IMG/VR virus record: IMGVR_UViG_3300029533_000034
Strand: one strand, 5' to 3'
From: a virus
Lineage: Duplodnaviria; Heunggongvirae; Uroviricota; Caudoviricetes
DNA length: 64,000 nucleotides
Shown here: in pieces, positions 1 to 64,000 of the stretch
Numbering within the stretch: position 1 is the first letter of the stretch
How the letters are laid out: the number at the start of each line of letters is the position of its first letter
Translations under genes and position numbers: made by a program
Notes under the pieces: model-generated
What the model was told of the DNA's origin: nothing
The model's input: only the letters and a program-made list of their open reading frames with translations
The model's database searches: none

Positions 1-633
1 GAGTTTCTTGTCGTCGGACTTGGACTTTTGTATCTTGCAGGAATTGTTCTGTTGATTGCGGTGCCTGTTCTGGTATTTTACTACGGCATTTTCAGAGGTG
101 GATTTGCTTCAGAAAAATTGAAGGAAATGTGCAAGATTGCAGAAAAATATGTTGACGCAAGCGATCAATATGAAAATTTGCGAGATGATTTTGCATACGG
201 CAAGAAGAAATATCGTGTTGAAAATTTTGAGAAGCTGTGCGAGTATCTTGGAAAGTATTACGAAACTTTCAACAAGGATGTGGGGTACAACATGGTTCCA
301 GGCAAAACGATGGAAGAAAAGGGATATTTTCTGAAGAGAATACAAAACCCTTATGACTTTTCGTGCAGGTTTCCGCACTTGTTTGGAATATGTGGATGGA
401 AATTAGAATATGGTGTACATGCGAAAATTACGAAGTTCAACCTGTTTAACGATATTGTTAAATCAGGAGAAGAACCCTCAGTATTTACTGATCAGGTTAA
501 GAAGTTGTACTCAACAGAAGATGAATTCTGTCATGACGTTAAAATTTTCAAGACCAAATGTGTATCCATTATGGTTGCGGCGATGGTCCTGTACGCAATC
601 TTCGTACTTCCACTGTGTTTTATGTTCTTTTAA
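1..633 (+). CDS. membrane protein, 5' end outside window (partial)
   Basis: ORF frame is open from nt 1 with no upstream stop; hydrophobic N- and C-terminal segments. Confidence 0.5.
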   Translation, partial: EFLVVGLGLLYLAGIVLLIAVPVLVFYYGIFRGGFASEKLKEMCKIAEKYVDASDQYENLRDDFAYGKKKYRVENFEKLCEYLGKYYETFNKDVGYNMVPGKTMEEKGYFLKRIQNPYDFSCRFPHLFGICGWKLEYGVHAKITKFNLFNDIVKSGEEPSVFTDQVKKLYSTEDEFCHDVKIFKTKCVSIMVAAMVLYAIFVLPLCFMFF

Positions 634-705
634 ACAATCCAAATATCACATTAAAGAGAGGGAAAAATTTTCCTCTCTTTTTTTTATAAAATTTTCCAAA
701 ACTCT

Positions 706-745
706 TTGACAATTTTTTGAATGGCGCAATATGTATATTAGAAAA
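706..745 (+). promoter_or_regulatory. recurring phage promoter, copy 1 (TTGACA - 17 nt spacer containing GGCGCAAT - ATATGTAT)
   Basis: matches 10 other copies of the motif in this window. Confidence 0.5.
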
Positions 746-1121
746 GATAAACAGACATTTGTTCGAGAGGGGATTTTGTATGTACAAAAAGAGAGTTAAG
801 GGGAAAGGAAGAAAAACAAAGAAAAAACAGGAAAACCTCTACCGGTTTGGGAATGGAGAAAAAATTCTGTTTTCTTATTCACAGAAGCGTAAGATGGATC
901 GGAAGTCTCATGTAGAAAGCATTGCATGTACGAGAAAAGCAGGAGAAAATTACTGGGATATGTGGGACAGGGGCTACCCGAACCGGACAAGAATTAGAAC
1001 GTATTTTACACACCTGTCAATATAGCAATTAAAAGTAATCAGTTTGTTTTTATTTATGTGAGAGAACCAATGGCGCTCCCGTATGGAGCATTTGGAAATT
1101 GTAGTTTTTGAGGTAACTGTG

Positions 1122-1529
1122 ATGCAGAATATTAGTATTAACGAAACGCAAAATTGTGTTAATTTGGACAGAAAAATCAACTTAAAAGATGGTGCAGTTG
1201 TTGTGCAGAAGAAAAGAGGAAATGTAATCGGAGTATATTTGGTAATTCCATTCCGGGACGACAAACACAAATATGGAGGCGATAGTCCATCTGGCTACTG
1301 CAGTCTTGTTAATCTTGATGATGGAAAGATTTCTTTTGAAGAAAGATGTTGCCGGACAACAACGGAACGAAGAGTTCTCAGACATTTGACAAAAGCAGGA
1401 TTTACCTATCCTTATGACCCGGATTCTCACGACCAGGATGGTAAATTTTGTAATATGAGAGTTCAGGTATACAACAATGGCAATTACAAAATCAATCTTG
1501 AGTTGGGGGAGGAATATACTCTTATTTAA
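1122..1529 (+). CDS. hypothetical protein
   Basis: ORF with GAGGT RBS before internal ATG. Confidence 0.5.
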   Translation: MQNISINETQNCVNLDRKINLKDGAVVVQKKRGNVIGVYLVIPFRDDKHKYGGDSPSGYCSLVNLDDGKISFEERCCRTTTERRVLRHLTKAGFTYPYDPDSHDQDGKFCNMRVQVYNNGNYKINLELGEEYTLI

Positions 1530-1549
1530 AAGAATTCGGAGGGAAAATC

Positions 1550-2098
1550 ATGGAAGAAAAAGAATTTGAAGATTTAAAAGAGACAAAAAGATATAAATGT
1601 CGGTTCTGTCATCCATTCACGGGAAAGAAATTTAATGAGTTTCATTGTGTTGTCAATGGGTGGGAAGACGATCAGGTGAAAGTGGTTTCACACAAAGAAT
1701 GTGAAGAATGTAAAAAATACAAGAGCCGGTATATTGAGTATCCGTTGACAATTAATGGTATCGAAAATGCAAAAATAGAGACAAAAGGTATTAGATATGA
1801 ATGTGGTACGTTGTGTGAAGTTGTACCGTGTGGAGAAGAGTATGGAGGGAAGTCTTACATAGGTATTTACATTGGAGATTTGCCAATAAGTATCACAACA
1901 TCATTGGATGAAAAGACATGTATTTTAAAGAATAGTACCTTCAATAATCCGGCTATCTTTGTGCCAGAGTTAAAAAGAATCGTTTACGGATGTGGAAGTT
2001 GGTGGCGTGCAATCAGATCGCTTGAGGATTTTAAAGGTATATCAGAGGAAGATATTAATGACACATGGTATGTCAAGCTATTAAGAGAAATCAATTAA
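1550..2098 (+). CDS. hypothetical Cys-rich (zinc-finger-like) protein
   Basis: ORF, GGAGGG RBS, CxxC pairs near N-terminus. Confidence 0.55.
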   Translation: MEEKEFEDLKETKRYKCRFCHPFTGKKFNEFHCVVNGWEDDQVKVVSHKECEECKKYKSRYIEYPLTINGIENAKIETKGIRYECGTLCEVVPCGEEYGGKSYIGIYIGDLPISITTSLDEKTCILKNSTFNNPAIFVPELKRIVYGCGSWWRAIRSLEDFKGISEEDINDTWYVKLLREIN

Positions 2099-2125
2099 GT
2101 TAAGGAGGAATTTGGGAGTGTTATT

Positions 2126-2590
2126 ATGAGAATTCCATTACCGTGTAAGTTTGGAGAAACATTCGAGTATAAGGGGAAAAGTCTGAAATTATTGAGTGTA
2201 TCATGGTTTAAATGGTCGTATAAGGGTTTGGAATTTACGTATACCACGGATAAGGAATTTGTCACCAGCACCGATATGAATCAGCCGGAGTATATGGAAA
2301 TTCCAGATGAAATGGTTAAATCGTGTCAAATTAAAGGTCTTGGCTATCCTTTGAAGGGGATTGGCTATGTAGCAGGAATTGAATTTCGGGAAGGCCGTTT
2401 ATTCGCGGATATTATTGTTGAGAGCAGATATTTGGTGCATATTCTCTGCGAGTGTGATGAAAATGGAAAATATAAGAAGAGCGGAGAAATTCAATTTCCA
2501 CCGGTTCCGAGTTTTGAAACGGACGAGAAACGAAAGTCGGCGGTTTTAAAGCAGTTTCATGATGTACCTTTTGGAACTATCAAATTGTAA
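2126..2590 (+). CDS. hypothetical protein
   Basis: ORF with AGGAGG RBS. Confidence 0.55.
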   Translation: MRIPLPCKFGETFEYKGKSLKLLSVSWFKWSYKGLEFTYTTDKEFVTSTDMNQPEYMEIPDEMVKSCQIKGLGYPLKGIGYVAGIEFREGRLFADIIVESRYLVHILCECDENGKYKKSGEIQFPPVPSFETDEKRKSAVLKQFHDVPFGTIKL

Positions 2591-2616
2591 GATATGCATA
2601 AGAAAGAGAGGATACA

Positions 2617-2946
2617 ATGAGATTAATTAACAAAAACAAAGGAACTCCGTTTGCAGATGTAGGTGCATACGCTTGCGAGCTTACTGACGAATTGGATGCT
2701 CTTATGAAGGCTATGTCAGACGCAAGTGCCAACCGGCACTATATTTTGGCGGATGAATTCTGTAAAAGGAATAAATGCCTTGCAATCCGTATACCAGGTT
2801 GCACTTTGGGAGGAATACATTACAACCACGACAATATTGTTACAGGGATCGAAATTAATACAGACTGCATGAACAAGATATATTTATTGAACGCAAAAGA
2901 ACTGGTTAATAAATACATCGGAGATAAAATTGAGTTTGCAAAATAA
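2617..2946 (+). CDS. hypothetical protein
   Basis: ORF with RBS. Confidence 0.55.
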   Translation: MRLINKNKGTPFADVGAYACELTDELDALMKAMSDASANRHYILADEFCKRNKCLAIRIPGCTLGGIHYNHDNIVTGIEINTDCMNKIYLLNAKELVNKYIGDKIEFAK

Positions 2947-3348
2947 GTTTCTCTGGTAAGTTTCGGAGGAAGAAAAAAGGAGAATCATGGAAATGGAAGT
3001 ATGGCCAGTTCTAACTGATAAAAGCCGAGCAATTACTTTCTGCTTGCTGGCATTTCTATATCAAACAGGTATTTCATATTAAAGTTAAAGAAAGGGAGCA
3101 TCTTTAAAATTTTCCCTTTAAAATATACAAAGGACTGGTACAACATATGAGAACAGAAACAACTAGCATTTCGGCAAGAAGAAAGAAAAAGACGAATACA
3201 GAACTTAATAAGGTTAATCATGAGGCGCGTGCGCGGGGCATGTCGTATGGACAGTATTCATCCAAGGCGTATGCCCCGGTGGTTGAAAAAAGAGGAAGAA
3301 TTGTGTAAGGATGTACTTTGATTGATCAAAGTTAGTTAACACAAAAAT

Positions 3349-3398
3349 AGCAAGCAGTTTCTCGTTTCCAGAAATTCTGGGAAAGAAACTGCTTTTTG
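3349..3398 (+). terminator. rho-independent terminator (hairpin aagcagtttct...agaaactgctt + T-run)
   Basis: inverted repeat followed by TTTTT. Confidence 0.4.
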
Positions 3399-3553
3399 TA
3401 TACATTGAATGCCTTGGCTGCATCAGAGGTATTCGTCGATGTCGTCGTAGTCCTGTATATCTTTAATATGCAACAAGAAAAGTTTGCGGCGCTTTTTTCA
3501 TCTCATATTCCTGATGTAAACAAATTTTGAAAATCGAAAGGAGATAATTTATT

Positions 3554-5470
3554 ATGGAAGGACAGATGAGTTTATTCAATACACCGGAGGTATCCGGAAC
3601 ATCGGCGCTTAAGGTTTCCAGAGATTTTGGAGAACATATCGGAGGCGCGAGAAAGGAACTCTGGTCAGCTGGAGGCATCAATCTTGAGGATCTTTTGGAT
3701 ATGAATGATGCTGAGAAAGCAAAATTCGTAAAGAAAGACAATATCTGGAAGAAACCGGATTACGAGCAGATGGTTGAAGCTGGCGTTCCGAAGGTAGTCG
3801 CTTACGCGATCAAAGAGGTGCGCAATGCAATTCCAGCAAAGCCATATGTTTCGTATTTCGAGCAGGACGATCCAGAAAAGGTGAAATACCGGATGGAGTG
3901 TTACGTCAAATTCGTGACCATGATCAGGGATACCATGTCGGGTGTTTCTTCTGAAGAAGAGTTCATGGAGAAACAGCAGGTTGTTTACAACCAGATTGTT
4001 GATCCGGAGCGCAGTACGCGTTACAGTATCTCTTCCAAAACGGAGTATACCGGATTATTCCAGACAAAGCTTTTGCGTGCAATCCGCTGCAATCACCAGA
4101 CGTTCTGCAATTACATACATTATATGGAGATGGAACAGTTTGCTGTGAAGAAAGAGGATAAGGTTCCGGCAGGATGGAAGATTGAAAAATATTCCCCGGA
4201 TGGTTTTTACAGCCGTAGCCGTGTCGGATGCATCAGAGATACTTACATTGTTTCCAAAGGGTATTCTGTCATTGAAAAGAATATCACAACATACGAGGAA
4301 GCACTTTGTAAGTGTCAGGAATATGCAAAGCAGCTGAGAGCCAAGAAGCCTCGCAAGGCTTCTGCTACTCCAAAGCAGCTGAAACGGGTTGAGCGTACCG
4401 GTCTTCCTGATGTCCGGAACGGACGGGATATCGTAGGAGAGGATTTCCTTAAGGATTTTGGTATCCGCGGTGGAGAGTTCGGCAACTGGATGTCCGAAAA
4501 GGACGCACAGGCAAGTCTTAACATGGCGTACGAAGCATTCTGCGATTTTGCAGATGTCCTTGGCATCCCGTTATCTTCTGTGTCTTTCTGTGGCCGTCTT
4601 GCAATCGCTTTTGGTGCAAGAGGGCGGGGTTCTGCCGTCGCTCATTACGATCCGCTTCGTGAGGTAATCAATATTACGAAGATGAAAGGAGCCGGATCGC
4701 TTGGCCATGAGATGTTCCATGCACTTGATGACATCGTAGCAAAGAAATTGGGATTAAAGAAGATGATGACAGAATCATTTGAGAAAGAAAAAATCCCGGA
4801 GAGTGTGCGAAATGTGATTTCTGCCATGCAGTACCGCAAGGCGACAAAAGAAGAGATCGAAGCTGAGAAGGCAAAGAAAATTGGGAATACAGAAAAACTT
4901 CTTCAGAAATGCATTGATTCTGTTTTCCCGGCAGACGGTCTTACAGATGCGCAGGTCAAAAAGAGAGCGGAACTGGTAAGGAATATCTTCGCAGATAAAG
5001 AGGAGCACCTTATATCCATTGATGGAACGGCAACAGCTGCAATCGAGGCACTTTCTTCCTACAAAAAAGAAGTGACTGGGCGTGTGATCAATAAGGAATC
5101 CAGAAAAGATCTGTTCTGGACCTGGTACAGATACGAAAGGGCTGTGACTGCTTCCTATAATGACATGCAGATGTTATCGGAATACCACAAGGAATCCAAA
5201 AAGATGGATGACTGCACTGCCAAAGACAAGTTTGGATACTGGTCATCCACCGTTGAGATGTTTGCCCGCGCTGGTGCATGCTACCTGACCGATATGCTGA
5301 AAGCCAAGGGCGCCAAGAGCGATTACTTATCCGGGCACTCAGAAAGCTGTGTAGGCATGGATAAAAACCTTAATCCTGTTTATGCGATGCCGCGTGGAGA
5401 AGAGCGCAAAGCGATCAATGCAGCAATCCATGACATGATCGAAGATCTCAAGGCAAAAGAACTCATTTAA
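3554..5470 (+). CDS. large 638-aa protein with HExxH (HEMFH) zinc-metallopeptidase-like motif; possible polyvalent/antirestriction-type protein
   Basis: long ORF, GGAGA RBS, HEMFH motif at about aa 390. Confidence 0.6.
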   Translation: MEGQMSLFNTPEVSGTSALKVSRDFGEHIGGARKELWSAGGINLEDLLDMNDAEKAKFVKKDNIWKKPDYEQMVEAGVPKVVAYAIKEVRNAIPAKPYVSYFEQDDPEKVKYRMECYVKFVTMIRDTMSGVSSEEEFMEKQQVVYNQIVDPERSTRYSISSKTEYTGLFQTKLLRAIRCNHQTFCNYIHYMEMEQFAVKKEDKVPAGWKIEKYSPDGFYSRSRVGCIRDTYIVSKGYSVIEKNITTYEEALCKCQEYAKQLRAKKPRKASATPKQLKRVERTGLPDVRNGRDIVGEDFLKDFGIRGGEFGNWMSEKDAQASLNMAYEAFCDFADVLGIPLSSVSFCGRLAIAFGARGRGSAVAHYDPLREVINITKMKGAGSLGHEMFHALDDIVAKKLGLKKMMTESFEKEKIPESVRNVISAMQYRKATKEEIEAEKAKKIGNTEKLLQKCIDSVFPADGLTDAQVKKRAELVRNIFADKEEHLISIDGTATAAIEALSSYKKEVTGRVINKESRKDLFWTWYRYERAVTASYNDMQMLSEYHKESKKMDDCTAKDKFGYWSSTVEMFARAGACYLTDMLKAKGAKSDYLSGHSESCVGMDKNLNPVYAMPRGEERKAINAAIHDMIEDLKAKELI

Positions 5471-5565
5471 CAACAACGAAGAAGGGCTTGCGGCGGTGCA
5501 GGCTCTTTTTTTGTTTCATATTAAAGAATATAAACAATTTGATCATCGAAAGGAGAAAAAATACT

Positions 5566-6450
5566 ATGAAAAAATCAAACGAAGAAAAAACTTATGCAAC
5601 TCTTAAACTTGGTAAGACTTATAAGTTTGCCGGATACAATTGGATGGCCTGTGAAGTGGATAATGACTGTCATGTTGTTGTAATCCAGTCGCATGGGGTA
5701 ACCCATGGTGCATGGCCTGGATATACAATGCCACAGTTTGGAAACGGCAATTACTATTCCAATTCCATTGATGGAAAGGACATCAGCGACTACGATGACA
5801 AGATGCGGGCACTTTACGATGACATCAAAGATGCAGAGGATAAAGCTGCTCCTTATGGGGAAGGACTGTATTTGATATCAGTGGAAAAAGCCGAGTTTAA
5901 GGAATGGGATAACACAGGTTCCGGAAATTACTGGCAGGCATTGAAGGCAACGGCAGAAAACGCCCATTCGTTCCGGGATGCCAATTACTTTGCGTGGCTC
6001 GGTGCTGACAATGGCAGCAAAGGCGCGTGGTGTGTTGACTCGGATGGCTGCTTCTACAACTACTTCAATAAACGCAACGACTTTGTTATTGCCCCATGCT
6101 TCAACTTAGATTTATCGAAGGTTAAAGTTGTAGATAACGAAATCGTCATTATAGACAATAAATTTGGTATATCCTTAATTGAGAAACCAGATGTTTATGG
6201 CCTGGTAAAATCAGAAATCATTAAAATGTATGACATGCTGGACACGGATGAAGTATACCCGTTAGAAATCAGCGGTTCCCAGAGTTCTGCAATGGGCTTT
6301 ATTACCCAAAAGGCAGCGGAAGTCATTGATTATGACTACGAGAATTCGGGGCTGAATGAATTTATATCATCTATTCTGGATGATATGGATAAGGAATCAG
6401 AAGACAGTATCTATGATTTCCATGGTATTAAAATTCATCTTGAACGTTGA
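5566..6450 (+). CDS. paralog family A protein (GYxW...QSHGVTHGxWPG...APxFNLDLSKVK), copy 1 of 3
   Basis: AAAGGAGA RBS; clear similarity to the ORFs at 29494 and 52459. Confidence 0.6.
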   Translation: MKKSNEEKTYATLKLGKTYKFAGYNWMACEVDNDCHVVVIQSHGVTHGAWPGYTMPQFGNGNYYSNSIDGKDISDYDDKMRALYDDIKDAEDKAAPYGEGLYLISVEKAEFKEWDNTGSGNYWQALKATAENAHSFRDANYFAWLGADNGSKGAWCVDSDGCFYNYFNKRNDFVIAPCFNLDLSKVKVVDNEIVIIDNKFGISLIEKPDVYGLVKSEIIKMYDMLDTDEVYPLEISGSQSSAMGFITQKAAEVIDYDYENSGLNEFISSILDDMDKESEDSIYDFHGIKIHLER

Positions 6451-6554
6451 TCAGCCATACATAACCCGATGCATCGGGAACTAAAAATTGAGGTTCCCGT
6501 GTAAGGGGGGAACCTCTTTGTTTAACAGCATTGTGCTGAGAAAGAGAGGAAAAT

Positions 6555-7007
6555 ATGAGCTATTACAAAGTAAGAAGTGTTGCATTTAAGCGGTCTATTG
6601 GAGAAATCTATGTTACCTGTGCCGATTCGTCCCTGCGCCCACTCAAGTATTACAGGAGCGAATACGCAGAGAATATTGAGGATTTCGCAGAAAAATGCAA
6701 GCTGTTCTGGGTGGATGTCCTGTCTGGAAATTTCCAGTTTACGGAGAGTAATCAATGGCATTTTTATGTTAAGAATGCTTATGCAGAAATGCACCTGATT
6801 GCACACAACATCGACATTTTCAGCAAGGATTTGGATTACAGAACTAATTTTTATAATGAATTGCAAGAATATGTTGCAAAAACATATCTTGTGCCGATCG
6901 TGACAAGGGAAGCGAAGCGTATTGACATTGATTTTGAAGCTGGCTTCGCAGAAAAATGTCAAAAAAGATGGGATGAGATCGACAAGGAACGTGCAGAAAA
7001 CAAATAA
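6555..7007 (+). CDS. hypothetical protein
   Basis: ORF with AGAGAGGA RBS. Confidence 0.55.
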   Translation: MSYYKVRSVAFKRSIGEIYVTCADSSLRPLKYYRSEYAENIEDFAEKCKLFWVDVLSGNFQFTESNQWHFYVKNAYAEMHLIAHNIDIFSKDLDYRTNFYNELQEYVAKTYLVPIVTREAKRIDIDFEAGFAEKCQKRWDEIDKERAENK

Positions 7008-7061
7008 ATCTGCATACGCACTGCATTAATATCAGATGTATTTCCCGGATGGGATACTCTT

Positions 7062-7400
7062 TTGAGTAAAAAAGAGAATCGTACCATTGTTGCAAAGAGC
7101 CAGCATTACGATAATCACGGTTTACTGGATAATTCAGATGAAACAGCTGTTGTTCTTTCAGAAGGCAGTGGAAATGATTGGCGCTGGATTGCATACGCAA
7201 ATATGGAAGATCTTCCGGAGATTCTGGAAAAATATCCGCAACTTGTAAGAGCTGTCACTGTCGAAGCATCATATCAGTCCGGAGAGCGTGCTATAATGGA
7301 TGGCTATACAAAAATCTGTCAGAAACCAGATGGGAAGGCTCTGTATGCAGAAAATAGTAATGGAAAAGTATCCTGGGCAGAGAAAATTGGATATTGCTAG
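7062..7400 (+). CDS. hypothetical protein (TTG start in ORF track)
   Basis: ORF; weak RBS. Confidence 0.4.
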   Translation: MSKKENRTIVAKSQHYDNHGLLDNSDETAVVLSEGSGNDWRWIAYANMEDLPEILEKYPQLVRAVTVEASYQSGERAIMDGYTKICQKPDGKALYAENSNGKVSWAEKIGYC

Positions 7401-7711
7401 GATGTGTAAGAAGCATGCAACAAATTACATCATATAACCAGCTGTTAACTAATATTTCAGAGCATCCAGAATATCCATACATAATCATTGATTTTCTTGT
7501 TGTAAATGATGAGAAAGTAGATCTTTGGTGTTCGCAGCGTACTTCATCATTATTGAAGATTGGAGAACCAAAGTATCGGCTATTGAGAGGAAAAGTAGCT
7601 TATGATACCACGGAAATGAAAAGAATAGGCAGAGAGATAAAGAGAAAACTGCAGAAAGATTTGCGAGGTACCGGGTTTAAGGTACACAGCAACTTGCGGT
7701 TTAAAATCTGA
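7394..7711 (+). CDS. hypothetical protein
   Basis: ORF; start uncertain. Confidence 0.35.
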   Translation: MLGCVRSMQQITSYNQLLTNISEHPEYPYIIIDFLVVNDEKVDLWCSQRTSSLLKIGEPKYRLLRGKVAYDTTEMKRIGREIKRKLQKDLRGTGFKVHSNLRFKI

Positions 7712-7810
7712 CATTTGCAGACAGTATTAAGGAGAGTCTTCGGGCTCTTCTTTTTTTTGTTTCATATTAAGGGTGTAAGCAAAAACATATTTGAAAGGAG
7801 AATTGAAACT

Positions 7811-8305
7811 ATGAAAGAGTACAAAGAATTTAAAGATCAGGATGAAATGTATAAAGTAATTACTTCCTGGAGTAATTGTTGCGGTGACCTGCATCACAAC
7901 GGGGAATACGATGTCAGCGAGGAACAGCTTCCGGAAGAATTGCAAAGGGCATACCGCGAACTGTGGGAAGAAGGTAACGGATGCCTGGAATATCTTCTTG
8001 AGTATGGTGGCAGATATTACGTTGCGTTGTCTGCGGAATTTGATGGCGATTACGCAGATATGCTTGGTCTTTCCATGGACGAACTGTATACGGTTGGTAA
8101 ATGCAATGCACTTAAACTGTATTGCACGGATCTGTTTAAGGATACACTGCTTCTTATGGCAAAAAAGCCGCTAGATGGAGATTGCCACGAATTCATATTC
8201 CTGGTTCCGGCAATGGAGTCGAAGGAAGTTTACGATGAAATCGAGAAGGAAATCAGCGAAAAAATCTGGGATGTCCCGAAGGAAGTTGTGGATAAGAGAA
8301 GATAG
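7811..8305 (+). CDS. hypothetical acidic protein
   Basis: GAAAGGAGA RBS before internal ATG; upstream UTR shares the motif TTTTTTGTTTCATATTAA with the 5500 region. Confidence 0.55.
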   Translation: MKEYKEFKDQDEMYKVITSWSNCCGDLHHNGEYDVSEEQLPEELQRAYRELWEEGNGCLEYLLEYGGRYYVALSAEFDGDYADMLGLSMDELYTVGKCNALKLYCTDLFKDTLLLMAKKPLDGDCHEFIFLVPAMESKEVYDEIEKEISEKIWDVPKEVVDKRR

Positions 8306-8453
8306 CAACAAATCACTTAAGGGGGAATGGGAAACCGTTCCTTCTTTTTCTGCCTGCAAGCAGACGATGTATACAGTTTATCTCAAAAATTAAAATATGA
8401 GGTTTTTCAGTATACGGTTGCAAAAATATTTTTAAAAAACTTTCTAAATTCCT

Positions 8454-8492
8454 TTGACAATTTTCCAGATGGCGCAATATGTATCATGTAAA
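8454..8492 (+). promoter_or_regulatory. recurring phage promoter, copy 2
   Basis: TTGACA...GGCGCAATATGTATCATG. Confidence 0.55.
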
Positions 8493-8631
8493 GGTCATAA
8501 ACCGAGCTGCCAGGGTTACCGGCTGGCAGAAATCCTTTCGATATTTGTTTACGCTTCCGGGGAAACCCGGAAAGGAGCAGGAGGACAGCAGCACATGCTG
8601 CTTCCGGGTCCGATTCCCGGATGCTTCTTTT
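8490..8631 (+). ncRNA. structured ~140-nt RNA, family copy 1 (5' hairpin, GNRA hairpin, variable hairpin, tRNA T-arm-like hairpin, U-tract)
   Basis: about 85% identical to 3 other copies, with compensatory changes in the stems. Confidence 0.55.
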
Positions 8632-8695
8632 ACAAGACCGCACGAAGCGGCACAAAAACCATATAAACATGACAAAGTACAGGGAGATTAAAAAA

Positions 8696-10999
8696 ATGAA
8701 TCAGAATAAGAAGATAGCAGAGAAAAAATCAAGACCATACCAGCAGGAATGCATTGATAAGGTAGATAGCTTAAAAGAAGGAAGATTCCTGATTGCTCTT
8801 GCAACAGGGCTTGGGAAGACATGGATCTTCTCCCACTTTAAGAGATACGGAAGGGTACTTATTCTTTCACACAGGGATGAACTGGTCAACCAGCCGAGAC
8901 GGTATTTCGACTGTAGTTTTGGCGTAGAAAAGGCAGAAAACCATTCCAATGGGGAAGAGGTAGTATCTGCGAGTGTTCAGACACTCAGCCATGACTCCCG
9001 TCTTAAGCAGTATAAGCCGGACGATTTCCACACGATCATCATTGATGAGGCGCACCACGCTGCCGCACCATCCTATAAGAAGATCTTAAATTATTTTTCC
9101 GGCGCTAAGCGTGTAATCGGTGTCACGGCAACTCCGAAGCGTGGCGACAACGTCCGGTTAGATGACGTTTTTAACGAGATTATTTATGCAAAGGATCTTC
9201 GTTGGGGGATTAAAAATAAATATTTAAGTCCGGTGCACTGCCGGGAGGTCCGTGCAAAATATTCCCTGAAAGGCGTAAAAAAATCTATGGGGGATTTTAA
9301 TGTATCCGATTTGGACGGTTGTATTACGGAAGAAGCTGTAATAAGTGTTGCAAAAGTTCTTACAGACTGTCTCCAGGAGAATCGGCATATTCTTATTTAT
9401 TGTACTACTGTCAGAACCTGTAATTTCCTGAAGGCAGTAGTTGACAAACTGCTCCCGGAAAAAGAACGTGGCAGTGTTGCTGTTTTATCAGGGAAAACAC
9501 AGGAAGAAGATAGAAAAAATATGCTTGATGGTTTTATGAACGGGAGTGTCCGCGCCATTATTAACTGCATGGTTTTAACAGAAGGTACAGATCTTCCTAT
9601 TGCGGATACCATTATCAACTTCCGGCCGACGTGCAACGCGTCTTTGTATCAGCAGATCATCGGAAGAGGAACCCGGCTCTATGAAGGTAAGGAAAACTGT
9701 TTATGCATTGATATTCTTCCAGATGATGGCAGCGGGACAAGAAATCTGTGTACAGCTCTTACTCTTTTTGGTATAGATGCAAAACTTCTTGGAAAGAAAC
9801 AGTCTCGAATGCTTGAAGGTGAGATTGATCCGCTTGAGATTAGCGATGAAATTGCAGGACGATTTGCAGAACTTACAAAGGCGTATGAATATCGGTTGGA
9901 GCAGGTTAATCGCTTTGTGCAGGAGCAGGAAGAAATTATATCTTCTGCGCGGAAGAAACCACATGCAGATTTAAGCGACCTTGCGCATGCAGTAGATAAA
10001 TATAATTCAAAGAAAATGGATGAATTCCAAAATGATTATGATTTTCTTGGAATGGATTACTCACTTATGCCGGATACGGAACATCGTTATTGTATCAAAC
10101 CTACATGGAATGACCATATTTACCTTGCTGATCCAGATGTTATGGGTAATACAACAGTTACGTTTGATCTTACTGCCAGTGTCGGGAAATATTATATCGG
10201 TGAAATGAAAATGCAGGATGCAATTTCATTTGTTCATGATTTTTGTATGGTATCTCCAGATTATATGAAATATTCCTGGAACGTGGCATTACAAGATGAA
10301 TGGGGGAAAATAAAAGCAACTGAAAATCAAATTGGACGTCTTATGAATGAGTATGACGGGTTTCACAAAGGAAATATTAACAAGCTCCAAGCATCCAGAC
10401 TGATTGATCTTGCCTCTCGTATTTCGAAGATGAAGGCAGAGGGGAAAATGATGCTTATTACACCAAGAATGCAGGAAAAAACAATTGATAAAAAAAAGAA
10501 AATGTTTAAGGAAATACTCGAAAAGGAACTGAGGGCAAAAGAGCAGGGGCGTAGTGAGTTTGGAGAATTCCAGTCGAAAATCTTTGCTTTGGCAGAAAAA
10601 AAGAAAAAAGACGAAGAGAAATTAAAGAACCAAAAGCCTTTGGAAGAAGAAATGCTCGAAAATGGGGCAATTACAGTTAATATTGCTGTTTTTAGTTCAA
10701 AAAAAACAGCAAGCGATGCGCAGATAAAATTTCTTGGTAATTTAAAAGATAAATTAAAAACCAGAGGAGTGGCTGTTGATAAAAAAATTCCTTATATAGG
10801 AATGGGAGCAGAAGAGGCAAGTGTATATATTACTATATTAAAAACGCTTGTAGATCGTAACGTAGACCTTATAAAATATGGGGAAAAAATTTATTTTAAT
10901 CCAAATACAATCATGGGTGTTGTATTAAAACTAAAGGACACTTCATCCAGAGAAATTAAATGTTGTGTCCCGTTCGAAAAAATAGAAGAATTGAGATAA
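8696..10999 (+). CDS. SF2 (DEAD/DEAH-type) helicase with long K/E-rich C-terminal extension
   Basis: motifs GLGKT (I), IIDEAHH (II), GVTATP (III), QQIIGRGTR (VI); GGGAG RBS at the 8696 ATG. Confidence 0.8.
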   Translation: MNQNKKIAEKKSRPYQQECIDKVDSLKEGRFLIALATGLGKTWIFSHFKRYGRVLILSHRDELVNQPRRYFDCSFGVEKAENHSNGEEVVSASVQTLSHDSRLKQYKPDDFHTIIIDEAHHAAAPSYKKILNYFSGAKRVIGVTATPKRGDNVRLDDVFNEIIYAKDLRWGIKNKYLSPVHCREVRAKYSLKGVKKSMGDFNVSDLDGCITEEAVISVAKVLTDCLQENRHILIYCTTVRTCNFLKAVVDKLLPEKERGSVAVLSGKTQEEDRKNMLDGFMNGSVRAIINCMVLTEGTDLPIADTIINFRPTCNASLYQQIIGRGTRLYEGKENCLCIDILPDDGSGTRNLCTALTLFGIDAKLLGKKQSRMLEGEIDPLEISDEIAGRFAELTKAYEYRLEQVNRFVQEQEEIISSARKKPHADLSDLAHAVDKYNSKKMDEFQNDYDFLGMDYSLMPDTEHRYCIKPTWNDHIYLADPDVMGNTTVTFDLTASVGKYYIGEMKMQDAISFVHDFCMVSPDYMKYSWNVALQDEWGKIKATENQIGRLMNEYDGFHKGNINKLQASRLIDLASRISKMKAEGKMMLITPRMQEKTIDKKKKMFKEILEKELRAKEQGRSEFGEFQSKIFALAEKKKKDEEKLKNQKPLEEEMLENGAITVNIAVFSSKKTASDAQIKFLGNLKDKLKTRGVAVDKKIPYIGMGAEEASVYITILKTLVDRNVDLIKYGEKIYFNPNTIMGVVLKLKDTSSREIKCCVPFEKIEELR

Positions 11000-11069
11000 T
11001 AATATTATATTAAAAATAAAAGGTTGATACTATGTATAAAAATAAATACAATATTCTTTTAAAAAAATT

Positions 11070-11108
11070 TTGACGATTTTTAAGATGACGCAATATGTGT
11101 ATTGTAAA
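11070..11108 (+). promoter_or_regulatory. recurring phage promoter, copy 3
   Basis: TTGACG...GACGCAATATGTGT. Confidence 0.5.
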
Positions 11109-11247
11109 GGTTATAAACCGAGCTGCCAGGGTTACCGGCTGGCAGAAATCCTTTCGATATTTGTTTACGCTTCCGGGTAATACCCGAAAGGGATAGTGAG
11201 GACACAGCGTAAGCTGTTCTGGGTTCGACTCCCGGATATCTCTTTTT
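11105..11247 (+). ncRNA. structured ~140-nt RNA, family copy 2 (3' hairpin is GGGTTCGACTCCC, i.e. a canonical tRNA T-arm)
   Basis: paralog of 8490, 33063, 36227. Confidence 0.55.
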
Positions 11248-11286
11248 TAAATGAAATTACAGAAAAAACAATATGGAGGGAAAAAG

Positions 11287-11592
11287 ATGGACGAGTTGAT
11301 CTGGAAACTTCGGGCATATGCTGATGCATACGAAAAAGAACCAACAGGGCGGGAAGTCGAGGGCACCGTGGAATTGCTCGAGAATTCTGCAGATGTTTTG
11401 CAGGAAGCAAAAGAATCCGTTGAGAAATTAAAGCAGAGGTTTATGTATGGAATGGATGTCCATTATCAGGGGAACGATGCGGATGATTATATTGAATGTC
11501 CATTCTGCGGATATGAGGTTGCAGCGATCGACGATTACCGTGAGCAGCGTCCAAATCATTGTCCGAAATGCGGAACAAAACTGATATACTAG
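11287..11592 (+). CDS. small protein with C-terminal zinc ribbon (CPFCG...CPKCG)
   Basis: GGAGGG RBS. Confidence 0.5.
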   Translation: MDELIWKLRAYADAYEKEPTGREVEGTVELLENSADVLQEAKESVEKLKQRFMYGMDVHYQGNDADDYIECPFCGYEVAAIDDYREQRPNHCPKCGTKLIY

Positions 11593-11631
11593 GCAAACAA
11601 AGTTAGTGAATAGCTTTAAGCCACTGTTATA

Positions 11632-11866
11632 GTTGCACCCCGCAAGGGTGCAGGGTTGAAATATTATACTGAATCGTCGCTGCCTGCATAGATATAGTTG
11701 CATCCCTTATGGGATGTATGGGTTGAAATTCAATAGAAACAGATGCATTCGGAGGTGTTACAAGTTGCACCCCCGCAAGGGGTGCATGGGTTGAAAATAA
11801 GAAATGGTAGGAAGGAATTCAGATATGAACATTAGTTGCATCCCGCAAGGGGTGCAGGGGTGAAAT
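11632..11866 (+). CRISPR. CRISPR mini-array 1: 4 degenerate type I-C-like repeats (GTTGCACCCCGCAAGGGGTGCATGGGTTGAAAT), 3 spacers of 34-37 nt
   Basis: repeat/spacer periodicity read directly from the sequence. Confidence 0.8.
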
Positions 11867-12025
11867 AAAAGGATGTTGCCATATATGTCAACCAAACTCG
11901 GCTATTGAATAAATAACCGAGCATGATTTCTTCGGAACTGCTGAATCATGCAGTCTGACTGGTGAAGCGATGGTATACATATTTGAGCAAATTAAACAAA
12001 AATACAGAATCAGAGGAGAAATAAC

Positions 12026-12676
12026 ATGTCAAAAACAAAAGGACTATCAAAGAAGAAAAAATTACTAAAAACGCTCATGTATAAATGCCTTCCATTTAAG
12101 GTATTACTTATTGTCTTTTTATATGCAGTAATTGGATTTATTAACATTCCAATTAATAAATGGCTTAGTTTCAACTGGCAGAAATGGTCAGATGGGGAAT
12201 ATCATCCTTTTTTCGGTGCATTTTTTGTTCTTCCATTTTCTGAACTGTTAAGTTGTTTAATTGTGTTTGCTGTTATTTGCGCAGTTTATTATTTTGTCAG
12301 TGGAATAATCGCATATAGGAATTATTGTTACATCCCCCTTACAGAAAATGAAATCAGGAAAAAAGGATTCAGAAACGCAGATGAGTATTTTGCCTACGTG
12401 TGCGACATGTGTTCTTATGGTTTTAAAAATAATAAAGACTACATTCTTATTGGCGATGAAGACTTCCGAAAAATGTTAACTACCTGTCTGCAGGTATTTC
12501 CTGATAATGGGACAATTTTTGGAATAAACCGCCATATGGTACGAAATATCATATGGAATCCTGATTTTCTTTCCGCGCTTGCACTAGCCAGTGACCAAAG
12601 GGCGGAAATCATCAATGGACGTGTTGTATTGTCTGGCACCACAAAAGATGGTGACAGAAAAGAATATAAAATATAA
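12026..12676 (+). CDS. integral membrane protein
   Basis: AGGAGA RBS; several hydrophobic helices. Confidence 0.55.
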   Translation: MSKTKGLSKKKKLLKTLMYKCLPFKVLLIVFLYAVIGFINIPINKWLSFNWQKWSDGEYHPFFGAFFVLPFSELLSCLIVFAVICAVYYFVSGIIAYRNYCYIPLTENEIRKKGFRNADEYFAYVCDMCSYGFKNNKDYILIGDEDFRKMLTTCLQVFPDNGTIFGINRHMVRNIIWNPDFLSALALASDQRAEIINGRVVLSGTTKDGDRKEYKI

Positions 12677-12692
12677 AGCAAGGAGATATAAT

Positions 12693-12911
12693 ATGCCAAA
12701 GAAAGCATCAGAAACACCGGAGGTGCCATCATATATCCCTCCGGCAAGTGAAAAGGAAAAGATTATAGAAAAGATCCGAAAAAAAGGAATTGAATGCAAA
12801 CCGGATGGTACCGGGATTCCAATATTCGACACAAATGACCCGAAAGTAATGGACATGATCCGAAAAGAGATCAATGAACGTTTTTCGTTCGGATTTCATA
12901 TTCGTCCGTAG
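12693..12911 (+). CDS. small hypothetical protein
   Basis: AAGGAGA RBS before internal ATG. Confidence 0.4.
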   Translation: MPKKASETPEVPSYIPPASEKEKIIEKIRKKGIECKPDGTGIPIFDTNDPKVMDMIRKEINERFSFGFHIRP

Positions 12912-12920
12912 GAGGGATAT

Positions 12921-13448
12921 ATGATGGAAACAATAAGAGACTACGAAGCAATGGTATACGTACTTGAACACAACCGGAAAAGCGCCGGGACTGGAGAAAA
13001 TATCAGCTGGAAGAAAATATCATATGAAAAGTTAAGTAAAGAGATGAAAAGCTATACCGGACGGATTAAGCGTATGCTTGGAGAACTTATATTAAACGGA
13101 CGGATAGAGATTAAAACAGAACGTCCCTTTGTTTACCGTGTTCTTATTAAATCCGTGTTTACAGAAGAAGAATTTAAGAAATACCAGGATACCCGTCTTC
13201 TTGGAAAATTCCATGACTCATTATCAAAATTAACTGATACTGTGGAAACTGCTTCCGAAACAGTACAAGCTGTTTGGCGTCCAAGTGAAGCTATGCAGAA
13301 ACGCCAGACGGGTGCGGGGAATACGTTTGTGTATAGCAAAGCGAATTCTTTAAGCGTGCATGAGAGTTTTGAGCGGTCGAAGCAGGATAGAGAATATCGG
13401 CCGGCAGGAGAAAAGGCAGGAAAGAGAAAAGCTGTAACGATATGGTAG
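12921..13448 (+). CDS. hypothetical protein
   Basis: GGAGGG RBS. Confidence 0.5.
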   Translation: MMETIRDYEAMVYVLEHNRKSAGTGENISWKKISYEKLSKEMKSYTGRIKRMLGELILNGRIEIKTERPFVYRVLIKSVFTEEEFKKYQDTRLLGKFHDSLSKLTDTVETASETVQAVWRPSEAMQKRQTGAGNTFVYSKANSLSVHESFERSKQDREYRPAGEKAGKRKAVTIW

Positions 13449-13578
13449 TCGGCGTCCCGGCTGCTGGAAAGGAGTAACTTACAATGGGAAATTACACGGA
13501 AATTAACGTATGTTTTGATTTGTTTAAAAATACATCAGAGAAAATTCTTTTGGAAAGAAGAAATAAGAAGTAGAAAAT

Positions 13579-13761
13579 ATGAAGAAATATATCATTGCAT
13601 TTGGAGTTTCATTTTTTATTTTTTCGTTTTTGATTGTGTGTGGCATATTGCTGTTTGGACTACAATATGTGTTGCATACACCAGCCTTTACATATTTTTG
13701 TGTATTTGGCATGGCATTTGTTGTGTCCTGTGTTTGTGCATATGCTCAAAAGAGGAAATGA
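13579..13761 (+). CDS. small hydrophobic protein
   Basis: ORF; weak RBS. Confidence 0.3.
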   Translation: MKKYIIAFGVSFFIFSFLIVCGILLFGLQYVLHTPAFTYFCVFGMAFVVSCVCAYAQKRK

Positions 13762-13768
13762 TTTGCTT

Positions 13769-14137
13769 ATGATAGAACATCAAAATGAAGACACAGAAAT
13801 GCCAGCAGAATTACCGGATCATAATTTTTTTAAATGTGACAGATGGTTCGGTATTGCATGCTGTGACAGTTATTATTTTGATGGACAAACCTGCAGCAAA
13901 ATGAAATTCGATAATATCTCGGATACATGGAAAGCCAATATCGGGGCTAACTTAAAAGACCAATGTTCCGAAATAAAAAAGTTCACGGGCTGGCTGGCAC
14001 CACATATCTGTATCTTTGGCTTCGTTGGTTATACCAGATATGAAGAATTTTACAATCCTACCTTGATTTGCATCAAAGATGGCGAAGCTATATTCAAGCA
14101 GATTGATGTTAAGAAACCGGAAAGAGGTGAAACGTAA
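13769..14137 (+). CDS. hypothetical Cys-containing protein
   Basis: internal ATG with RBS. Confidence 0.45.
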   Translation: MIEHQNEDTEMPAELPDHNFFKCDRWFGIACCDSYYFDGQTCSKMKFDNISDTWKANIGANLKDQCSEIKKFTGWLAPHICIFGFVGYTRYEEFYNPTLICIKDGEAIFKQIDVKKPERGET

Positions 14138-14601
14138 TGTATGGTCTTATCATTAAGAAAGAGTGGCTGGATTTAATCATGTCCGGAAAAAAGACTCTGG
14201 AGATCCGCGGAAGCAGGACTTCCCATGCAGGAGAAGAGATTGCGCTTCTCGAAAGCGGATCACAGAAGATCCGTGGTTTTTGTACGATTAAAGAAGTAAC
14301 GGCCTTGGATAAAGGAAAATGGGAAGCACACAGAGATCGCCATTGCGTGGATATGCCGTGGGAAAATCTTATTAAACGATATAAGACGCCATATGCGTGG
14401 CACTTATCTTCAATCACACCAACGGAGGAATTTACATATGAGCATCCAAAGGGTGCCGTGATCTGGGTTAACCTGGATCATGTTCCTGTATTTAAAGAAG
14501 TGAACAATAAAGGAGGAAATTGTCATGAGCAAATCAAGGGAACCAGCTTGCACAAATATTTCATCTCGGGAGGGTTCTATGGAAAATATCATAACTTATA
14601 A
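14137..14601 (+). CDS. ASCH (PUA-like) domain protein
   Basis: GKKTLEIRG motif typical of ASCH domains. Confidence 0.6.
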   Translation: MYGLIIKKEWLDLIMSGKKTLEIRGSRTSHAGEEIALLESGSQKIRGFCTIKEVTALDKGKWEAHRDRHCVDMPWENLIKRYKTPYAWHLSSITPTEEFTYEHPKGAVIWVNLDHVPVFKEVNNKGGNCHEQIKGTSLHKYFISGGFYGKYHNL

Positions 14602-14989
14602 AATGACAAACTTATTTTCAACACCAGATCTGGTTTCTCTTTTCACATCTGTTGGATGGGTTAATGAAAGTGCAGAATATCCTAATCGATTGGAAAATGC
14701 AATGTATCATTCAGATATTGTTTTTAGCGCATGGGACGGAGATAAGCTTGTTGGTTTATTAAGTACCATAAGTGATACAATGCATGTTTATATAACATAT
14801 CTTCTAGTCGATCCATCTTATCAAAATAGAAAGATAGGTACTAAATTGCTTAATATGTTTGAAAAACATTATGTTAATTACAAAAAAGAACTTAAAACGG
14901 AGAAAGCATCAGATTATTATAAACGCTTTGGGTGGCATTCGGATTCTGTGGGGATGGTTAAGAATGATCTTCCCCTTTATGATTATTGA
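14579..14989 (+). CDS. GNAT-family N-acetyltransferase
   Basis: GGGAGGG RBS; acetyl-CoA-binding-like motif ...YQNRKIGTKLL... Confidence 0.6.
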   Translation: MENIITYKMTNLFSTPDLVSLFTSVGWVNESAEYPNRLENAMYHSDIVFSAWDGDKLVGLLSTISDTMHVYITYLLVDPSYQNRKIGTKLLNMFEKHYVNYKKELKTEKASDYYKRFGWHSDSVGMVKNDLPLYDY

Positions 14990-15259
14990 TTCTTAACAAA
15001 TGTACCAATTGCGAAGTAGGAGGAGATGCGAATGTCATATATGAGTGAGTGGATTTATTCCGAAGAAGATTTACGGGAATCGGTTAAAGAAGATCGGGAA
15101 TATATTCGGGAAGAAATCAGACAAGCCATTGAGAATGGCGTCATCAAAATAGAAACCGGTTCAGAAAAGTTATTTGAAATATTAAAGTGAGGAAAATATT
15201 TTATGGGAGTCAATGGAATGAATTAAATATGCATTTAAATGAGAGGCTGGTGAAGATTT

Positions 15260-15457
15260 ATGAAAATCGTACCTTTGTTTTTATTGATAGGCGGAATAAC
15301 CTTATTAGTTCTTTGTCTAGTCTTACTTGTGCAGATCGCAACTCATAAATTAATGTCTAATAGAAGTAGCCTGCCTATCTATATATGCTTTATTATTTTA
15401 GCAGTTGCTGATATTGTAACAGGGATTTCAACACTTGGAGGTTTTAACCATGAATAA
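15260..15457 (+). CDS. small membrane protein
   Basis: ORF, hydrophobic. Confidence 0.35.
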   Translation: MKIVPLFLLIGGITLLVLCLVLLVQIATHKLMSNRSSLPIYICFIILAVADIVTGISTLGGFNHE

Positions 15458-15875
15458 CGTTGTATTGATAATTATAGCTATTGCCACAACATTTGTAATT
15501 GATAAAGTATTTGATGATGTTCTAAGTCCTGCTGCAAAGTTTATTGTGACATTGTTGACGATATTGCTTTTCGTTTTTGTTTATGTTTTTGGACAGTATG
15601 CAGCGGGTTCTGCCACTGCTGAACTACACAAATTTGTAGAACAACTTGATACGGAACAGCAGAATCAGGTAGTTGAGACAGAAAAACAAGCTAATCCAAA
15701 AAAGCAAACAAGAAAAGAGCAGGAAGAGAAATTACATAAACTTGCCGCATCTGGTAAAGCGAAGATTGTAATAGATGGTGAACCGACAAGTGATGAGTTT
15801 GATATTGATGGCATTAAATTAAAAGATTATGATATCAAATTTAAGAATGGAAAAGTCTATTTGATATCAAAATAG
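15450..15875 (+). CDS. membrane protein; C-terminal module (DIDGIKLKDYDIKFKNGKVYLISK) paralogous to the C-terminus of the ORF at 26928
   Basis: GGAGG RBS. Confidence 0.45.
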   Translation: MNNVVLIIIAIATTFVIDKVFDDVLSPAAKFIVTLLTILLFVFVYVFGQYAAGSATAELHKFVEQLDTEQQNQVVETEKQANPKKQTRKEQEEKLHKLAASGKAKIVIDGEPTSDEFDIDGIKLKDYDIKFKNGKVYLISK

Positions 15876-16112
15876 GAAGCTATTACTATGTATTTCATTA
15901 CTCTTATCTAAGTTTTGGTAGAATTAAAGAGGTTTGTCATGCTTATTGTTTTGAGCGTCATTATAGTATTTAGGGGTAATTCAGAATGGGTATCCTGCAA
16001 GAATTGTAATAGAAAAATCTGAGGCTATTAATTCATTATTCTTTCCTAAAAATACAGAAGTCAAAGATTAGATTATTCTTGCAAAAATGCATTTAAGGAG
16101 GAACAAATTTTA

Positions 16113-17117
16113 ATGAATACGTTGGAAAATTTAGAAATGGTATTGTTTGACTTTGATGATACGCTGTGCATACATAATCATCGCTCGGATGCTTATGAGG
16201 AAATGATGGAATATTTGTCATATATTCATTCAGGTGAAACATTTCCAAAATCATGGAATAAAGCAAAACCGAATTTGCAGTTAAAGAAATTCATGGATTA
16301 TCTTGCTTATAAGAATATCCCTATGGGTTTAATTAGCGGAGTGCGTGATTGTAAGACTGCGGAAAGAAAGATCAAATGGGTTAAAGAAAATTACGGTTAT
16401 TTACTGGAAAATTACTGTGTATCCAGTCAGGAACAGAAGATTATTGAACTTAAGGTCCTTGCAAAGGTTAACAGGCTTCATGAAAATCAGATTGCTATTA
16501 TTGATGATATGTATTCAAACCTTGAAAAAGCAGAAAGTGAGGGATTCATTGCTCTTTCCCCAATGCAGGTTGTTAATTTGTTTAATGAAACATCTGAACA
16601 AAAGTCTGCTGCAAGGATTATACCAGATTGCGATTTTCAACTGTATAATGAATTGAAAAATAAATACATATTCTGGGATATAGACAGCACTTTAGCGGCA
16701 TACAGGTTTAACGGGCATGTTTCAGATCCGGAAGGTACCGATAATGGTATGAGTTTAAAAGAAATCGAGGATGGGGTTTTTCTTAAGAGGAAGCCGTCCT
16801 GTCATATGCAGATGGTGTTGTCTACATGTGGCGCGAAGCAGAACATTGTGATGGGGCACTGCCAGGTGCAAAAAGAAATGGATGATAAACAGCTCTGGCT
16901 GGACAAGTATTATCCAAGTATCACAGATCGTTTACTTGTATCGGAAAACAAATCAAAAGCAGATACCATTTTGCAATACTGTAAGGATCATGATATTAGC
17001 TTGCAAGATGTAGTATTTGTAGACGATGTGATTTCATTTTTACGTGAAGCAGAGCGAAAAGGAATTGAATCATTTCATATCAGTAGTTTCCTGGATTGGG
17101 ATTTCGAAAGGAGGTAA
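16113..17117 (+). CDS. tandem HAD-superfamily hydrolase (two DxDxT motifs: DFDDT and DIDST)
   Basis: AGGAGG RBS; HAD motif I present twice. Confidence 0.6.
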   Translation: MNTLENLEMVLFDFDDTLCIHNHRSDAYEEMMEYLSYIHSGETFPKSWNKAKPNLQLKKFMDYLAYKNIPMGLISGVRDCKTAERKIKWVKENYGYLLENYCVSSQEQKIIELKVLAKVNRLHENQIAIIDDMYSNLEKAESEGFIALSPMQVVNLFNETSEQKSAARIIPDCDFQLYNELKNKYIFWDIDSTLAAYRFNGHVSDPEGTDNGMSLKEIEDGVFLKRKPSCHMQMVLSTCGAKQNIVMGHCQVQKEMDDKQLWLDKYYPSITDRLLVSENKSKADTILQYCKDHDISLQDVVFVDDVISFLREAERKGIESFHISSFLDWDFERR

Positions 17118-17121
17118 CATA

Positions 17122-18192
17122 ATGGATTTATGTATTGACTACAACTTGTTGTTTGCAGAATTAAAGAAACATGGTTTCTGCCTTGGTTTTTCAACAATTG
17201 AGGATGTTGCGCTTTCAAAGGAGCAGGTGGATTACTGGCATCGTGGAAATTTTGTTTGTTATGTAAAATCGAAGGGATTAATTGCAACTTATGTATGCTT
17301 TATTACCGGTGATGAATTGAAAGATGAATTCTCTACTTATAAGAGTGTTCATGAGCATTTGAATTTCACAGATACTATAGAAACTCAGCGGAGACCATCA
17401 ATCGTTGAAGCATTTGAAAACGTTTTATTTACCAGTTATTCTGATGCAGTTGCTAAATATAAGCAGATGCTTGCTGTTTTTCCAAAATTTACACCAGCAT
17501 TTAAAGAATTGTTTGCAGAAGAAATGGATGCTCTTGCAGTATCTAATACGTCAATTCAGGTTAAACCTGATTTGTCGAAAATTTATATAAATAAAGAGCA
17601 TGAATATTGTTACATCTCAGCTGTTACACCGGATAGTGTCTGCGTTAAGCGACTCACCGATGCATCTTTTGACAAAGAGCTGGATTATCGTGAATTGCAG
17701 CAATACACTGCCGTTCCAGAAGTTTTTGACGAATTACGTTCACTTTTGTTAACAGTATTACACGGTCTTTCTTCTGTTATCAAGATAAATAATCTGCCCG
17801 AAGATAACAGTGTTTCTTTGAAATATTATAATGAAACAGATGAATTCGGTGATGTAACAACATATACTGTAGTTGGTCAAAATTTCGAATTGATCCTTAC
17901 AAATATGCTTGGTGCTTCCTGTTATTTGAGTGATAAGTCTTGTATACATGATTCAGATAATGAGTGTCACGCATACGATATTGCTGATGTTTTTTCAGCA
18001 AATGCAAAAGCCAAACGTATTCATGATTTTCTTGTAAAACTCATGAAAGAGTTTGCTCCTATTTTAGCAGGTGACCTGGCATTGCGGAAGCAGCTTTTCG
18101 ATTATTTGTATACACTTGAGGATGGTGATAATTCCGTTAATGCGCAGCAACTAGGGTTGCCAGATAATACGGATTCTTTGCTTCATAAATAG
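17122..18192 (+). CDS. hypothetical protein
   Basis: AAAGGAGG RBS. Confidence 0.55.
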   Translation: MDLCIDYNLLFAELKKHGFCLGFSTIEDVALSKEQVDYWHRGNFVCYVKSKGLIATYVCFITGDELKDEFSTYKSVHEHLNFTDTIETQRRPSIVEAFENVLFTSYSDAVAKYKQMLAVFPKFTPAFKELFAEEMDALAVSNTSIQVKPDLSKIYINKEHEYCYISAVTPDSVCVKRLTDASFDKELDYRELQQYTAVPEVFDELRSLLLTVLHGLSSVIKINNLPEDNSVSLKYYNETDEFGDVTTYTVVGQNFELILTNMLGASCYLSDKSCIHDSDNECHAYDIADVFSANAKAKRIHDFLVKLMKEFAPILAGDLALRKQLFDYLYTLEDGDNSVNAQQLGLPDNTDSLLHK

Positions 18193-18220
18193 GAAGAAAA
18201 AGGAGGAAAATAATTGCGAT

Positions 18221-19012
18221 ATGTATACTAAAATATATGCTATTTTTACGACAGTGGTTAAATGTTTTATTCTGGCGTGTGGTATATCTTTATTACTATT
18301 TTTCTTTTATGATAATGAATTAGAACCAACAAAAGACAATATTAAATGTGTAGTTAGCATAATATATACGAATTTATTAACTGAAGTAGTAATTACATAT
18401 TTATTTAAAAAATTAATTGGTAGTATTAAGGAAGACGTTGTAAATGCAAAGCCGTATGGAAAAGCGCAAATAGGAAATAAAGAAAAAACGTATGAGAATA
18501 TAAGAGAAATGATTACTGTTCACGAAGCAGGTCATGCAGTAATGTCTTATTTAAAAAATGCAGATACAATTATTGTGAATGCTTCTCTTTGCGAACCAAA
18601 TGTAGTATCGGGATATGATAGCGTAGTAAATGCAGAAGTTGTGAAAAGCATGATACTTATTAAATACGCAGGAGCAATAGCAGAAGAATTAATATTTGGA
18701 CATTATAGTGCAGGTTCTTTTTTCGGATCTAATTCAGATAATTCAGATTTTAAAAGTGCGACGGAATTAATTAAGGGCTACATTACTATGATTAATCCAG
18801 AACGGAGCAAAACACTATTAGATGACGAACTGAAAGATCAACTTATAGATATATCAAAAGCTTTTTATCAAGAATGCAAAGAATTACTTAGCTGTAATAT
18901 AAAATTAGTTGAACATTTATCTAATGTATTGACATACAAAGAAAGATTAACCACAGAAGAAGTACTTGAGATAATAAATGCTTTCAAGGAGAGCAAAGAA
19001 AGAAATACTTAA
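18221..19012 (+). CDS. membrane-anchored peptidase M41 (FtsH protease-domain) homolog without an AAA module
   Basis: HEAGHAV zinc motif plus downstream GAIAEEL..FG helix, as in the FtsH C-terminal domain; N-terminal TM segment. Confidence 0.65.
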   Translation: MYTKIYAIFTTVVKCFILACGISLLLFFFYDNELEPTKDNIKCVVSIIYTNLLTEVVITYLFKKLIGSIKEDVVNAKPYGKAQIGNKEKTYENIREMITVHEAGHAVMSYLKNADTIIVNASLCEPNVVSGYDSVVNAEVVKSMILIKYAGAIAEELIFGHYSAGSFFGSNSDNSDFKSATELIKGYITMINPERSKTLLDDELKDQLIDISKAFYQECKELLSCNIKLVEHLSNVLTYKERLTTEEVLEIINAFKESKERNT

Positions 19013-19149
19013 ATTTTTATCATTTCAGGATGTCACGATTATAACGAAGCAAACAGAGGAATGGAGATTGGCTTTGGTATTTCTCTTATCCTCGCCCAAA
19101 TTGTTGTTACGTTGACATATCTGGCTTTTGGAGGTGTGTTGTAATTTCT

Positions 19150-19222
19150 TGCGGAGCAGAGCAGAGGAGGCTCACCGGGCTCATGACCTGGGTGTCGGAG
19201 GTTCGATTCCTTCCTCCGCAAT
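19150..19222 (+). tRNA. tRNA-Met/Ile2 (anticodon CAT)
   Basis: cloverleaf: acceptor tgcggag/ctccgca, D-stem gagc/gctc, anticodon loop cuCAUga, T-loop TTCGATT. Confidence 0.65.
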
Positions 19223-19339
19223 TAATTTTAAAAAAGGGAGGTTATAACATGTTCTAACTGATTAGAAAACATAAACAAGCATTCGTTCAAAAGAAAAATT
19301 CGTATGTGAAAAAAGGATGGGAGGAAAAGAAAGAAAATC

Positions 19340-20305
19340 ATGGGAATGGATGTAAACATGCTTGCCTGCGTGCGGGCACTTGCAGAAAACAGAATACAGG
19401 ATGCGAAGAAATACGCGTTCTGCTGTTGTGCCAATGACAATACGAAGAAAAATGAGAGCCAGGTCAGAAGATACAAAAATCTTCTGCTCAACGGTCCAAA
19501 CATGATCGAGCTGCCGGCAAATCTCAACGGGCTCCTGCGTATGGAAGATGTGTCCGGCTTTCATGCCGAGCGGTACTACCTTGGGAAAACCCAGTGGGAT
19601 CTTTTTGAAAAGATTAAGCGTGGTGTGGCGGTCACGCTTAAATTAAGGGAGTATGGGATTCCCTACAAAAACAGCACCCTCATATACGGCGTGCCCGGCA
19701 CTGGGAAAACGGAGTTTGCCAGATATGTGGCGTATTCCCTTGGTATTCCTTATGCCTACATTAATTTTTCCTTCCTGATCGATTCATACATGGGGAATAC
19801 ATCGAAGAATATCCAGCGTGTGTTTGATTTCTGTAAGGGGCAGAAATGTGTCCTGATGCTTGATGAGATCGACTGTATCGGAATAAAGCGCGGCATGGGA
19901 GCAAATGGGGGATCAGATGGGGAAATATCAAGAACGACCATTTCTCTTATGCAGGCATTGGATGACCTGACAGACGGGCAGATCATCATTGCTGCCACAA
20001 ACCGGTACGACCTGCTTGATCCCGCTTTGTCCAGACGATTCCAGAACCATGTAGAATTCCGTCCATTCAATTTTGAAGAAAACAGGGAGATGGTGGAAAA
20101 ATTCCTGGCGGCAGTGGACGAGTCTTTGCTGAGTGTTATGGAAATTGTAACGTATACAAGAGAAAACCATACGCAAGCAGAAGTAATAGGGTATCTTATT
20201 GAAGTACTGACGCGCAAGGTATCGCAGGAAGTGGATGTGGAAGCGGCGCTGGAAGCACTAAAAAGTGGGAATGGAAGAACAGATGACCGGGAAAAGCTTT
20301 TCTAA
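19340..20305 (+). CDS. AAA+ ATPase (classical AAA clade, FtsH/ClpX-like)
   Basis: Walker A GVPGTGKTE, Walker B LMLDEID, second region of homology ATNRYDLLDPALSRRF. Confidence 0.75.
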   Translation: MGMDVNMLACVRALAENRIQDAKKYAFCCCANDNTKKNESQVRRYKNLLLNGPNMIELPANLNGLLRMEDVSGFHAERYYLGKTQWDLFEKIKRGVAVTLKLREYGIPYKNSTLIYGVPGTGKTEFARYVAYSLGIPYAYINFSFLIDSYMGNTSKNIQRVFDFCKGQKCVLMLDEIDCIGIKRGMGANGGSDGEISRTTISLMQALDDLTDGQIIIAATNRYDLLDPALSRRFQNHVEFRPFNFEENREMVEKFLAAVDESLLSVMEIVTYTRENHTQAEVIGYLIEVLTRKVSQEVDVEAALEALKSGNGRTDDREKLF

Positions 20306-20335
20306 CCGGTATTAATGGCAATAAGGAGGAAAATC

Positions 20336-21409
20336 ATGGATAATCAGATTAACATTAAATATATGTTCACCGTGATCGGTGGAGGCTGGGAGCGTGTATC
20401 GAGGGCGTATTTTATTGCTGATGATAGAGTTTATTTTTTAAATAAGTTTTCACCAGCGGATTTAAAAATGCTGGAGAAGCATTTTGATGATATCACAGCT
20501 ACACTTGCTTCCGTGAATTTTGATACAACCGGGCTGGATTTTGTGAATCACGGGACGAATGTAGGGTTTGATATGCCGACAATTACTATGTACCGGTATG
20601 AAGATGGGAAATACAAAAAATTGTGGTCAGAAGGGGATTATCGAAATTCAGAAGCTGTCGATACAATCCAGAGCATTTTTCAGGATTCCCGTTACCTGGC
20701 AAAAGGGGGAAAACCGGTCTGCAAATACCGCTACTTCATGAGTGGGATGTTTTACCCGACTGACGGAAACGAATACGAGATCAATATTCCATCTCCAGTG
20801 ATACATGACTCTAAAGAAGAAGCTATGGCTGATGAAAACTTTGGTTACCGCTTTATACAGATAGATAGATCGGTTGGACCGGTAATCGTTATATTTGAAA
20901 ATGAAAATTTCAAAGTCACGACTGATGAAAAAGGTCAGTCCTGTTTAGAGCAATGGGTTGAAGGGAAAATCGTCGGTATTTATACGTTTGAACAATTCAA
21001 AAAATCGGGCGGATACATTCGGATGCTTAAACCGGAATGCAAAGGGAGAGGTTTCATTGATGGAAATACCGATTTTGTTCCAACGGAGAAAACGTTTGTG
21101 GACATATTCCCGGATATTCAGCCGAAAAGGCTTTATTACATTGATAACGAAGCATATTATATTGATGAATTAAAGAGAAATAAGGAAGAAACAGAAGGAG
21201 AAATTCCTTCATTCGTCATCGGAGAGGTGGACAGTGACGCAGAAGCTGCGGAAATAATTGCAAATCTTGATGCCAGCCGTCCAGACCAGCAGATGACTCT
21301 TGCAAAGAAGGGCTGCGGGATGTCGTTTGCTACAAAAATGGATGTTGTTCGGACGTGTTTTAACGAGAATGACGTGCAGGTTGTGATTGATCCGAAGAGG
21401 GAGGTTTGA
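20336..21409 (+). CDS. hypothetical protein
   Basis: AAGGAGG RBS. Confidence 0.55.
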   Translation: MDNQINIKYMFTVIGGGWERVSRAYFIADDRVYFLNKFSPADLKMLEKHFDDITATLASVNFDTTGLDFVNHGTNVGFDMPTITMYRYEDGKYKKLWSEGDYRNSEAVDTIQSIFQDSRYLAKGGKPVCKYRYFMSGMFYPTDGNEYEINIPSPVIHDSKEEAMADENFGYRFIQIDRSVGPVIVIFENENFKVTTDEKGQSCLEQWVEGKIVGIYTFEQFKKSGGYIRMLKPECKGRGFIDGNTDFVPTEKTFVDIFPDIQPKRLYYIDNEAYYIDELKRNKEETEGEIPSFVIGEVDSDAEAAEIIANLDASRPDQQMTLAKKGCGMSFATKMDVVRTCFNENDVQVVIDPKREV

Positions 21410-21413
21410 AAAA

Positions 21414-21950
21414 ATGAGAAAAAATAAGATTCTTGGAAGAGTAGCAGCGTACGTAGCTGCAGGCGTGCTTGTACTTTCAAGTTGCACAGCTTGTGGCGTC
21501 AATATATACAGCACTATGGATGACAAAATTGATCTTGTGATTGAAGGGGAGAAGAACATTGCGCAAATTTCATCCATTGTCGGATCACCGGTGGCATCAT
21601 TGACTTCAAAAGATAATGTATTGGTAGTCAGGTATAAAAATGGCGCATCTTACACATCTGGAATAAAACGTGACGGATGTAAGCTGATTTTTACAAATAA
21701 GGTTACAAATACAAGCAATGTCCTTTCAGATCAGCAAGTTAAGGACGTCATCTGTTACTCATTTGAAGACTATATGGATAACCAGGATGTGCAAAAAGTA
21801 GTAGATGAGATCTGCCATGCGTATAAAGAGGACATGCTTTACAACGGTTCGTTTAAAGACGAGGGCATAAAATACGATGTATTGTTTGTTACGAGTGATC
21901 GAGGTGAAGAGTTGAGGGACGTTACCCTGCAGATAACTGCAAAACATTAA
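21414..21950 (+). CDS. lipoprotein (signal peptide + lipobox LSSC)
   Basis: GGGAGG RBS. Confidence 0.55.
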   Translation: MRKNKILGRVAAYVAAGVLVLSSCTACGVNIYSTMDDKIDLVIEGEKNIAQISSIVGSPVASLTSKDNVLVVRYKNGASYTSGIKRDGCKLIFTNKVTNTSNVLSDQQVKDVICYSFEDYMDNQDVQKVVDEICHAYKEDMLYNGSFKDEGIKYDVLFVTSDRGEELRDVTLQITAKH

Positions 21951-21970
21951 CAATAGGAAGGAGAAAATTA

Positions 21971-22738
21971 TTGAAGAAGAGAATAGTAGTTTCGGTGATT
22001 GAAATTCTGCTGGCATGTCTGGTTATTGTTGCAATGCTTTTTGGTACTTTTTATGTCAGTCGGAAAATTGATCAAAGATTTTTTACAGGTAAGTCCTACA
22101 TATATTTGTATCCAGAAGAAGATAACACACCTATTTCTGTTAGTCTTTCTGATGATACGGTGTATGCGTCAGAAGATCCTTATCCAACATTCAGTCATGA
22201 AAGCACATGGAATGTCAAGGGAGACCATGATGGTTTTATTGAGTGTAATGGAGAATATTATAACAAATTGGAACGAAAAGTGGAGGGATTTGATTGGAAA
22301 TGGGATTTCCGTAAGGGATACTGTGTTTCAAAGGAAGAAACATATTCGTTTATATATAAATCATTGAAACAGCTTGGCGTGAATGATTTTGAGGCAAGGA
22401 AATTCCTACATGACTTACCATGGATGGATCGTTCTCCATATAATGTTATTTCGTTTCAGTCAGATATATATCAGGACCATGTGAAGCTGAAAACGGAACC
22501 GGAGTCTGATACCGTGAACCGTATATTTATGGTTTGGTATCCGTCAAAAAAGAAAATTAATATTGAACCTCAGAAGCTTGCTACTTTGAAAAGAAAAGAT
22601 TTTGATGTTCTTGAACTAGGTTATACGGAAACGGAAAAATGGATGTGCGTTTTTTCAAAGGAAGATCGATTTTATCCAAGACCGTTTTTGTCTTTTCATC
22701 CTGAAATAAGAAAAATAATGGATAATATCAGGAAATAG
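21971..22738 (+). CDS. membrane-anchored protein (TTG start)
   Basis: AGGAAGGAGA RBS; N-terminal TM segment. Confidence 0.5.
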   Translation: MKKRIVVSVIEILLACLVIVAMLFGTFYVSRKIDQRFFTGKSYIYLYPEEDNTPISVSLSDDTVYASEDPYPTFSHESTWNVKGDHDGFIECNGEYYNKLERKVEGFDWKWDFRKGYCVSKEETYSFIYKSLKQLGVNDFEARKFLHDLPWMDRSPYNVISFQSDIYQDHVKLKTEPESDTVNRIFMVWYPSKKKINIEPQKLATLKRKDFDVLELGYTETEKWMCVFSKEDRFYPRPFLSFHPEIRKIMDNIRK

Positions 22739-22763
22739 ACGATTTTAGGAGAAAAATTGATTT

Positions 22764-22964
22764 ATGGGATCAAAGGATTTTATTTTTTATTATTACATAG
22801 TTTGCGGAATATTATTGATGGTATATGGATTCGTGTTGATTGGCGGTTTTCTTAAAATGAAAAGCAACGATACTGGTGTGCCTTATCTAATAGTAGGTAT
22901 TGTTGAAATTTTTTTAGGTATTTTATTGATGTTTTTGTTGTGGAAAACAAAATTTGCTTATTAA
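22764..22964 (+). CDS. small membrane protein
   Basis: AGGAGA RBS. Confidence 0.4.
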   Translation: MGSKDFIFYYYIVCGILLMVYGFVLIGGFLKMKSNDTGVPYLIVGIVEIFLGILLMFLLWKTKFAY

Positions 22965-22986
22965 AAAAGTGATGGAGGAAAGATTA

Positions 22987-23373
22987 TTGAAGAAGAGAAT
23001 AGGAATGCTTACAGTAATTGGATGTATTTTTTTTAGTGGAATGTTTGTCGGTGGATGCAGAATGCCGGATACGGTTAAAGGAACATTGTCGTCAGATGGA
23101 ACTATCTATGATGTTGAGTCGTACAAGTTGAGTGGAGACGTTACGTTTCTTCCAATTTCTGTACAGAAGATTGATAACCACAGTGCAGAGTCGACTGTGA
23201 TTACAGAATTTGTTAATATCAAGGATAAGACGGTGTGGATGCAGTCGTACAAAGGATATTATCGGGCAGACAGTGGTGTTGGGCAGAGCATGGTTCAAGA
23301 ACTTGATCCGGATGGAAAACCGAAGCTGTATACCGGGGATATTAACGAACTGATCAAGAAGTTCCAAAAGTAA
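22987..23373 (+). CDS. lipoprotein (TTG start, lipobox VGGC)
   Basis: GGAGGAAAG RBS; the start context mirrors the 21971 gene; 3' end is duplicated at 43195-43340. Confidence 0.5.
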   Translation: MKKRIGMLTVIGCIFFSGMFVGGCRMPDTVKGTLSSDGTIYDVESYKLSGDVTFLPISVQKIDNHSAESTVITEFVNIKDKTVWMQSYKGYYRADSGVGQSMVQELDPDGKPKLYTGDINELIKKFQK

Positions 23374-23444
23374 TCAGATCCGCAAAGTTGCCTCATGCCG
23401 GGGCAGTTTCTTATCGTCAAATACGGATACACAGAGGTTTAAAT

Positions 23445-24185
23445 ATGTTGGAAAAATACAGTTATGAATTGTGGAATGGAAATTGCCTGGAATTAATGAA
23501 ATCTATTCCTGATAAATCAATAGATATGATTTTATGTGATCTGCCATATGGGACAACTAAGTGCAAATGGGATATCGTAATACCATTTAAACCGATGTGG
23601 GATCAATATAGTCGTATTGCAAAAGATAATGCTGCAATCGTATTGTTTGGACAGGAGCCATTTTCTTCTTTATTAAGGGTAAGCAATATCAGCGATTACA
23701 AGTATGATATTTACTGGGGAAAAGAGCGGTTAACAAATATTAATCAGGTTAAACGGAGAGTTGGGAAAACTGTAGAGACAATATCTGTATTTTATAAAAA
23801 ACAATGTACATATAATCCTCAAATGGTTAAGCATGAAGGAAAACTAAGGAAAAACAGGGTAAAAAATGGTAAACTCGGAAAACTTACAGATGAAAATGAA
23901 AAAAAAGTAATTGAGTATAATGATACTGGGTGGCGTTACCCTACGCAAGTTTGGAAATTTCAAAGAGATTGTCTGACTTCAAATTTGCATCCAACCCAAA
24001 AACCATTGCTTTTATGTGAGACACTTGTCAAAACATTTTCCAATGAAGGCGATATTGTCCTGGATAATTGTATGGGATCTGGAACGGTTGGTGTAGCATG
24101 CAAACTTTTAAACCGTAAATTTATTGGTATAGAACTTGAAGAGAACTATTTCAAAATTGCAAAGGAAAGGATTGACCATAATTGA
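23445..24185 (+). CDS. orphan DNA N6-adenine/N4-cytosine methyltransferase (beta class)
   Basis: DLPYG (DPPY) catalytic motif near the N-terminus, SAM motif LDNCMGSGTVG near the C-terminus. Confidence 0.8.
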   Translation: MLEKYSYELWNGNCLELMKSIPDKSIDMILCDLPYGTTKCKWDIVIPFKPMWDQYSRIAKDNAAIVLFGQEPFSSLLRVSNISDYKYDIYWGKERLTNINQVKRRVGKTVETISVFYKKQCTYNPQMVKHEGKLRKNRVKNGKLGKLTDENEKKVIEYNDTGWRYPTQVWKFQRDCLTSNLHPTQKPLLLCETLVKTFSNEGDIVLDNCMGSGTVGVACKLLNRKFIGIELEENYFKIAKERIDHN

Positions 24186-24225
24186 GAAAAGGACAGATTA
24201 AATTACTGGAAAAAGCAGAAAAGAG

Positions 24226-24492
24226 ATGGTACAGATGAAAATATATAGACCTCAAACCATAGAGGTTAGAAATCGTATAGCAGAAGAAATCAGAGGAACA
24301 GAAGAAATTTTTTATGTATGTAATGCAAATGAATACAAATTATTAAAGGAAATATCTGAAGAAAAATTTAACTCATTAGATATTCATTCTGAGGAGCATG
24401 AAATTGGTAATATATTGCTATATGAAACAGGGGAAACGTTTATTCTTGATGGATTAGGATACTTACGAGTGGATTTTAAGTATGTGAACTGA
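24226..24492 (+). CDS. hypothetical protein
   Basis: ORF. Confidence 0.4.
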   Translation: MVQMKIYRPQTIEVRNRIAEEIRGTEEIFYVCNANEYKLLKEISEEKFNSLDIHSEEHEIGNILLYETGETFILDGLGYLRVDFKYVN

Positions 24493-24537
24493 AAATTTAC
24501 TAAAATTAGAATTGAAAAAGAGATTTACAAAGGACAG

Positions 24538-25245
24538 ATGCACTGTGCAACGTGTATGCAGCATTTCACAAATGTCGAAAAGGCAACGACACAATATAAA
24601 CCAGAAATTGATGAAGGGAAAATTAAAAATCATAAAAATTTATCAAATGAAAATGGAGGATATTTTATGCATGGAGATTTATTAAAAAACGAAATACAGC
24701 TTGCAAAGGATGAATGTTGTGTTATTTTTGACTTTGGTTGTTATTTCCCTTATAAAAATACGGAAGATCTGACGTTTGATTTTTCGTTAGGAGGGAAGCA
24801 GCTTCATGATAAAAAATTAAATCATAGGTATCCTAATACCGGATATCAGACAATTTCACGAAAATATGGAAGAAAAGTGAGTAAACTAGGATATCCATAC
24901 GTTATGAAATTGGACGAGCAGGATATTATGCTTTTGAAAATCAAGGTTGGATTATGTGAAAACACAAATACTTTAATTTTCCCCATTCAGACATATATGA
25001 CGCAAGATCGTCCGGCATGTGTATTATCGATGTATTACATATTCGATGAAATGAAAGTTCGTTTTATGTCCCATGAAGATTCAAAAGACGGTGGATGGCA
25101 TCAGCATAATTGGTATAATTATATGCCGGCTGAATCGATTGGAGAAAATGAAAGTCTGATAACTGGAAAAATGGAAGGAGACCGTATCATTTACCATGAT
25201 GTGATCAAACCATTCCCGTCTTCAAAAGACAATCTTCTAATCTAA
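24538..25245 (+). CDS. hypothetical protein
   Basis: ORF. Confidence 0.5.
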   Translation: MHCATCMQHFTNVEKATTQYKPEIDEGKIKNHKNLSNENGGYFMHGDLLKNEIQLAKDECCVIFDFGCYFPYKNTEDLTFDFSLGGKQLHDKKLNHRYPNTGYQTISRKYGRKVSKLGYPYVMKLDEQDIMLLKIKVGLCENTNTLIFPIQTYMTQDRPACVLSMYYIFDEMKVRFMSHEDSKDGGWHQHNWYNYMPAESIGENESLITGKMEGDRIIYHDVIKPFPSSKDNLLI

Positions 25246-25409
25246 CAATAAACATGAAATTACTTAAAAACAAATAATAAATTTAATTTAGGAGCTTCCT
25301 GTATACTTTAAAGAGTAAAGGGAATTGACCAAAAAGAATACCTCAAGTAAATTTAGATTATTACTGACCGGCCAGTTAGTAAAATCTAAAAACACAAGAG
25401 GTATTCAAG

Positions 25410-25891
25410 ATGAATATTAAAGCAAGAAGAACAAAAAAACAAGTAAATGTAGAAAATCAGGCAATTAATCTTTTGTCAAAAGAAGAACTGAACAAGAAAA
25501 TAGAGGTGGTAGAAAAAGAATTGAGATCCTATACCTGGCGTGAACTTGAAACACAGAGAAATACAAAAATCGACTTCACCGGGTGCATGTTCCAAAGAAC
25601 AGCAAGTTCAACCATCTGAGGGAACTGCTCCCGGAATCCTATGAATGGATCCGTACAGGCAGCCGTCTCCGCATGGAAGGTATTGAGATGGGACACTGTG
25701 TGAATTCTTACTGGCAATACATAAACCAGGATACCTGTGCCATATATTCCTTTACAGCAGGAGAAAAACGCTACGCTGCAGAATTCCGTGTTGGCAGGAA
25801 CGGGAAATATACGGTTAAGCAGATCCAGTCAAAGTATGACAGGAGATGTCCGGCTTCTGTCCGGAAACAGGTAAGTAAGTTGATTTCCTAA
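25410..25891 (+). pseudogene. PcfJ-like domain protein split by a frameshift (ORFs 25410-25619 and 25583-25891)
   Basis: C-terminal ORF carries the LRMEGIEMGHCVNSY motif of PcfJ-like proteins; the two overlapping frames join near 25550-25620. Confidence 0.45.
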
Positions 25892-25990
25892 TCGGTACCG
25901 GAAACAAAACTGCCATATGGAAAACATGGCATGCGGATTTTTCTGTCATCCTTTAAATACGGAATAAGATCGGAGGTTCGATAATAAATC

Positions 25991-26176
25991 ATGGGTTTTA
26001 AATTTGAAGAAAAAAGCGTCAGCTTAAAATGCACTGAGTGCGGTCAGGATTACGAAGATACGCAGATAATTGTGAATGGTGTTCCGAGCTGCAAATTCCA
26101 CATATGTCCGGAATGTCAAAGAAAGTTTGAGAAAGTTTTGAAAAGATCAACGAAGTTAATAGGAAAAGGGGGATAG
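25991..26176 (+). CDS. small zinc-ribbon protein (CTECG...CPECQ); paralog at 56486
   Basis: ORF; paralogy. Confidence 0.45.
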   Translation: MGFKFEEKSVSLKCTECGQDYEDTQIIVNGVPSCKFHICPECQRKFEKVLKRSTKLIGKGG

Positions 26177-26585
26177 GAAATGAGTACATTTTTTTGATTT
26201 TTGGAATTATTATTGTAGTTGTTGGAGTAATTATCGCAATATTCGGCGGGGTTAAAAGGGATGGTGTAATGTATTATGCCGAATACTATGACGGTATGCA
26301 AGCACCATTTACAGTTTGCAAGTGGTGTAATGATTTTCAAATATTAGAAGAGTTATTAAAAATACTTCTGATATTTTATATCATTTATATTAACAATATT
26401 GTGAGTCAAACACCTAAACTGAAAGCTTAGAGACAAATACCAACAGAAAGCAATCAAAGAGCGTGAGAAAGTTAACGACGTGTATGTAATAAATAAGAAT
26501 TAGATGAAGAAATTACCAAAATTGTTTAAAGAAAAAAGTCCAAAAATCAATAGTTTGGGGCTTGAAATTATAAGAGGAAGAAAAT

Positions 26586-26891
26586 ATGGACAATAGAAAA
26601 AAGAAGCCGGAAAAGAAAAAACTTCCGGAAGTCTTGGCATTAAAAACTGTACGAGGAGGTTTAGGTGACTGTGCGGGGAACGAGATGCTATACAGAGGGA
26701 TTCGGTGCGGAGAACCCTTGATCTGTACAGATCCGAAAGGAAAGCTTTACAGTATGACTTATAAGATGGCCAAAGAGCATAACTACATTGTGCGTGAGTT
26801 TAATCTTAACCAACCTATATTGTCTGACGGCTGTGATTTCATGAAGCGTAATACCTCAAAGGGAATAAAAAGAAAGAGAGCTGAAAAGTAG
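26586..26891 (+). CDS. hypothetical basic protein
   Basis: AGAGGAAGA RBS. Confidence 0.45.
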   Translation: MDNRKKKPEKKKLPEVLALKTVRGGLGDCAGNEMLYRGIRCGEPLICTDPKGKLYSMTYKMAKEHNYIVREFNLNQPILSDGCDFMKRNTSKGIKRKRAEK

Positions 26892-26927
26892 GTTGTAATA
26901 AGAATGCTGCTACGATTATGAGGTATT

Positions 26928-27149
26928 ATGATTGTATTATTAGGCATTGGTATGATCATAGGACGGAATGAAAAATCGCCTTATGAAATACAGGAAGAAC
27001 TTGAGTCAAATGCTATTGAAAACTATGATAATGGTTCAGATGTTTATATCAATGGCAAGAAAAACAATGACATAGATATTAATGGTATTAATCTTGATAA
27101 ATACAATATTAAAATCAAGGAAGGAAAAATTTATCTGATTGATAAATAA
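26928..27149 (+). CDS. small protein paralogous to the C-terminus of the ORF at 15450
   Basis: ORF; paralogy. Confidence 0.4.
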   Translation: MIVLLGIGMIIGRNEKSPYEIQEELESNAIENYDNGSDVYINGKKNNDIDINGINLDKYNIKIKEGKIYLIDK

Positions 27150-27228
27150 GCAGCCAAAACACAGTTCCATATTCATGATATAGGACTGTGTTTTTTTGTA
27201 AGAAAATAAATAAAATTTTAAATTTCCT

Positions 27229-27265
27229 TTGACGAATTTTGAGATGGATAAATATATATACTGAA
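27229..27265 (+). promoter_or_regulatory. variant copy of the recurring promoter (TTGACG...GGATAAATATATATACT)
   Basis: -35 and spacing conserved; the GCGCAAT block has diverged. Confidence 0.4.
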
Positions 27266-27350
27266 GATAAAAATTGCCATACAGGAGACAGAACACATAG
27301 AATTTTCTGTCATCCTTTAAATATCAGAAAATTAAAGGAGAATAATTTCC

Positions 27351-28787
27351 ATGAAAGAAAATTTTTTCCACCAGCTTCTTTCCATGTTTAGGGTAACACC
27401 GGAATATCCGGAAACACTTATCCCGTCCGTAGAGGAAACCGCGAGAATTTTAAAAATAAACCCGGAAATATATAAGAGATTTGAGAATGCCTACCAGACT
27501 TCAGATGCTATAGGTATTCCCGGCTATCCCGTAAATGCAAAACAGGCTGCCAGAGAAAAAGAGGGAGTGGGTACATCTGCTCCGGATCTTTCCTCTCTTA
27601 TGAACAGGATCGTTAGAGAGTTGGAAAACGATACTTTTATCTGGCAGTACACGGATGGAACTGTTTCCCCATTTAGTATCAACATTCCGGAAATACCGGA
27701 ACCTGTAACAGTGGAAGAGTTAAACATGATTCCACGGGAATACCGCCCACAGCTTGCCGGGAATGTCGTCTGCAGGGGCTGGAATGACCATGCTGGACGG
27801 CAGGCTGCATACTGGTATAACCTTGCAGTCACTGGAAAATCAGAAAAGAAAAGGGAAGAAGCTTATTCCATGTTCCGGAAAAGTCTGGATATCCTTAACC
27901 CTGATCTTGTTACATACAAAATGATGGGGATGAATGTCAATTCCATGGGTTACTGGCTTCCAAAGATGGTGAATGCCATAAAGGAAGACGGCTTCTTTAA
28001 AATTCCAGGCACAACAATCATTAAAATCCCGCTTCCTCTGTTACAGCTCACATTTCTGGAATACAGCGACATTAACCGTACAACCCTTGATATCGTTGAT
28101 GATTACTGCAGGAAGGTTTTTTCGTTGGACGAGACAAAGGAATACTTCATTAAAACCGGAGTTTTTTCATCCAAATATGATTTCAGAAATGCCCGTGTAA
28201 GTGGGGCAAAGGAAGTCCGTGAACTTGGCGAATACCTGCTGTATATCCATGGATTTTCAAGGGTTGTTGGTGGTCCAACATCCTATGGTGCTGCCACAAC
28301 TAACGAGTGGGTGGTTCGTGACTTTATTCCAGACACAGAGAATAACCCAACGATCTACCATGGTCTGCCGCTCCATACGGAATACCGGGTATTTGTGGAT
28401 TTTAATGCTACGGATCCCTTTGAGCAGGTGCTTGGTATCAGTCCATATTGGGAACCAAAAACCATGAAAAATCATTTCAAGCCTCTTGCAGAAGGCCGCA
28501 GGGGAATGGATCCGGATGCATACCATGACTACTGCACGTATTCCGTTGCCGAGGAAAAACTGATGAAGAGGTACGAAGAAAACAAGGAGAGGGTTCTGAA
28601 TCATGTTTTGAATATCGTCCGCTGCAATGAACAGATGCACGGACAGTGGTCCATGGATATTATGCAGAATGGAAATGATTTCTGGTTTATCGACATGGCA
28701 ACAGCAAGTGAATCTGCATTAAAAGAATGTATTCCGAAAGGAAAATTAAAAAAGATGAAAGAAAACTGGATTCCGGAGATCAGATAG
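27351..28787 (+). CDS. hypothetical 478-aa protein (possible ATP-grasp-like C-terminus, unverified)
   Basis: long ORF; AGGAGA RBS. Confidence 0.6.
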   Translation: MKENFFHQLLSMFRVTPEYPETLIPSVEETARILKINPEIYKRFENAYQTSDAIGIPGYPVNAKQAAREKEGVGTSAPDLSSLMNRIVRELENDTFIWQYTDGTVSPFSINIPEIPEPVTVEELNMIPREYRPQLAGNVVCRGWNDHAGRQAAYWYNLAVTGKSEKKREEAYSMFRKSLDILNPDLVTYKMMGMNVNSMGYWLPKMVNAIKEDGFFKIPGTTIIKIPLPLLQLTFLEYSDINRTTLDIVDDYCRKVFSLDETKEYFIKTGVFSSKYDFRNARVSGAKEVRELGEYLLYIHGFSRVVGGPTSYGAATTNEWVVRDFIPDTENNPTIYHGLPLHTEYRVFVDFNATDPFEQVLGISPYWEPKTMKNHFKPLAEGRRGMDPDAYHDYCTYSVAEEKLMKRYEENKERVLNHVLNIVRCNEQMHGQWSMDIMQNGNDFWFIDMATASESALKECIPKGKLKKMKENWIPEIR

Positions 28788-28796
28788 GGGGAAACT

Positions 28797-29504
28797 ATGA
28801 AAATTATTTATTCTAAATATACATTTGAAGAAGTCCACAATACAAGAAGAAAATGGTTATCTGATGAACCTGGTACATCGCATGAAAAAATAAAAATTGT
28901 ATTACGATCCTTTCCATTTTTAGTTTATTTTTTATTTTGTGAGTATATCCTTTTCAAGTATACCCTTCTCATTAACATATTTGATTATTCACAGCCGCTG
29001 GCTTATAGAAATGTTATGAGGAAAATAATGAACCTTGATATTTATAAAAGCGCAGGGGTTTATACGAAGTTTTCAATCGATATACTATCGTACATATGCT
29101 ATATGAGCGCTATTGGCATTGCATTATGTCTAATAGCGATACTAATTCGCAAAATATATAAAAATATTGTATGCAGGATTATACCAATCAGTACGCCATG
29201 TATAGATAGAAATAAGAAAAATCGATACGGGTATGATAAAACAATTGATATTGAAAAATTACTTGAAAGACAGAAAATGTTAAAAGAATTTATCAGTGAT
29301 CACAATGCAGTATTTGTTCTAACAGGGAACATGTTAAAAGTGACAATTTGTGAAGATGGATATTGCGAAGAAAAGTCTTTCCAGTTATCAGAGACAGAAG
29401 CAAAAAACATTCGGGAAAATGGGACATTTGATTTTTCTTATCTTGATGAAGAATGGGAAAAAATAATGTCGTACATACGAGGAGAAGAGAAATATGAACA
29501 GTGA
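28797..29504 (+). CDS. membrane protein
   Basis: ORF; hydrophobic segments. Confidence 0.5.
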   Translation: MKIIYSKYTFEEVHNTRRKWLSDEPGTSHEKIKIVLRSFPFLVYFLFCEYILFKYTLLINIFDYSQPLAYRNVMRKIMNLDIYKSAGVYTKFSIDILSYICYMSAIGIALCLIAILIRKIYKNIVCRIIPISTPCIDRNKKNRYGYDKTIDIEKLLERQKMLKEFISDHNAVFVLTGNMLKVTICEDGYCEEKSFQLSETEAKNIRENGTFDFSYLDEEWEKIMSYIRGEEKYEQ

Positions 29505-30069
29505 AATATTTAGAGTAGGTCAAACCTACAGTTTCATGGGTTACGATTGGACGGCCTGTGAGCTGATCAATAAAGGTAAAACCCTTGTGATTCAGTCCCA
29601 TGGTGTAACCCATGGGGAATGGCCGGGCTTTGTAATGCCACAGTTTGGAAATGGTGATTACTATTCCAAATCCATTGATGGCAAAGATATCAGTGCCTAT
29701 GACAACAAGATGAAAGAACTGTACGATACCATCAAGGATGCAGAGGATTCATCCGTTTCCTATGGAAAAGGTCTGTACCTCATTCCCAAAGAAAAAGCCG
29801 GTTTTACGGAGTGGGGTGAACCCGGTTCTGGCAACTACTGGCAGGCTTTGAAAGAGGCAGCGGAAGACGCTCAGTCGTTCGGGTCTCGCTACAACTGTGC
29901 GTGGCTTGGTACCGTCAACGGTAGTTACAGCGCGTGGTATGTCTACTCGGATGGCAACGTCTACTACGGCAACGGTCAGGGCTACGACTATGTGGTCGCG
30001 CCCGCTTTCAACCTTGACTTGTCCAAAGTTAAAATTATCGAAAATCAAATTATCAAAAATGAAAAATAA
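29494..30069 (+). CDS. paralog family A protein, copy 2 of 3
   Basis: GGAGAAGAGA RBS; similarity to 5566 and 52459. Confidence 0.6.
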   Translation: MNSEIFRVGQTYSFMGYDWTACELINKGKTLVIQSHGVTHGEWPGFVMPQFGNGDYYSKSIDGKDISAYDNKMKELYDTIKDAEDSSVSYGKGLYLIPKEKAGFTEWGEPGSGNYWQALKEAAEDAQSFGSRYNCAWLGTVNGSYSAWYVYSDGNVYYGNGQGYDYVVAPAFNLDLSKVKIIENQIIKNEK

Positions 30070-30102
30070 GGTAGGAAAGGCAGGGGAAAAAGAGGTGTGA
30101 TT

Positions 30103-30258
30103 ATGGCAGAAAGAACAGGGAAAAAGAAAAAGACTCCGATGTATGCGGACCGGATCGGCGGTGTCCGTCCGGTGTATGCATGCCCGTCATGTGGGGAGCA
30201 TCTGTTTATTCCGGATATCTGCGTAGCGTGCGGGCAGAGAATCAAATGGGATAGTTAA
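30103..30258 (+). CDS. 51-aa zinc-ribbon protein (CPSCG...CVACG); degenerate paralog at 44562-44702
   Basis: AAGAGGTG RBS; not in ORF track because under 60 aa. Confidence 0.4.
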   Translation: MAERTGKKKKTPMYADRIGGVRPVYACPSCGEHLFIPDICVACGQRIKWDS

Positions 30259-30333
30259 TGTGTAAGAAAAGAGCCTTTGGACGAGGTTCTTTTTTTTATT
30301 TAAAAAAAATTTTCAAGAAATTTCTGATTTTCT

Positions 30334-30372
30334 TTGACGATTTTTCAAAAGGCGCAATATGTGTAATGAAGA
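30334..30372 (+). promoter_or_regulatory. recurring phage promoter, copy 5
   Basis: TTGACG...GGCGCAATATGTGT. Confidence 0.5.
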
Positions 30373-30403
30373 CGAAAATAAGACGATTTTGGAGGGAGAA
30401 AAA

Positions 30404-30733
30404 ATGAAAATTTACTTTGAGGATGGAAAACTTGTCAATATTAAGCAATTACCGATTGCGCCGGATTATGTGATTGATGCTTCTGATGGAGTAACTGCCT
30501 GCATGGATATGCTGGATCGAATTTACTCGACTAATCGAGATGCAGTTGTATATACAAATTCAATTATTGCATTCAGTAACCGGTATGCATGGAATGAAGA
30601 GAAGAAAATTTCGGATGTTTACATCAGAGATGGAGAGGGTATGGAATTCACCAATATCGCGCTTCTGACCAATAGACTACTGCGGGAAGGACATAATCTC
30701 GCAAAATTGTATCTTGGTGGTGAGTTCCGGTAG
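30404..30733 (+). CDS. hypothetical protein
   Basis: GGAGGGAGA RBS. Confidence 0.5.
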   Translation: MKIYFEDGKLVNIKQLPIAPDYVIDASDGVTACMDMLDRIYSTNRDAVVYTNSIIAFSNRYAWNEEKKISDVYIRDGEGMEFTNIALLTNRLLREGHNLAKLYLGGEFR

Positions 30734-30749
30734 GAAAGAAAGTCAAATC

Positions 30750-30995
30750 ATGGACAAAAATGGATCAATTAATGAGTGGACGTATAAGGAAACTATCCGG
30801 GCTGCAAAAAGCAGTATGCATACGGAAAAGAATATGTACAGATGGGATGTCCTACGGCATCTTATTGAATTTGCGGAGGCATACAAAAAGAAACTTGATG
30901 AATACCATGCGGTCGGAACCCCAGAAGAGTGCCGGGAAAACGCAGAAAAACAGAGAAAGGAAGAAAAACTGAGTAAGAATCTAGTTTGCATATGA
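30750..30995 (+). CDS. hypothetical protein
   Basis: AGGAAAGAAAG RBS. Confidence 0.45.
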   Translation: MDKNGSINEWTYKETIRAAKSSMHTEKNMYRWDVLRHLIEFAEAYKKKLDEYHAVGTPEECRENAEKQRKEEKLSKNLVCI

Positions 30996-31124
30996 GAGTA
31001 TAACAGATTCAAGATCGGTTGTATGTATTATTTTTGAAAGGGGTGATGCCTATTGAGAGTTAATTTTAAAGAGAGTACATAAATAGCAGTTTAAAAATTT
31101 CATAAAGAATGTGAGGGAAAATAT

Positions 31125-32909
31125 ATGAGTGGTTTACCATTAGATCCTATTATTATTGCGGTTGTTGCTGTTGTTGTGATCCTTATCTGCATACTTGCCA
31201 GCGGGTATGTCAAAGCGCCAGCAGACAAGGCGTACATCATTTCCGGACTTAAGAAAGTGCCAAAGGTGTTAATTGGCCGGGCGGGAATTAAGATTCCTTT
31301 TCTGGAAAGAAAAGACGAACTTCTGTTGAAGCAGATCGGTATTGATATTAAAACCGGAGGTTATGTTCCAACGAAAGACTTCATTGGTGTTGATATTGAT
31401 GCGATTGCAAAAATCCGTCTGATTTCCATGCAGGATGTAGGAAAAGAGAAAACCTATACCAGAACAATCGTTGATGAGATTACTGACGGAAGCAATACAA
31501 AAGATGGGGATAAGGAATATTCAACTCATACAGAGGCCGTAACAATCAAGATTACAGAAGATATGGCGCGTGCGGCAATGCGAAATTTTCTTAATATGAA
31601 AGAATCCAACATTATCGAGGCATTACAGGATTCCTTACAGGGAAATATGCGCGAAATCGTTGGTACGCAGACTTTACGTGCTTTGTGCCAGGATCGTAAA
31701 TCCTTTGGTGATGAGGTCCAGAGTAAGGCACAGCCGGACATGAATGCCCTTGGTGTATGGATCGAGTCATGCAATATCCAGCGTATTGAGGACGAGCAGG
31801 ATCTGATCAATGCCCTTGGTATGGACAACATGGCTGCCATTCAGAAGAGTGCAAGTATTGCAAAGGCAGAGGCAGACAAAGACGTTGCAATTGCGCAAGC
31901 AAAGGCAGCAAGAGAAGCAAACGATGCAAAAGTTGCCGCTGACACGGAAATTGCTGAGAAGCAGAACGACCTTGCAATCAAGAAGGCAGAGTTGCAACAA
32001 CTTTCTGACACAAAGAAGGCGATTGCGGATGCTGCATATAAGATCCAGGAGCAGGAACAGCGTAAGGCGATTGAGACATCAAAGGTTAATGCAGATATTG
32101 CGGAGCAGGAAAGAACTGTTGAACTTCGAGAAAAGGAAGCACAGGTTGCAGAACAGACGCTTAATGCGACGGTAAAGAAGCAGGCGGATGCAGACAAGTA
32201 CAGCAGACAGCAGGCTGCAGAAGCAAATCTGATTGAAAAATCCCGTCAGGCCGATGCAGAAAAATATCAGCAGGAGAAAGAAGCAGAAATCCAGCAGATT
32301 AAGGCAGAGGCAGACAAGGAAGCGAAGAAGAAAGAAGCGGAAGGTATCCTTGCGGTCAAGAGAGCTGAAGCGGAAGGTATTGCCGCTGTAGGTAAGGCAG
32401 AAGCAGAAGCGATCGAGGCGAAGGGTCTTGCAGAGGCGCAGGCGATGGAGAAGAAAGCGGAAGCTTATTCGAAATACAATAAGGCTGCCGTTGCAGAAAT
32501 GATGATTAAAGTGCTTCCGGAGATTGCAGCCAAAGTTGCCGAGCCGCTTGGACAGATTGATAAGATTACAATCATCGGAGGCGGCGAGGGCGGCAATGGT
32601 GTCGATCAGGTTGCCGGAAATGTACCTGTTGTTATGGCAAAGGTCTTTGAAAGCGTTAAGGAAGCGACTGGAATTGATCTGACAAGCATTGTTAATGCTG
32701 AGTCTTACGATGCAAAGGTTAACCGCAATGTTAATTTGACCGGCATTAATGACATGGTGACAATTTCTGGTGGATCAAAGAGTGAAGCGGACGAAAATGG
32801 AACCGCAAATTCCGGCATTGATTCTGACTTTGCGGAAGAGAATGCAGAGACGATTCGTTCCGTGGCAGATAACTCCAATCAGGAGCAGGCTGACGGTAAT
32901 CTGATTTAA
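31125..32909 (+). CDS. flotillin-like SPFH/band-7 protein with long A/E/K/Q coiled-coil tail
   Basis: N-terminal TM segment, SPFH core, then a ~300-aa coiled-coil, as in YqiK/FloT. Confidence 0.7.
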   Translation: MSGLPLDPIIIAVVAVVVILICILASGYVKAPADKAYIISGLKKVPKVLIGRAGIKIPFLERKDELLLKQIGIDIKTGGYVPTKDFIGVDIDAIAKIRLISMQDVGKEKTYTRTIVDEITDGSNTKDGDKEYSTHTEAVTIKITEDMARAAMRNFLNMKESNIIEALQDSLQGNMREIVGTQTLRALCQDRKSFGDEVQSKAQPDMNALGVWIESCNIQRIEDEQDLINALGMDNMAAIQKSASIAKAEADKDVAIAQAKAAREANDAKVAADTEIAEKQNDLAIKKAELQQLSDTKKAIADAAYKIQEQEQRKAIETSKVNADIAEQERTVELREKEAQVAEQTLNATVKKQADADKYSRQQAAEANLIEKSRQADAEKYQQEKEAEIQQIKAEADKEAKKKEAEGILAVKRAEAEGIAAVGKAEAEAIEAKGLAEAQAMEKKAEAYSKYNKAAVAEMMIKVLPEIAAKVAEPLGQIDKITIIGGGEGGNGVDQVAGNVPVVMAKVFESVKEATGIDLTSIVNAESYDAKVNRNVNLTGINDMVTISGGSKSEADENGTANSGIDSDFAEENAETIRSVADNSNQEQADGNLI

Positions 32910-32924
32910 CGGAATATGTAATTT

Positions 32925-32970
32925 AAGGCATATACTAGGGCTTATTTGCTCATGGTATATGCCTTTTTAC
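32925..32970 (+). terminator. rho-independent terminator (aaggcatatac...gtatatgcctt + T-run)
   Basis: 10-bp inverted repeat. Confidence 0.5.
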
Positions 32971-33027
32971 ATTGAAAAGGATCAAGCAGGACACGGTGTA
33001 AGTTTTTTAAAAGCTCTCTAAGCTTCT

Positions 33028-33066
33028 TTGACATTTCAGGAGATGGCGCAAGATGTATCATGTAAA
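33028..33066 (+). promoter_or_regulatory. recurring phage promoter, copy 6
   Basis: TTGACA...GGCGCAAGATGTATCATG. Confidence 0.5.
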
Positions 33067-33205
33067 GACCATAAACCGGGCTGCCAGGTTACCGGCTGGC
33101 AGAAAACTCTTTCGATATTTGTTTACGCTTCCGGGTAATACCCGGAAGGGATAGTTGGTTCGCAGCGTAAGCTGTTCCGGGTCCCATTCCCAGATATCCC
33201 TTTTT
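33063..33205 (+). ncRNA. structured ~140-nt RNA, family copy 3
   Basis: paralog; loop and stem substitutions preserve the hairpins. Confidence 0.55.
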
Positions 33206-33275
33206 CAAATGAAATTACAGAAAAGTCTGGCGTCGTCCACACGATTCGTGCCCGTGAGCAAAGAGAACAAAGGAG

Positions 33276-33343
33276 CACACCCGGAAGGAATCGAACCCTC
33301 GTTGGCGGTTTTGGAGACCACTTTCTGTCCATCAGACAGGTGT
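33276..33343 (-). tRNA. tRNA-Trp (CCA)
   Basis: minus-strand cloverleaf; T-loop TTCGATT; anticodon loop cuCCAaa. Confidence 0.6.
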
Positions 33344-33349
33344 ATATAG

Positions 33350-33439
33350 CGCAGACACCGGGGTTCGAACCCGGACAGCGGTTGTGCCGCATGCCACATT
33401 AGCAGTGTGGAGGGGTACCAGTTACCTTTATATGTCTGC
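33350..33439 (-). tRNA. tRNA-Ser (GCT), long variable arm
   Basis: acceptor gcagaca/tgtctgc; anticodon loop cuGCUaa; T-loop TTCGAAC. Confidence 0.65.
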
Positions 33440-33444
33440 ATAAG

Positions 33445-33516
33445 AGGCATCGGAGGGAATCGAACCCTCACCTTCCGGGTTGCAACCGGACGCCTTAGCC
33501 GTTTGGCTACGATGCC
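33445..33516 (-). tRNA. tRNA-Cys (GCA)
   Basis: acceptor ggcatcg/cgatgcc; anticodon loop uuGCAac. Confidence 0.7.
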
Positions 33517-33547
33517 ATATATGGGTTCCCCTGATAAGGGAGGAGAG

Positions 33548-33631
33548 CGCTGTGCCATGGATTCGAACCTTGACATTCTTTCGGGATGGCGGTTTTTAAG
33601 ACCGCTGCTTTCCCGGTTGAGCCAGTACAGC
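33548..33631 (-). tRNA. tRNA-Leu (TAA), long variable arm, two stem mismatches
   Basis: anticodon stem gcggt/accgc, loop cuUAAaa; T-loop TTCGAAT. Confidence 0.5.
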
Positions 33632-33875
33632 AAAAATAAAGGCACACACCTCTCAATTGAAAGATGTATGCCCCGTTTTCTTAAGTATTTCCTATATTTT
33701 CCCAGAAATTCCCCAGCAATAATCACATTTCTTTCAATTTGAGACGGTATTTACGAGCACGATAACTGCACCAGCTGCATGACTGCGGCTGACTGATACT
33801 TCTCTGTGGACACTGTCTCATTTCTGTTGTCATCATTGTTTTTCCTTCCTTTCCTTGAATTTTTTCAATATTAAG

Positions 33876-33949
33876 TGTGCCTGGTGGGACTTGAACCCGA
33901 CGACGCCACGATTAAAAGTCGCGTGCTCTGCCAACTGAGCTACAGGCAC
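33876..33949 (-). tRNA. tRNA-Lys (TTT)
   Basis: acceptor gtgcctg/caggcac; D-arm TAGCTCAGTTGGCAGAGC; anticodon loop cuUUUaa. Confidence 0.7.
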
Positions 33950-33954
33950 ATGAG

Positions 33955-34026
33955 CGGATCAGGAGGGAATCGAACCCTCGTTTTCCGGTAGACAGCCGGG
34001 TGTAATAGCCTTTATACTACAGATCC
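33955..34026 (-). tRNA. tRNA with GTC anticodon (Asp?); unusual T at position 37
   Basis: canonical T-arm GAGGGTTCGATTCCCTC; anticodon loop cuGUCua. Confidence 0.5.
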
Positions 34027-34030
34027 ATAA

Positions 34031-34103
34031 AGCTCCCGTCCGGCTTCGAACCGGAAACCTTCTGATTACAAATCAGATGCACTGCCAGTTGTGCTACAGG
34101 AGC
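34031..34103 (-). tRNA. tRNA-Thr (TGT)
   Basis: acceptor gctcctg/cgggagc; anticodon stem tctga/tcaga, loop uuUGUaa. Confidence 0.6.
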
Positions 34104-34108
34104 AGGAA

Positions 34109-34181
34109 CACTTCCGACGGGTGCTGACCCCGCTATCTCCGCCGTGACAGGGCGGTGACTCTGCTGTTTGTCCTCGGAAGT
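34109..34181 (-). tRNA. non-canonical tRNA-like gene with a perfect Asp anticodon arm (ccgcc-cuGUCac-ggcgg) but T-loop GTCAGCA instead of TTCGA
   Basis: acceptor acttccg/cggaagt perfect 7 bp; D-stem 3 bp. Confidence 0.4.
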
Positions 34182-34185
34182 ATAG

Positions 34186-34267
34186 TGCGCTGGGGAGGAC
34201 TCGAACCTCCGGTGTTTCTTTGTGGCTGATTTACAGTCAGCTGTCTTCGCCGCTGGACTACCAACGC
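34186..34267 (-). tRNA. tRNA-Tyr (GTA), long variable arm
   Basis: anticodon stem gctga/tcagc, loop cuGUAaa; T-loop TTCGAGT. Confidence 0.65.
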
Positions 34268-34272
34268 ATGAG

Positions 34273-34344
34273 CTGATCCGGAGGGACTCGAACCCTCAAC
34301 GCCCCGGTTAACAGCCGGGTGCTCTACCATTGAGCTACGGATCA
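34273..34344 (-). tRNA. tRNA-Asn (GTT)
   Basis: acceptor tgatccg/cggatca; D-arm TAGCTCAATGGTAGAGC; anticodon loop cuGUUaa. Confidence 0.7.
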
Positions 34345-34345
34345 G

Positions 34346-34417
34346 AGCATGTGACGGGTCTCGAACCCGCCCGTCCTGCTTGGAAGGCAGGTGTGCCGCC
34401 AACAACACTTCACATGC
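34346..34417 (-). tRNA. tRNA-Gly (TCC)
   Basis: acceptor gcatgtg/cacatgc; anticodon stem cctgc/gcagg, loop cuUCCaa. Confidence 0.6.
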
Positions 34418-34984
34418 ATACGGATAAAAGAAGTGCCTGTTTTCTCTTATCCATTCAGTTTTTTACCGCATCGCTGCGGAGTGGACAGGAGTGGTAATGA
34501 TCCACCCTGTAAGGATTTTCAGTCCCTCGCTAATCCATCTCAGCTACCTGTCCATGGCTTTTCTGCAATAAAAAAGCCGCATCAAGAAATTTTCCTTCTT
34601 TCTGCGGTCATCTGCGTTTTGCAATATTTCGGTTTTAAGTGCCTGGTTTAAAATCGAAATCGACCGCGGGAAGGTGTATCATAATAGTTCTGTCCCCATG
34701 TTTTCCCGGATTTTGAGCATGAGAAACTAAACATATTGCTGAAATCGCCGTATGTTCTACAATCATTATTAAAATTTTTACTGCTCATCATCTTTAACAT
34801 GGTTTTCTTTTCCTTTCATTTTAATTAATGCTGGATAAACAAAAAGCCCGTCACTTAACTCAAAGCTACACATTCAAATAGCTCTGAGTTAAAAGACAGG
34901 CACTTCTTTTATCTCATGAGCCTATCATATCATACTGATCGTGAAGTGTCAACAGGAAATTTGAAAAAATAAAACAAATAAAAA

Positions 34985-35012
34985 TCTCCGCCAAATAAGA
35001 CGGAGATTTGAA
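34985..35012. terminator. bidirectional terminator hairpin (aatctccg...cggagatt)
   Basis: 8-bp inverted repeat flanked by A and T runs; sits at the 3' end of the minus-strand gene. Confidence 0.45.
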
Positions 35013-35014
35013 AA

Positions 35015-35635
35015 TTAACATATTAATTCGTAGTCGTACAGATCGAGCGGCGTTTTGTTTCCGCTGGACCACTCAAACTCTTCGTTGTCCCAAATGCTGC
35101 GGGCGTTGTTCAGATTGATCTCATCCGTCAGTACCTTTTCTTCGATATTAATGAACCGTTCCAAAGATTCTTTGAAGCGGTTGATGACTTCCTCGGGATT
35201 CTTTGAATGCCAGCTGTATTCGTCGAAAAACCTTCCACTGGCGGTAATTGTTAATTCCTCGCCGTTATCCGACAATCCAGACAATTCAAATGTAGCGTCT
35301 TCCTCGGAAATATCGCTATAATATTCGCCAGGTTTATTGGTATCGTTGATTTTGTTCCCAAGTCCTTCCGCTTTTTCCATCAGGTCATAAATTTCCTCTG
35401 GAATCGTAAGGTAATCTTCCGGATAGTATTCCACGGTTGGCTTGATTTCTTCGATCGGAAGCTTTTCAACGAAATCGTCTCCTTTGAAAATAGCAAAAGA
35501 GTTCATACCTCTTGCGCTGATCTCAACTTTCCCGCATTTGCATGGGAATATTTTTAAAAGTCTTCTATCTCGAGTGTCATAAGCTACTGAAAAAATGCCG
35601 CATTCTTTGCATTTAAAATTTCTTTGTGTTTTCAT
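35015..35635 (-). CDS. hypothetical protein with N-terminal zinc ribbon (CKECG...CKCG); the only minus-strand protein gene
   Basis: internal ATG (MKTQRNF) with GAAGGGAGAAAAA RBS; longer ORF start overlaps the plus-strand promoter. Confidence 0.55.
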   Translation of the reverse strand: MKTQRNFKCKECGIFSVAYDTRDRRLLKIFPCKCGKVEISARGMNSFAIFKGDDFVEKLPIEEIKPTVEYYPEDYLTIPEEIYDLMEKAEGLGNKINDTNKPGEYYSDISEEDATFELSGLSDNGEELTITASGRFFDEYSWHSKNPEEVINRFKESLERFINIEEKVLTDEINLNNARSIWDNEEFEWSSGNKTPLDLYDYELIC

Positions 35636-35718
35636 GATTTTTCTCCCTTCATCAATGGTTTTATTTACACTTTTAATATGAAATATTAAACATATTTCAA
35701 AAAATTTCCCGGAAATTT

Positions 35719-35757
35719 TTGACGAAATTTCAAAAGGCGCAATATATGTAATGAAAG
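35719..35757 (+). promoter_or_regulatory. recurring phage promoter, copy 7
   Basis: TTGACG...GGCGCAATATATGT. Confidence 0.5.
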
Positions 35758-35872
35758 GAGGAGGAAATACAAATTGGAATGTTTGACATGCAAGAAACAC
35801 TGATCGCAGGGAGGCCGCTGTTCAGAGAACGTGAGAAACTGCCTGCATTATGAGGAAGAACCAAGAGGAAAA

Positions 35873-36106
35873 ATGGTCCGGACAGAACTGTCTTTTCGTA
35901 TGGATGCAGAGGCGGAAACTCCGGTGGTCAGATTTGGAGAGAAAATACTGGTTTCCGATGGTTCAAAAGCGGTCGAGATGACTGTGATCAAGATCAACTG
36001 GGTTAATCTTCGGGATATGCTCTGCAATGTATCCGCGGATTATCATGAGAATGAGATGCCGCGATTTGAGAAAGAAAAGAAGTTCAATGTAGTTGAGAGA
36101 AAATAG
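35873..36106 (+). CDS. small hypothetical protein whose stop codon abuts a solitary CRISPR repeat
   Basis: AGAGGAAAAATG RBS. Confidence 0.45.
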   Translation: MVRTELSFRMDAEAETPVVRFGEKILVSDGSKAVEMTVIKINWVNLRDMLCNVSADYHENEMPRFEKEKKFNVVERK

Positions 36107-36136
36107 TTGTACCCTATGCGGTGCATGGGTTGAAAC
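36106..36136 (+). CRISPR. solitary CRISPR repeat unit (GTTGTACCCTATGCGGTGCATGGGTTGAAAC)
   Basis: single repeat with an intact hairpin and no adjacent spacer-repeat units. Confidence 0.5.
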
Positions 36137-36190
36137 TAAAGTCACATTTAACATGAAACAAAATTTTTTCAAAAACTTTCAAAATTCCCT

Positions 36191-36229
36191 TGACGAATCC
36201 CCAGATGGCGCAATATGTATCATGTAAAG
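36191..36229 (+). promoter_or_regulatory. recurring phage promoter, copy 8
   Basis: TTGACG...GGCGCAATATGTATCATG. Confidence 0.55.
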
Positions 36230-36365
36230 GTCATAAACCGAGCTGCCAGGGTTACCGGCTGGCAGAAATCCTTTCGATATTTGTTTACGCTTCCGGGGAA
36301 ACCCGGAAGGGATAGTGAGGACGCAGTGTAAGCTGTTCCGGGTCCGATTCCCGGATATCCCTTTT
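36227..36365 (+). ncRNA. structured ~140-nt RNA, family copy 4
   Basis: paralog of 8490, 11105, 33063. Confidence 0.55.
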
Positions 36366-36645
36366 AACTGCCGCAGGTGGTCTTCTCAAATTCAGCTGTC
36401 TGCGGCCTGTGGGATTTCCCACTGAACCAAAATAACGATAACCGCCAGAATTACAGCAGCGTGCGTTGGCGTGAGAACTATCGGCGCACAGGGATTACTC
36501 CTTTCATATTTATCTATCACACCTTTTCGTACATCGTATGGAGAGGCTGTGGAACAGCAGGTGCGTAGCCACGGGCTATTCCGGGATCGTTCCCCAGATG
36601 TTCCATTTTTAAAACATTAAAACAAATTACAGGAGGAAAATAGCG

Positions 36646-37368
36646 ATGGAAAAAGAAGTGGTATATGTCGCAGAACTGGATTCCGATGTTGACGATGTCG
36701 TTGCAGCAAATTACTTATATAATGAAGGGGTCTTAAAATGCGTAGTATGTGACCCATATCCAAGGACACCGGAGGGATTGGCACGAAAGGGAAAGCTGGA
36801 AGCGCTTGGCATCGATGTGGTTAAGAAAATGCCACCGGTTGCAAAATATGTGTTTGTTGGCGGCGCACTTACGGCTGTTGCTGGCTATATCCGGATGCAC
36901 CATGTCGACTGGCTGGTAATGAACGGAGGCTTTGTTGGAGCAAATATTGCGACCCTTGAACTGGATAAGTTCAAGGGGAAGAACACTGTCCGTACCTTCA
37001 ATTTCAACTGCGATGTTGTGGCTGCAGATACGGTTTTGAAAACTGATGAGAAGCATATTTCTCATATTGTTCTTGTTGGAAAGAACGTCTGCCACGATGT
37101 CCGGAATACGAGGAATGGTATCTGGAGTGGCGAGAAATACAAGAAATTGTTTGATGAGTACCGCGTTAAAGATGAGAAGCGTCAACATGACCTACTTGCC
37201 TGCCATGAGGGACTTGCATTCCTGCGGGGAACCAGTAAGATCTGCGAGTATGAGACAGTAAGGCCGTACAATACAGGTTTGAATGGCAAGCTGACACAGT
37301 GGGGCAGCACAAAAACTATGGAAACACCATATCGCGAAGTGCTTGCCGCTGTTGGCTATCGGGATTAA
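36646..37368 (+). CDS. nucleoside hydrolase (IunH/RihA-like) family protein
   Basis: N-terminal Asp cluster ELDSDVDDVVA, plus MNGGF...GAN...TFNFNCDVVAA...VL...HD, colinear with the IU-nucleoside hydrolase motifs DxDxxxDD, MGG..GN..EFN..DPEAA. Confidence 0.5.
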   Translation: MEKEVVYVAELDSDVDDVVAANYLYNEGVLKCVVCDPYPRTPEGLARKGKLEALGIDVVKKMPPVAKYVFVGGALTAVAGYIRMHHVDWLVMNGGFVGANIATLELDKFKGKNTVRTFNFNCDVVAADTVLKTDEKHISHIVLVGKNVCHDVRNTRNGIWSGEKYKKLFDEYRVKDEKRQHDLLACHEGLAFLRGTSKICEYETVRPYNTGLNGKLTQWGSTKTMETPYREVLAAVGYRD

Positions 37369-37370
37369 AA

Positions 37371-37679
37371 GTTACACTCCGCGAGGGGTGTATGGGTTGA
37401 AATTGAATAAATAATGCATCATAAGATATTCCAAATTGTTGCACCCCGCGAGGGGTGCAGGGATTGAAATAAAAGAACCTCTTCGATTCCCGAACACCCT
37501 TGTCTAGGTTGCACCTCGTAAGAGGTGTATGGGTTGAAATCCGGATCTGCTCTGCGGTTAGCATGGCACCACGTTGTTGCACCCTGCGAAGGGTGTATGG
37601 GTTGAAATGTGTTACCATTCCATCTTCTCCACGTCTAACTCTAGTTGCCCCCCCCCGCGCGAGGGGCGCATGGGTTGAA
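37371..37679 (+). CRISPR. CRISPR mini-array 2: 5 degenerate repeats, 4 spacers (34-37 nt); starts 2 nt after the stop codon of the hydrolase gene
   Basis: read directly from the sequence. Confidence 0.85.
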
Positions 37680-37789
37680 ATTGATTTACAGCCGGGGCAA
37701 GAAAATGTACGCTACAAAGTCCTTTCGCACCTGTCTTTTCTGTGGTATACTAAAAGAATAAAAGATATATCCAAGGAGAAGGTTAAAGG

Positions 37790-38662
37790 ATGAGAAAAAG
37801 CATAAAAGATTTTGGAAATTTTGTGAGAAAAGATAATTACCCGGGACTTCCGGAAGAACTGAAAGAGTTTAACTATTTTTTGAGTGATGGGGAAACTGGT
37901 CATGTAATCATGGCTGTGCCGGAACACAAGTTGGAGAAGGCGGAAGAAAAAGGGGATAATCTGGATGACTATGAATGTCCGGTTCCGGTGGCATATGTTC
38001 TTAAGAATGGGTACCGGCTGTATAAGGACCATGTAATATGTCAGGTTCCGTACGATGAGAAACTGGGGATACGTATTCCGGAAGAATATTACGAACCATT
38101 GATCATTTCTACAGATGCCGGGAAAGCAGAGGAGCCGACATCCGGAGAGTTCCCTTATGAGAAAGGAAAATGCTATCCGGAATTTACAAACCATGCAGAA
38201 GCTGTAGTTGCGGACATCGTTAAGGATTACGTGCAGATTCGCGTATTTTTCAAAAATCCTACAGAAAACGAGATTGCACAGTTTTCTCCGGATTCCAGAC
38301 TGGAAATCCGTTTTACAGAGATGGATGGGACCGGTCTGTTTACCGTCAAAGCTGGCAATTTGTCATGGATGGACGCACCATACCATGCGAAACTTGCAAA
38401 AGATTTGTCAGGATTCAATTTTACAGCAAAAGGTGAAATCCCACTGTATCTCCTCCTGATCGACTCGTCGATTGGTGAAGTTAAAGCGGTTCGAAATGTC
38501 CATCTGTCAGAAGAGTTTTCGGGAAAGTTGAGAAATCTGGTGGATCGTCAGATTAACTCTGATTTTGATAGGAAGAAATATGCTGATATCCTGTCCAATA
38601 TTTACCTTCTATTCGGTTCAGATGAGCTGGCGGATGCCAGTACCATTAAGTGCCAGTGGTAG
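37790..38662 (+). CDS. hypothetical 290-aa protein sandwiched between CRISPR arrays 2 and 3
   Basis: AAGGAGAAGG RBS. Confidence 0.6.
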   Translation: MRKSIKDFGNFVRKDNYPGLPEELKEFNYFLSDGETGHVIMAVPEHKLEKAEEKGDNLDDYECPVPVAYVLKNGYRLYKDHVICQVPYDEKLGIRIPEEYYEPLIISTDAGKAEEPTSGEFPYEKGKCYPEFTNHAEAVVADIVKDYVQIRVFFKNPTENEIAQFSPDSRLEIRFTEMDGTGLFTVKAGNLSWMDAPYHAKLAKDLSGFNFTAKGEIPLYLLLIDSSIGEVKAVRNVHLSEEFSGKLRNLVDRQINSDFDRKKYADILSNIYLLFGSDELADASTIKCQW

Positions 38663-38682
38663 GTAAGAAGATATACTTTACT

Positions 38683-38903
38683 GTTGCGCCCCATTGGGTG
38701 CATGGGTTGAAATCTGAAACCGAATAGATTGGATAGGACAGGCTGAGGTTGCACCCCGCGAGGGGCGTATGGGTTGAAATAGTCCGGACAATCAAAAACG
38801 ATATCGAAGAGCTGTCGTTGCACCCTGCGAGGGGTGTATGGGTTGAAATTGCAGAAAGATCAGGATTGGAAGGTTGCATCCTATGGGATGCATGGATTGA
38901 AAC
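38683..38903 (+). CRISPR. CRISPR mini-array 3: 4 degenerate repeats, 3 spacers (34, 36 and an unusually short 23 nt)
   Basis: read directly from the sequence. Confidence 0.8.
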
Positions 38904-38939
38904 GAACATATTTGTTATTATTTATTATTGAGATCAGAA

Positions 38940-38978
38940 AGGTCTGCAGTCAGTTAATCTGGCTGCAGATTTTTTTTG
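38940..38978 (+). terminator. rho-independent terminator (tctgcagtcag...ctggctgcaga + T8)
   Basis: inverted repeat plus T-run. Confidence 0.5.
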
Positions 38979-39006
38979 CAATTTTTCAAAAATTTTCCAA
39001 AATCTT

Positions 39007-39045
39007 TTGACGATTTTTTAAAAGGCGCAATATACATATTGAAGG
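39007..39045 (+). promoter_or_regulatory. recurring phage promoter, copy 9, directly upstream of cas5c
   Basis: TTGACG...GGCGCAATATACAT. Confidence 0.55.
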
Positions 39046-39086
39046 GATAAACAGGGGCTTGCCGCTGTTGATTACCAGAGTTAAAA

Positions 39087-39114
39087 GTTGTGCCCCTATG
39101 GGGTGCATGGGTAA
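39087..39114 (+). repeat. degenerate CRISPR-repeat-like element in the cas5c 5' UTR (GTTGTGCCCCTATGGGGTGCATGGGTAA)
   Basis: the 5' 24 nt match the repeat consensus; the 3' handle has diverged. Confidence 0.35.
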
Positions 39115-39126
39115 TAAGAGAAAGGA

Positions 39127-39801
39127 ATGGAAAAAGAAAAAATGGGAGTGAAACTAAAAGTCTGGGGAGATTATGCATTGTTCACCAGACCGGAACTGAA
39201 AACAGAACGGTATACCTATGACGTGATGACTCCGTCGGCAGCTAGGGGGATTCTGGAATCCATCTACTGGCATCCGGGATTACGGTGGTACGTAGATAAA
39301 ATCCACGTATTAAATCCGATTGCCACTACAAGCGTAAGAAGGAATGAACTTCTCAGCAAGATACCGAAATCAAATATGTTACAGGCATATAACGGCGGCG
39401 ATGTCAAGCTGTATAATTCGTCAAGAGACGATATTATCCAGAGGGCATCCGTGATCCTCCGTGATGTCAGCTACGTGATTGAAGCACATTTTGAAATGAC
39501 GGACAAGGCAAGCCCGACGGACAGCCCGGCGAAGTTTATCAGCATCTTTAATAACAGGGCAAGAAAAGGGGCGTGCTATTCGATGCCGTATTTCGGGGTA
39601 AGGGAATTTCCGGCACACTTTGAACTCTATGAAGGTGATGAAAAGATCCCATCCTGTTATGAAAGACTTCCGGACAGGGATTTCGGGCTGATGCTTTATG
39701 ACCTGGATTATTCCTGCGGAAGAGATATCCAGCCAATGTATTACCATGCAGTTATGAAAAATGGCATCATTGATGTCGGGAACAGTGAGGTGTTTCGATG
39801 A
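39127..39801 (+). CDS. cas5: type I-C Cas5c (Cas5d) crRNA-processing subunit
   Basis: N-terminal region VWGDYALFTRPELKTERYTYDVMTPSAARGILESIYWHP matches the Cas5d family signature. Confidence 0.9.
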   Translation: MEKEKMGVKLKVWGDYALFTRPELKTERYTYDVMTPSAARGILESIYWHPGLRWYVDKIHVLNPIATTSVRRNELLSKIPKSNMLQAYNGGDVKLYNSSRDDIIQRASVILRDVSYVIEAHFEMTDKASPTDSPAKFISIFNNRARKGACYSMPYFGVREFPAHFELYEGDEKIPSCYERLPDRDFGLMLYDLDYSCGRDIQPMYYHAVMKNGIIDVGNSEVFR

Positions 39802-41537
39802 TCCTGCAGTCACTTGTAAAATTATATGAAACGCTTGCAGACCAGGGGAAAGTATCCCGTCCCGGCTGGTGCAATGCAAAGGTATCCTATGCAGTGGTGT
39901 TAAACCACGATGGGATAATCCAGGATATTGTTTCCGTAAAGCAGGAGATACAGAGAGGGAAAAAAACTGTTGAAATTCCGACAGTTATGCAGGTTCCAGA
40001 GATGGTCACCCGGGGTAACAACATTGCTTCCGGCTTTCTCTGCGAAAATGCAAAGTATCTCTTTGGAATTGATGAGAAGATGAACCCGCGTACGCTTGAC
40101 TGTTTTAAAGCAGCAAGGAAGAAACATCTTGATATCCTTGATGTCGTGGATGAGTCGGCAGCACAGGCAGTGTGCCGCTTTTTCCGTTCATGGGATCCGG
40201 AACAGGCACTGGATCACCCGGCAGTTGCGAAGCTTGCGGAAAAGTTTTATAAAGGCGGGAACCTCGTATTTGAGGTAGACGGCAAATATGTGCATGACAA
40301 TGAGGCCGTGCGCAGAGCATGGCTGGATTACAGCAGCGTACCATATGAAATGGTAACAGGAAGATGCCTGGTTACCGGGAAGAAAGCAGAGATTGCCCGC
40401 ACACATGGGAAGGTCAAAGGAGTGCCGGGAACACAGTCATCCGGTGCGGCGCTTGTATCCTTTAACGGCGCGTCCCTTGAGTCTTATGAGAAAACACAAA
40501 GTTATAACGCGCCGATCAGCACCTATGCGGCGTATGCATATGTGACAGCATTAAATTACCTGCTTTCCACGGACGGGTACCACAGCAAGGTAGGAGATTT
40601 CATGGTGGTCTTCTGGACGGATTCCGGGGATGTGGATGATGTAAGCAGACTGCGGAAGATGATGGGGAGCGCCAATGAAAAAGATCATGTCCTTGCAGAT
40701 CCGGATGAAAAACTGTACGTGCTCTGTCTTGCACCGAATGCCGGCAGAATTGCAGTCCGGTTCTTCTATGAAGATGCCATCGGAGTGATCTGGAAGAACC
40801 TGTTGGAACATGCCCGCCGGATGATGATCATAAAGCCGGCGTTTGAGGATCAGGAATTCATCAATATCTGGCAGATGCTTATGGAGACGGTAAACCAGAA
40901 CCTTACAGACAGGACCCCGGTTCCGCATATGGCTGCGATGACGTTACAGTCGGTCATTTCGGATACCAAGTATCCGCAGAGCCTGTATGCAGGAGTGCTG
41001 TCCCGCATCCGTGCCGAGCACAAAGGCGTTACTTACAGAAAAGCAGCGGTCATCAAGGCTTTTTTAATAAAGAACTATAAATGGGAGGAAGGGAAAAATA
41101 TGGAAGTATTAAACGAAGACTGCAGAGACCGTGCGTATATCCTCGGCAGGCTGTTTGCGGTAATGGAAAAGACACAGAAGGAAGCAATTGATAACATCAA
41201 CCAGACGATCTGTGACAAGTTTTACAATTCCGCATGCACAACGCCAGGATCGGTATTTCCGGTGCTGATCAGACTGTCCAACAGTCATTTAAGCAAGCTG
41301 AAACGCACAAAGCCGGGCAGAGGATATTATTTTGCGGCTAAGATCCAAAGTTTGATGGGTCTGATTCCGGTTACAGCGGATGATCCGGGGTTCCCGAAGC
41401 GTTTCACGTATGAGGATCAGGGCAAATTCGCACTTGGTTATTACCACCAGATGCAGGCAGAATATACAAGCAATAAGTCAAAAGACAGCGATCCTGAAAG
41501 CAACCAGACAAATGCAGAGAAGATGGAGGAAAACTAA
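39798..41537 (+). CDS. cas8c: type I-C Cas8c (Csd1) large subunit
   Basis: N-terminus MILQSLVKLYETLADQGKVSRPGWCNAKVSYAVVL matches Csd1; ATGA start/stop overlap with cas5. Confidence 0.9.
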   Translation: MILQSLVKLYETLADQGKVSRPGWCNAKVSYAVVLNHDGIIQDIVSVKQEIQRGKKTVEIPTVMQVPEMVTRGNNIASGFLCENAKYLFGIDEKMNPRTLDCFKAARKKHLDILDVVDESAAQAVCRFFRSWDPEQALDHPAVAKLAEKFYKGGNLVFEVDGKYVHDNEAVRRAWLDYSSVPYEMVTGRCLVTGKKAEIARTHGKVKGVPGTQSSGAALVSFNGASLESYEKTQSYNAPISTYAAYAYVTALNYLLSTDGYHSKVGDFMVVFWTDSGDVDDVSRLRKMMGSANEKDHVLADPDEKLYVLCLAPNAGRIAVRFFYEDAIGVIWKNLLEHARRMMIIKPAFEDQEFINIWQMLMETVNQNLTDRTPVPHMAAMTLQSVISDTKYPQSLYAGVLSRIRAEHKGVTYRKAAVIKAFLIKNYKWEEGKNMEVLNEDCRDRAYILGRLFAVMEKTQKEAIDNINQTICDKFYNSACTTPGSVFPVLIRLSNSHLSKLKRTKPGRGYYFAAKIQSLMGLIPVTADDPGFPKRFTYEDQGKFALGYYHQMQAEYTSNKSKDSDPESNQTNAEKMEEN

Positions 41538-41538
41538 T

Positions 41539-42450
41539 ATGAGCAAACCGATTCAGAACAAATATGATTTTGTAGTATTATTTGACGTAGAGAATGGAAA
41601 CCCAAACGGCGATCCGGATGCTGCAAACATGCCAAGGGTTGATCCAGAGACCGGCATCGGTCTTGTGACAGACGCCTGCTTAAAGCGAAAGATCCGCAAC
41701 TATGTGGAAACAGCAAAGGAAGATGCAGACGGTTTCAAGATCTACATCAAAGAGGGTATTCCGTTGAACCGCAGCGATCTTAAGGCAATCGAAAACCTTG
41801 GTGTTGATGTTGATGACAGTAAGAAGGCACTTGAGGATGTCAAGAAACTGAAAAAGACCGATGAGAACGTAGACCTTAAGCTCCGTGACTATATGTGCAG
41901 CAACTACTACGATATCCGTACGTTCGGTGCTGTTATGACCACTTTTACAAAGGCGGCATTAAACTGTGGGCAGGTACGCGGCCCGGTACAGATTGGCTTT
42001 GCAAAAAGTATTGATCCTGTTTTCAGCCAGGATATTACTGTAACCAGAGTTGCGATCACAACCGAAAAGGATGCCGAAAAGAAGAACACCGAGATGGGAA
42101 GAAAGAGCATTATCCCTTATGGTCTCTACCGCGTGGAAGGATATGTTTCTGCCAACCTTGCCCGCAAGACCACCGGTTTTTCCGAAGATGATCTGGATCT
42201 TCTCTGGAAAGCCATCATCAATATGTTTGAAAATGACCATTCTGCAGCACGCGGGAAGATGGCGGTACGTGAGCTGATTGTATTCAGGCATGACAGCGAA
42301 CTCGGCAACTGTCCTTCCTACAAGCTGTTTGAAGCAGTTGATGTCAAGAAGAACGATGATGTCGAGTTTCCTCGCAAATACTCTGATTACACCGTAAAGA
42401 TCCATGAGGATGCAATCCCGGGTGGTGTGACGATGACGCGCATGATTTAA
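41539..42450 (+). CDS. cas7: type I-C Cas7c (Csd2) backbone subunit
   Basis: N-terminus MSKPIQNKYDFVVLFDVENGNPNGDPDA is the Csd2 signature; the ORF-track start at 41380 is an in-frame upstream extension. Confidence 0.9.
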   Translation: MSKPIQNKYDFVVLFDVENGNPNGDPDAANMPRVDPETGIGLVTDACLKRKIRNYVETAKEDADGFKIYIKEGIPLNRSDLKAIENLGVDVDDSKKALEDVKKLKKTDENVDLKLRDYMCSNYYDIRTFGAVMTTFTKAALNCGQVRGPVQIGFAKSIDPVFSQDITVTRVAITTEKDAEKKNTEMGRKSIIPYGLYRVEGYVSANLARKTTGFSEDDLDLLWKAIINMFENDHSAARGKMAVRELIVFRHDSELGNCPSYKLFEAVDVKKNDDVEFPRKYSDYTVKIHEDAIPGGVTMTRMI

Positions 42451-42470
42451 AAGTGCTTCCGGCAGCCACA

Positions 42471-42497
42471 AAGCAGCCCGTTTTTTGAGGGCTGCAC
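42471..42497 (+). terminator. terminator hairpin (gcagcccg-TTTTTTGA-gggctgc)
   Basis: inverted repeat with internal T-run just after cas7. Confidence 0.45.
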
Positions 42498-42698
42498 CTG
42501 CCGGTTGTATTGGGATGCCTGGTCCAGGTGCGAACCGGAGACGTACGTAGTTTCCAGAGGAGGTTCGCACGGGGGTGAGAAGGCGAGATGTACAAGAGAG
42601 CGAGAATCCCAACCACGGGAGGCAGTTGTGGATGGGTTAATTAGGGAAATTGTTTAATATTTTGGCGGACAGGAAACAGGTTTCCGTTCGCGTTTACA

Positions 42699-43130
42699 GT
42701 GGCGCCCGTGGAGGGGCGCATGGGTTGAAACAAATTAAAATGAGGAACACCATATTTTTCACGTTGTACCCCCCCCAACGAGGGGGGTACAAGGGTTGAA
42801 ATTCCTGTGGCAAATCCATAAACAGCGCGAGTTGCACCCCACAAGGGGTGCAAGGGTTGAAATAGAAGTGTAATGTAAAATCTCCATGCTCTATTCAGTT
42901 GCACCCCACAAGGGGTGTATGGGTTGAAATATATAAAAATGATGAATATGTAAAAATAAAAGAGTTGCATCCCTTATGGGATGTATGGGTTGAAATCACT
43001 GCTGCCCTTTGTATCTTCTCCGTGGTAAAACGTTGCATCCCTTATGGGTGCATGGGTTGAAAAGATTGTGACAAATCCATATCTTCGGGGAAGGTAGTCG
43101 CGCCCGCGAGGGGGTATATGGATTAAGGAA
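42699..43130 (+). CRISPR. CRISPR mini-array 4: 7 degenerate repeats (31-40 nt, last one decayed), 6 spacers of 28-35 nt
   Basis: read directly from the sequence. Confidence 0.85.
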
Positions 43131-43194
43131 AATAAATTAGAAAAAATGAGTAATTGCTGAAGGATGATCTTCCGATTATTATCGAGGATGAGAC

Positions 43195-43340
43195 GGTCTG
43201 GATGTAGTCGTACAAAAGTTGTTCCGGAGTGTATGCCGACAGCATCGGGCAGGGCATGGTCCAGGAACTTGATCCGGACGGAAAGCCGAAGCTGTATACT
43301 GTGGATGTTAACGAGCTGATCCAAAAATTTCAAAAGTAAC
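43195..43340 (+). pseudogene. duplicated 3' fragment of the lipoprotein gene 22987-23373 (about 80% nt identity), no start codon
   Basis: direct alignment with 23228-23373. Confidence 0.5.
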
Positions 43341-43424
43341 TCGCTGTAAAAGCTGTCTCTTTCAGGGGCAGCTTTTTTGTATGTGGGAAAATTTTTAAAA
43401 AAATAAAAAAGTTTCCATAATCTT

Positions 43425-43463
43425 TTGACGATTTGGAAGATGGCGCAATATGTATATTGTAAT
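43425..43463 (+). promoter_or_regulatory. recurring phage promoter, copy 10
   Basis: TTGACG...GGCGCAATATGTAT. Confidence 0.5.
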
Positions 43464-43546
43464 GGATAAACATGGAGTTCTTTTAAATCTTAATTTAGTT
43501 AACTCAATGTTTAAAAACATTACAGTAACAGTAACGGAGGGAAAAT

Positions 43547-44269
43547 ATGAAGAAAAGAACAAAGTTAATAGGATTGATACTTTCTGCAGCACTTTTGACG
43601 GGTGCTTTTACAGGATGTTCCTATGAGGAGGAATATGTTCCAGTAGATACACAGACTGATGTTTTACAAAATACCGAAAACAGCAATGGAACTGTAAGTA
43701 TTCCAAACTTAACACAGAATCTTCCTGTAAATGGAGAAGATTTCTCATTGATATGTAAGTATGATACGGAAAAGTATTCTTTGAAAAACTGGCATGTTAC
43801 GGATGCAAAATCGATTAACATGAATGTACATACCAAAAATTTACCGGATGGGTATGATGTCATGGTGGAGCATATGCATGCAGACATCTCGCTTATAAGT
43901 ACATCTCCGCAGATCAACGGTATTACACAGGATTCCATGGATAATTCTTTCCACGGAAACACCCAGGACGGTTTTGTGATTGATAATAAAATAAGTTATT
44001 ACCGAACTTTTGCAATAGAAGGATACACGGATCAGTTTTACCATTTGTGGGGGTATGCATTTGGAAATTGCGGAACTATAAGCAGTACTTATCAACGTTT
44101 GACAGAACTCAATATTATTAAAGTTGGGACATATGCTGAACGCTTATCTGTTGTTTATGATCTTGCCATCAAGACTCCAGGCGATAAGAAATACCATTCC
44201 ACTTCTGTAAAGAGTGAGATTTTAATCCCCGTCAGCCAGAATGTCAAAACAAGAACCGTGGAATATTAG
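43547..44269 (+). CDS. lipoprotein (lipobox FTGC)
   Basis: GGAGGG RBS; signal peptide. Confidence 0.6.
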   Translation: MKKRTKLIGLILSAALLTGAFTGCSYEEEYVPVDTQTDVLQNTENSNGTVSIPNLTQNLPVNGEDFSLICKYDTEKYSLKNWHVTDAKSINMNVHTKNLPDGYDVMVEHMHADISLISTSPQINGITQDSMDNSFHGNTQDGFVIDNKISYYRTFAIEGYTDQFYHLWGYAFGNCGTISSTYQRLTELNIIKVGTYAERLSVVYDLAIKTPGDKKYHSTSVKSEILIPVSQNVKTRTVEY

Positions 44270-44280
44270 GAGGTCAGGTC

Positions 44281-44562
44281 TTGAGAATTTATATAAAGAA
44301 TAAAAATAACTTTGAAAATTTTTTGATTCTTATTTTTGCCATCATTTTTATAATTTTTTCAATTGTTATTTCTGCTATATATGGCACAGAGGGCCTTATG
44401 GCCATTATTGTACTTTTAACAATATGTTGTTTTGGAATAATTGCTGTTATGCTTATCATTTTGGCAATTTATGGCATAGTCATTCTTATAAAAAATACAT
44501 TTGGGATAAAATGTGACAGGTCAGAATGGAAAGATAAAAGTGGGAAAAAGAAGAAAAAATAA
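44281..44562 (+). CDS. small polytopic membrane protein (TTG start)
   Basis: AGGAGG RBS; very hydrophobic. Confidence 0.45.
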   Translation: MRIYIKNKNNFENFLILIFAIIFIIFSIVISAIYGTEGLMAIIVLLTICCFGIIAVMLIILAIYGIVILIKNTFGIKCDRSEWKDKSGKKKKK

Positions 44563-44702
44563 GAAAATTTCAAAATACGCAAATCGGACAGGGGTGGACC
44601 CAGTCGGTATATGCCTGTCCGACATACGGGGAACGTTTGATCAGTCCAGATATCTGTATTGAATGCGGTCAGCGAATTCGATGGTGGATCAAAAAAAAAT
44701 GA
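44562..44702 (+). pseudogene. degenerate paralog of the zinc-ribbon gene at 30103 (no start codon; second Cys of the first CxxC lost)
   Basis: in-frame alignment VYACPTYGERLISPDICIECGQRIRW versus VYACPSCGEHLFIPDICVACGQRIKW. Confidence 0.35.
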
Positions 44703-44716
44703 AGGATGGTGAAATA

Positions 44717-45133
44717 ATGTCAGCACATAAAAAGATACCCAAGAAAATCCGGCTTCTGGTGTATGAAAAATGCAACCACCGGTGTGCATACTGTGGATGT
44801 GAGCTGGAATACAAGGATATGCAGGTGGATCATGTTAAGTCTGTTTTTGCCAATACCGATGTCAGCCATACAATGACAGAAGAGGAAATGTATTCGGAAA
44901 AGAACTTACTTCCGGCATGCCGGCAGTGTAACTTTTATAAGTCATGTGATAACCTGGAGTCTTTCCGTGAAGCATTAACAAACACACTAATGAGAAACCT
45001 GCAGAAAACATTTCAGTATCGTCTGGCAATTAAGTATGGACTCATACAGGAACATATTGAGCCGGTGCAATTTTATTTTGAAAAAATTGGCATTAACATA
45101 GATGCCTCAGATTGCGGTCAAAAGGAGGAATAA
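44717..45133 (+). CDS. HNH endonuclease
   Basis: CAYCGC...DHVKS...N...CRQCN zinc/HNH motif. Confidence 0.7.
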   Translation: MSAHKKIPKKIRLLVYEKCNHRCAYCGCELEYKDMQVDHVKSVFANTDVSHTMTEEEMYSEKNLLPACRQCNFYKSCDNLESFREALTNTLMRNLQKTFQYRLAIKYGLIQEHIEPVQFYFEKIGINIDASDCGQKEE

Positions 45134-45268
45134 CATGGAAGATAGATATTTATTGCGGTCAGAAATTGGAAATGAAATTTAACTTTCTTTGGTGTGGAAG
45201 AGAATTAATTAAAGAAAATTTTGGTGGAGTTTTTAATGATAAGTCAGATACGAAAGAGAGGATAAATT

Positions 45269-45412
45269 ATGAAAAATAGTATCAATAATTGGTTCAAAAA
45301 GAATACTAAAGAAGAAGAAAAAATATTTAGACAAGGGTTACTTGCTTTTTTAATATTTATTATTGTAGTGATACTCTTAAAAGTATTTAGATTGGGAATT
45401 TTTTATGGGTAA
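45269..45412 (+). CDS. 47-aa membrane peptide
   Basis: AAAGAGAGGA RBS; under 60 aa so not in the ORF track. Confidence 0.35.
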   Translation: MKNSINNWFKKNTKEEEKIFRQGLLAFLIFIIVVILLKVFRLGIFYG

Positions 45413-45424
45413 AGGGAGAGAACA

Positions 45425-45619
45425 ATGAAAGTAATAACTGCAAGCACAATTGGAAATCTTATCTCAGCACACATAGAAGGGGATGAGAAAAAATTTCTCG
45501 CATATGCAAATTTTATTGCAGATGCATATGACGAAGCAGGAGAAGAGCGTAGTGCTAGAATTATTAGAAAAAGGATAGACGGTACATATAAAAATGAAGC
45601 ACAAGTTACTTTGGATTAG
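45425..45619 (+). CDS. small hypothetical protein
   Basis: AAGGGAGAGA RBS. Confidence 0.45.
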   Translation: MKVITASTIGNLISAHIEGDEKKFLAYANFIADAYDEAGEERSARIIRKRIDGTYKNEAQVTLD

Positions 45620-45880
45620 AACGATAAACTGACACTTCAGCCGGGCGATATCCTGTATGTCCGGGAAACATTTATTCAGGCGGCGGCACACAGTTTTTGG
45701 TACAAGGCTGACGATAAATCGTGGATGTCTCAAGGATTACTTTAGAAACCATCCATCCACATGCCGAAAGAAGCGGCTCGTATCTGCTGAAGGTTACGGA
45801 AGTGAGAGTAGAGTGATTGCAGGATATCACGGTGGATGGGTGTCACAGAGAGGAGAAGCCGGAAGGAGTGTGAACGATGT
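45620..45880 (+). pseudogene. frame-disrupted paralog fragment of the ASCH-like gene 48882-49508
   Basis: nt alignment of 45633-45800 with 49105-49270 (cagccgggcgatat...ccatccatccacatgccgaaagaagc...). Confidence 0.5.
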
Positions 45881-46194
45881 TAGAACTTACAGGAAAATGC
45901 TGTGATGCCATTACTGCAGTAGAATTTTTTGAATCGTTGGCAGAAATTATTCCAGAAGATAATAGAACGGACGATTTTTGCGACGAATATGAACAGGCAT
46001 TAAACCGATTTCGCTATGAAGCGGCAAAGGATATTGGGGCAAGAAAACGTATTGTGAAAGCGGCTTACAAGCACCATCACGATTTGATGTATTGCGGGAA
46101 ATGCGGCTTTTGTGCGAATGAACCAAGTTATACGTTTTGTCCTAACTGCGGAACAAGGTACATTCGAACGAAAAATGCCTGTTTAGAATTTTGA
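45877..46194 (+). CDS. hypothetical protein with C-terminal zinc ribbon
   Basis: GGAGTG RBS; CGKCG...CPNCG. Confidence 0.5.
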   Translation: MLELTGKCCDAITAVEFFESLAEIIPEDNRTDDFCDEYEQALNRFRYEAAKDIGARKRIVKAAYKHHHDLMYCGKCGFCANEPSYTFCPNCGTRYIRTKNACLEF

Positions 46195-46219
46195 AGCAAA
46201 TCGAAAGAGGGTGGAACGC

Positions 46220-46423
46220 ATGGCGAATAAAGTGAAATGGCTTGATGAAAATTGCCATAAATGCGGAGCGCGGATGAATAGTTGGGATGCTCGGTTGACT
46301 AAGACTTTTAAGGTGCGGAATACGTGCGAGAAGTGCTTTTGCAAGATTTATGACATGGATCAAGACGCATTTCGTAGCAAAATGGAAGATTTTTGGGGCA
46401 TTCGTCCGTGTCAGGGGATCTGA
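46220..46423 (+). CDS. small zinc-finger protein
   Basis: AGAGGGTGG RBS. Confidence 0.45.
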   Translation: MANKVKWLDENCHKCGARMNSWDARLTKTFKVRNTCEKCFCKIYDMDQDAFRSKMEDFWGIRPCQGI

Positions 46424-46425
46424 TT

Positions 46426-47613
46426 ATGGAATATAACGAATTGACAAAGCGGTTGCTTGCAGAAGGTTATACTGCCGACCACCATCCTGATTATGTACAG
46501 ATAGATACGAGCAGGCTTCCTGGGGACAATCCGTTGAACAATCTTGCGGGTGGATTTAAGTATAAACGATTCTACAGAGATAGCATTATTTACAAGACTG
46601 GTTGCGGGAAGTACATAATGGGAAGCCATGTAATAGGTAATCTTGGATATATTATTGATTGGAGCCATGAAAATGACAATCCGGTGTTTCGATGCCCTTA
46701 TGATAAGCCGGAATGTGAGTACAATGATTCACGATTGTATGGCACACAAGGCGGAGGGTTGTGTATTCAATGTTTTTGTACATGCCATAAAACAGATGAA
46801 TTGTACGATTATGAAAACAGTATAGAAAAGGCTAACAAGGAACGTAAAGAAGAAAGGGAACGGAAGTATAAGGAATATGCTGATGCTCATGGTGGAAGAG
46901 TTTGCCAGAATCATATGTTTTATGATGAGCGAACGAAAACTTGGATACAACGCTATGATCCAATAAGGTGCGCTAAAATGTGCCTCTCACACAACGGATA
47001 TTGCCCGATTCTTGGACGACAGCTGAGCAGAAAACGTGGAAATGTGTATTATGACTTACGAAAATCCGGAGCGGTGCGACATGAAGCGCAGATTTCCCTG
47101 TTTGAAAAGGACAGATGGGAGACTGTGAAAAAGGGTATTCGTTTTCTTGATCATCCCTGCAGCATGGATATTTGCGAGGCAATTGCAAAAACATCACAAG
47201 AGGCTATTCGATGGCATTATAAAATCAATAATTCCTTTGAAAAATTAGAGGACGAAACTCTTACATGGGAAATTTACAACATCCGGGCAGAAAGCAAGCC
47301 GAGTCGAGACCTCATGCAGGATCTGCAAGATTTACGAGATGGAGTTGAACTTGTATGGGAAGATGATCGCATCAAAGAAGAGAAAGAGCAGAAAAAGGAA
47401 AAGCGAAAGCAGTTAAGACAGAAAGCCGTTGATCGGCTTGAAAAGAAGCTGATCGAGATTGGATATGAAAATCTTTCAGCTACATCCATTGACCGTGTGC
47501 ACGCGGATAAGTGGCTGGATCTGGAACGATTGGAAGAGTTGAAGAATATCCGGAAACAGAAAATAAAAGAAGAACAGGAAAAGCCTGTACAACTTAGCCT
47601 GTTTGATTCGTGA
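46426..47613 (+). CDS. hypothetical protein with Cys-rich core and K/E-rich coiled-coil tail
   Basis: long ORF. Confidence 0.55.
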   Translation: MEYNELTKRLLAEGYTADHHPDYVQIDTSRLPGDNPLNNLAGGFKYKRFYRDSIIYKTGCGKYIMGSHVIGNLGYIIDWSHENDNPVFRCPYDKPECEYNDSRLYGTQGGGLCIQCFCTCHKTDELYDYENSIEKANKERKEERERKYKEYADAHGGRVCQNHMFYDERTKTWIQRYDPIRCAKMCLSHNGYCPILGRQLSRKRGNVYYDLRKSGAVRHEAQISLFEKDRWETVKKGIRFLDHPCSMDICEAIAKTSQEAIRWHYKINNSFEKLEDETLTWEIYNIRAESKPSRDLMQDLQDLRDGVELVWEDDRIKEEKEQKKEKRKQLRQKAVDRLEKKLIEIGYENLSATSIDRVHADKWLDLERLEELKNIRKQKIKEEQEKPVQLSLFDS

Positions 47614-47628
47614 TTATCGGAGAAAAGA

Positions 47629-48537
47629 ATGAAAATAAGTTTGATAGACGTTGACGGGCATAATTTCCCAAGCCTGCCTCTTATGAAGCTGTCTGCTTGG
47701 CATAAGAAGAAAGGGAATGTGGTTGAATGGTATGATCCACTGACCGCATGGCAAAATCCGCCGGACAAGGTATACATGAGTAAAGTGTTTACTTTTACAC
47801 CGGATTATCCTCATCCGGTATGTGCCAGTGAAGTAGTAAAAGGCGGAACTGGATACCATTATCCAGACGGTGGTGAACCTCTGCTTCCAGAGATCGAGCA
47901 TTTCTATCCGGATTACAGTCTTTATCCGGATTTATGCAAGGACACAGCGTATGGCTTTCTGACAAGGGGATGCCCGCGCGGGTGCGATTTTTGTATCGTA
48001 GGGAAGAAAGAGGGCAGATGTTCTGTAAAGGTCGCAGATTTGTCGGAGTTTTGGAACGGTCAGAAAAATATAGTCCTGCTTGATCCGAATATGTTTGCAT
48101 GCAGAGATTGGAAAGATTTAAGCCAACAGCTCATTGACAGTGGTGCGTGGGTAGATTTTTCCCAAGGTTGCGATATTCGAATTATGACAGAGGAAAAAGC
48201 AGAATACATTCGGCAGATGAAAATTAAGAACATCCATTTTGCATGGGACAGATACGAGGACAGAGACAAAATCGTTCCACGGTTTGAGATGTTTAAGCAA
48301 CTTACCGGGTGGGATTACAGGAAAATGACGGTATATGTTCTGTGTGGATTTAATACCACCATTGAACAGGACTTGGAGCGAATATATACGCTTCGGGATC
48401 TCGGTTACAGTCCTTATGTGATGATTTATGACAAATATAAGTTGAAACAGGGCGATGAACTGAAAAAGTTACAGCGTTGGGTGAATTCGAGATTTGTTTT
48501 TGCCGCTGTAAAAGAATTTGAAGATTATAAGCCGTAA
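47629..48537 (+). CDS. radical-SAM-like protein (CPRGCDFC = CxxxCxxC) with N-terminal B12-binding-like domain
   Basis: GGAGAAAAGAATG RBS; CxxxCxxC motif at about aa 115. Confidence 0.5.
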   Translation: MKISLIDVDGHNFPSLPLMKLSAWHKKKGNVVEWYDPLTAWQNPPDKVYMSKVFTFTPDYPHPVCASEVVKGGTGYHYPDGGEPLLPEIEHFYPDYSLYPDLCKDTAYGFLTRGCPRGCDFCIVGKKEGRCSVKVADLSEFWNGQKNIVLLDPNMFACRDWKDLSQQLIDSGAWVDFSQGCDIRIMTEEKAEYIRQMKIKNIHFAWDRYEDRDKIVPRFEMFKQLTGWDYRKMTVYVLCGFNTTIEQDLERIYTLRDLGYSPYVMIYDKYKLKQGDELKKLQRWVNSRFVFAAVKEFEDYKP

Positions 48538-48881
48538 GGCAAGAAAGGAGCCGAACCTCCGGCCGGGGTAACGATATCGATCAATATCATGAATGTCCTT
48601 ATTCCGACAAAGACGATGTAGACGATTGTATGGATTATTTTATGGGTGAATGCCAGAACACATGCAGTTTCTGCCCTATGGAAGACAAATATGGAGTGAT
48701 CTAGTAAATTACTTGTTGAGGGGAAAATAAGAATTTATTTTAAAAGGGAAAGGAGAAAAAATTATGGATCAAAATACTAAAGTGGTAGTTTCAGCAGCTA
48801 TTATTGTTGACTGTATTTTCCGTATATTCCAATTCTTTCATATGAGATAGTGATACAGGTTGTAAAGGAGTGGTGATAAAG

Positions 48882-49508
48882 ATGGCAATAAAACCGATTT
48901 TATTCAATACAGAGATGGTCAGGGCAATTCTGGAAGGTAGAAAGAGTTGCACCAGAAAAATTGTGAAACCGCAACAGCTCATAGGGATGTTGCCGGATAA
49001 ATGCAAAAATGGAGCACCTGAAAAATTCTTGAAAGAAAAGAAACTCATGTTCAAACCATATTGCGATATGACAGATATAGAACTGATAAATACTGCATAC
49101 AAAGCTCCATATCAGCCGGGCGATATTCTTTATGTCCGGGAAACATGGAAAAAGGCGCCGAACGGATACTATTACTACGAAGATTGGCAAAGAAATGACA
49201 TTGCCGATGTTACAAAGTGGAAACCATCCATCCACATGCCGAAAGAAGCCGCGCGTATCTGGCTGAAGGTTACGAATGTGAGAGTGGAGCGGTTGCGGGA
49301 GATCAGCGCAGAAAGTGCGTTGGCAGAAGGAGCAGATAAGTATATCCACACAAATGGAGGACTTGATGAAAACATGACAATTACATCGTTTATAGGGATT
49401 TGGAACAGTACCATCAAAAAATCTGGCCTTGACCGCTACGGCTGGGATGCGAATCCGTGGGTGTGGGTAATTGAATTTGAGCGGTGCGAGAAGCCGGAGA
49501 GAGTGTGA
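48882..49508 (+). CDS. ASCH-like domain protein (ILEGRKSCTRKI)
   Basis: AAAGGAGTGG RBS; a fragment copy lies at 45620-45880. Confidence 0.55.
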   Translation: MAIKPILFNTEMVRAILEGRKSCTRKIVKPQQLIGMLPDKCKNGAPEKFLKEKKLMFKPYCDMTDIELINTAYKAPYQPGDILYVRETWKKAPNGYYYYEDWQRNDIADVTKWKPSIHMPKEAARIWLKVTNVRVERLREISAESALAEGADKYIHTNGGLDENMTITSFIGIWNSTIKKSGLDRYGWDANPWVWVIEFERCEKPERV

Positions 49509-49512
49509 TGGT

Positions 49513-49806
49513 ATGTGTACAATGAAGTGGAAAGAAGTTGCCCCAGAACAAGATGACTGGGAAAAGCAAATAGACATCGTTGCTTATTATGGCGGTATCA
49601 CCGTAGGAAGCATTGTTTATTGTGGCGAAGAGATAGGATGGCAGTCAGTGATTGATGGCCACATGAATTTTATGCAAGCCGAATCCTTAGAGGATGCCAA
49701 AAGGGAAATGATTGATATATTGGAGGAGCACTGTACCGACCAAATCAACTATTATAAGGAGTTACAGGGATACTTTGAAGGATTAAATGCAGCGGAGGTG
49801 AACTGA
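49513..49806 (+). CDS. hypothetical protein; its 5' ~80 nt is duplicated at 50598-50675
   Basis: ORF; internal ATG. Confidence 0.4.
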   Translation: MCTMKWKEVAPEQDDWEKQIDIVAYYGGITVGSIVYCGEEIGWQSVIDGHMNFMQAESLEDAKREMIDILEEHCTDQINYYKELQGYFEGLNAAEVN

Positions 49807-49991
49807 TGGTTAAAGCAGTATTGGTTATAGATATGCCGGAATCGTGCGATATGTGCGATTTTGCAGACGATACACAGCCACCAAGGTATGGAGAGCGAAC
49901 GTTGTATTGCAATGCTCCAGGTATTGGAGATGATGTGACAGATTATATTGCGTGCAGACCAGATTGGTGTCCGCTCCGGGAACTGCCATAG
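49806..49991 (+). CDS. small Cys-rich protein
   Basis: GGAGGTG RBS. Confidence 0.45.
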   Translation: MVKAVLVIDMPESCDMCDFADDTQPPRYGERTLYCNAPGIGDDVTDYIACRPDWCPLRELP

Positions 49992-50084
49992 AAACAGTAA
50001 GTGAATATGCAAATCTTGTCTGGAAAATTGCAGGTTGGAATGTGTGCCTGGATGAAATCTTAAAGTGAATGGGAGTAGAATTGT

Positions 50085-50315
50085 ATGAATAAACGAATTG
50101 CGAAAAAGAAATATAAGAAAGCTGTTGAGATCATAAAAAATCCTAAAGCACATGGATTAGCTTCAGTAATGATTATCAACCAAGCTTGTGTTGATACAAA
50201 TGGGCAGCCGTGTGATCCGAGGGAAAAACCGGATTCAAGGATAATTCGCCTTAAACGTCCAAAGATCATCTATATTCGCGATTGCAAAACCGATAAGGAA
50301 AAGTGGAAGTGGTGA
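50085..50315 (+). CDS. small basic protein
   Basis: GGAGTAG RBS. Confidence 0.45.
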   Translation: MNKRIAKKKYKKAVEIIKNPKAHGLASVMIINQACVDTNGQPCDPREKPDSRIIRLKRPKIIYIRDCKTDKEKWKW

Positions 50316-50362
50316 TTGAAGGAAGTGTGTTTCCGCCTATGACAAACGAAAGGATTTTGATT

Positions 50363-50656
50363 ATGAAACGTATTTTATTTTGTATATCACTAAGGTTTAT
50401 TATGGCGTCTTTTTTTGTCCATGTAACTTTATCAGAGCCGGTAGTTAAATTCTTTATGAAATTTTCAAATAATATAGAGGAAGTGGCTTGGTTCCTTATA
50501 GTATGGTTTTTAATAGTGGAATGGTTTTTTACTCTGGTTGTAACAACAGATTTGGCAAGTTTGTTTTTCAAAAACGATTCTGAAAACAATGAACCGAAGT
50601 ATCAGGCAAGTGGAAAGAAGTTGCCCCAGAACAAGATGTCTGGGAAAAGCAAATAG
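50363..50656 (+). CDS. small membrane protein; 3' end overlaps a duplicated fragment of the 49513 gene
   Basis: AAAGGA RBS. Confidence 0.4.
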   Translation: MKRILFCISLRFIMASFFVHVTLSEPVVKFFMKFSNNIEEVAWFLIVWFLIVEWFFTLVVTTDLASLFFKNDSENNEPKYQASGKKLPQNKMSGKSK

Positions 50657-50996
50657 ACATCGTTACCTATTATGGCACTTAATTTTGTAATCCATGACAA
50701 AATTGATAACGAAGAAATTGCTGACAAGATTATGGATATCCTCACAGAAGAAAGCGTCGTCGATACTATCTTGGAAGCAAGTGGTTTTGCAAATTAAAGA
50801 AGGTATACTTAATCTAACCGGCATTCCTCGAATCCATATCAGAAATAAATTAGAGCAAAAACTAATTGATTTCATATTAACAGAATTCAACGCTATAAAA
50901 TAACTAAAATTTCAGTGTAGCTGCAACACCTACATCGCAGTTATCCTAACAGACTTTAGGTGTTGCAATAATTTTAAAAAAAATGGAGATACAGAA

Positions 50997-51191
50997 ATGA
51001 AATATGATAATATTAAATACCATCTAATCAATACTATCAATGAAGTAGCTAAAGAAATTTATTCTTTAGATGAATTTTCTCAAAATCAAATATTCAATGA
51101 AGCTATCATTCCAGATGAGCCAACTTTATTATTTTTAAATAATAGCTACTATTGTTTAAACGAATTACTCTTAAGCCTTAATAACCTATGA
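50997..51191 (+). CDS. small hypothetical protein
   Basis: AATGGAGA RBS. Confidence 0.4.
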   Translation: MKYDNIKYHLINTINEVAKEIYSLDEFSQNQIFNEAIIPDEPTLLFLNNSYYCLNELLLSLNNL

Positions 51192-51493
51192 TTTTTTTGT
51201 GGCACCTGGCGTATGGATCTTTCCATTCACCAAAATAATAAAATTTAGGATGCCAATCGGGAATCCTCTGTTATTCAAATATGCTATTTTTTTCAGTTCT
51301 TTTCATTGCATTCCTGCTTATTGGTTTATGCCATCAGTCACGAAACGAGAAGAAAAAAGTATCCGTGCCACCGGTATATGTCAGGGAGCCGACTTTGGAC
51401 GAAGTAAGGGAAAAGATAAATGATGTGATTGGTTTTACGAGAGTTCAGTTTTCTTATTTAATTTAAAACGATATCTAAAAGGAAGATTCTAAA

Positions 51494-51955
51494 ATGTCAT
51501 ACAGAACTTACATTAACAATACGCAGGTGTTTGGCAACAACGAACGTTACCCGGAATGGATCAAGTACGTTGAAAGCAAGGGTATTACAGTCGGTGAAGA
51601 AGGAGATTATGAGGGAGAACTTGACGATTTCATGGAAGCTCTGGATGTCGTCGAGTCAATCGTAATGCGGCTTGAATCAGAAAGGCGGGAGAGGAAAAAG
51701 AATGGAGAAAAGTTCTTCAACCAGAGTATTTTTGATCTGGGGGATATTTACAATGAAGTTGTTGAAGATCCGGAAGAAGAAAGCCTGCTCGACAAAGAAT
51801 TCCATTACCTTGAGAACGGATATATGTTTATGCCGCATGCTTTCTATAAAGCCTGCGAAGACATCCTCGAATACAAAGGTCATTCCTGGAGAGGAAAACA
51901 TACAAAAATTTTCAAGTTGAAGGAAGGCTGCAAGATCAAAGTGAGTGCCGGTTAA
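51494..51955 (+). CDS. hypothetical protein
   Basis: AAAGGAAG RBS. Confidence 0.5.
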   Translation: MSYRTYINNTQVFGNNERYPEWIKYVESKGITVGEEGDYEGELDDFMEALDVVESIVMRLESERRERKKNGEKFFNQSIFDLGDIYNEVVEDPEEESLLDKEFHYLENGYMFMPHAFYKACEDILEYKGHSWRGKHTKIFKLKEGCKIKVSAG

Positions 51956-52271
51956 TTTCTTATATTTCCTATTTACAATTTTATGTTTGTTGTATTTGTA
52001 TATAGCAGGGTGGGTGTGCGGAAGCTCAAGAAAACTAATGCATGCTTTGAGTGCACTGTGGTATTTATTCCTGGCTGCTCTTGCTCTTCAGTTCCGGTAT
52101 CAGGGTAATTTTTGGGAGAAAGCGACAGAGTTTTCATTTACGAATTGGAAAGATATTGTGTTTCTTGTGATGTATGCGATCCCTATTGTGTTAACAGTTG
52201 CAGATATCGTGCTTGCAAGAAAATATGATAAGAAAGAGAAAAATAAAGAGGATTCAAAATATACAGAGTGA
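51945..52271 (+). CDS. membrane protein
   Basis: ORF; start uncertain. Confidence 0.35.
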   Translation: MPVNFLYFLFTILCLLYLYIAGWVCGSSRKLMHALSALWYLFLAALALQFRYQGNFWEKATEFSFTNWKDIVFLVMYAIPIVLTVADIVLARKYDKKEKNKEDSKYTE

Positions 52272-52458
52272 TCATCTTGGCTTTGTTATTTACTCGGCCT
52301 GCAAAATTTGCATATCAACTTGGAGTGTCGAATAAAGATAATAATTGGATAGTTGGAAGCATGTGTCCGGTAGCATTAACAATATCCAATATTGTAATAT
52401 TTCATATTAATAACTATATCGAAAAGAAAATCAATGAGTGAAAGTGTGAGGAAGAAAA

Positions 52459-52992
52459 ATGAAATTGGAATTAGGTAAAATATATAATTTCATTGGGTAT
52501 AAATGGATACCATTTGAAAATTATGGTGAAGAAGTCTGTATACAATCGCTTGGCATTACTATTGGTCCATGGCCTGGATATACATTAAAAGATTGCGGAA
52601 ACGGGAACTTTTGCAGAGCAAATTTACCAGAAAGTGTTGATTTTTATGACGATAAGACTCTTATGGTTGCAAAGATGCTTGCCTCAATAAATGGTATACC
52701 TGAAGGATTTTCGCTTTGGTTACCATTCACAGGCTGCGAAAGAAATCATCAATGGATGGAAGCGTTACAAAGAGCATGTTCATATTCACACAGAAAGGTA
52801 TGGACAGGCAGTTATGGTAATGTGTACAAAACCTTTTGTGGCAAACAAAAATACACAGCGTGGTATGTAGATAAGAATGGGAATTTTTCCAAATGTTCTC
52901 AAGACAAAAAGTTAACTATTGCTCCATGCGCTCGTCTTAAATTATCTAAAATAATTGTACAAGATAATAAAATTGTGATCGCTGAAAAATGA
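52459..52992 (+). CDS. paralog family A protein, copy 3 of 3 (most divergent)
   Basis: GAGGAAGAAAAATG RBS; GYKW...QSLGITIGPWPG...APCARLKLSKI. Confidence 0.55.
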   Translation: MKLELGKIYNFIGYKWIPFENYGEEVCIQSLGITIGPWPGYTLKDCGNGNFCRANLPESVDFYDDKTLMVAKMLASINGIPEGFSLWLPFTGCERNHQWMEALQRACSYSHRKVWTGSYGNVYKTFCGKQKYTAWYVDKNGNFSKCSQDKKLTIAPCARLKLSKIIVQDNKIVIAEK

Positions 52993-53088
52993 ATTATGCA
53001 CAAGGCAGGGTGCCTTTTTGTACAACTGCACAGGAGATGAAGCAGATATGATGGGTTGGTTATAATAAAATTAACAAATACAGTATAT

Positions 53089-53190
53089 GTGGCGGTAGCT
53101 CAGTCTGGTAGTAGCACTCCTGTATGGCATCGTAAATGCGTGTAAGGAACCATGCAGGTGTTGTCGGAGGTTCAAATCTTTCCCGCCACA
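53089..53190 (+). tRNA. atypical ~102-nt tRNA-like gene: canonical acceptor, D- and T-arms, but a 9-bp stem with 22-nt loop in place of the anticodon/variable region
   Basis: acceptor gtggcgg/ccgccac; D-arm TAGCTCAGTCTGGTAG; T-loop TTCAAAT; no standard 7-nt anticodon loop identified. Confidence 0.4.
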
Positions 53191-53203
53191 TCAATCACTA
53201 TTT

Positions 53204-53509
53204 ATGGAGGTTTATATGTTATTAACTGAAACAGAAAGCAAAGTTTTGAGATATTTACGAAATCCCTTTGAAATGTTTCAAGAGAAATATTCCCCTATCA
53301 ATGACTTATCAAACGAAGACATTGTGTCTTTATACAACAAAATGGACGCAGTAATTGAGGATGAAGGAAATACGAGACGAAGTTTAAACAATTATGATGA
53401 AATGTATGTATTGGAACTCTTAAGTGTCAAAAACCTTCTTTTAAAAGAGATTAATAAAAGAGGTTTGAATACATTAATAAATAAAAACTTGATAAATAAT
53501 AATTTATAG
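53204..53509 (+). CDS. hypothetical protein
   Basis: GGAGG RBS. Confidence 0.5.
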   Translation: MEVYMLLTETESKVLRYLRNPFEMFQEKYSPINDLSNEDIVSLYNKMDAVIEDEGNTRRSLNNYDEMYVLELLSVKNLLLKEINKRGLNTLINKNLINNNL

Positions 53510-53597
53510 GAGGTATCACTTTAATTTGGAGAAGTCTGAATGCGGTAACCTGTGAAAAATGTAAAGAATTAGGAGTTAGAAAGGAAAAAAATGAATA

Positions 53598-54056
53598 ATG
53601 AAAATATTTGAAAGAATTAAAAGAAAATATACAAATGGAGATCCATCTTCTGCAGAAAAAACGGGAATACAGAAGAAAAAAATACCATATGGTTACACAT
53701 TTTACCCGGTGTTGTGGAATGGGGGGAAATATGCAGTTAATCTCTTATTGGGAGCATATGGGTATATGTATGTTTATGCATATATTTACGAATACAGAGA
53801 AAAAAAGAGCTTTTTGAAAGGACACAACGGAAAATTTCTGTTCAATGCAGGAAAAATAAGCATGCAAGATGTTGCGCCATCAGATATTCCCCCGGATCTT
53901 AATTCTGAAAAGGCACTTTCTTTGCTTTACCCGAATATCATCATGGAAGCCTTTGCTATATATGGGGCAGATCTGCATAACCGGTCCTGGCTGAATGAAG
54001 AAGAAAAGAAAACTGCTGAGTGGAATGGGGTTATTTCTGAGAAAACAAAAGATTAG
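53598..54056 (+). CDS. hypothetical protein
   Basis: preceded by a conserved 55-nt leader that is also found at 55168. Confidence 0.5.
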   Translation: MKIFERIKRKYTNGDPSSAEKTGIQKKKIPYGYTFYPVLWNGGKYAVNLLLGAYGYMYVYAYIYEYREKKSFLKGHNGKFLFNAGKISMQDVAPSDIPPDLNSEKALSLLYPNIIMEAFAIYGADLHNRSWLNEEEKKTAEWNGVISEKTKD

Positions 54057-54195
54057 TTTTTCCGATGATCGTATCACATAAAAACCAAGCTGGAAGCTGC
54101 CGCGTCTTCGCGTGCAGATCAGTTAGAGAGTGAAATACTCGGTTATACGTTATAATATATTGTATAAATATTATTCCAACAAACGGAGGAGCGAT

Positions 54196-54657
54196 ATGGT
54201 TAATCTGCTTAATGACAAATTGTATAATCAATACTATCCTCTTAAAACAGAGGAAGAAAAGAATGAATTTTTGAATTCTAATAGTACAGAAATACATAGA
54301 ATGATAAGAGATATTGGTTATGATGCAAGAAATGAATTATATGCAATAGAACACGAATATGTAAAAAAAATGAAACCTACAGTATCATTTCTAGGAAATC
54401 CTAAATATCGAAATATTGCACATAATGAATACCTCGCTCATAAGATGCTTATGGATAGACGGGTTAAAGATATAACAGAAAAACTTCCAGATTTAGACTC
54501 TCTGGCGTGCAAAATTATATATCATGAATATGAAAACATTACTCTTGACGAATTAAATTATGTTTTAAGGCTAAAAAATTTTAACAAGCATAAAACTGGG
54601 ATGATGTGCGTGTTATCGTTAATTTTATTGATTGTATGCGCTTGTATTTTTCTATAA
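54196..54657 (+). CDS. hypothetical protein with C-terminal TM anchor
   Basis: ACGGAGGAG RBS. Confidence 0.5.
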   Translation: MVNLLNDKLYNQYYPLKTEEEKNEFLNSNSTEIHRMIRDIGYDARNELYAIEHEYVKKMKPTVSFLGNPKYRNIAHNEYLAHKMLMDRRVKDITEKLPDLDSLACKIIYHEYENITLDELNYVLRLKNFNKHKTGMMCVLSLILLIVCACIFL

Positions 54658-54682
54658 AATTCATAGAAAGACGGTGATACAG

Positions 54683-54892
54683 ATGCCTAGACCAAAGAAA
54701 GACGGGCGATATTTGAATTTATACCTTGACAGAGCGTTACATAAGGAATTTGAGCAGTTCTGTGAAAGTCTTGGACAAACCAAGACGGTTGCTGCCGAAA
54801 GAGCTTTCCGCATGTATATGGATGCTATGAAGCAGAATCCTGAGCAACTATTGAAAATAAGGAGGAAAGATAAAATATGTCAGATACATTAA
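54683..54892 (+). CDS. small DNA-binding-like (ribbon-helix-helix-like) protein
   Basis: ORF; weak similarity pattern only. Confidence 0.35.
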   Translation: MPRPKKDGRYLNLYLDRALHKEFEQFCESLGQTKTVAAERAFRMYMDAMKQNPEQLLKIRRKDKICQIH

Positions 54893-55218
54893 ATATATTA
54901 AAAGGAATAAAGCTATTGTTTAAAAGAGGAGAAACTTTTTATTATGCTAATAGAAATACAAAACAGGCAGAAAAGTGTACTGTTGTTGATTGAGTTTGTC
55001 AATATCCGATGGCGTATATAGCCAAAAACGAAGCATCGGTAGAAACTTTTAAATGTTATCATGATTTCGGGTGTTTTGCATCGGAGCAAGAAGCCTATGA
55101 TGATGCTCAAATCGAGGCGGATAGAATAATATTGATTTGTCCTATTCTATGTGACGATCTTCAAATAATGCGGTAACCTGTGAAAAATGTAAAGAACTAG
55201 GGAGTAAGAAAGGATAAA

Positions 55219-55440
55219 ATGAATCAAATCGAAAAATGCAATAAATTTGCAAAAAATTGCCTATCTTCCATAGCGACAGTTCATGGAATCATCATGATTG
55301 TTCTAGGAGTTATTTTAGTTGTTAATTCATTTAAACTTAAAGACGATGAGGATGATTCTTGGTGGGCTGGTCTAATAGGCGGTATTGTCGCATTTTTTTT
55401 GGGTGTTTTAACGATTATATTGGAATACAAATATTCGTAA
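55219..55440 (+). CDS. small membrane protein, tandem paralog 1 (VVNSFKLKDDED...LIGGIV.FF.GVLT.IL.YKYS)
   Basis: preceded by the conserved 55-nt leader. Confidence 0.45.
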   Translation: MNQIEKCNKFAKNCLSSIATVHGIIMIVLGVILVVNSFKLKDDEDDSWWAGLIGGIVAFFLGVLTIILEYKYS

Positions 55441-55467
55441 AACAAAAATAAGAAAGGATCAGAGAAA

Positions 55468-55659
55468 ATGGGATTACAAATGAGAAAAATACCAAATGAT
55501 TACTCATTTGACATGATAGTTCTAGGAATTATTTTAGTTGTTAATTCATTTAAACTTAAAGACGATGAGGATTATTTTTGGGTGGTTAATCTAATAGGCG
55601 GTATTGTCGTATTTTTTTGGGGTGTTTTAACGATGATATTAGCATACAAATATTCGTAA
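55468..55659 (+). CDS. small membrane protein, tandem paralog 2
   Basis: about 70% identical to 55219-55440. Confidence 0.45.
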   Translation: MGLQMRKIPNDYSFDMIVLGIILVVNSFKLKDDEDYFWVVNLIGGIVVFFWGVLTMILAYKYS

Positions 55660-55767
55660 AACAAAAATAAGAAAGGATTGTAGTGATATACTAATGTTGT
55701 AACAGAAGTGCCTAATTTCACAAAAATTTTAAAAGCTGGTTAATTTTAAAAACTTTTCAAGATTTCC

Positions 55768-55806
55768 TTGACGTTTTTTCAAATGACGCAATATTTATAG
55801 TACAAG
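55768..55806 (+). promoter_or_regulatory. recurring phage promoter, copy 11
   Basis: TTGACG...GACGCAATATTTAT. Confidence 0.5.
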
Positions 55807-55838
55807 GACAAAAAATGCGAAGTACAAGGAGAAAAATT

Positions 55839-56471
55839 ATGGGAAATTTAAAGAAAATTGCTGTATTAACACTGATTGCCGGCATGTTGTGCGCATGTAC
55901 CGGGTGCGGGTTGTTTGATAGTGAGGTTAATGAGTTGAACGGAACAATAAAAGGAAATACCTATAATATTTCCTTTTATTCCAATGAAGGAGAGAAATTC
56001 ATGGAAATGTCCGGTCAGAAGATTGACATGAATTCGAATACTGTTGAAGAACCTACATATACGGATAGCGGGTGGGGATATACCCAGACTCTTTCCAGTG
56101 TAGTCACAATTACTGTAGATGGCAAGGAAGTTGAAAGCTGTGGAACTACAATGTTGTTTGCAGAAAATGGCCTGTCGCCGGATGTTGATTTTACACAGCC
56201 GGATAAAATTAACAGTAAGACGGATGGGAAGCTGTCTGATAATACTATTATTGCCAAGACTATAAATAAATATAAAAACTATTTTGGAAAGTCTAGGATT
56301 GTAGTCATTCAGTCACAACTTGGAGATCCAATCTGCGCATATTCCGGGGATGAAGTGTATTGGAAAGTGTGCAAGGACCTACCAAAGACAACAAAACTGA
56401 TGGTTGATGGAAAGGCGTTGTATATCCACCGTGCGAATTTCCAGATCATCGACAAAGCACTTCTTAAATAA
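55839..56471 (+). CDS. lipoprotein
   Basis: AAGGAGAAAAATTATG RBS; signal peptide + Cys. Confidence 0.55.
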   Translation: MGNLKKIAVLTLIAGMLCACTGCGLFDSEVNELNGTIKGNTYNISFYSNEGEKFMEMSGQKIDMNSNTVEEPTYTDSGWGYTQTLSSVVTITVDGKEVESCGTTMLFAENGLSPDVDFTQPDKINSKTDGKLSDNTIIAKTINKYKNYFGKSRIVVIQSQLGDPICAYSGDEVYWKVCKDLPKTTKLMVDGKALYIHRANFQIIDKALLK

Positions 56472-56485
56472 CGGGAGAAAAAATA

Positions 56486-56662
56486 ATGGAAATTCATAAA
56501 AGAAACGTTGTGATCAAATGTCATGAGTGTGGTCGGGATTATGAAGATACGCAGGTAATTGTGAATGGTATTCCGAGTTACAAATTTCATATATGTCCGG
56601 AATGTCAAAGAAAATTAGTTGAGGCAGTTTTTGGGAACAACGGAAATAACATAAGGAAGTGA
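56486..56662 (+). CDS. 58-aa zinc-ribbon protein, paralog of 25991-26176
   Basis: CHECGRDYEDTQVIVNGIPSYKFHICPECQRK aligns with the 25991 protein. Confidence 0.45.
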   Translation: MEIHKRNVVIKCHECGRDYEDTQVIVNGIPSYKFHICPECQRKLVEAVFGNNGNNIRK

Positions 56663-56666
56663 ATGT

Positions 56667-57431
56667 ATGAAAAAAATAATAAAGCGTATGCTTCAGGCAA
56701 AAACAAAAGAAGAACTTTTGACATGCGAGGTAGATCTGCAGATTCAATACAATCACCTTTCAGAAGAATTGTTGGAGGATGGTGCGATAAGCGAAAAGGA
56801 TTACGAGGGAATTTTCACGTTTTACCGTTCCTCTCGTGAATTGTTGGTGGATATTAATGAGAAAGCAGAAAATTTACATAAAAAATTTCCGAGAGCCATT
56901 GAGATTTTACAGCTTGCGATTTTGTACTATTCCCGAGAAATTCTGAATTTGTTGTATTCGGGATATTGGGATAATCTGCTTGTGATGAAGGGCAAGAAAA
57001 AAGAGCGGTTTGTTAATCTGGTTGAAGAACTTGAAAAAAGCCAGATGGGATTATTCCTTGGTCTGTGGCGGTGTTTTTCTTTTGCAGTTATCGGTATTGG
57101 GGATTACAAAAAAAGATCAGAAAGCCGGAATCGCAAAAGGTGGACTGAATATTGTACTGTATTAGAATTGGATCAGCCAGAGGAAATTACTATTTATAAC
57201 AATGATTATGAAGAGCTTTTGAATCATTCTTTAACTTCCTTTGGTGGAAGCCTATTTTCGCAAATTGTAGACGGGTGTCTCGGGCAATACATTGCTTATT
57301 TTACAAAGATCGAATACATACTTAATTATCAGCCGATTTTCGTAGGCGCAGCATTTACATTGTTAAAAAATATAGTAGAAGAAAAAGAGAAAATCGCAGA
57401 AAACCGAGGTGCAAAAGATGTTAAACATTAA
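56667..57431 (+). CDS. hypothetical protein
   Basis: AAGGAAGTG RBS. Confidence 0.55.
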   Translation: MKKIIKRMLQAKTKEELLTCEVDLQIQYNHLSEELLEDGAISEKDYEGIFTFYRSSRELLVDINEKAENLHKKFPRAIEILQLAILYYSREILNLLYSGYWDNLLVMKGKKKERFVNLVEELEKSQMGLFLGLWRCFSFAVIGIGDYKKRSESRNRKRWTEYCTVLELDQPEEITIYNNDYEELLNHSLTSFGGSLFSQIVDGCLGQYIAYFTKIEYILNYQPIFVGAAFTLLKNIVEEKEKIAENRGAKDVKH

Positions 57432-57613
57432 CAATATGTGCTTAAAAGAAAAGATTTTGATGTTTTTGAACTAGGTTATAAACTTATGGAGAAAAGCCAC
57501 AGGCTTGCCTGTGGGATGAAGCCCTATTTTCCACTTGTTTTTTAGTATGCTGTTGTTTATTATGCGAACAATTTAAAACATTATGTTCCATTGGAAGATT
57601 TGGAGGTGATGCC

Positions 57614-59317
57614 ATGATAAATGGAGAGTTGATAGTAGACAATTTTGCCGGCGGTGGCGGTGCATCCACTGGTATAGAACTAGCAACAGGCTACAGTGTA
57701 GACATAGCCATCAACCATGATCCGGAAGCTATAAAAATGCATAGAGCGAACCATCCGAACACAAAGCATTACTGTGAAAATGTGTGGGCGGTTGATCCGG
57801 TCAAGGCATGCAATGGGCATCCTATCGGACTTGCCTGGTTCTCGCCGGACTGTAAGCATTTCAGTAAGGCGAAAGGCGGAAAACCAAAGGATAAGAATAT
57901 CCGTGGTCTTGCTTGGGTAGCATTACGCTGGGCAGGACTTGTCAGACCGAGGGTTATCATGTTGGAGAACGTGGAAGAGTTCAAGACATGGGGACCATTG
58001 AATCGGCGGCATCATCCAATTAAGGCAAAACAGGGTAAGACATTTGAGCGGTTTGTGCAACAACTTCGGGAGCTTGGCTATGAAGTGGAGTTCCGTGAGC
58101 TGATTGCTGCCGATTATGGTGCGCCGACCATGCGCAAACGATTCTTTATGATCGCGCGGTGTGACGGCAAGCCGATTGTATGGCCAGAGCCAACACACGG
58201 ACCGGCAGACAGTGAAGAGGTAAAAGCCGGACTGTTAAAACCATACGTTGGAGCATACACGCAGATTGATTTCAGCCGGCCGTGTCCTTCGATTTTTGAT
58301 ACATCAGAGGAGATCAAAGAAAAGTACGGCATCCGGGCAGTACGTCCATTGGCGCAGAAAACAATGGATCGAATCGCAAGAGGATTGAAAAAGTTCGTAT
58401 TAGACAATCCGGAGCCGTTTATTATTCAGTGTAACCACGGCGGCGAGCGCAGACCGAACGATATCCGGGAACCGATGCCGACCATAACCGGAAAGCATGG
58501 ATACGGGATTGTGGAACCTAAGATTGTTCCATATATTGGAACCAATACAACAAATCATCCAGGTGGAAATTGTAAAAATCCTATACATACAATTACCACA
58601 GGAAATCAACAGTGTCTTATCAGCCCAACGCTGATTCAGTATTATTCCGGAACATCGAAGGATGAAGTCAGAGGGCAATCGATTGAAGAACTGATTATGA
58701 CCGTGGATGGTTCGAACCGATACGGATTGGTCACGTCGTTTTTACATAAATATTATGATGGAGGATACACTGGAGCTGGTGATACTGTCGAAAATCCGTT
58801 GCCGACAGTAACATCCTGGGATCATAACAGTCTGTGTGCAGTTAATCTGATCCAAATGAATAATCATTGCGATGGAAGGGACGTGAAGGAGCCAATTCCA
58901 ACAATCACAGCAGGCGATGGTCATTTCGGAGAGGTTAGAGCATTTCTGATCAAGTATTATGGTTCGGGAACTGGACAGGATGTTAAGGAACCTTTGGATA
59001 CGGTTACATCAAGAGATCGATTTGGTTTAGTTACAATTAATGGTACCGATTATCAGATCGTAGACATCGGATTGCGGATGCTAGAGCCAAAAGAACTGTA
59101 TGGATGCCAGGGATTCCCCGATGATTATATTATAGACCATGACTACACAGGGAAAAAGTATCCGAGAAGTGAACAGGTACGTAGATGTGGCAATGCAGTA
59201 TGTCCGCCAATACCGGCTGCATTGGTAAAAGCGAATCTGCCGGAGTTATGTGTGGCGAAGCGTACCGGCAATATGAAAATCCGGGAGGAACAGACCGGAC
59301 AGCTTAGATTTGCATAA
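57614..59317 (+). CDS. orphan DNA (cytosine-5)-methyltransferase with long C-terminal target-recognition region
   Basis: motif I DNFAGGGGAS, catalytic SPDCKHFS (PC-type), ENV motif MLENVEEF, TMRKRFFMIA. Confidence 0.75.
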   Translation: MINGELIVDNFAGGGGASTGIELATGYSVDIAINHDPEAIKMHRANHPNTKHYCENVWAVDPVKACNGHPIGLAWFSPDCKHFSKAKGGKPKDKNIRGLAWVALRWAGLVRPRVIMLENVEEFKTWGPLNRRHHPIKAKQGKTFERFVQQLRELGYEVEFRELIAADYGAPTMRKRFFMIARCDGKPIVWPEPTHGPADSEEVKAGLLKPYVGAYTQIDFSRPCPSIFDTSEEIKEKYGIRAVRPLAQKTMDRIARGLKKFVLDNPEPFIIQCNHGGERRPNDIREPMPTITGKHGYGIVEPKIVPYIGTNTTNHPGGNCKNPIHTITTGNQQCLISPTLIQYYSGTSKDEVRGQSIEELIMTVDGSNRYGLVTSFLHKYYDGGYTGAGDTVENPLPTVTSWDHNSLCAVNLIQMNNHCDGRDVKEPIPTITAGDGHFGEVRAFLIKYYGSGTGQDVKEPLDTVTSRDRFGLVTINGTDYQIVDIGLRMLEPKELYGCQGFPDDYIIDHDYTGKKYPRSEQVRRCGNAVCPPIPAALVKANLPELCVAKRTGNMKIREEQTGQLRFA

Positions 59318-59550
59318 ATTGCATAAATTGCTATACTGTAAAAAGAAAATGTAAACATTGCTATCATTTGTATTTTTATAGGCGTTCATATGCGCAATAC
59401 ATAATTCTTTTTGAAAAAGCAATGAGATGGTAACAAAGAAAAAAGGAGAGTGAAAGAGTGGTTTAAAATTTTGAGGCGTATGGAGTTGAAATTACGGTAG
59501 AGAAACCAATTGCTGTATGCGTAGCGTGCTCATTTTGTGTAAACATAGAT

Positions 59551-59916
59551 ATGGCGGTGGATAAAAATGTTACTCATTTTTGTGAAATTCTTGGGAAAGA
59601 AATGACTAATCAAGAAGCTGATAATAAACCTTGTTCAGAATGTCCAATTACATATAGAAATAAAGAGTCTTTAAATGAAAAGAAGGAGAAAGGAAAAATG
59701 TTGATAATAAGTATTGTAATTTTATTTATGGGACTTGTATACATGGGGTCTATTGGAGTTGAAACTTTTTCACGCTCATTAATTTTTATTATGATTTCCA
59801 TCGTTGAGCTTTTTCTTATCGTGTATGCGGACCGAAAAGATTTTGAAGAAAAAAGAAAACGTGATCATTCCATAACTCAATATGATCCGGATGAAGAAAC
59901 AATAGAAGAGAATTAA
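59551..59916 (+). CDS. small protein with C-terminal TM helix (alternative strong-RBS start at 59698)
   Basis: ORF. Confidence 0.4.
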   Translation: MAVDKNVTHFCEILGKEMTNQEADNKPCSECPITYRNKESLNEKKEKGKMLIISIVILFMGLVYMGSIGVETFSRSLIFIMISIVELFLIVYADRKDFEEKRKRDHSITQYDPDEETIEEN

Positions 59917-60139
59917 AAAAATGGGGGATGAAATTTGCTATTTGCATGCTTCAGAATAAGAAATTAAAAGGATAATGGGGAATAGAAATGGGAGTTTTTC
60001 AAACAAAAGTATACAAGGAATGTTATCCATTTTCGAGAGAGGTTTTGTACAATACAGAAAAACGGAAATTAATAATTCATTTACTAGATATGCCATATCA
60101 ATGCTTTCAGTTATTTGAATAAAGGTGGTGATATAATTA

Positions 60140-60408
60140 TGCATGAAATAGAAAACAAAATTTTAGAAGAATTGCTTGTTGCACCTTTGTGCATTGTTCA
60201 AGACCGGTATGGTGGATGTTATTCTGGAGCAGAATATCTGGCATTTAATATGGAACCGTATTTAGTAACAGAATTGGACGTAGATGCAGGTGATATGAGC
60301 TGTCGCGATTTTTGGGAATACGAAGCGAAAGAGTATATTATTGGAAAAGGAAATACTCCGTTAGAAGCACTATGCGATTTACAAATTAAATTAACTTCAA
60401 AGAAGTGA
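60140..60408 (+). CDS. hypothetical protein
   Basis: AAAGGTGGTG RBS. Confidence 0.45.
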
Positions 60409-60602
60409 TTGTGGCAGAAAGAACGGGTATAAAATGAAAAAGCTTCCATGGCTTGTCTTATCTATCAATAACAGCAGAGTACCACTTCCATAGGATGCTC
60501 CGCATGGGAGTGGTAGTTCATAAAAAAGCTTCCATCAATGCTTTTGAAAAGCTATAATTATAACGTGTTATGGTCAAGCTTATAATAAGGAGATGAATAA
60601 AT

Positions 60603-61013
60603 ATGTACGGTATATCAAGGAAAATCCATGAGAGATTCATAAATAGAAAGTCAAAGAAACACGATGAAAAATATACAGTTCCATTTCCTACGGATATTCC
60701 AAACCCTAGTCTCGTGGTTATCGGTACTCCGGGGTGTGGTAAATGTCGGATGCCTCTACGCATCCGTGAAATATATTGTGACCAGAAAGAAATCACCAAC
60801 CCATTTGCAACAAAGCCAACCGGCTTTGAGGTACAAACTGCAGATGATGAAGATTTCAAAGTAAATGCTACGACAGTAAAGCAGCCAATAACAAGCACTT
60901 CTACCACAATGACAGATGTTCCATTTGGAAAGTTCGTGCGAGTAAGAACGTACAACGATTCCGGATCAAGTAAGATTGTTGGACGGTGGAGCGAAGCAAT
61001 CAAAATCAAATAA
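60603..61013 (+). CDS. hypothetical protein
   Basis: AAGGAGATG RBS. Confidence 0.5.
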   Translation: MYGISRKIHERFINRKSKKHDEKYTVPFPTDIPNPSLVVIGTPGCGKCRMPLRIREIYCDQKEITNPFATKPTGFEVQTADDEDFKVNATTVKQPITSTSTTMTDVPFGKFVRVRTYNDSGSSKIVGRWSEAIKIK

Positions 61014-61218
61014 GATCCAAAAGAAAGGCACCCGAAAGGATGTCTTTTTCTTTGCAAAAATGTATATATACGCTATAATCGCATAATTATATCTACTATG
61101 AGCATGGAATTTTCAACAAATACCAGGCGAACGATGACATTCTCTACGAGGATGCCTTCGGCAACATCGTCATCCAGACGGAATCCACAGACCGGAACAG
61201 TAACAGCTTTTCCGCACT

Positions 61219-61249
61219 ATAGGGTATAATGGGATGTATGGGTTAAAAT
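61219..61249 (+). repeat. solitary half-degenerate CRISPR repeat (3' half ATGGGATGTATGGGTTAAAAT matches the consensus)
   Basis: alignment to the repeat consensus. Confidence 0.35.
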
Positions 61250-62186
61250 GCAATCAGGCTGCGGATGCTACCGGCTTGTTGCGCCTTATGAGGCGCATGG
61301 ATGGGAACTGCGGCAGCCAGTTTCTTGCTTTGAAATGTCTCACATGGCATCGTCTTCACCTTGTTGAATGCATGACCAGGGAGAAAACTTATCTTATCTC
61401 CAATCTTTATCTGAAATTCAGCGAATTGCAGATGCTTGAAGGAGATGACCAGCCTTTCTGCGATATATATGGCGCTACATTTTCCAGTGTATTAATGGAA
61501 TACCTTTCCCCGGAAGAAATTTTAGCTTCTTCCGAAGAAGATCTGATTGCATTACTTGCTGAAAAAGCCGCAACCGCATTAAGGATATAAGCAAGACCGC
61601 AGATTTATTAAAGAAAGCTGCCAGAGATTCTTATCGTCTGGATAAAGCTCTTTATGAGCCTTTAAATGTGTCTATTGCCAGTTCTTTCAACTGCATTGAA
61701 ACCTTTAAAAGAGAAATCAAAGCCATTGACAATGTTATCGAAAAGGAAATCAAAGGTTTGAACCCAAATGCCTTTATTATTCTTCAATCTATTGATGGCA
61801 TCGGTCCTGTCTTTGCTGGTTGCATAATTGCTGAAATAGGCGATATAACCGCTTTTCATTCATCTGATGCTCTTGCCAAGTACGCCGGTCTCACATGGAA
61901 ATCCAACCAGTCCGGTGATTTCGACGGAGAAGATACTCCCATGATAAAAGCCGGTAATCGTTATCTGCGATACTATATTGGCGAAGCTGTCAACAGTATG
62001 AGAAAACACAACGTTGAGTACAGAGTGTACTATCGGAAGAAGTACAATGAAGTTCCGAAACATCAACACAAAAGAGCACTCGCGCTGACTTCACGCAAAT
62101 TCGTTCGTTTGGTTTATGGATTGCTGGCCAGAAACCAACTGTACTCCGGCGTATCGCTGGATACATCAATTAAAGATTCTAACTAG
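61234..62186 (+). mobile_element. IS110-family transposase remnant (C-terminal domain intact in ORF 61668-62186; upstream part frameshifted; N-terminal DEDD domain absent)
   Basis: LQSIDGIGPVFAGCIIAEIGDITAFHSSDALAKYAGLTWKSNQSGDF...KAGNRYLRYYI is the IS110/IS116/IS902 C-terminal signature. Confidence 0.55.
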
Positions 62187-62685
62187 TCGAACTTATGTTT
62201 TGATTGAATCATAGGTCTATTAAAGTTACCCTTTTTCTGAAAAACATATCGAAATCTTTTCAAAAATCATCTTGACATATCACCAGATTGCTTTCTTTCA
62301 TGCGTAATATAACGATACATCTTTATGCCATATATACATTATGTGACATTCTGTTGGTAAAGTCAAACAATTTACACCTTAAAAGATGTAAAATCGTGAT
62401 TGACTTTACACCCTTTAAGGTGTAAAATAAACATATAAGTTATAGGGGAGGACGGCTATGAAATATGAAGTAACATATTCCTGCGGTCATACAGGAACCG
62501 TTCAGCTATACGGGAAACAGATGAAAGAGAACGGAAGATTTCCTATTATAAAGAATACGGACTCTGCTCTGAGTGTCAGAAAAAACAAAAGCAGAAAGAG
62601 AATGAAAAAATGGGGTTTGTATTGTGCAGTACTGTAGAATATGAACTTTCAGGGAAAAGATTAAAGAAGAGGTAGGTATTGACTA

Positions 62686-63252
62686 ATGGATGGAATATAT
62701 TATAAAAATGTGGATATTTACGATTTGCCATCAATACTGGAAAACGGATTGCTCAGTATGGATGAATCCGGCAATAATAATTGGCAGGATAACAACCGTG
62801 TAGACAACCGGACAGATGTCGTATATTTATTCCGACCGGTAAATGAAGGAACTTTGCTGGAAATTCCATCATTCCCTGAATATGGTGTTGCACTGGTAGA
62901 ATGTATCGCGGATGCCGAACCATCCAAAATGTCATTGCAGGACTGCCATTTTGGAAAATACAGGGAATATATTGCAAAAAGAATTGCCCCGGAAAATATA
63001 TTGCGTGTATTTATACCTAAACTTTTCGAGAAAAATATTGATATTGCATCGGATAAGATATGTTTATGCAGGATGAAAGCAAGTGTGTATGGAAAAGATG
63101 GACTTGTCGAGGCATCTGCAGATACTTTGAAACTGTTTGCTGAAACAGCACCAGTACGCTGGACACAGATTGACGGGTATTTCCGAGGAATATACAATGA
63201 CGGAAGTGGAGTATTCGACCTTTATAATGTAAGATACCAGATTCCGGAATAA
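62686..63252 (+). CDS. hypothetical protein
   Basis: ORF. Confidence 0.5.
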   Translation: MDGIYYKNVDIYDLPSILENGLLSMDESGNNNWQDNNRVDNRTDVVYLFRPVNEGTLLEIPSFPEYGVALVECIADAEPSKMSLQDCHFGKYREYIAKRIAPENILRVFIPKLFEKNIDIASDKICLCRMKASVYGKDGLVEASADTLKLFAETAPVRWTQIDGYFRGIYNDGSGVFDLYNVRYQIPE

Positions 63253-63303
63253 TTTAAAAAATCAAAGGAATGTGGGTAATGAAAAATGGAAGGTGAAAGT
63301 TTT

Positions 63304-63939
63304 ATGAAAATAACCGGAAGACAAACAGAACCTATTAAATGTTATAAAAAAGACCAGTTAACAGAGGATTTTTTTGCTGGACAGATCTGTTCCCGTAAGG
63401 GAATGGAGACAGAAAAATATTGGAGTGATGCATTCAAATCCAGTCTCCGAGACATTCTTGATGAAGTATACTGCAGCGATTATGAAGACATCAGGGATGA
63501 TATTGATTCAGACTGGAACATGGATTACGAAACATACCAGAATCATTACAGTTTCATCTGCGGAATCATTGATATGGATATGAAAGACACATATGAAAGT
63601 TATTCTAGTAAGATGGAAAGAATCGGGAAAATATCTTCTGCGTATGCAAATGCCATTCATAATTTTCCGGATGACATTGCTTACACGGTTTCTTTTTCCA
63701 GGAGCAGCTGTTCGGTATATCTGAATACAGATATTCCTGTCCGGAAGGATTCCGTAGAACGATTTCTCTCCGTTCTTGAACCTTTACAGGGAATTATAGT
63801 ATCGGAAACATATTCCGGATATGAGAGAAAAGATTACGAAGACAGCAGCCTTACAATAAGGATATCAGACCATGATTTCGGGGGAAACAGGGATTATTCC
63901 TACCAGTTCCCATGTGTTAATGTGATTGTTGAAGTATAA
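63304..63939 (+). CDS. hypothetical acidic protein
   Basis: GGAAGGTGAAAG RBS. Confidence 0.5.
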   Translation: MKITGRQTEPIKCYKKDQLTEDFFAGQICSRKGMETEKYWSDAFKSSLRDILDEVYCSDYEDIRDDIDSDWNMDYETYQNHYSFICGIIDMDMKDTYESYSSKMERIGKISSAYANAIHNFPDDIAYTVSFSRSSCSVYLNTDIPVRKDSVERFLSVLEPLQGIIVSETYSGYERKDYEDSSLTIRISDHDFGGNRDYSYQFPCVNVIVEV

Positions 63940-64000
63940 CATGAATTCTAAAAAATAAAGGGATCAGAGAAAAAATGCTTAAATATAAAATAAATATTTT

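Follow-up and report, generated by a model that had tools for sequence, protein, structure and literature searches.

A Recurrent Promoter Family with a Putative Composite −10 Element as a Candidate Signature of a Large Mobile Element from Human-Gut Lachnospiraceae

Copies of the Module and the Units That They Precede

The window (the whole 64,000-nt stretch of DNA analysed here, from IMG/VR record IMGVR_UViG_3300029533_000034) carries eleven copies of one sequence module ahead of protein-coding genes, structured RNAs, and CRISPR arrays (Table 1). A first-pass annotation of the sequence had listed eleven such sites, and we find all of them to be real, ten strong and one diverged, co-oriented and intergenic, with a single start corrected from 36191 to 36190. 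The pattern TTGAC-N12-GGCGCAAT, allowing up to 2 mismatches, occurs at 10 sites in the window, all on the + strand (the −35 positions of every copy in Table 1 other than copy 4), against 1.7 ± 1.3 in shuffled sequences, 0 of 100 of which reached 10. The whole-window motif scan that the annotation had called for gives the same picture: a profile hidden Markov model (HMM) built from the family finds the same 10 sites with E values of 1e-12 to 1e-18, scores the diverged copy at E = 2e-5, and detects no further copy with E better than 0.1 on either strand of the window.

Every copy is intergenic, lies 71 to ~2800 nt past the preceding + strand ORF, and has an ORF or RNA downstream, and terminator-like hairpins stand directly upstream of some copies. 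The proposal that the downstream units include the cas operon, structured RNAs, and lipoproteins also holds, since cas5-cas8c-cas7, four structured-RNA copies, and lipoprotein genes are all confirmed. An arrangement that is co-oriented and intergenic, in places follows a terminator, and in all cases precedes ORFs or RNAs supports reading these copies as a predicted promoter family rather than as chance repeats.

Table 1. Copies of the module in the window, with their profile HMM scores and downstream units
Copy	Position (strand)	Features	HMM score (bits)	Downstream
1	674..746 (+)	TTGACA at 706; UP-like tract; GGCGCAATAT at 723-732; predicted start near G740	47.1	small ORFs from ~780
2	8422..8494 (+)	TTGACA at 8454	60.6	tRNA-like structured RNA of ~150 nt, then SNF2/ResIII helicase 8621-10999
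3	11038..11110 (+)	TTGACG at 11070; island GACGCAAT	43.8	structured RNA, ORF 11251-11592, mini CRISPR array ~11640-11960
4 (diverged)	27197..27269 (+)	TTGACG at 27229; island GGATAAAT	20.6 (E = 2e-5)	ORF 27351-28787
5	30302..30374 (+)	TTGACG at 30334	55.8	ORFs from ~30400, flotillin-like gene 31125-32909
6	32996..33068 (+)	TTGACA at 33028; island GGCGCAAG	42.1	stand-alone structured RNA copy, facing minus-strand tRNA array
7	35687..35759 (+)	TTGACG at 35719; Shine-Dalgarno-like AAAGGAGGAGG starting 1-2 nt 3' of predicted start	53.4
8	36158..36230 (+)	TTGACG at 36190	58.7	structured RNA, ORF 36646-37368, mini CRISPR array 37371-37689
9	38975..39047 (+)	TTGACG at 39007; terminator-like hairpin 38936-38976 before	59.4	cas5, cas8c, cas7, array 42699-43000
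10	43393..43465 (+)	TTGACG at 43425; terminator-like hairpin 43348-43376 before	53.9	lipoprotein gene 43547-44269 and 12-kb block
11	55736..55808 (+)	TTGACG at 55768; island GACGCAAT	44.4	DUF5052 lipoprotein gene and subsequent block

Layout and Conservation of the Module

The conserved unit spans ~75 nt, wider than the interval 706-745 annotated at first, and runs from an A/T-rich tract, AAAAAWTTTCCAAAATCYT, through to a downstream G(T/A)AARG. Counting from the first T of TTGAC as position 0, an A/T-rich UP-like tract is followed by TTGACG, a conserved 11-nt ATTTTTyARAW, and GGCG abutting CAATAT, and then by 7 variable bases, a pyrimidine-purine step (T33 G34), and (T/A)AARG. The −35 assignment of the first-pass annotation stands: all 11 window copies and every related variant have TTGACR, with the UP-like tract upstream. 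The GC-containing island 3' of it, which had been described as strictly conserved, proves to be near-invariant only, being exactly GGCGCAAT in 7 of 11 window copies, with the deviating forms in copies 3, 4, 6, and 11.

We extended the comparison to ~1 Mb of gut-metagenome loci with at least 113 strict-motif matches and ~95-108 distinct variants, counted as 96 distinct 74-nt variants (94 after filtering) or as 108 distinct HMM-hit segments. Among the matches listed, TTGAC and CAATAT are offset by 21 nt in 108/108 HMM-hit segments, six apparent exceptions being regular-expression artefacts on inspection of the sequences. TTGACG, A13, A15, GGCG, and CAATAT are near-invariant, and positions 11, 12, 14, 27, 29, and 32 vary freely. 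Among variants that owe nothing to selection by the search pattern, 33 of 39 retain CAATAT, and GGCG tolerates single changes (GACG, AGCG, GGAG, GGCT, GGCA). In the diverged variant L029, a C21 to T change gives TAATAT, which is nearer to the sigma-A consensus. These counts do not represent independent events, because most family members have common ancestry.

It is very unlikely that the module is simply a cassette recently copied around the element, with conservation reflecting recent duplication or gene conversion and the island having no function of its own. In four copies the similarity does continue for another 150-230 nt downstream (repeat families D2 and D5), and orthologous groups show few substitutions anywhere along the module, too few for an independent proof of selection. 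Against recent copying, the ~95 distinct variants have near-random flanks and several near-random internal positions, while TTGACG, A13, A15, and GGCGCAATAT are fixed and the spacing is constant; a fixed core with unchanging spacing amid diverged flanks therefore argues for selection rather than recency.

Identity of the −10 Hexamer and the Start Site

The first-pass annotation had proposed a −10 element at a 17-nt spacing, with the island lying in a dispensable spacer, and neither part of this proposal is supported. At spacings of 16, 17, and 18 nt one reads AATATG, ATATGT, and TATGTA (TATGTR), which lack A(−11) or T(−7), and a scan for consensus promoters calls no family copy. With no usable −10 at 16-18 nt, the 3' half of the island together with the next two bases forms CAATAT, the most conserved −10-like hexamer, which has both A(−11) and T(−7) and lies 15 nt from TTGACG. 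Counting against CAATAT as a −10 are the 15-nt spacer, which suits sigma-A poorly, and the unusual C at −12.

Other candidates fare worse. TATGTA at 18 nt never ends in T. The downstream TATATT/TATCAT hexamer (positions 28-33) is 22 nt away from the −35, and in ~44% of variants its second base, where A(−11) is needed, is G or C. In copies not selected by the search pattern it is often unlike a −10, with GAAGTG, AAGGTG, or CAGATG there; the ATGTAT/TATCAT block as a whole is variable in such copies (GTGAAG, ATAAGG, ATCAGA, ATCTTG). A TGn extension is in register for no candidate hexamer, and it is GGCG that occupies −16 to −13 relative to CAATAT. Promoter types of other kinds were likewise rejected: a sigma-54 promoter (TGGCAC-N5-TTGCW), since TGGCGC is present with ATATGTAT instead of TTGC at the required distance; a Bacteroidetes-type −33/−7 promoter, for which the spacing or motif is unsuitable; and a single-stranded DNA hairpin (Frpo-type) promoter, for which the folds of both DNA strands have z-scores of −1.7 to +0.4, with no shared structure and no covarying columns.

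The same element does contain a canonical sigma-A promoter (34952-34924, minus strand, TTGACA-17-TGnTATGAT) with a similar upstream tract, and the −10 module of the family would therefore be a deliberate departure from it. Our best explanation, which we hold tentatively and which comes from sequence comparison, is a signature class of element promoters composed of an UP-like tract, TTGACG, and a composite −10, GGCG-CAATAT, with transcription beginning at about G34. CAATAT would be the real −10 hexamer and GGCG an upstream extension of it instead of a passive spacer insert; the start would fall, for example, at window positions 740, 8488, 39041, and 43459. Of 89 variants, 85 have a pyrimidine at position 33 and all 89 a purine at position 34, and this step, 7-8 nt from CAATAT, is consistent with the usual −1/+1 rule. 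The region from position 33 onward is probably transcribed, because the predicted 5' helix of the structured RNA includes T33-A38 and the Shine-Dalgarno sequence of copy 7 occupies positions 35-45.

The Mobile Element and Its Occurrence

As part of the same tentative explanation, the promoter would be the signature of a large megaplasmid-like or huge-phage-like mobile element of human-gut Lachnospiraceae, with Roseburia faecis or a close relative as its likely host. The element is very common in human-gut metagenomes: the strict motif occurs in at least 113 stretches, and 981 blocks of the assembly collection list one of its proteins. Its contigs reach at least 267 kb. Fragments next to the promoters carry type I-C cas genes, an ORF of at least 3745 aa, a CCA-adding enzyme, and a Mob_Pre relaxase. 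The element is absent from GenBank phages and PLSDB plasmids, where megablast searches with 20-25 kb pieces returned a tRNA match only or nothing; a full-text literature search for GGCGCAATAT returned unrelated papers only. Motif matches in IMG/VR comprise 10 singles, all in unrelated GC-rich or coding contexts, and are attributed to chance.

Among 185,579 species genomes the strict motif occurs once, in Roseburia faecis. Strain JCM 17581, from which the element is absent, carries one full promoter copy adjoining a solitary CRISPR repeat and a holin-like toxin gene, and the R. faecis chromosome also has one diverged family promoter copy, both copies standing before host-type cassettes.

The Hodor megaplasmids offer a parallel: like the element, they come from the human gut, exceed 200 kb, have Bacillota (Clostridia) as their predicted host, and had earlier been filed among huge phages, and both carry type I-C cas genes and degraded arrays, a giant protein of secreted type, and a CCA-adding enzyme (bioRxiv 10.64898/2026.02.21.707213). 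Hodor markers are Rep_3, ParA/B/M, sortases, SecYEG, a type IV secretion system (T4SS), and giant S-layer/MBG proteins, and the Hodor paper is silent on promoters (bioRxiv 10.64898/2026.02.21.707213). The window differs in GC content (39% vs. 44.6-47.1%) and in the length of Cas8c (579 aa vs. 644 aa) (bioRxiv 10.64898/2026.02.21.707213). Gene order also differs, and sortase, Rep_3, and T4SS genes are not seen in the promoter-adjacent fragments.

Candidate Readers of the Promoter

One 75-nt module heads a large share of the accessory and anti-defence-type units of the element (cas genes, mini CRISPR arrays, tRNA-like RNAs, a helicase, lipoproteins), and identifying the reader of GGCG-CAATAT would therefore expose its master switch. 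Lachnospiraceae, for which few genetic tools exist, would also gain a portable, host-specific promoter, and a new sigma-like or appropriation factor, if that is what the reader is, would extend the rules of promoter recognition in Firmicutes. Candidate readers are host sigma-A, an alternative sigma, and an element-encoded sigma-type factor or RNA polymerase remodeller. Sigma-A would read the promoters sub-optimally, allowing the whole regulon to be tuned together. To judge from its layout, the composite −10 most likely gives the family a specificity of its own, because the geometry is off-optimum for the housekeeping sigma and a canonical promoter is present in the same element.

Strong sigma-70/sigma-A promoters with UP elements, including the highly stereotyped early promoters of the large phages T4, T5, and SPO1, share with the family a consensus-like −35 TTGACR, an A/T-rich tract at −60 to −40, many near-identical copies that head the transcription units of a mobile genome, and conservation extending past the two hexamers. 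Unlike strong sigma-A promoters, the family has no TAnnnT at 16-18 nt and no TGn, and instead has CAATAT at 15 nt fused to a GC block. T4 middle promoters, served by a MotA box and sigma appropriation through AsiA, resemble the family in that a phage-specific promoter class is marked out by an asymmetric, conserved 8-10 bp box at a fixed distance from a sigma-70 hexamer, but there the −35 is missing, the −10 is perfect, and the box lies at −30, whereas here the −35 is perfect, the −10 is aberrant, and the box lies at about −17 to −8. Among the ORFs of the window we found no MotA or AsiA homologues and, more broadly, no Pfam domains of the sigma, MotA/AsiA-like, or HTH/RHH types. Sigma-family genes were not found in the window (Pfam) or in the flanking 20 kb, and none was detected in the ~1 Mb of related loci that sample parts of the element (phmmer with RpoD, RpoE, and FliA; region-2 regular expression). 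The small ORF at site 54683, suggested earlier as a possible regulator gene, corresponds to ORF 54632-54892 and has no detectable DNA-binding family.

An alternative with some attraction, possible though somewhat unlikely in our judgment, is that the operator of a single element-encoded repressor or activator covers the −10/+1 region of a host sigma-A promoter, so that the units are switched together; the first-pass annotation had likewise proposed the operator of one regulator. This operator would consist of the GC island, the dyad CAATAT-N2-ATATTG, or both. GGCGCAAT itself is asymmetric. The dyad is partial: positions 29-34 mirror 21-26, with an invariant left half and ~4.7 of 6 positions paired on average (C21:G34 in 85, A22:T33 in 76, T24:A31 in 73, and A25:T30 in 86 of 89 variants). 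Because the conserved T30, A31, T33, and G34 mirror CAATAT, they would favor a dimeric repressor instead of the composite −10. An Xre-type HTH_26 gene (73 aa) lies just outside the window, 36 nt beyond its end, and the promoters are clustered in a regulon-like manner within ~60 kb, with none in the 8 kb before the cluster and none in the last 8 kb of the window or the 10 kb beyond. The element can, moreover, supply an RNA-guided binder, as a spacer in variant L018 covers a family-type promoter from UP tract to island with a TTC PAM.

Several features weigh against an operator of this kind. GGCG is not part of the dyad and finds no symmetric counterpart, copies outside the pattern selection have a degenerate right half-site, and the position and orientation of the island relative to the −35 are constant in 108 variants, whereas independent operators usually drift. 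RNA polymerase must read CAATAT regardless, since there is no canonical −10, and neither the window ORFs nor ORF 54632-54892 offers a regulator that can be linked to the site. As for RNA-guided binding, only one spacer matches the element's own family promoters, over 15 PAM-proximal nt only and with a poor PAM (TTT). The global operators of plasmids and phage-plasmids, such as those of RK2 KorA/KorB and P1 C1, resemble the family in that one short conserved sequence overlaps the −10 region of many dispersed promoters of a large replicon, and P1 C1 repressor binds dispersed asymmetric 17-bp operators. Those operators are, however, separable from the promoter and vary in position and orientation, whereas the family block keeps a single spacing to the −35 and stands in for the absent −10; no regulator of the family was found in the element sequences searched. 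Two further signals were rejected, namely a dyad AAAATC-N7-GATTTT around the −35, which shows no covariation, and a methylation switch acting through GCGC in the island, since GCGC shows neither depletion nor enrichment elsewhere (97 observed vs. 86 expected) and ~15% of variants lack it.

We consider it quite improbable that a host group-3-type alternative sigma (for stress, motility, or sporulation) reads the promoters and that the element has borrowed a host promoter class. Group-3-type sigmas typically use GC-rich bases fused to an A/T-rich −10 core that lies close to the −35: sigma-32 recognises CTTGAAA-N13-15-CCCCATNT and sigma-28 recognises TAAA-N15-GCCGATAA. The family shares this layout and, with sigma-32, a TTGA-type −35, and TTGACG-N13-CGCAATAT appears to parallel the sigma-32 arrangement when compared by eye with the textbook consensus. 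The full and diverged copies before host-type cassettes in the R. faecis chromosome, and the lack of a detected element sigma in the sampled loci, also agree with a host factor. Yet a single strict match among the species genomes argues against a common host promoter class, and RpoH (sigma-32) is not known from Firmicutes. The family sequence is also unlike the group-3 consensus motifs, including those of sigma-D, H, B, E, F, G, and K; its spacing falls 3-4 nt short of what sigma-H needs, and its −35 is wrong for sigma-D. No group-3-type sigma was found in the element, as in the searches above.

The Roseburia faecis Cassette and CRISPR Spacers

The composite promoter class that we favor bears on the chromosomal cassette of R. 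faecis JCM 17581. A family-type promoter before a holin-like toxin is evidently tolerated in this element-free strain, which is compatible with a need for an element factor. On a doubtful but specific reading, the promoters are silent for unmodified host RNA polymerase and are switched on by an element factor that reads GGCG-CAATAT, and R. faecis has turned the system against the element. The cassette would then consist of a full family promoter before the solitary type I-C repeat and a family-like promoter before the holin-like toxin, the latter firing on entry of the element, and the element would counter through CRISPR interference by its Cas3-less type I-C Cascade, with spacers on the toxin promoter. 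Alternatively within this reading, the cassette and the element's Cascade might form a trans-acting, CreTA-like addiction pair.

We also observe that type I-C spacers of the element match the toxin promoter region of R. faecis with correct PAMs (34/34 and 33-34/35). The "spacer" of the solitary repeat has no target among the sequences examined. With the chromosomal copy beside a spacer-targeted toxin, RNA-guided silencing between mobile element and host becomes open to direct test.

In CreTA/CreR systems, crRNA-like RNAs direct Cascade to the promoter of a toxin or of cas genes and so repress it. The R. faecis case shares with CreTA type I Cascade spacers on a toxin promoter region, a correct PAM, and a solitary repeat beside the toxin, but the spacer matches here are full-length instead of partial. 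The arrangement is also in trans, unlike that of CreTA, because the toxin and repeat are chromosomal and the Cascade and spacers are on the mobile element.

Repeated Promoters in and Beyond the Window

We searched the window for TTGAC-N12-GGCGCAAT, allowing up to two mismatches, and obtained 10 sites, all on the + strand (shuffled window: 1.7 ± 1.3 sites; 0 of 100 shuffles reach 10). The exact island GGCGCAAT, which lies 3' of the -35, occurs 8 times in the window against 1.6 expected, and 7 of the 8 fall within family sites. A family profile HMM recovered the same ten copies (E = 1e-12 to 1e-18) and the diverged copy at 27229 (E = 2e-5), and below E = 0.1 it gave no further match on either strand of the window. 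The first-pass annotation was right in calling this module a promoter and listed its copies correctly, save that 36191 becomes 36190, and the original observation of a repeated promoter is sound. The conserved unit, given there as 40 nt, is actually ~73 nt (repeat family D1), and the "invariant" island is near-invariant rather than strictly so, being exact in 7 of 11 copies and replaced by GACGCAAT in two, GGCGCAAG in one and GGATAAAT in one. Every copy is intergenic, with an ORF or RNA within ~150 nt downstream, and the terminator-like hairpins at 38936-38976 and 43348-43376 each have a family copy directly after them.

We further searched 185,579 species genomes, as well as metagenomes, for a strict 20-base form of the motif. 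Among the species genomes there was exactly one match, on the chromosome of Roseburia faecis JCM 17581; the metagenomes gave at least 113 matching stretches, nearly all from the human gut. From ~1 Mb of related loci the HMM collected 96 distinct 74-nt variants (94 after filtering), and the TTGAC-to-CAATAT offset is 21 nt in 108/108 distinct HMM segments. Density is uneven: 12 copies lie inside ~58 kb (window plus 2 kb upstream), with none in the 8 kb preceding it and none from 8 kb before the window end to 10 kb past it. Mobile insertions occur among the strains, including a TnpB (OrfB_IS605) insertion with its own family promoter ahead in one strain (locus L130, 476-2005) and, in some strains, an IS110-family transposase that separates the tRNA array from the 35719 promoter (loci L001/L002, 4473-5735, against the window near 35000).

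Features of the promoter family, the window and the R. faecis JCM 17581 toxin cassette (promoter positions count the first T of TTGAC as 0; conservation profile over 89 variants)
Feature	Position	Strand	Detail
Promoter, A/T-rich tract AAAAAWTTTCCAAAATCYT	-30 to -1		Profile
Promoter, TTGACG	0-5		Profile
Promoter, ATTTTT	6-11		Profile; then A13 85/89, A15 88/89
Promoter, GGCG	17-20		Profile
Promoter, CAATAT	21-26		Profile
Promoter, variable stretch	27-32		Profile
Promoter, T33, G34, then (T/A)AARG	33 onward		Profile; pyrimidine 85/89, purine 89/89
Structured RNA, ~150 nt, four copies	8487-8640, 11103-11250, 33061-33210, 36223-36372	+	
tRNA-Met, eleventh tRNA	19149-19222	+	
tRNA array, ten genes	33275-34553	-	
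Type I-C Cas5/Cas8c/Cas7 operon	39127-42450		Pfam
Mini CRISPR arrays, four	~11640-11960, 37371-37689, 38748-38857, 42699-43000	+	Repeat family D3
Cassette 1, full family promoter	TTGACG at 7591 of locus L016		
Cassette 2, solitary type I-C-like repeat			GTACCATACAAGTGGTACATGGATTGAAAT
Cassette 3, diverged family promoter	~240 nt downstream of first promoter		TTAACA-N11-GGCAACATAT
Cassette 4, 29-aa ORF			Above Pfam threshold for Hol_Tox (25.9 bits, E = 9e-6)

Promoter Anatomy

Part of the conservation in the profile is inflated by ascertainment, the scan pattern itself having fixed TTGAC and GGCGCAATATGTRT. We therefore report separately 39 variants without a strict-pattern match, found only through their nearness to strict matches: TTGAC is present in 39/39 of these unselected variants and CAATAT in 33/39. 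Outside the strict pattern GGCG varies by single substitutions (GACG, AGCG, GGAG, GGCT, GGCA, GGTG), and positions 27-33 of the unselected variants read ACATACC, ATATACC, TTATAGT, GTGAAGT, ATAAGGT, ATCAGAT and ATCTTGT, among others. Fixed and free positions alternate in this way across ~95 distinct variants, making neutral recent duplication unlikely. The AAAAAWTTTCCAAAATCYT tract resembles an UP element of the textbook consensus, at the usual place relative to the -35.

A -10 at 17-nt spacing had been proposed, and this placement does not hold. The hexamers 16, 17 and 18 nt from the -35 (AATATG, ATATGT and TATGTR) never combine A second with T sixth, and TATGTR ends in T in no variant. The TATATT/TATCAT hexamer (28-33) is 22 nt away from the -35, and its second base is A in 50/89, G in 37 and C in 2. 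In CAATAT the second base is invariably A and the sixth T (TAATAT in one diverged copy), with a conserved pyrimidine-purine step 7-8 nt past it. Given the invariant A and T, the start-like step and the unfit rival hexamers, we infer that CAATAT, spaced 15 nt from the -35, is the -10 and GGCG its upstream extension; the earlier anatomy, in which the GC island is an insert in a dispensable spacer, is not upheld. Indirect support for transcription from position 33-36 onward comes from the structured RNA, whose predicted 5' helix takes in T33-A38, and from copy 35719, with AAAGGAGGAGG at positions 35-45. The 5' helix has no compensatory changes; the 3' tRNA-like domain has them in five sequences.

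A dimeric repressor bound to the -10/+1 region, with the dyad CAATAT-N2-ATATTG as its site, could also shape these positions, and is compatible with a composite -10. Positions 29-34 mirror 21-26, being ~4.7/6 complementary on average; the repressor would account for T30, A31, T33 and G34 as well as a start-site rule does, and an Xre-type HTH_26 gene lies just past the window end. Against it as an account of the GC island, GGCG is outside the dyad, whose right half is degenerate among the unselected copies, the GC block is fixed relative to the -35 and never shifted, and a repressor still leaves the canonical -10 absent. A single-stranded hairpin promoter, a second apparent dyad around the -35, a GCGC methylation switch, and sigma-54 and Bacteroidetes-type promoter readings were rejected. 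Across the window GGCC is depleted ~2.6-fold (34 observed vs 89 expected under a second-order model), suggesting possible avoidance of HaeIII-type restriction; GCGC, CGCG and GATC show no depletion.

Likeness to Known Promoter Classes

Among the intergenic stretches of the window we found a single canonical promoter, of sigma-A type (34952-34924, -); it has TTGACA, a 17-nt spacer, TG-n-TATGAT and a similar TTTTTCAAATTTCCTG tract ahead, and heads the ten-tRNA array. Judged by sequence, the family is the upstream half of this design with the -10 half swapped. Group-3 sigma promoters are recognisable by a G/C-rich stretch that runs directly into an A/T-rich -10 core placed close to the -35, as for sigma-32 (CTTGAAA-N13-15-CCCCATNT) and sigma-28 (TAAA-N15-GCCGATAA), against which the family layout is TTGACG-N13-CGCAATAT. 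The family sequence fits no sigma consensus known to us.

No sigma gene was found by Pfam in window ORFs of ~50 aa or more, by precomputed Pfam in the flanks, or by phmmer with RpoD, RpoE and FliA as queries, together with a region-2 regex, in all ORFs of the loci, a partial sampling of the element. We consider an element-specific promoter class, which would be read through a composite GGCG-CAATAT -10 at short spacer, the most likely mechanism. The G1 group of Hodors, human-gut conjugative megaplasmids first filed among huge phages, encodes a 212-aa sigma-70-family protein (bioRxiv 10.64898/2026.02.21.707213), so that an element-borne sigma is not far-fetched. Stereotyped promoter regulons of mobile elements are known; new here is the non-canonical recognition module, and unexpected is that a promoter family is tied both to a toxin cassette of the host and to the CRISPR system that the element itself carries.

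Structured RNAs Behind Family Promoters

All four structured RNA copies lie directly behind family promoters, and 21 distinct homologues come from related loci. The RNA resembles a tRNA in its 3' half, with T-arm CCGGGTYCGAYTCCCGG and compensatory changes in the acceptor-like stem (GGGATA/TATCCC vs GGAGCA/TGCTTC). Rfam returned only a sub-threshold partial Deinococcus Y RNA match (28 bits, E = 0.003; gathering score 80). A gene for a CCA-adding enzyme (L132 1804-3186) is located ~7 kb before the window begins.

CRISPR Targeting of a Toxin Cassette in R. faecis

Neither cas3, cas1, cas2 nor cas4 was found in the window or its 10-kb flanks. The mini-array repeats are degenerate I-C, and each array is downstream of a family promoter. 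The R. faecis cassette is flanked by ordinary chromosomal genes (PhoU, PstB, response regulator, Fic, MerR, GlmS), and its 29-aa ORF encodes a putative holin-like toxin. The toxin gene is found in chromosomal loci only and is absent from the element; the ~100 nt downstream of it are 81% identical to element DNA. The diverged cassette promoter has the -35 TTAACA in JCM 17581 and TTGACA in other strains.

The window spacer 42864-42897 (array 42699-43000) matches positions 7743-7776 (-) of the cassette's chromosomal locus L016 at 34/34, adjoining a TTC PAM, the usual one for type I-C. A spacer in a variant of the element (L018) covers the toxin promoter (7813-7850) from UP tract to GGCAACA, also with a TTC PAM, at 33/35 in JCM 17581 and 34/35 in other strains. 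These matches show the element's Cascade, with no Cas3 seen, aimed at a family-type promoter, and suggest CRISPR interference or a trans relationship like CreTA, the crRNA-like-guided silencing of a toxin promoter by Cascade. Together with the cassette they point to R. faecis as probable host. JCM 17581 is taken to lack the element because its whole assembly has one motif match; that it nonetheless tolerates the cassette is compatible with family promoters requiring an element factor, with a weak promoter or with an unseen antitoxin.

The Carrying Element

The window has 39% GC, with nearly all genes on the + strand. Most window ORFs have no Pfam family; those assigned include several orphan DNA methylases, an SNF2-type helicase, a flotillin-like protein, an LPD1 polyvalent-protein domain, an AAA ATPase, and GNAT, ASCH and PcfJ domains. 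ENA human-gut contigs as long as 267 kb encode identical proteins, and nothing close was found in GenBank phages, PLSDB or IMG/VR. Flanks and related loci encode PolIII-alpha, NAD ligase, RecG-like and Suv3-like helicases, ClpX, RuvB, DnaJ, ThyA, CCA-adding enzyme, an ORF of at least 3745 aa, BspA-type LRR proteins, TnpB and IS110 elements, a Mob_Pre relaxase and RecJ. Hodors likewise carry type I-C cas genes and degraded arrays, a suggestive resemblance; promoters are not discussed in that preprint (bioRxiv 10.64898/2026.02.21.707213).

Past the window end (L130 10690-20654), the last window gene is followed by the HTH_26 gene (Xre-type, 73 aa) and, farther on, by a 2.4 kb non-coding stretch, the Mob_Pre relaxase and RecJ, with no family promoters in this interval. 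The window genes all point toward this relaxase region, in a manner reminiscent of leading-region genes pointing to oriT in conjugative plasmids. A 102-nt Rfam tRNA-model match at 53089-53190 (+; 33.6 bits, no ARAGORN call) could represent an insertion-bearing tRNA or some other tRNA-like RNA. Three paralogous genes without a Pfam family (5603-5902, 29510-29809, 52540-52607) share a segment ...IQSHGVTHG.WPG(Y/F).MPQFGNG..., which corresponds to repeat families D4 and D7.

Follow-up and report, generated by a model that had tools for sequence, protein, structure and literature searches.

The stretch of DNA analysed here (64,000 nucleotides, hereafter the window) carries 20 type I-C CRISPR repeats, all on the + strand and oriented in the same way as the cas genes; they form four arrays of 4, 5, 4, and 7 repeats with 16 spacers, and the arrays surround an intact cas5c-cas8c-cas7 operon. 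The earlier note on this DNA had described four arrays with these repeat counts, which our search confirmed, and their assignment to type I-C is genuine, with cas5c, cas8c, and cas7 adjoining. The features are as follows:

11632–11866, +, array 1: 4 repeats, 3 spacers (34, 34, and 37 nt)
36106–36136, +, solitary repeat with full handle (covariance model 26.3 bits, E 0.0014)
36154–36372, +, promoter-like box (TTGACG ... GCGCAATAT), then a conserved ~150-nt structured leader RNA
36646–37368, +, cargo gene, 240 aa; weak, sub-threshold similarity to nucleoside hydrolase
37371–37681, +, array 2: 5 repeats, 4 spacers (34–37 nt)
37790–38662, +, cargo gene, 290 aa, phrog_12389
38683–38903, +, array 3: 4 repeats, 3 spacers (34, 36, and 23 nt)
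38781–38816, +, spacer A3s2; target, a small HTH-like gene in Ca. Heliusvirales phages of Lachnospiraceae
38936–38976, +, strong intrinsic terminator (18-bp stem and T-run), closing the array-2/array-3 unit
38971–39043, +, promoter-like box 5' of the cas operon (D2 family, 7 copies)
39087–39118, +, repeat-like hairpin with partial handle (ATGGGT), in the predicted cas5 5' UTR directly before the ribosome-binding site
39127–39801, +, cas5c, of the pre-crRNA endonuclease family (PF09704 9e-38, TIGR01876 3e-49)
39798–41537, +, cas8c (Csd1; PF09709 8e-161, TIGR01863 5e-116)
41539–42450, +, cas7 (Csd2; PF05107 4e-106, TIGR02589 3e-101)
42451–42698, +, array 4 leader, conserved across lineages (…AAATTGTTTAATATTTTG…TTTAC, then the first repeat)
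42699–43127, +, array 4: 7 repeats, 6 spacers (28–35 nt), with a degenerate terminal repeat
43348–43376, +, intrinsic terminator, closing the cas/array-4 unit
61222–61309, +, two repeat-like units, both degenerate, separated by a 27-nt spacer

A covariance model built from the repeats recovered 19 of the 20 (E 4e-10 to 2e-4), missing the degenerate terminal repeat at 43097, and nothing comparable was recovered on the - strand of the window. Pairs of repeats differ at 0–18 positions, not 3–8 as was thought before; adjacent repeats differ at 2–15 positions with no two of them identical, and A1.2 (11697–11729) and A4.5 (42964–42996) are identical repeats 31 kb apart. The spacers (23–37 nt) are unique, as had been described, except for A4s2 and A4s6, which have a 15-nt core in common. 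Beyond the four arrays, we noticed repeat-like units at 36106–36136, 39087–39118, and 61222–61309. The solitary repeat at 36106 overlaps by 1 nt with the stop codon of the ORF 35831–36106 and is kept in the lineages L013, L015, and L016, while L006 and L009–12 have a two-repeat mini-array. All lineages keep the hairpin at 39087–39118, and its stem shows a compensatory change in L015 and L016. The region 61222–61309, where the unit 61278–61308 matched the covariance model only marginally (E 0.14), is probably a decayed fifth mini-array.

When stem folding and covariation were tabulated, the proposal that the hairpin is kept by compensatory pairs gained statistical support. An uninterrupted stem of 6–11 bp is found in 17 of the 20 repeats, and A2.5, A3.2, and A4.7 have an internal mismatch. 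Among 22 distinct 33-nt variants, 91.5% of the cells were paired and both sides had changed in five of the eight stem pairs; the covariation score was reached by none of 500 shuffles, and pairing collapsed to 31–67% in shifted registers. The 48 distinct variants from all lineages gave 93.9% pairing and compensatory pairs at seven of the eight positions, values that are biased in favour of pairing by an alignment fitted to the structure of the model. As for the 3' handle, its claimed conservation holds in part: GGGTTGAAAT is exact in 13 of the 20 repeats and most of the others are one or two bases off, but A4.7 (43097–43127) is badly degraded.

Cas5c aligns over nearly its full length (residues 6–216 of 224) with Cas5c of D. 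vulgaris (8dex/7kha; E 6e-67), and the closest bacterial homologs of Cas8c, in Roseburia and Eubacterium, are ~50% identical. With dN/dS of 0.03–0.04 for cas5c, 0.08 for cas8c, and 0.05 for cas7 (start site adopted from gene calls in relatives) at a between-lineage dS of 0.5–0.9, the three genes are under strong purifying selection. Neither cas3 nor cas1, cas2, or cas4 was found among the large ORFs of the window or, in relatives, up to 10 kb from the cas genes; for the acquisition module, this agrees with the earlier note. The sole SF2 helicase (8621–10999) is RadD/HsdR-like and adjoins array 1, 28 kb from the cas locus.

Array 1 starts 39 nt past a small Zn-ribbon ORF (11251–11592), and arrays 2 and 3 start 2 and 20 nt past the stop codons of the cargo genes 36646–37368 and 37790–38662, respectively, just as claimed. 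The layout described previously also holds once a terminator is added: gene-array-gene-array-terminator-promoter-cas5/8/7-array. The unit holding arrays 2 and 3 is opened by the promoter/leader RNA region at 36154–36372, where the families D2–D4 occur, and since no terminator was found between the cargo genes and these arrays, their co-transcription, as was proposed, may reasonably be inferred. The cargo gene 36646–37368 keeps its position in all lineages (dN/dS 0.07–0.08); a homolog of 37790–38662, the product of which gave no match in a fold search, is present in a phage-like contig with no CRISPR.

The arrays had been considered to have no leader; nonetheless, ~250 nt in front of array 4 is kept in all lineages, most strongly beside the first repeat. 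Also, the view of the arrays as fixed guide sets is right for array 1 and for the window's own lineage but not for arrays 2, 3, and 4, the spacers of which vary between related lineages. Array 1 is identical in eight genomes of 216–382 kb; this invariance falls within a ~100% identical local block and therefore shows shared descent, not constraint. Across five near-identical copies (99.98% identity) from three cohorts, no array differs. Four contigs with identical Cas8c, yet, have three different spacer sets in array 4. Indeed, array 4 of sister lineages has cas7-proximal identical repeats with strain-specific spacers, and its distal spacers are shared and lie between degenerate repeats. The spacers r10_1 and r13_4, from two lineages, cover one and the same 28-nt stretch on opposite strands; this protospacer was sampled twice independently. 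All four spacers of array 2 are restricted to the window's lineage, relatives holding two degenerate repeats or one there. The second spacer of array 1 turns up elsewhere in relatives: the L006 lineage has it in array 3, and L022 where its array 4 continues. The last spacer of array 3 (23 nt) is kept in the window's, L006, and L013 lineages and is missing from the L015–17 lineage, which has no array 3; in L013, it is the only spacer of a mini-array that directly precedes the cas promoter. In L022, the "new" array-4 units are internal, not leader-proximal, and the join falls exactly at the identical repeat pair A4.5/A1.2. Spacer differences between lineages could come wholly from recombination with other arrays, including those of hosts, and not from acquisition on the element.

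Divergence of the repeats had been explained as a means to avoid recombination between identical repeats. Relatives, nonetheless, keep three to five identical tandem repeats, and the window itself has the identical pair noted above; such runs are tolerated, and selection for divergence against recombination is therefore unsupported. Divergent repeat variants are inherited jointly with old spacers across lineages, and the repeat heterogeneity fits age plus hairpin constraint, namely, old array units drifting.

Matches to the spacer A3s2 were found in eight Heliusvirales phage genomes (33/34 to 34/36 identities), where a TTC PAM directly precedes the protospacer. This suggests competition between phages. 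The A3s2 crRNA would pair with the template strand of the target gene, the weaker orientation for a transcription block in silencing by Cascade; as a single case, this orientation does not settle cleavage versus silencing. The other 15 of the 16 spacers gave nothing convincing in annotated phages, plasmids, and IMG/VR, and no self-target was found within the window. For the 23-nt spacer, TTC-flanked partial matches in the cas promoter, the rest of the window, and two Lachnospiraceae I-C loci were no better than shuffled ones (best 15/23, null 12–16), and the IMG/VR search gave no match. The bacterial systems closest to this one are complete I-C loci of Lachnospiraceae, in which the handle is similar; in a Faecalimonas MAG, a repeat differs from the window's consensus by 1 nt. 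No structural phage genes were found in the window, and the label "phage" is therefore one that we infer.

The class to which this locus belongs is already known as the type I-C variants of huge phages (Al-Shayeb et al. 2020, Nature 578:425, PMC7162821). Shared with those are a phage-like genome of very large size, a Cascade of the Cas5d type from which Cas1, Cas2, and Cas3 are absent, compact arrays (median 6 repeats there), spacers against competing phages, and the proposal that host Cas proteins are used or that targets are silenced without cleavage. Our locus differs in that no helicase gene substitutes for cas3 beside the other cas genes, and we saw no second, CasΦ-like system in the window; moreover, its four arrays are dispersed and accompanied by solitary units, arrays abut the stop codons of cargo genes, and the repeats are strongly heterogeneous. 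Canonical bacterial I-C systems (the Roseburia locus L024; D. vulgaris Cascade, 7kha and 8dex) have the same order of Cas5c, Cas8c, and Cas7, a 32–33-nt repeat with a GC-rich hairpin and the …GGATTGAAAT handle, a TTC PAM, and spacers of 33–37 nt; the bacterial locus, however, has cas3 upstream and cas4-cas1-cas2 downstream, all four of which the element lacks, and a single long array of 40–42 identical repeats, whereas several short arrays with repeats up to 18 edits apart are found here. The type IV-A3 systems of plasmids likewise belong to class 1, lack a nuclease and an adaptation module, and serve a mobile element against its competitors; as PMC11656645 recounts from Benz et al. 2024, they acquire spacers in trans with the type I adaptation module of the host, which is the best precedent for the spacer turnover here. 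According to that account, theirs is another CRISPR type (Csf proteins, DinG helicase) on another kind of carrier, and silencing has been demonstrated there. The type I-F system of Vibrio phage ICP1 is likewise of class 1, encoded by a phage together with arrays of its own, and involved in mobile-element conflicts (PMC11656645), but is complete with an adaptation module and Cas2-3, and its target is a host defence island instead of another phage. Viral mini-arrays (Faure 2019 and Medvedeva 2019, as cited in PMC11656645) are, as here, short with spacers matching other viruses, and solitary repeats occur in viral genomes as Racrs (PMC10651486; PMC11656645). In the description given by these sources, they lack cognate cas genes and use repeats identical to those of the host, whereas a cognate Cascade is encoded alongside here and the repeats differ from the nearest host-type repeat found.

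It is unlikely, in our view, that the guide sets are fixed and inherited with no acquisition, and that selection against recombination between identical repeats drove the divergence with Cas5c processing kept. The invariance of array 1 in the eight genomes and of all arrays in the five copies, the window without identical adjacent repeats, and the L022 join at the one identical pair would be consistent with this; furthermore, the presence/absence polymorphism of spacers in relatives concentrates at identical repeats and units between divergent repeats are stably kept, so that divergence may in effect stabilise the units. Nonetheless, variation of arrays 2–4 is leader-polarised, the leader is conserved, a protospacer was sampled twice independently, and runs of three to five identical repeats persist in sister lineages; the block around array 1 reflects common descent, and divergent repeats travel with old shared spacers as age alone predicts. 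We give a still smaller chance to CreR/CreA-type crRNA-like RNAs, a role in which the mini-array with the 23-nt spacer just before the cas promoter, the 5' UTR hairpin, or both would adjust expression of the cas genes of the element itself, or silence genes of the host, rather than attack other phages. Elements of this kind occur widely in type I loci (PMC10120712), and retention of the 23-nt spacer in three of the four lineages, its position before the cas promoter in L013, and the compensatory change in the conserved hairpin are suggestive, but its matches at the level of shuffled ones, the empty IMG/VR search, and the L015–17 lineage missing array 3 altogether argue otherwise.

Also improbable is an RNA anti-CRISPR or decoy, by which the repeats, above all the single units at 36106 and 39087, would mimic the host I-C repeat and soak up host Cas proteins without guiding the element's own Cascade. 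While solitary viral repeat units are known as Racrs, the handle resembles Lachnospiraceae I-C repeats, and the Faecalimonas MAG has a near-identical repeat, a conserved Cascade is encoded beside the arrays, the 16 spacers are real ones of canonical length, one with a PAM-flanked phage target, the stems are unlike those of the Roseburia repeat (GTCGCTCCCC…), and the unit at 39087 has no TTGAAA handle and is located in the cas5 5' UTR. Least credible of all would be decaying relics of a captured bacterial I-C locus with its function gone, for which the degenerate repeats, the loss of cas3 and the adaptation genes, the badly degraded terminal repeat, and the remnants at 61222–61309 might speak; such decay hardly accords with strong purifying selection on cas5, cas8c, and cas7, a hairpin maintained by compensation, fresh identical-repeat units in sister lineages, and a PAM-correct match to contemporary gut phages.

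In conclusion, we consider it probable (roughly 70%) that the locus is a maintained type I-C system, lacking its nuclease and adaptation module, which acts mainly against rival phages, and that its carrier is a phage-like element, huge in size (at least 382 kb), of Lachnospiraceae in the human gut. The arrays would be transcribed on the + strand, arrays 2 and 3 as the 3' part of the cargo-gene transcript and array 4 after the cas operon, following its leader; judging from homology and covariation, Cas5c would cut each repeat at the base of the conserved hairpin. Cascade (Cas5c-Cas8c-Cas7) loaded with crRNAs would then bind TTC-flanked protospacers, with one target, in Ca. Heliusvirales phages, matched so far. 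Inactivation of the target would, in the reading that we prefer, depend on Cas3 supplied in trans by a type I-C host or by the remaining ~320 kb of the element, with binding-only silencing as a close alternative; recruitment of host Cas3 is uncertain, as Cas8c is only ~50% identical to Lachnospiraceae Cas8c. The guide sets are not frozen: array 4 in sister lineages would gain cas7-proximal spacers and also lose spacers, presumably with adaptation proteins supplied in trans, and units would also be swapped by recombination between arrays. The window's lineage seems to have had no recent spacer gain, and its repeats are hence considered to be old units that drifted apart with the hairpin and handle kept by selection, while the peripheral arrays 1–3 and the solitary repeats would be older and largely inherited.

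Twenty repeat units, all on the + strand, were found in the window, with agreement between searches by repeat, by profile and by covariance model. The covariance model recovered 19 of these 20 (E from 4e-10 to 2e-4) and gave no match comparable to them on the - strand. All three procedures reproduced the four arrays of 4, 5, 4 and 7 repeats that the earlier note had read by eye from this DNA; these arrays contain 16 unique spacers of 23-37 nt, and additional repeat-like units occur at three other sites, one of them the hairpin before cas5 at 39087-39118.

CRISPR repeat units of the window
11632-11866, + strand: array 1, 4 repeats
36106-36136, + strand: solitary repeat, overlapping a stop codon
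37371-37681, + strand: array 2, 5 repeats
38683-38903, + strand: array 3, 4 repeats
42699-43127, + strand: array 4, 7 repeats
61222-61309, + strand: two degenerate repeat units, extra to the four arrays

The consensus, GTTGCACCCCGCGAGGGGTG(C/T)ATGGGTTGAAAT, has the layout of a type I-C repeat; namely, ~32-33 nt in which a GC-rich stem-loop leads into a handle of 11 nt with …TTGAAA(T/C) at its end. The repeats had been described as differing from each other at 3-8 positions with a conserved 3' handle. They do differ, but over a pairwise range of 0 to 18 positions, with the second repeat of array 1 (A1.2) and the fifth of array 4 (A4.5) being identical, and the handle GGGTTGAAAT is exact in only 13 of the 20. 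Three repeats have an internal mismatch in the stem. Also, A2.5 (37644-37681) and A4.2 (42763-42802) contain long C and G runs whose length varies by +/-1 nt between otherwise identical assemblies, which could reflect either slippage in homopolymers or errors of sequencing; the stem of A4.2 reaches 11 bp through expansion of its two arms.

The idea that the hairpin is kept by compensatory pairs is borne out, and the examples first put forward for it are genuine (A-U to G-C and C-G to U-A, with wobble intermediates). Among 22 distinct 33-nt variants, 91.5% of the stem cells are paired and both sides have changed in five of the eight pairs; the covariation score was reached by none of 500 shuffles, and sliding the 3' arm by 1-3 columns lowered the pairing to 31-67%. 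With 48 distinct variants from all lineages, 93.9% of the cells are paired and seven of the eight pairs are compensatory, albeit in an alignment that was fitted to the model structure and favours pairing.

The cas5c (39127-39801), cas8c (csd1; 39798-41537) and cas7 (csd2; 41539-42450) genes form the effector set of type I-C in its usual order. Their products score far above the curated cut-offs of Pfam and NCBIfam and have homologs in the PDB (8dex and 7kha); residues 6-216 of the 224 in Cas5c align with the “pre-crRNA processing endonuclease” of D. vulgaris. In type I-C, which lacks Cas6, Cas5c is the endonuclease of pre-crRNA, and no Cas6 family is among the families reported for the window ORFs. 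Between the window and L013, a relative's locus, dS is 0.74 in cas5 and 0.50 in cas8c but only 0.09 in cas7, and recombination within the locus is therefore common, with breakpoints inside the cas operon. The nearest bacterial Cas8c proteins, from Roseburia and Eubacterium, are ~50% identical, and such a bacterial locus is ordered cas3-cas5-cas8-cas7-cas4-cas1-cas2 with 40-42 identical repeats (GTCGCTCCCCTTGTGGGAGCGTGGATTGAAAT). No relative of the Cas8c was found in IMG/VR.

The nuclease and the adaptation genes were sought in the window and in the relatives. Among the genes called up to 10 kb from cas8c, no relative had a cas3, cas1, cas2 or cas4, and neither Cas3_HD, Cas3_C and Cas3-like_C_2 nor the Cas1, Cas2, Cas4 and Tn7-like families were matched among the families of 43 other large ORFs of the window. 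In the window and the relatives' 10-kb flanks, the locus has neither Cas3 nor the cas4-cas1-cas2 module of type I-C, while both cas3 and cas4-cas1-cas2 are present in the bacterial comparators (the type I-C loci L008 and L024, the latter from Roseburia). The only helicase (8621-10999, 792 aa) is an SF2 protein with ResIII and Helicase_C domains that adjoins array 1 and not the cas locus. We regard it as an unlikely substitute for Cas3: it is RadD/HsdR-like, and its C-terminal 423 aa contain no recognisable domain; this part (420-423 aa) matched nothing in Pfam, the PDB or among diverse homologs, and no homologs of it were detectable beyond the element. The helicase gene is always just upstream of a small Zn-ribbon gene and array 1, and an exact-protein look-up of the helicase and of ORF 11251-11592 returned no record. 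The 290-aa protein encoded between arrays 2 and 3 was rejected as an effector: a homolog occurs without CRISPR, and its model (pLDDT 70.5) gave no fold match at E < 0.3.

Turnover of the arrays was followed in relatives of graded distance, the Cas8c proteins of which are 98% (L015-17), 92% (L013) and 88% (L006/L009-12) identical to that of the window. Identical arrays are present in five near-copies of the window (99.98% identity), which come from three cohorts. Eight long genomes share an unaltered array 1, but we rejected this invariance as a sign of selection because those genomes are ~100% identical throughout the surrounding block. The other arrays differ between the lineages: array 2 is down to one or two degenerate repeats, and array 3 has other spacers in L006/L009-12, a single 23-nt spacer in L013 and is absent in L015-17. 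Array 4 holds ~24 different spacers in all across these lineages; its cas7-proximal part has 3-5 identical repeats with strain-specific spacers in L013/L016/L017 and L006/L009-12, and its distal spacers, common to lineages, lie between the degenerate repeats that flank them in the window too. Furthermore, four contigs with identical Cas8c carry three different sets of spacers, and the spacers r10_1 and r13_4, from different lineages, span the same 28 nt on opposite strands, as is expected from independent acquisitions. A leader of ~250 nt, conserved most strongly beside the first repeat, precedes array 4 in every lineage.

These results are at odds with the proposal of the earlier note that the arrays are fixed, inherited guide sets with no leader, although copies identical to the window are indeed invariant. 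Its further proposal, that the repeats diverged under selection against recombination, is weakened by the runs of identical repeats in the relatives. The presence/absence polymorphism of spacers is, however, concentrated at identical repeats, and repeat divergence may therefore stabilise the units as a side effect. The second spacer of array 1 (A1s2) is also found in array 3 of the L006 lineage and, in another relative's locus (L022), in an extension of array 4 that is attached through the repeat common to A4.5 and A1.2. We rejected this junction as the ancestral arrangement because it was not seen in eight long contigs; either rare recombination or a join made in assembly at the 33-nt repeat could have produced it. 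Between array 4 and the terminator behind it, 43247-43339 is a 93-nt gene fragment that duplicates, at 86% identity, the 3' end (23281-23373) of ORF 22954-23373, which suggests a past rearrangement at the distal end of the array.

As for the targets, 5'-TTC is the protospacer-adjacent motif of type I-C. The second spacer of array 3 (A3s2, 38781-38816) matches, at 33/34 to 34/36 bases, a gene for a 110-aa protein with weak similarity to HTH regulators in eight Ca. Heliusvirales phages, whose recorded hosts are Coprococcus, Agathobacter, Dorea and Lachnospiraceae. TTC lies directly 5' of this protospacer in both phage genomes inspected, and the motif is thus seen for a single spacer. When the spacers were concatenated and compared with annotated phages and plasmids, A3s2 alone was matched and plasmids gave no match, and the remaining window spacers had no convincing target there or in IMG/VR, which was scanned with TTC-prefixed or core spacer patterns. 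Candidates L026-L029 were dismissed because their matches ran over only 17-20 of 28-33 nt beyond the forced seed, as was L030, which matches at 29/33 but without TTC; self-targeting was set aside since no spacer matched elsewhere in the window or the loci. Judging from their sequences, A4s2 (42803-42830) and A4s6 (43064-43096), which have the core TGTG(G/A)CAAATCCATA at the same 3-nt offset, seem to be a pair of guides for allelic variants of a single target site.

In the opposite direction, 66 unique Roseburia spacers had no convincing match to the element (the best, 19/20 nt with E 0.002, was to L015). The exact leader-proximal repeat was not matched in bacterial genomes, and a relaxed pattern hit there only a Caulobacteraceae array and one array-end repeat, without visible cas genes, in a Faecalimonas MAG. 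The latter repeat (GTTGCACCCCGCGTGGGGTGCATGGGTTGAAAT; L021, CAYLRF010000017.1, 4639-4671) is at the contig end and one loop base off the window consensus, and the adjoining 4.6 kb neither resembles the window nor shows cas genes; this Lachnospiraceae MAG is possibly a host or a donor of the repeat type.

Two transcription units are predicted around arrays 2-4, in agreement with the succession of gene, array, gene, array, promoter, cas genes and array recognised at the outset.

Predicted transcription units and RNA features of the window
Unit 1, + strand: promoter box 36154-36226, structured leader, gene 36646-37368, array 2, gene 37790-38662, array 3, terminator 38936-38976
Unit 2, + strand: promoter box 38971-39043, 5' UTR hairpin, cas5-cas8-cas7, 248-nt leader, array 4, terminator 43348-43376
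11034-11106, 27193-27265, 30298-30370, 35683-35755, 36154-36226, 38971-39043 and 43389-43461, + strand: promoter-like box, at least seven copies
8444-8622, 11060-11250, 33018-33210 and 36180-36372, + strand: conserved structured RNA of ~150 nt, four copies directly downstream of the promoter-like box
39087-39118 (~9300-9340 in the relatives' loci L015 and L016), + strand: repeat-like hairpin in the cas5 5' UTR, just before cas5

Array 2 begins 2 nt past the stop codon of 36646-37368 and array 3 begins 20 nt past that of 37790-38662; the terminator of unit 1 is strong, and from array 2 to the next gene, the sole promoter-like sequence matches the sigma-70 pattern weakly (9/12 positions, 37724-37751). 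It is plausible from this layout that the arrays would be co-transcribed with the cargo genes. The promoter-like box (TTGACG, ~12 variable bases, GGCGCAATATGT) precedes gene blocks, was missed by a generic sigma-70 scan and may represent an element-specific class of promoter. Each copy of the ~150-nt RNA has three hairpins, the last of which resembles a tRNA T-arm (TTCCGGGTCCGATTCCCGGA) and is followed by a U-run, and two copies head the units ending in arrays 1 and 2/3. No Rfam family was matched at the gathering score, and the Y RNA of Deinococcus was matched only weakly, in its tRNA-like part (28 bits, E 0.006); the ~150-nt RNA could be a leader/antitermination RNA, a Y-RNA-like sRNA or a riboswitch.

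All lineages retain the hairpin in the cas5 5' UTR, and its stem shows a compensatory change (TGTGCCCC/GGGGTGCA versus TGCATC/GATGTA). The hairpin precedes ATGG(G/A)T and a ribosome-binding site; it is a candidate site for binding or cleavage by Cas5c in autoregulation. A broader conjecture, which we regard as improbable, is that hairpins recognised by Cas5c have been co-opted as signals for RNA processing and regulation: Cas5c would control its own expression by cleaving or binding the cas5 5' UTR, the repeats 0-20 nt past the cargo stop codons would provide mRNAs with hairpin-capped 3' ends and couple cargo expression to Cascade, and the type I-C adaptation proteins of the host, working in trans at the phage leader, would extend the array behind cas7.

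Regarding the element itself, the identical Cas8c is indexed in 88 blocks with contigs of up to 267 kb, and close variants and neighbouring genes are on contigs of 216-382 kb from human-gut metagenomes, with JAKSHK010003121.1 (382 kb) and JAKSHD010002554.1 (356 kb) among the long ones. Several hundred public contigs encode this Cas7 or Cas8c, and in the assembly collection 535 index blocks contain one neighbouring protein. Genes for 11 tRNAs and for numerous DNA methyltransferases lie in the window, along with many PHROG families. Ten tRNA genes are clustered at 33275-34553 on the - strand, opposite to almost all other genes; the features at 19149-19222 and 53089-53190 are a tRNA-Met and a 102-nt match to tRNA in Rfam only, maybe with an insertion. 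No close relative was found among annotated phages, save for a 380-bp stretch 91% identical to Roseburia phage Jekyll. The element is probably a huge phage of Lachnospiraceae; no capsid, terminase or tail genes are within the window, and it may instead be a megaplasmid.

The locus is best explained as a type I-C Cascade that is maintained, lacks a nuclease, brings its own guide arrays and serves in conflicts with other phages for the same hosts. A single array would grow behind the leader, presumably by means of host type I-C adaptation proteins acting in trans, and would be surrounded by older, mostly inherited mini-arrays; inactivation of a target without a local Cas3 might be achieved by Cas3 in trans or by binding-only silencing. 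The window's lineage shows no recent spacer gain, and the heterogeneity of its repeats is that of old units under the constraint of hairpin and handle, for which selection for divergence is not needed.

This account was weighed against fixed guides with selected divergence, non-functional relics, Racr-type decoys, CreR-type regulators and a CAST. Guides without turnover would suit the copies identical to the window but not the lineages beyond them. Relics might be suggested by the degenerate repeats, but cas5c, cas8c and cas7 have dN/dS of 0.03-0.08 between lineages at dS of 0.5-0.9, and the system is therefore maintained. Decoys of the Racr type would mimic the host's repeats with no cognate cas genes, but a Cascade is encoded alongside, and the stems of the window repeats are not the same as that of the nearest Lachnospiraceae repeat recovered; the solitary units alone might conceivably serve as Racr. 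A spacer of the CreR type would partially match, beside a PAM, a cas or toxin promoter of its own locus. The 23-nt spacer was considered for this role or for silencing in the host and rejected for both, because no match exceeded the shuffled controls in the window and Lachnospiraceae I-C loci: its best TTC-flanked match (15/23, shuffled range 12-16) is in the window away from the cas promoter, and none was found at that promoter or at the host I-C loci. A CAST was rejected as there are no tnsB, tnsC or tniQ (Tn7-like) families in the window or the relatives' gene tables, where the only transposase is an IS110-family insertion in some copies. This insertion (4473-5735 in the loci L001 and L002) is missing from the window, its point being ~35757 there, and is polymorphic among otherwise identical copies just upstream of the solitary repeat and the array-2 unit.

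Type I-C variants without Cas1, Cas2 and Cas3 and with compact arrays are known from huge phages, whose spacers are directed against competing phages with possible use of host Cas proteins or silencing (Al-Shayeb et al. 2020, PMC7162821). The window shares these absences and the compact arrays. The variant resides in phage genomes of >200 kb, and the window's genes are on contigs of 216-382 kb, albeit with no structural genes within the window; in the variant a helicase replaces Cas3, whereas the window's SF2 helicase (8621-10999) is beside array 1 and not at the cas locus. For the adaptation in trans proposed for array 4, plasmid type IV-A3 systems, described in PMC11656645 as acquiring spacers via host adaptation proteins, are a precedent. 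Since viral mini-arrays, solitary repeats and repeat-like regulators have also been described (PMC10651486, PMC11656645 and PMC10120712), the locus belongs to a described class and is a useful case, not a new category. In a limited comparison with the literature, we found no description of arrays abutting cargo stop codons, of a covarying repeat-like hairpin in the cas5 leader or of mosaic turnover among lineages.

The locus is thus a well-resolved and very prevalent human-gut example of huge-phage CRISPR without nuclease and acquisition genes. Its graded relatives show that such arrays still turn over, that spacers move between arrays and that old units keep a processable hairpin via compensatory change. 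The cas5-leader hairpin and the arrays fused to cargo 3' ends could reveal Cas5c-dependent control of mRNA, which is cheap to test, and the A3s2 target ties the element ecologically to Ca. Heliusvirales, a widespread order of gut phages and a likely competitor in Lachnospiraceae hosts.

Follow-up and report, generated by a model that had tools for sequence, protein, structure and literature searches.

A conserved tRNA-Asp-like gene lacking elbow nucleotides in the inverted tRNA operon of a human-gut mobile element

The window, by which we mean the whole stretch of 64,000 nucleotides that was analysed, carries on its minus strand an inverted tRNA operon with non-canonical members. One of these, Asp*, highly deviant yet preserved, is a cloverleaf derived from tRNA-Asp which lacks nucleotides of the tRNA elbow. 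Our leading interpretation, which we hold tentatively, is that Asp* may be a selected tRNA-Asp mimic residing in the operon of a gut element, because its variability is low, its four stems are paired and its anticodon arm is that of a bacterial tRNA-Asp.

A tRNA operon on the minus strand

ARAGORN called 10 tRNAs on the minus strand between 33275 and 34553, and the array was also supported by Rfam RF00005 matches. In the order of transcription, its members are the following.

34481-34553, minus strand: tRNA-Phe(GAA), ARAGORN, Rfam 44.9 bits, T-loop ATCATTA (A54/U58)
34345-34417, minus strand: tRNA-Gly(TCC), ARAGORN, Rfam 49 bits, 100% identity across 26 of 26 arrays
34272-34344, minus strand: tRNA-Asn(GTT), ARAGORN, Rfam 70.6 bits, U1-A72 pair
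34185-34267, minus strand: tRNA-Tyr(GTA), ARAGORN, Rfam 55.1 bits, 13-nt variable region without stem
34109-34182, minus strand: Asp*, tRNA-Asp-derived cloverleaf, from sequence and fold
34031-34103, minus strand: tRNA-Thr(TGT), ARAGORN, Rfam 63.8 bits
33954-34026, minus strand: tRNA-Asp(GTC) with canonical body, ARAGORN, Rfam 55.8 bits, anticodon loop CUGUCUA
33875-33949, minus strand: tRNA-Lys(TTT), ARAGORN, Rfam 56 bits
33547-33631, minus strand: "Leu(TAA)", a decayed tRNA-Ser(UGA), ARAGORN call, Rfam 38.7 bits
33444-33516, minus strand: tRNA-Cys(GCA), ARAGORN, Rfam 69.2 bits
33349-33439, minus strand: tRNA-Ser(GCT), D-arm weak or displaced, ARAGORN at -ps90 only
33275-33345, minus strand: tRNA-Trp(CCA), ARAGORN, low-scoring, Rfam 31.4 bits
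33231-33272, minus strand: tRNA-Gln(TTG) remnant, from the anticodon loop to the 3′ end

A preliminary description of this DNA had proposed an inverted operon of eleven tRNAs, with its upstream limit at 34417. The minus-strand run is real and its place was right, but the inventory was wrong, as tRNA-Phe had been missed and one gene mislabelled as tRNA-Leu. Since tRNA-Phe(GAA) is a confident upstream member, the operon extends to 34553. Two plus-strand genes mentioned in the same description were recovered: tRNA-Met(CAT), placed at 19150, was found at 19149-19222, and the tRNA-like gene at 53089 gave a match at 53089-53190 (33.6 bits).

For comparison, 26 complete arrays were collected, belonging to lineages A, B and C of one widespread element. 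Gene order was identical in all of them, over three lineages and two different backbones, with 10 to 13 ARAGORN tRNAs in each array. Same-strand tRNA genes, short spacers and an order kept among relatives are what characterises a mobile-element tRNA operon. Two members score poorly. The Rfam score of tRNA-Ser(GCT), 25.5 bits, is under the gathering score of 29, so that it is sub-threshold in standard tools, yet it is conserved (0.10 variable sites per nt over the 26 arrays). Depending on the register, tRNA-Trp(CCA) has either acceptor-stem mismatches or no 8-9 linker, and its length according to ARAGORN is 71 nt in the window versus 69 nt in relatives.

Codon usage was computed over 10,007 codons. 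The share among synonymous codons is 39% for GGA (Gly), 43% for ACA (Thr), 60% for AAA (Lys) and 28% for AGA (Arg), and Asp makes up 6.5% of all codons. The anticodons of the array largely fit the commonest codons of the element (GGA, ACA and AAA, with AGA served in relatives), which is consistent with ordinary tRNA supplementation.

Two genes in decay

With its G73 and its long variable arm, the gene that had been described as tRNA-Leu(TAA) belongs to the class-II tRNAs, and relatives have Ser(TGA) in its place. Bacterial tRNA-Leu requires A73, and the Leu identity was dropped; the anticodon differs from that of the Ser allele by a G35 to A change. The two stem mismatches that had been reported are there, one in the acceptor stem (A.C) and one in the T-stem (A.A), and the variable-arm stem is weakened as well. 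An intact Ser(TGA) allele is found in one contig (L003) and in lineages B and C, where it scores 53.1 bits compared to 38.7 in the window, and two further contigs (L007 and L029) have lost 1 nt in the anticodon loop of the decayed gene. Within the window's lineage, the TAA allele nevertheless prevails, being present in 9 of the first 11 sequences to be compared. UUA accounts for 21% of Leu codons, and the TAA allele, if serylated, would misread it.

The Gln(TTG) remnant aligns with an intact tRNA-Gln(TTG) which lineages B and C have after Trp; its T-arm is mutated and its 5′ half deleted. Arg and Gln(CTG) tRNAs are missing from the window's lineage. "Leu(TAA)" and the Gln(TTG) stump are evidently genes in decay.

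Anatomy of Asp*

Asp* begins and ends with a 7-bp acceptor stem (ACTTCCG/CGGAAGT) followed by G73. Position 8 is an A, the D-stem has 3 bp, and the D-loop, AAACAGCAGA, is devoid of GG. Next come the anticodon arm (CCGCC-CTGTCAC-GGCGG), the variable region AGATA, and a T-stem GCGGG/CCCGT closing the T-loop GTCAGCA. The molecule is thus a cloverleaf as far as its acceptor stem, its 5-bp anticodon stem, its 7-nt anticodon loop (U33, purine 37) and its 5-bp T-stem are concerned, and it departs from a tRNA at the elbow nucleotides (U8, G18G19, T54-psi55-C56 and A58). In detail, G73, G10, U33, GUC, A37 and C38 are retained, and U8, G18G19, T54 and A58 are not.

This architecture agrees with the preliminary description for the acceptor stem, the anticodon arm and the T-loop. 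The statement that the whole T54-psi55-C56 core is absent has to be amended: in the register of the 5-bp T-stem, the loop reads G54 U55 C56 A57 G58 C59 A60 in the window, so that U55-C56 is present and T54 and A58 are the missing nucleotides. In lineage B the T-loop counts 6 nt only, GCAGCA, without U55. A 6-nt T-loop and the lack of an elbow are expected to weaken function on the ribosome. Among bacterial tRNAs, T54/A58 was found in 377 of 397, and G54/G58, the state of Asp*, in none of the 397.

Asp* had been presented as a non-standard tRNA, and the tRNA models bore this out. ARAGORN did not call it with default settings, nor at -ps90 or -ps80, and RF00005 (gathering score 29 bits) gave no match to it at E≤10 in an 83-nt search or at E≤5 in a 3.9-kb search. 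The sequence is predicted to fold with a minimum free energy of −29.2 kcal/mol (z = −2.8), the thermodynamic optimum leaving the D-stem unformed and lengthening the anticodon stem instead. In the alignment of arrays, the 20 proposed pairs form in 99% of cells; none of the 20 changed on both sides, and as a near-invariant sequence gives no covariation, the cloverleaf is compatible with the data rather than proven.

The 17 nucleotides of the anticodon arm are all identical to those of tRNA-Asp in many gut Clostridia (Blautia, Dorea, Agathobacter, Ruminococcus and many others). We call this arm host-type in the limited sense of an arm common to many phyla. In E. coli, the identity set read by aspartyl-tRNA synthetase (AspRS) consists of G73, G10, G34 U35 C36, C38 and G2-C71. 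All of these are present in Asp* except G2-C71, which is replaced by C2-G71.

Two origins for Asp* were considered and rejected. A recent duplication of the other Asp gene of the array is contradicted by their identity of 55%, which is at background level. A phage attachment-site remnant was discarded too, because the T-arm is not tRNA-like and Asp* could therefore not rebuild a host tRNA gene. A covariance model built from Asp* found no further copy in the window or in distant relatives.

Asp* varies little among arrays

Over the 26 arrays, Asp* has 5 variable sites in 74 nt, or 0.068 per nt, a value equal to that of tRNA-Thr and near that of tRNA-Asn. The non-tRNA gap has 80 in 243 (0.33), "Leu(TAA)" 24 in 85 (0.28), and the spacers have 33 to 63%. 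Asp* is less variable than the gap (Fisher p = 2×10−6) and than "Leu(TAA)" (p = 4×10−4). Compared to the confident tRNAs taken together (81 variable sites in 596), it shows no difference (p = 0.14). A tRNA pseudogene would have disrupted stems and a near-neutral rate, as is the case of "Leu(TAA)" and the Gln stump and not of Asp*; together with the absence of paralogy to the other Asp gene, this low variability speaks against the earlier suggestion of a decaying duplicate. Between lineages A and B, Asp* differs at 2 of 74 nt, compared to 13.8% at four-fold sites of the neighbouring flotillin gene and 22% in the gap; taken alone, this A-B comparison is not significant with the lowest neutral estimate (7%, from 57 four-fold sites of ORF206, a gene presented below; p = 0.10).

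The changes in Asp* are mainly in loops (G/A in the D-loop, deletion of the U in the T-loop), with in addition one G-C to G.U change in the T-stem. Single contigs carry an anticodon GCC (L020) and a broken D-stem pair (L156). A pattern scan of metagenomes yielded 12 more loci, with the same two Asp* haplotypes only.

An inert relic, that is an old elbow-less tRNA-Asp gene with no role beyond spacing Tyr and Thr, could look like this if its low variability came from hitch-hiking with neighbours under constraint and from recent exchange of parts of the array between elements. The arrays are indeed mosaic: Gly and its flank are identical in all lineages, and lineage C has the Asp* of lineage A next to a gap resembling that of B, so that the low divergence of Asp* could partly reflect recent exchange instead of selection. 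One 63-nt spacer that is no tRNA has merely 0.13 variable sites per nt. The array does lose genes, as seen above with Ser(UGA), Gln(TTG), Arg and Gln(CTG), and the failure of the tRNA models, the lack of covariation and the one anticodon variant go in the same direction. We nevertheless regard a relic as unlikely, although it is the most serious competitor. The defects of Asp* are not random: four stems are paired, the 17-nt anticodon arm is untouched, and the elbow positions alone deviate. The recognisable relics of the array look different, with stem mismatches, deletions and, for "Leu(TAA)", a variability of 0.28 against 0.068. Finally, variability is higher in the flanking genes Tyr (0.22) and Asp(U37) (0.15) than in Asp* itself, which makes a simple local lack of divergence unlikely.

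The other tRNA-Asp has an unusual anticodon loop

The second gene with a GTC anticodon had been noted for its T37. Its loop is indeed CTGTCTA, which gives U37 and A38, and it is invariant in the three lineages. A purine occupies position 37 in 397 of 398 bacterial tRNAs, U37 occurring once among the 398. The acceptor stem of the gene contains a T.T mismatch and the anticodon stem a C.A at its top, and the gene is 72% identical to both Asn and Cys of its own array. Compared to the arm that is widespread in bacterial tRNA-Asp, 9 of the 17 positions of its anticodon arm are different, and its E. coli AspRS set is complete except for C38, replaced by A38. The two GTC-anticodon genes thus show complementary oddities.

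This reciprocity raises another explanation for Asp*, namely a decoy absorbing a host anticodon nuclease or arm-binding enzyme, the U37/A38 tRNA-Asp being the cleavage-resistant working copy. A host-type arm sits on an odd body in one gene, and a deviant arm with U37 on a canonical body in the other, and both genes are conserved in three lineages. Phage tRNAs that escape nucleases are documented: the tRNA-Lys of T5 escapes cleavage of its anticodon arm by PARIS (AriB) via stem-loop substitutions (PMC11464382), and mycobacteriophage tRNAs escape VapC-type tRNases in the same manner (PMC10264068). Against the decoy, no defence nuclease specific for tRNA-Asp was identified for any candidate host, the literature searched yielded no decoy tRNA, and no tRNA-repair or nuclease-inhibitor genes were recognised near the array. 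An exact 7-bp acceptor stem, G73 and the dimensions of a tRNA would moreover be needless for a decoy, yet they are kept. We consider a decoy to be quite unlikely, and would give slightly less credit still to a two-part counter-defence module in which an elbow-less decoy accompanies a U37/A38 tRNA-Asp unrecognisable to a host nuclease or modifying enzyme directed against tRNA-Asp.

Transcription signals and flanking reading frames

The sequences upstream of and within the array were inspected for signals and genes, and the following features were retained.

35015-35635, minus strand: ORF206, the sole sizeable minus-strand protein gene, upstream of the operon, with its own terminator at 34982-35009
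34924-34952, minus strand: putative sigma-70-type promoter of the operon, TTGACA, 17 nt, TGn-TATGAT, predicted start around 34917
34893-34913, minus strand: 5′ arm of a 21-nt inverted repeat, 95% complementary to its partner at 34423-34443
34837-34901, minus strand: leader hairpin read from the sequence, GCCTGTC...GACGGGC around a second stem, then TTTTTGTTT
34648-34800, minus strand: ORF50, a small leader frame with RBS GAAAGGAAAAG, called as a gene in related contigs
34567-34607, minus strand: terminator-like hairpin read from the sequence, CCGCA...TGCGG then CTTTTTTATT, 14 nt upstream of tRNA-Phe
34423-34443, minus strand: 3′ arm of the inverted repeat, just upstream of tRNA-Gly
33723-33836, minus strand: ORF37, a candidate open frame with a strong upstream RBS, GGAAAGGAAGG
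33639-33674, minus strand: intrinsic-terminator-like hairpin of 16 pairs followed by TATTTTT, from the terminator scan

In a consensus scan, the putative promoter has 11 of 12 consensus matches and an extended −10. Lineages A, B and C share its −35 box, its spacing and a −10 box of the form TAT[G/T]AT despite differing neighbouring and spacer bases, and the segment 34924-34952 probably functions as a promoter. The leader hairpin gave weak matches to hairpin-type Rfam entries (34835-34912) and was not reported by the terminator scan; it is possibly an attenuator or a processing structure. The arms of the inverted repeat, which do not vary in lineages A and B and hardly vary in C, would flank ORF50 and tRNA-Phe in the transcript, and may form an RNase III-type stem or mark a module boundary. 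The ORF50 protein is identical in lineage B and has a 51-aa homologue at the same site in lineage C (67% identity). The dN/dS of ORF50 is 0.64. The hairpin next to tRNA-Phe is kept in all lineages and went unreported by the terminator scan because its loop is too long. The one at 33639-33674, whose stem is kept with altered bases in lineages B and C, ends 7 nt before the next tRNA and divides the array in two parts.

ORF37 is the 37-aa frame that had been pointed out in the gap. The frame and its RBS exist, and all three lineages retain them, but clear coding constraint is missing, with a dN/dS of 0.56 to 1.75 and a stop codon that shifts. On the other side of the array, a repeat at 33000-33205 (ncRNA copy 3), oriented toward the array, had been thought to be read antisense into the end of the operon. 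This repeat terminates near 33205, about 70 nt before Trp, in a hairpin and T-run that belong to it, and lineage B has three ORFs and two additional tRNAs interposed between repeat and array. The adjacency seen in the window is the result of a deletion specific to its lineage. That these three proposals should all be real after all (a working tRNA-Leu(TAA), a gene at ORF37 and antisense regulation by ncRNA copy 3) is highly improbable, since the frequency of the TAA allele, the conserved frame and RBS of ORF37 and the direction of the repeat are outweighed by G73, broken acceptor, T and variable stems and a score 14 bits under the Ser(TGA) allele, by the behaviour of ORF37, and by the separation of repeat and array.

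A tRNA-related role was also considered for ORF206, and dropped: it belongs to no Pfam or PHROG family, its AlphaFold model is weak (pLDDT 60.7) and no PDB fold matched at E≤0.001. Its homologues (57 to 64% identity) are likewise lone reversed genes, with no adjoining tRNAs.

The carrier element

The array is carried by a widespread mobile element, frequent in metagenomes of the human gut, whose contigs reach about 361 kb. Among about 30 ORFs scanned in the 64 kb of this element, which reaches at least 361 kb, no capsid, tail or terminase genes were found; as no virion genes were seen in the window, "phage" is not established for the carrier. The matches obtained were methylases, a helicase, LPD1, HNH and type I-C Cas proteins. 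PcfJ-like genes occur in relatives, and a TraG-like ATPase in one relative that shares the array. Protein-based scans and DNA patterns revealed no relatives of the element in IMG/VR, and megablast and blastn searches against 50,697 phage records (INPHARED) returned generic tRNA similarity only, with nothing over Asp*. When the window was examined for tRNA-repair or queuosine genes, the sole match was a weak polynucleotide-kinase-like one in PHROG (16113-17117, E = 1.4×10−4), and this segment looks HAD-like in Pfam.

Discussion

We favour, tentatively, the view of Asp* as a selected mimic. The operon would be transcribed on the minus strand from its own sigma-70-type promoter (34952-34924), and Asp* would be excised from the precursor as the neighbouring tRNAs are, because RNase P, RNase Z and the CCA-adding enzyme act on the acceptor/T-stem helix. 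Once excised, it would gain CCA and would still be recognised by aspartyl-tRNA synthetase and by other readers of the anticodon arm and discriminator. Asp* would in that case be a non-canonical tRNA-Asp mimic, probably chargeable, and may act alongside the only other Asp gene of the array, whose defect is the converse one, an invariant U37/A38 loop on a normal body. Its transcription, processing and charging, and a role in decoding or in counter-defence, are what we infer from sequence comparison.

The array resembles those of T4, T5, mycobacteriophages of cluster C1 and huge phages, with head-to-tail tRNAs on one strand, spacers of 0 to 5 nt and a putative promoter of its own. As in large phages, anticodons fit frequent codons, and genes are gained, lost and decay between close relatives. 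It differs from them in that the carrier is an undescribed gut element, and the array common to two backbones. The tRNA-Asp with U37, A38 and a different stem is comparable to nuclease-resistant phage tRNAs, as its stem-loop departs from the bacterial type at near-invariant positions. The published cases are single working tRNAs, whereas here a variant tRNA is paired with an elbow-less look-alike.

Asp* itself can be set beside three kinds of molecules. The tRNA cluster of T4 contains embedded non-tRNA RNAs, species 1 and 2 (rnaC and rnaD), of unknown function, whose excision is attributed to the tRNA-processing machinery. These are longer and are not anticodon-arm copies of one tRNA, whereas Asp* has the exact length of a tRNA and the tRNA-Asp identity set. 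The non-proteinogenic tRNA-Gly of staphylococci and elbow-poor mitochondrial tRNAs lack G18G19 or a canonical T-loop, and are still charged and specially used. Like them, Asp* keeps acceptor and anticodon determinants; unlike them, it has not been linked to an aminoacyl-tRNA-dependent transferase or a specialised ribosome. With tRNA pseudogenes, finally, Asp* shares being unrecognised by finders and lying in an array with decaying genes, but it has kept intact stems and evolves at the rate of the best-conserved tRNAs.

Two conserved genes of the operon, Asp* and Ser(GCT), escape standard tRNA finders, which in addition take a dying tRNA-Ser for a tRNA-Leu, so that tRNA inventories of large gut elements can err in both directions. 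If Asp* is inert, this is an ordinary tRNA array. The array shows side by side tRNA genes that decay and a highly deviant tRNA-like gene that is preserved. Should Asp* and the U37/A38 tRNA-Asp form a functional pair, they would extend the idea that tRNAs of mobile elements serve partly to survive host attack on tRNAs, and a decoy module, if true, would make this the first description of a tRNA decoy from a bacterial mobile element.

tRNA genes of the window

ARAGORN detected 11 tRNA genes in the window, 10 of them in a single minus-strand run (33275-34553) which reads, in transcription order, Phe(GAA), Gly(TCC), Asn(GTT), Tyr(GTA), Thr(TGT), Asp(GTC), Lys(TTT), 'Leu(TAA)', Cys(GCA) and Trp(CCA). 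The remaining gene, Met(CAT), is on the plus strand (19149-19222). The Rfam tRNA model was consistent with these calls and gave an additional weak match at 53089-53190 (plus strand). None of the tRNA genes encodes the CCA 3′ end. The eleven-tRNA minus-strand block of the preliminary description was largely right, except that tRNA-Phe (34481-34553) had been left out. As for two of its members, Ser(GCT) is present, but scores 25.5 bits and is called by ARAGORN only at a relaxed threshold, and a tRNA-Asp look-alike with a GTC anticodon, hereafter Asp* (34109-34182, minus strand, between the Tyr and Thr genes), has the sequence described but is called by neither ARAGORN nor the Rfam tRNA model. 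ARAGORN made no call for Asp* even at 80% of threshold, and an RF00005 search of the 83 nt alone gave no match at E≤10.

A set of 398 bacterial tRNAs drawn from 120 unrelated loci served as baseline. The T-loop of tRNA-Phe is ATCATTA, whose A54/U58 combination occurs in 0 of 397 baseline T-loops, and tRNA-Tyr (34185-34267) has a 13-nt variable region unable to form the usual bacterial tRNA-Tyr stem; both traits are conserved in relatives. About 2 kb upstream of tRNA-Met, a plus-strand gene of 334 aa (16113-17117) has a weak polynucleotide-kinase-like PHROG match (E = 1.4e-4) and weak HAD-phosphatase Pfam matches; on this thin evidence, its product could be an RNA-end-healing enzyme.

Carrier element and related arrays

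Related arrays were grouped in three lineages. Lineage A comprises the window and contigs L001-L010, L024, L026 and L029. Lineage B (L017-L023, L025, L027, L028, L030-L033) was found via the 206-aa protein neighbouring the array (ORF206), 89% identical, and lineage C (L155-L158), where the gene neighbourhood of the array differs, via a homologue of ORF50 (the 50-aa ORF of the leader) with 67% identity. ARAGORN finds 13 tRNAs per array in lineages B and C, and the order there is Phe-Gly-Asn-Tyr-[Asp*]-Thr-Asp-Lys-gap-Ser(TGA)-Cys-[Ser GCT]-Arg(TCT)-Gln(CTG)-Trp-Gln(TTG). In all, 26 complete arrays were alignable. tRNA-Gly and the sequence directly upstream (34345-34445) are 100% identical in 26/26 arrays from the three lineages, while promoter spacer, leader and tRNA-Phe diverge strongly among these same arrays, which suggests that array segments were recently exchanged between elements.

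The flotillin-like protein encoded just upstream of the array (31125-32909) occurs with identical sequence on human-gut metagenome contigs of up to 356 kb, and is listed in 277 blocks of the metagenome index; one lineage-B contig reaches 361 kb, the length of ERZ28752698 contig_15260. Gene content of the window and its relatives includes type I-C cas5, cas8c and cas7, CRISPR-like repeats, methylases, HNH, TnpB and an LPD1-domain protein. No virion or packaging gene was found among ~30 ORFs scanned, and a related backbone bearing the same array has a TraG-like ATPase. We therefore use the neutral term huge mobile element for the carrier, which may or may not be a phage. No counterpart of it turned up in INPHARED or in scans of IMG/VR.

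The CRISPR-like repeats, type I-C style (GTTGCACCCCGCGAGGGGTGTATGGGTTGAAAT), and the cas genes after them lie in 36106-39117 and 39127-42450, with the element's own spacers at 37371-38857. The GTTGCACCCCGCGAGGGGTGTATGGGTTGAAAT repeat starts at 37371, 37438, 37508, 37576 and 37649 (~68-nt spacing), with further starts at 38748 and 38817. Copies of a related but shorter repeat begin at 36106, 38683, 38873 and 39088. Repeats lie on both sides of an ORF at 37790-38662, ahead of the cas5/cas8c/cas7 genes.

Asp* lacks the tRNA elbow and is conserved

Asp* fits tRNA dimensions exactly, with the following parts:

Acceptor stem: ACTTCCG / CGGAAGT
Positions 8-9: AG
D-stem: GAC / GTC
D-loop: AAACAGCAGA
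Position 26: A
Anticodon arm: CCGCC-CTGTCAC-GGCGG
Variable region: AGATA
T-stem: GCGGG / CCCGT
T-loop: GTCAGCA
Discriminator: G

Asp* lacks U8, G18G19, T54 and A58, the nucleotides of the elbow. Asp* had been described as lacking T54-psi55-C56; T54 is indeed absent, but U55 and C56 are in register in the window. The lineage B T-loop has 6 nt (GCAGCA). Baseline T-loops carry T54/A58 in 377/397 cases, A/A in 20, and G/G in none. The 17-nt anticodon arm is identical to the tRNA-Asp arm of many bacteria, including the gut Clostridia Blautia, Dorea, Agathobacter, Ruminococcus and Sporofaciens. With G73, G10, GUC and C38, Asp* has 6 of the 7 E. coli AspRS identity elements. In its minimum-energy fold, an extension of the anticodon stem takes the place of the D-stem. 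The idea that Asp* duplicates the second Asp gene of the array was rejected, as the two share 55% identity, which is background level.

The tRNA-like gene at 53089-53190 (RF00005, 33.6 bits) is the reverse of Asp*, with an intact elbow and an abnormal anticodon arm: acceptor stem, D-arm (with GG) and T-arm (GTTCAAATC) are canonical, and a 36-nt insertion occupies the anticodon-loop position. If introns are allowed, ARAGORN calls a Met(CAT) gene here, interrupted by a 27-nt 'intron'.

Variability along the array was measured as variable sites per nt. In the table, Asp(U37) is the array's other Asp gene, Ser/Leu* the gene called 'Leu(TAA)' in the window, and the gap the non-tRNA stretch between Lys and that gene.

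Table. Variable sites per nt over 26 aligned arrays
Gly: 0
Asn: 0.055
Asp*: 0.068
Thr: 0.068
Ser(GCT): 0.10
Asp(U37): 0.15
Cys: 0.16
Phe: 0.21
Lys: 0.21
Tyr: 0.22
Ser/Leu*: 0.28
243-nt gap: 0.33
30-nt spacer: 0.63

Asp* is less variable than the gap (Fisher p = 2e-6) or Leu* (p = 4e-4), and shows no difference from the confident tRNAs taken together (p = 0.14). Lineages A and B differ at 2 of its 74 nt, compared to 13.8% of flotillin four-fold sites and 22% of the gap; by itself, the A-B comparison of Asp* gives p = 0.10 with the lowest neutral estimate (7%, 57 sites). The five variable sites in the 26 arrays are a D-loop G/A, a T-loop U deletion, a T-stem change from G-C to G.U, a D-stem mismatch (L156 only) and an anticodon change from GTC to GCC (L020 only). 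Because the sequence hardly varies, no pair shows a double change, and covariation leaves the cloverleaf compatible, not proven. The arrays are mosaic, their genealogy changing along their length, which is a caveat on the constraint. On balance, Asp* appears to behave as a constrained RNA. The suggestion of a decaying duplicate does not agree with a variability at tRNA level, far below that of the gap and Leu*.

Decaying genes in the array

What decay looks like in this array is exemplified by two relics. The first is 'Leu(TAA)' (33547-33631, minus strand), whose position is occupied in lineages B, C and the lineage-A contig L003 by an intact tRNA-Ser(TGA) with perfect stems. The window allele retains the serine-type G73 and long variable arm; its anticodon has changed by G35 to A, and its variable-arm stem is weakened. 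The two stem mismatches reported earlier were confirmed, as A.C in the acceptor stem and A.A in the T-stem. Its Rfam score is 38.7 bits, versus 53.1 for the intact Ser allele, and in L007 and L029 a deletion leaves the anticodon loop of this gene 1 nt short. Variability (0.28) is near that of the non-tRNA gap (0.33). The gene is best read as a dying tRNA-Ser, and not as the tRNA-Leu first proposed. Were it still charged with serine, UUA (21% of the Leu codons in this element) would be misread.

The second relic (33231-33272), which follows Trp, matches the 3′ half of the lineage B/C Gln(TTG) gene in the alignment, with a mutated T-arm and no 5′ half. Arg(TCT) and Gln(CTG) were cleanly lost in the window relative to lineages B and C.

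The other tRNA-Asp gene

The second tRNA-Asp(GTC) gene (33954-34026, minus strand) has a canonical body (55.8 bits in the window versus 62.3 in lineage B). Its T37, pointed out in the preliminary description, was verified: the anticodon loop CTGTCTA (U37, A38) is invariant, as CUGUCUA, across lineages A, B and C, whereas 397 of 398 baseline bacterial tRNAs have a purine at position 37. Nine of the 17 positions of its anticodon arm differ from the tRNA-Asp arm that is widespread in bacteria. Identity to Asn (34272-34344) and Cys (33444-33516) of the same array is 72%, against a background of 50-60%, which hints that the gene may have arisen within the array by duplication and anticodon change; the anticodon stem is the same as that of Asn, and the T-arm nearly the same as those of Asn and Cys. 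The element thus has two conserved Asp-anticodon genes with reciprocal peculiarities.

Organisation of the minus-strand module

The following minus-strand features accompany the tRNA genes:

34952-34924, minus: predicted promoter, near-consensus TTGACA-17-TGnTATGAT
34901-34837, minus: long hairpin and U-run, downstream of the predicted start
34648-34800, minus: ORF50, conserved, between leader hairpin and terminator-like hairpin
34607-34567, minus: terminator-like hairpin, between ORF50 and tRNA-Phe
33674-33639, minus: 16-pair hairpin and U-run, splitting the array after Lys and the 37-aa ORF37

The promoter lies downstream of the terminator of the 206-aa gene and is kept in all lineages despite spacer differences. 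That gene, ORF206 (35015-35635, minus strand), is the lone reversed gene in the window; it has an N-terminal CxxC...CxC motif and gave no family match and no fold match. Homologues 57-64% identical (L011-L016, more distant elements) are lone reversed genes too, with no adjoining tRNA array.

A 21-nt inverted repeat (34893-34913 and 34423-34443, 95% complementary) encloses ORF50, the terminator-like hairpin and tRNA-Phe. Both arms are invariant or nearly so in all lineages, and could form a long-range RNA stem (RNase III-type site) or delimit a Phe module that was acquired separately. Two relatives, L154 (6250-7600) and L159 (2170-3520), have tRNA-Phe and ORF51, a 51-aa homologue of ORF50, but no other part of the array; directly after them come repeated ACAAATGTTTTTTTGGTA motifs and a TnsA-like gene, as if a Tn7-like element had inserted immediately behind tRNA-Phe. 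The Phe module thus appears to be separable from the Gly-to-Gln array.

The 37-codon ORF with a strong ribosome-binding site reported in the 245-nt gap does exist, and its frame is open in three lineages. Its dN/dS (0.56-1.75) and shifting stop codon leave coding unproven.

A ~200-nt repeat, the 'ncRNA copies' of the preliminary description, has four plus-strand copies in the window, 79-86% identical:

8429-8635, plus
11083-11266, plus
33000-33205, plus
36162-36365, plus

Each has a TTGAC..GGCGCAATAT promoter-like motif in front and a hairpin with T-run at its end, and two copies bracket the whole minus-strand module. No Rfam family matched (best match E = 0.044, to a Y RNA). Antisense transcription into the operon end, as once proposed, is not borne out: copy 33000-33205 reaches its own hairpin and T-run ~70 nt short of Trp, and in lineage B three ORFs and Gln(TTG) lie between the corresponding copy and the array. 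The adjacency in the window stems from a deletion that also truncated Gln(TTG), and not from conserved design.

Possible roles of Asp*

Large phages are well known to carry tRNA arrays that include deviant and decaying members. Taken together, the genes of this array are consistent with tRNA supplementation: the most frequent codons are those that its U34 anticodons read (GGA 39%, ACA 43%, AAA 60%; also AGA, 28%, whose Arg tRNA is found in relatives). Asp makes up 6.5% of codons.

For Asp*, we tentatively favour, at somewhat less than even confidence, a selected, non-canonical tRNA-like RNA. It would be excised from the precursor in the same way as the neighbouring tRNAs and would receive a CCA tail as they do. 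It would probably be a chargeable tRNA-Asp mimic, since enzymes reading the acceptor end and the anticodon arm should still recognise it. That Asp* is instead an inert relic or spacer seems unlikely: the mosaic evolution of the arrays and the lack of a score from any tRNA model speak for it, but the stems are intact in a non-random pattern, in contrast with the real relics of the same array. Still less probable is an anticodon-arm decoy partnered by a nuclease-resistant U37/A38 tRNA-Asp. The reciprocal design of the two Asp genes fits such a pair, and documented phage tRNAs evade anticodon-arm nucleases through stem-loop substitutions (PMC11464382, PMC10264068), but no nuclease, host or decoy precedent is known. 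A working tRNA-Leu together with a coding ORF37 and antisense control is very unlikely, given the serine features of 'Leu(TAA)', the dN/dS of ORF37 and the repeat's own hairpin and T-run. Noteworthy is that this very common gut element carries a conserved pair: a tRNA-Asp look-alike that lacks the elbow, and a tRNA-Asp with U37/A38.
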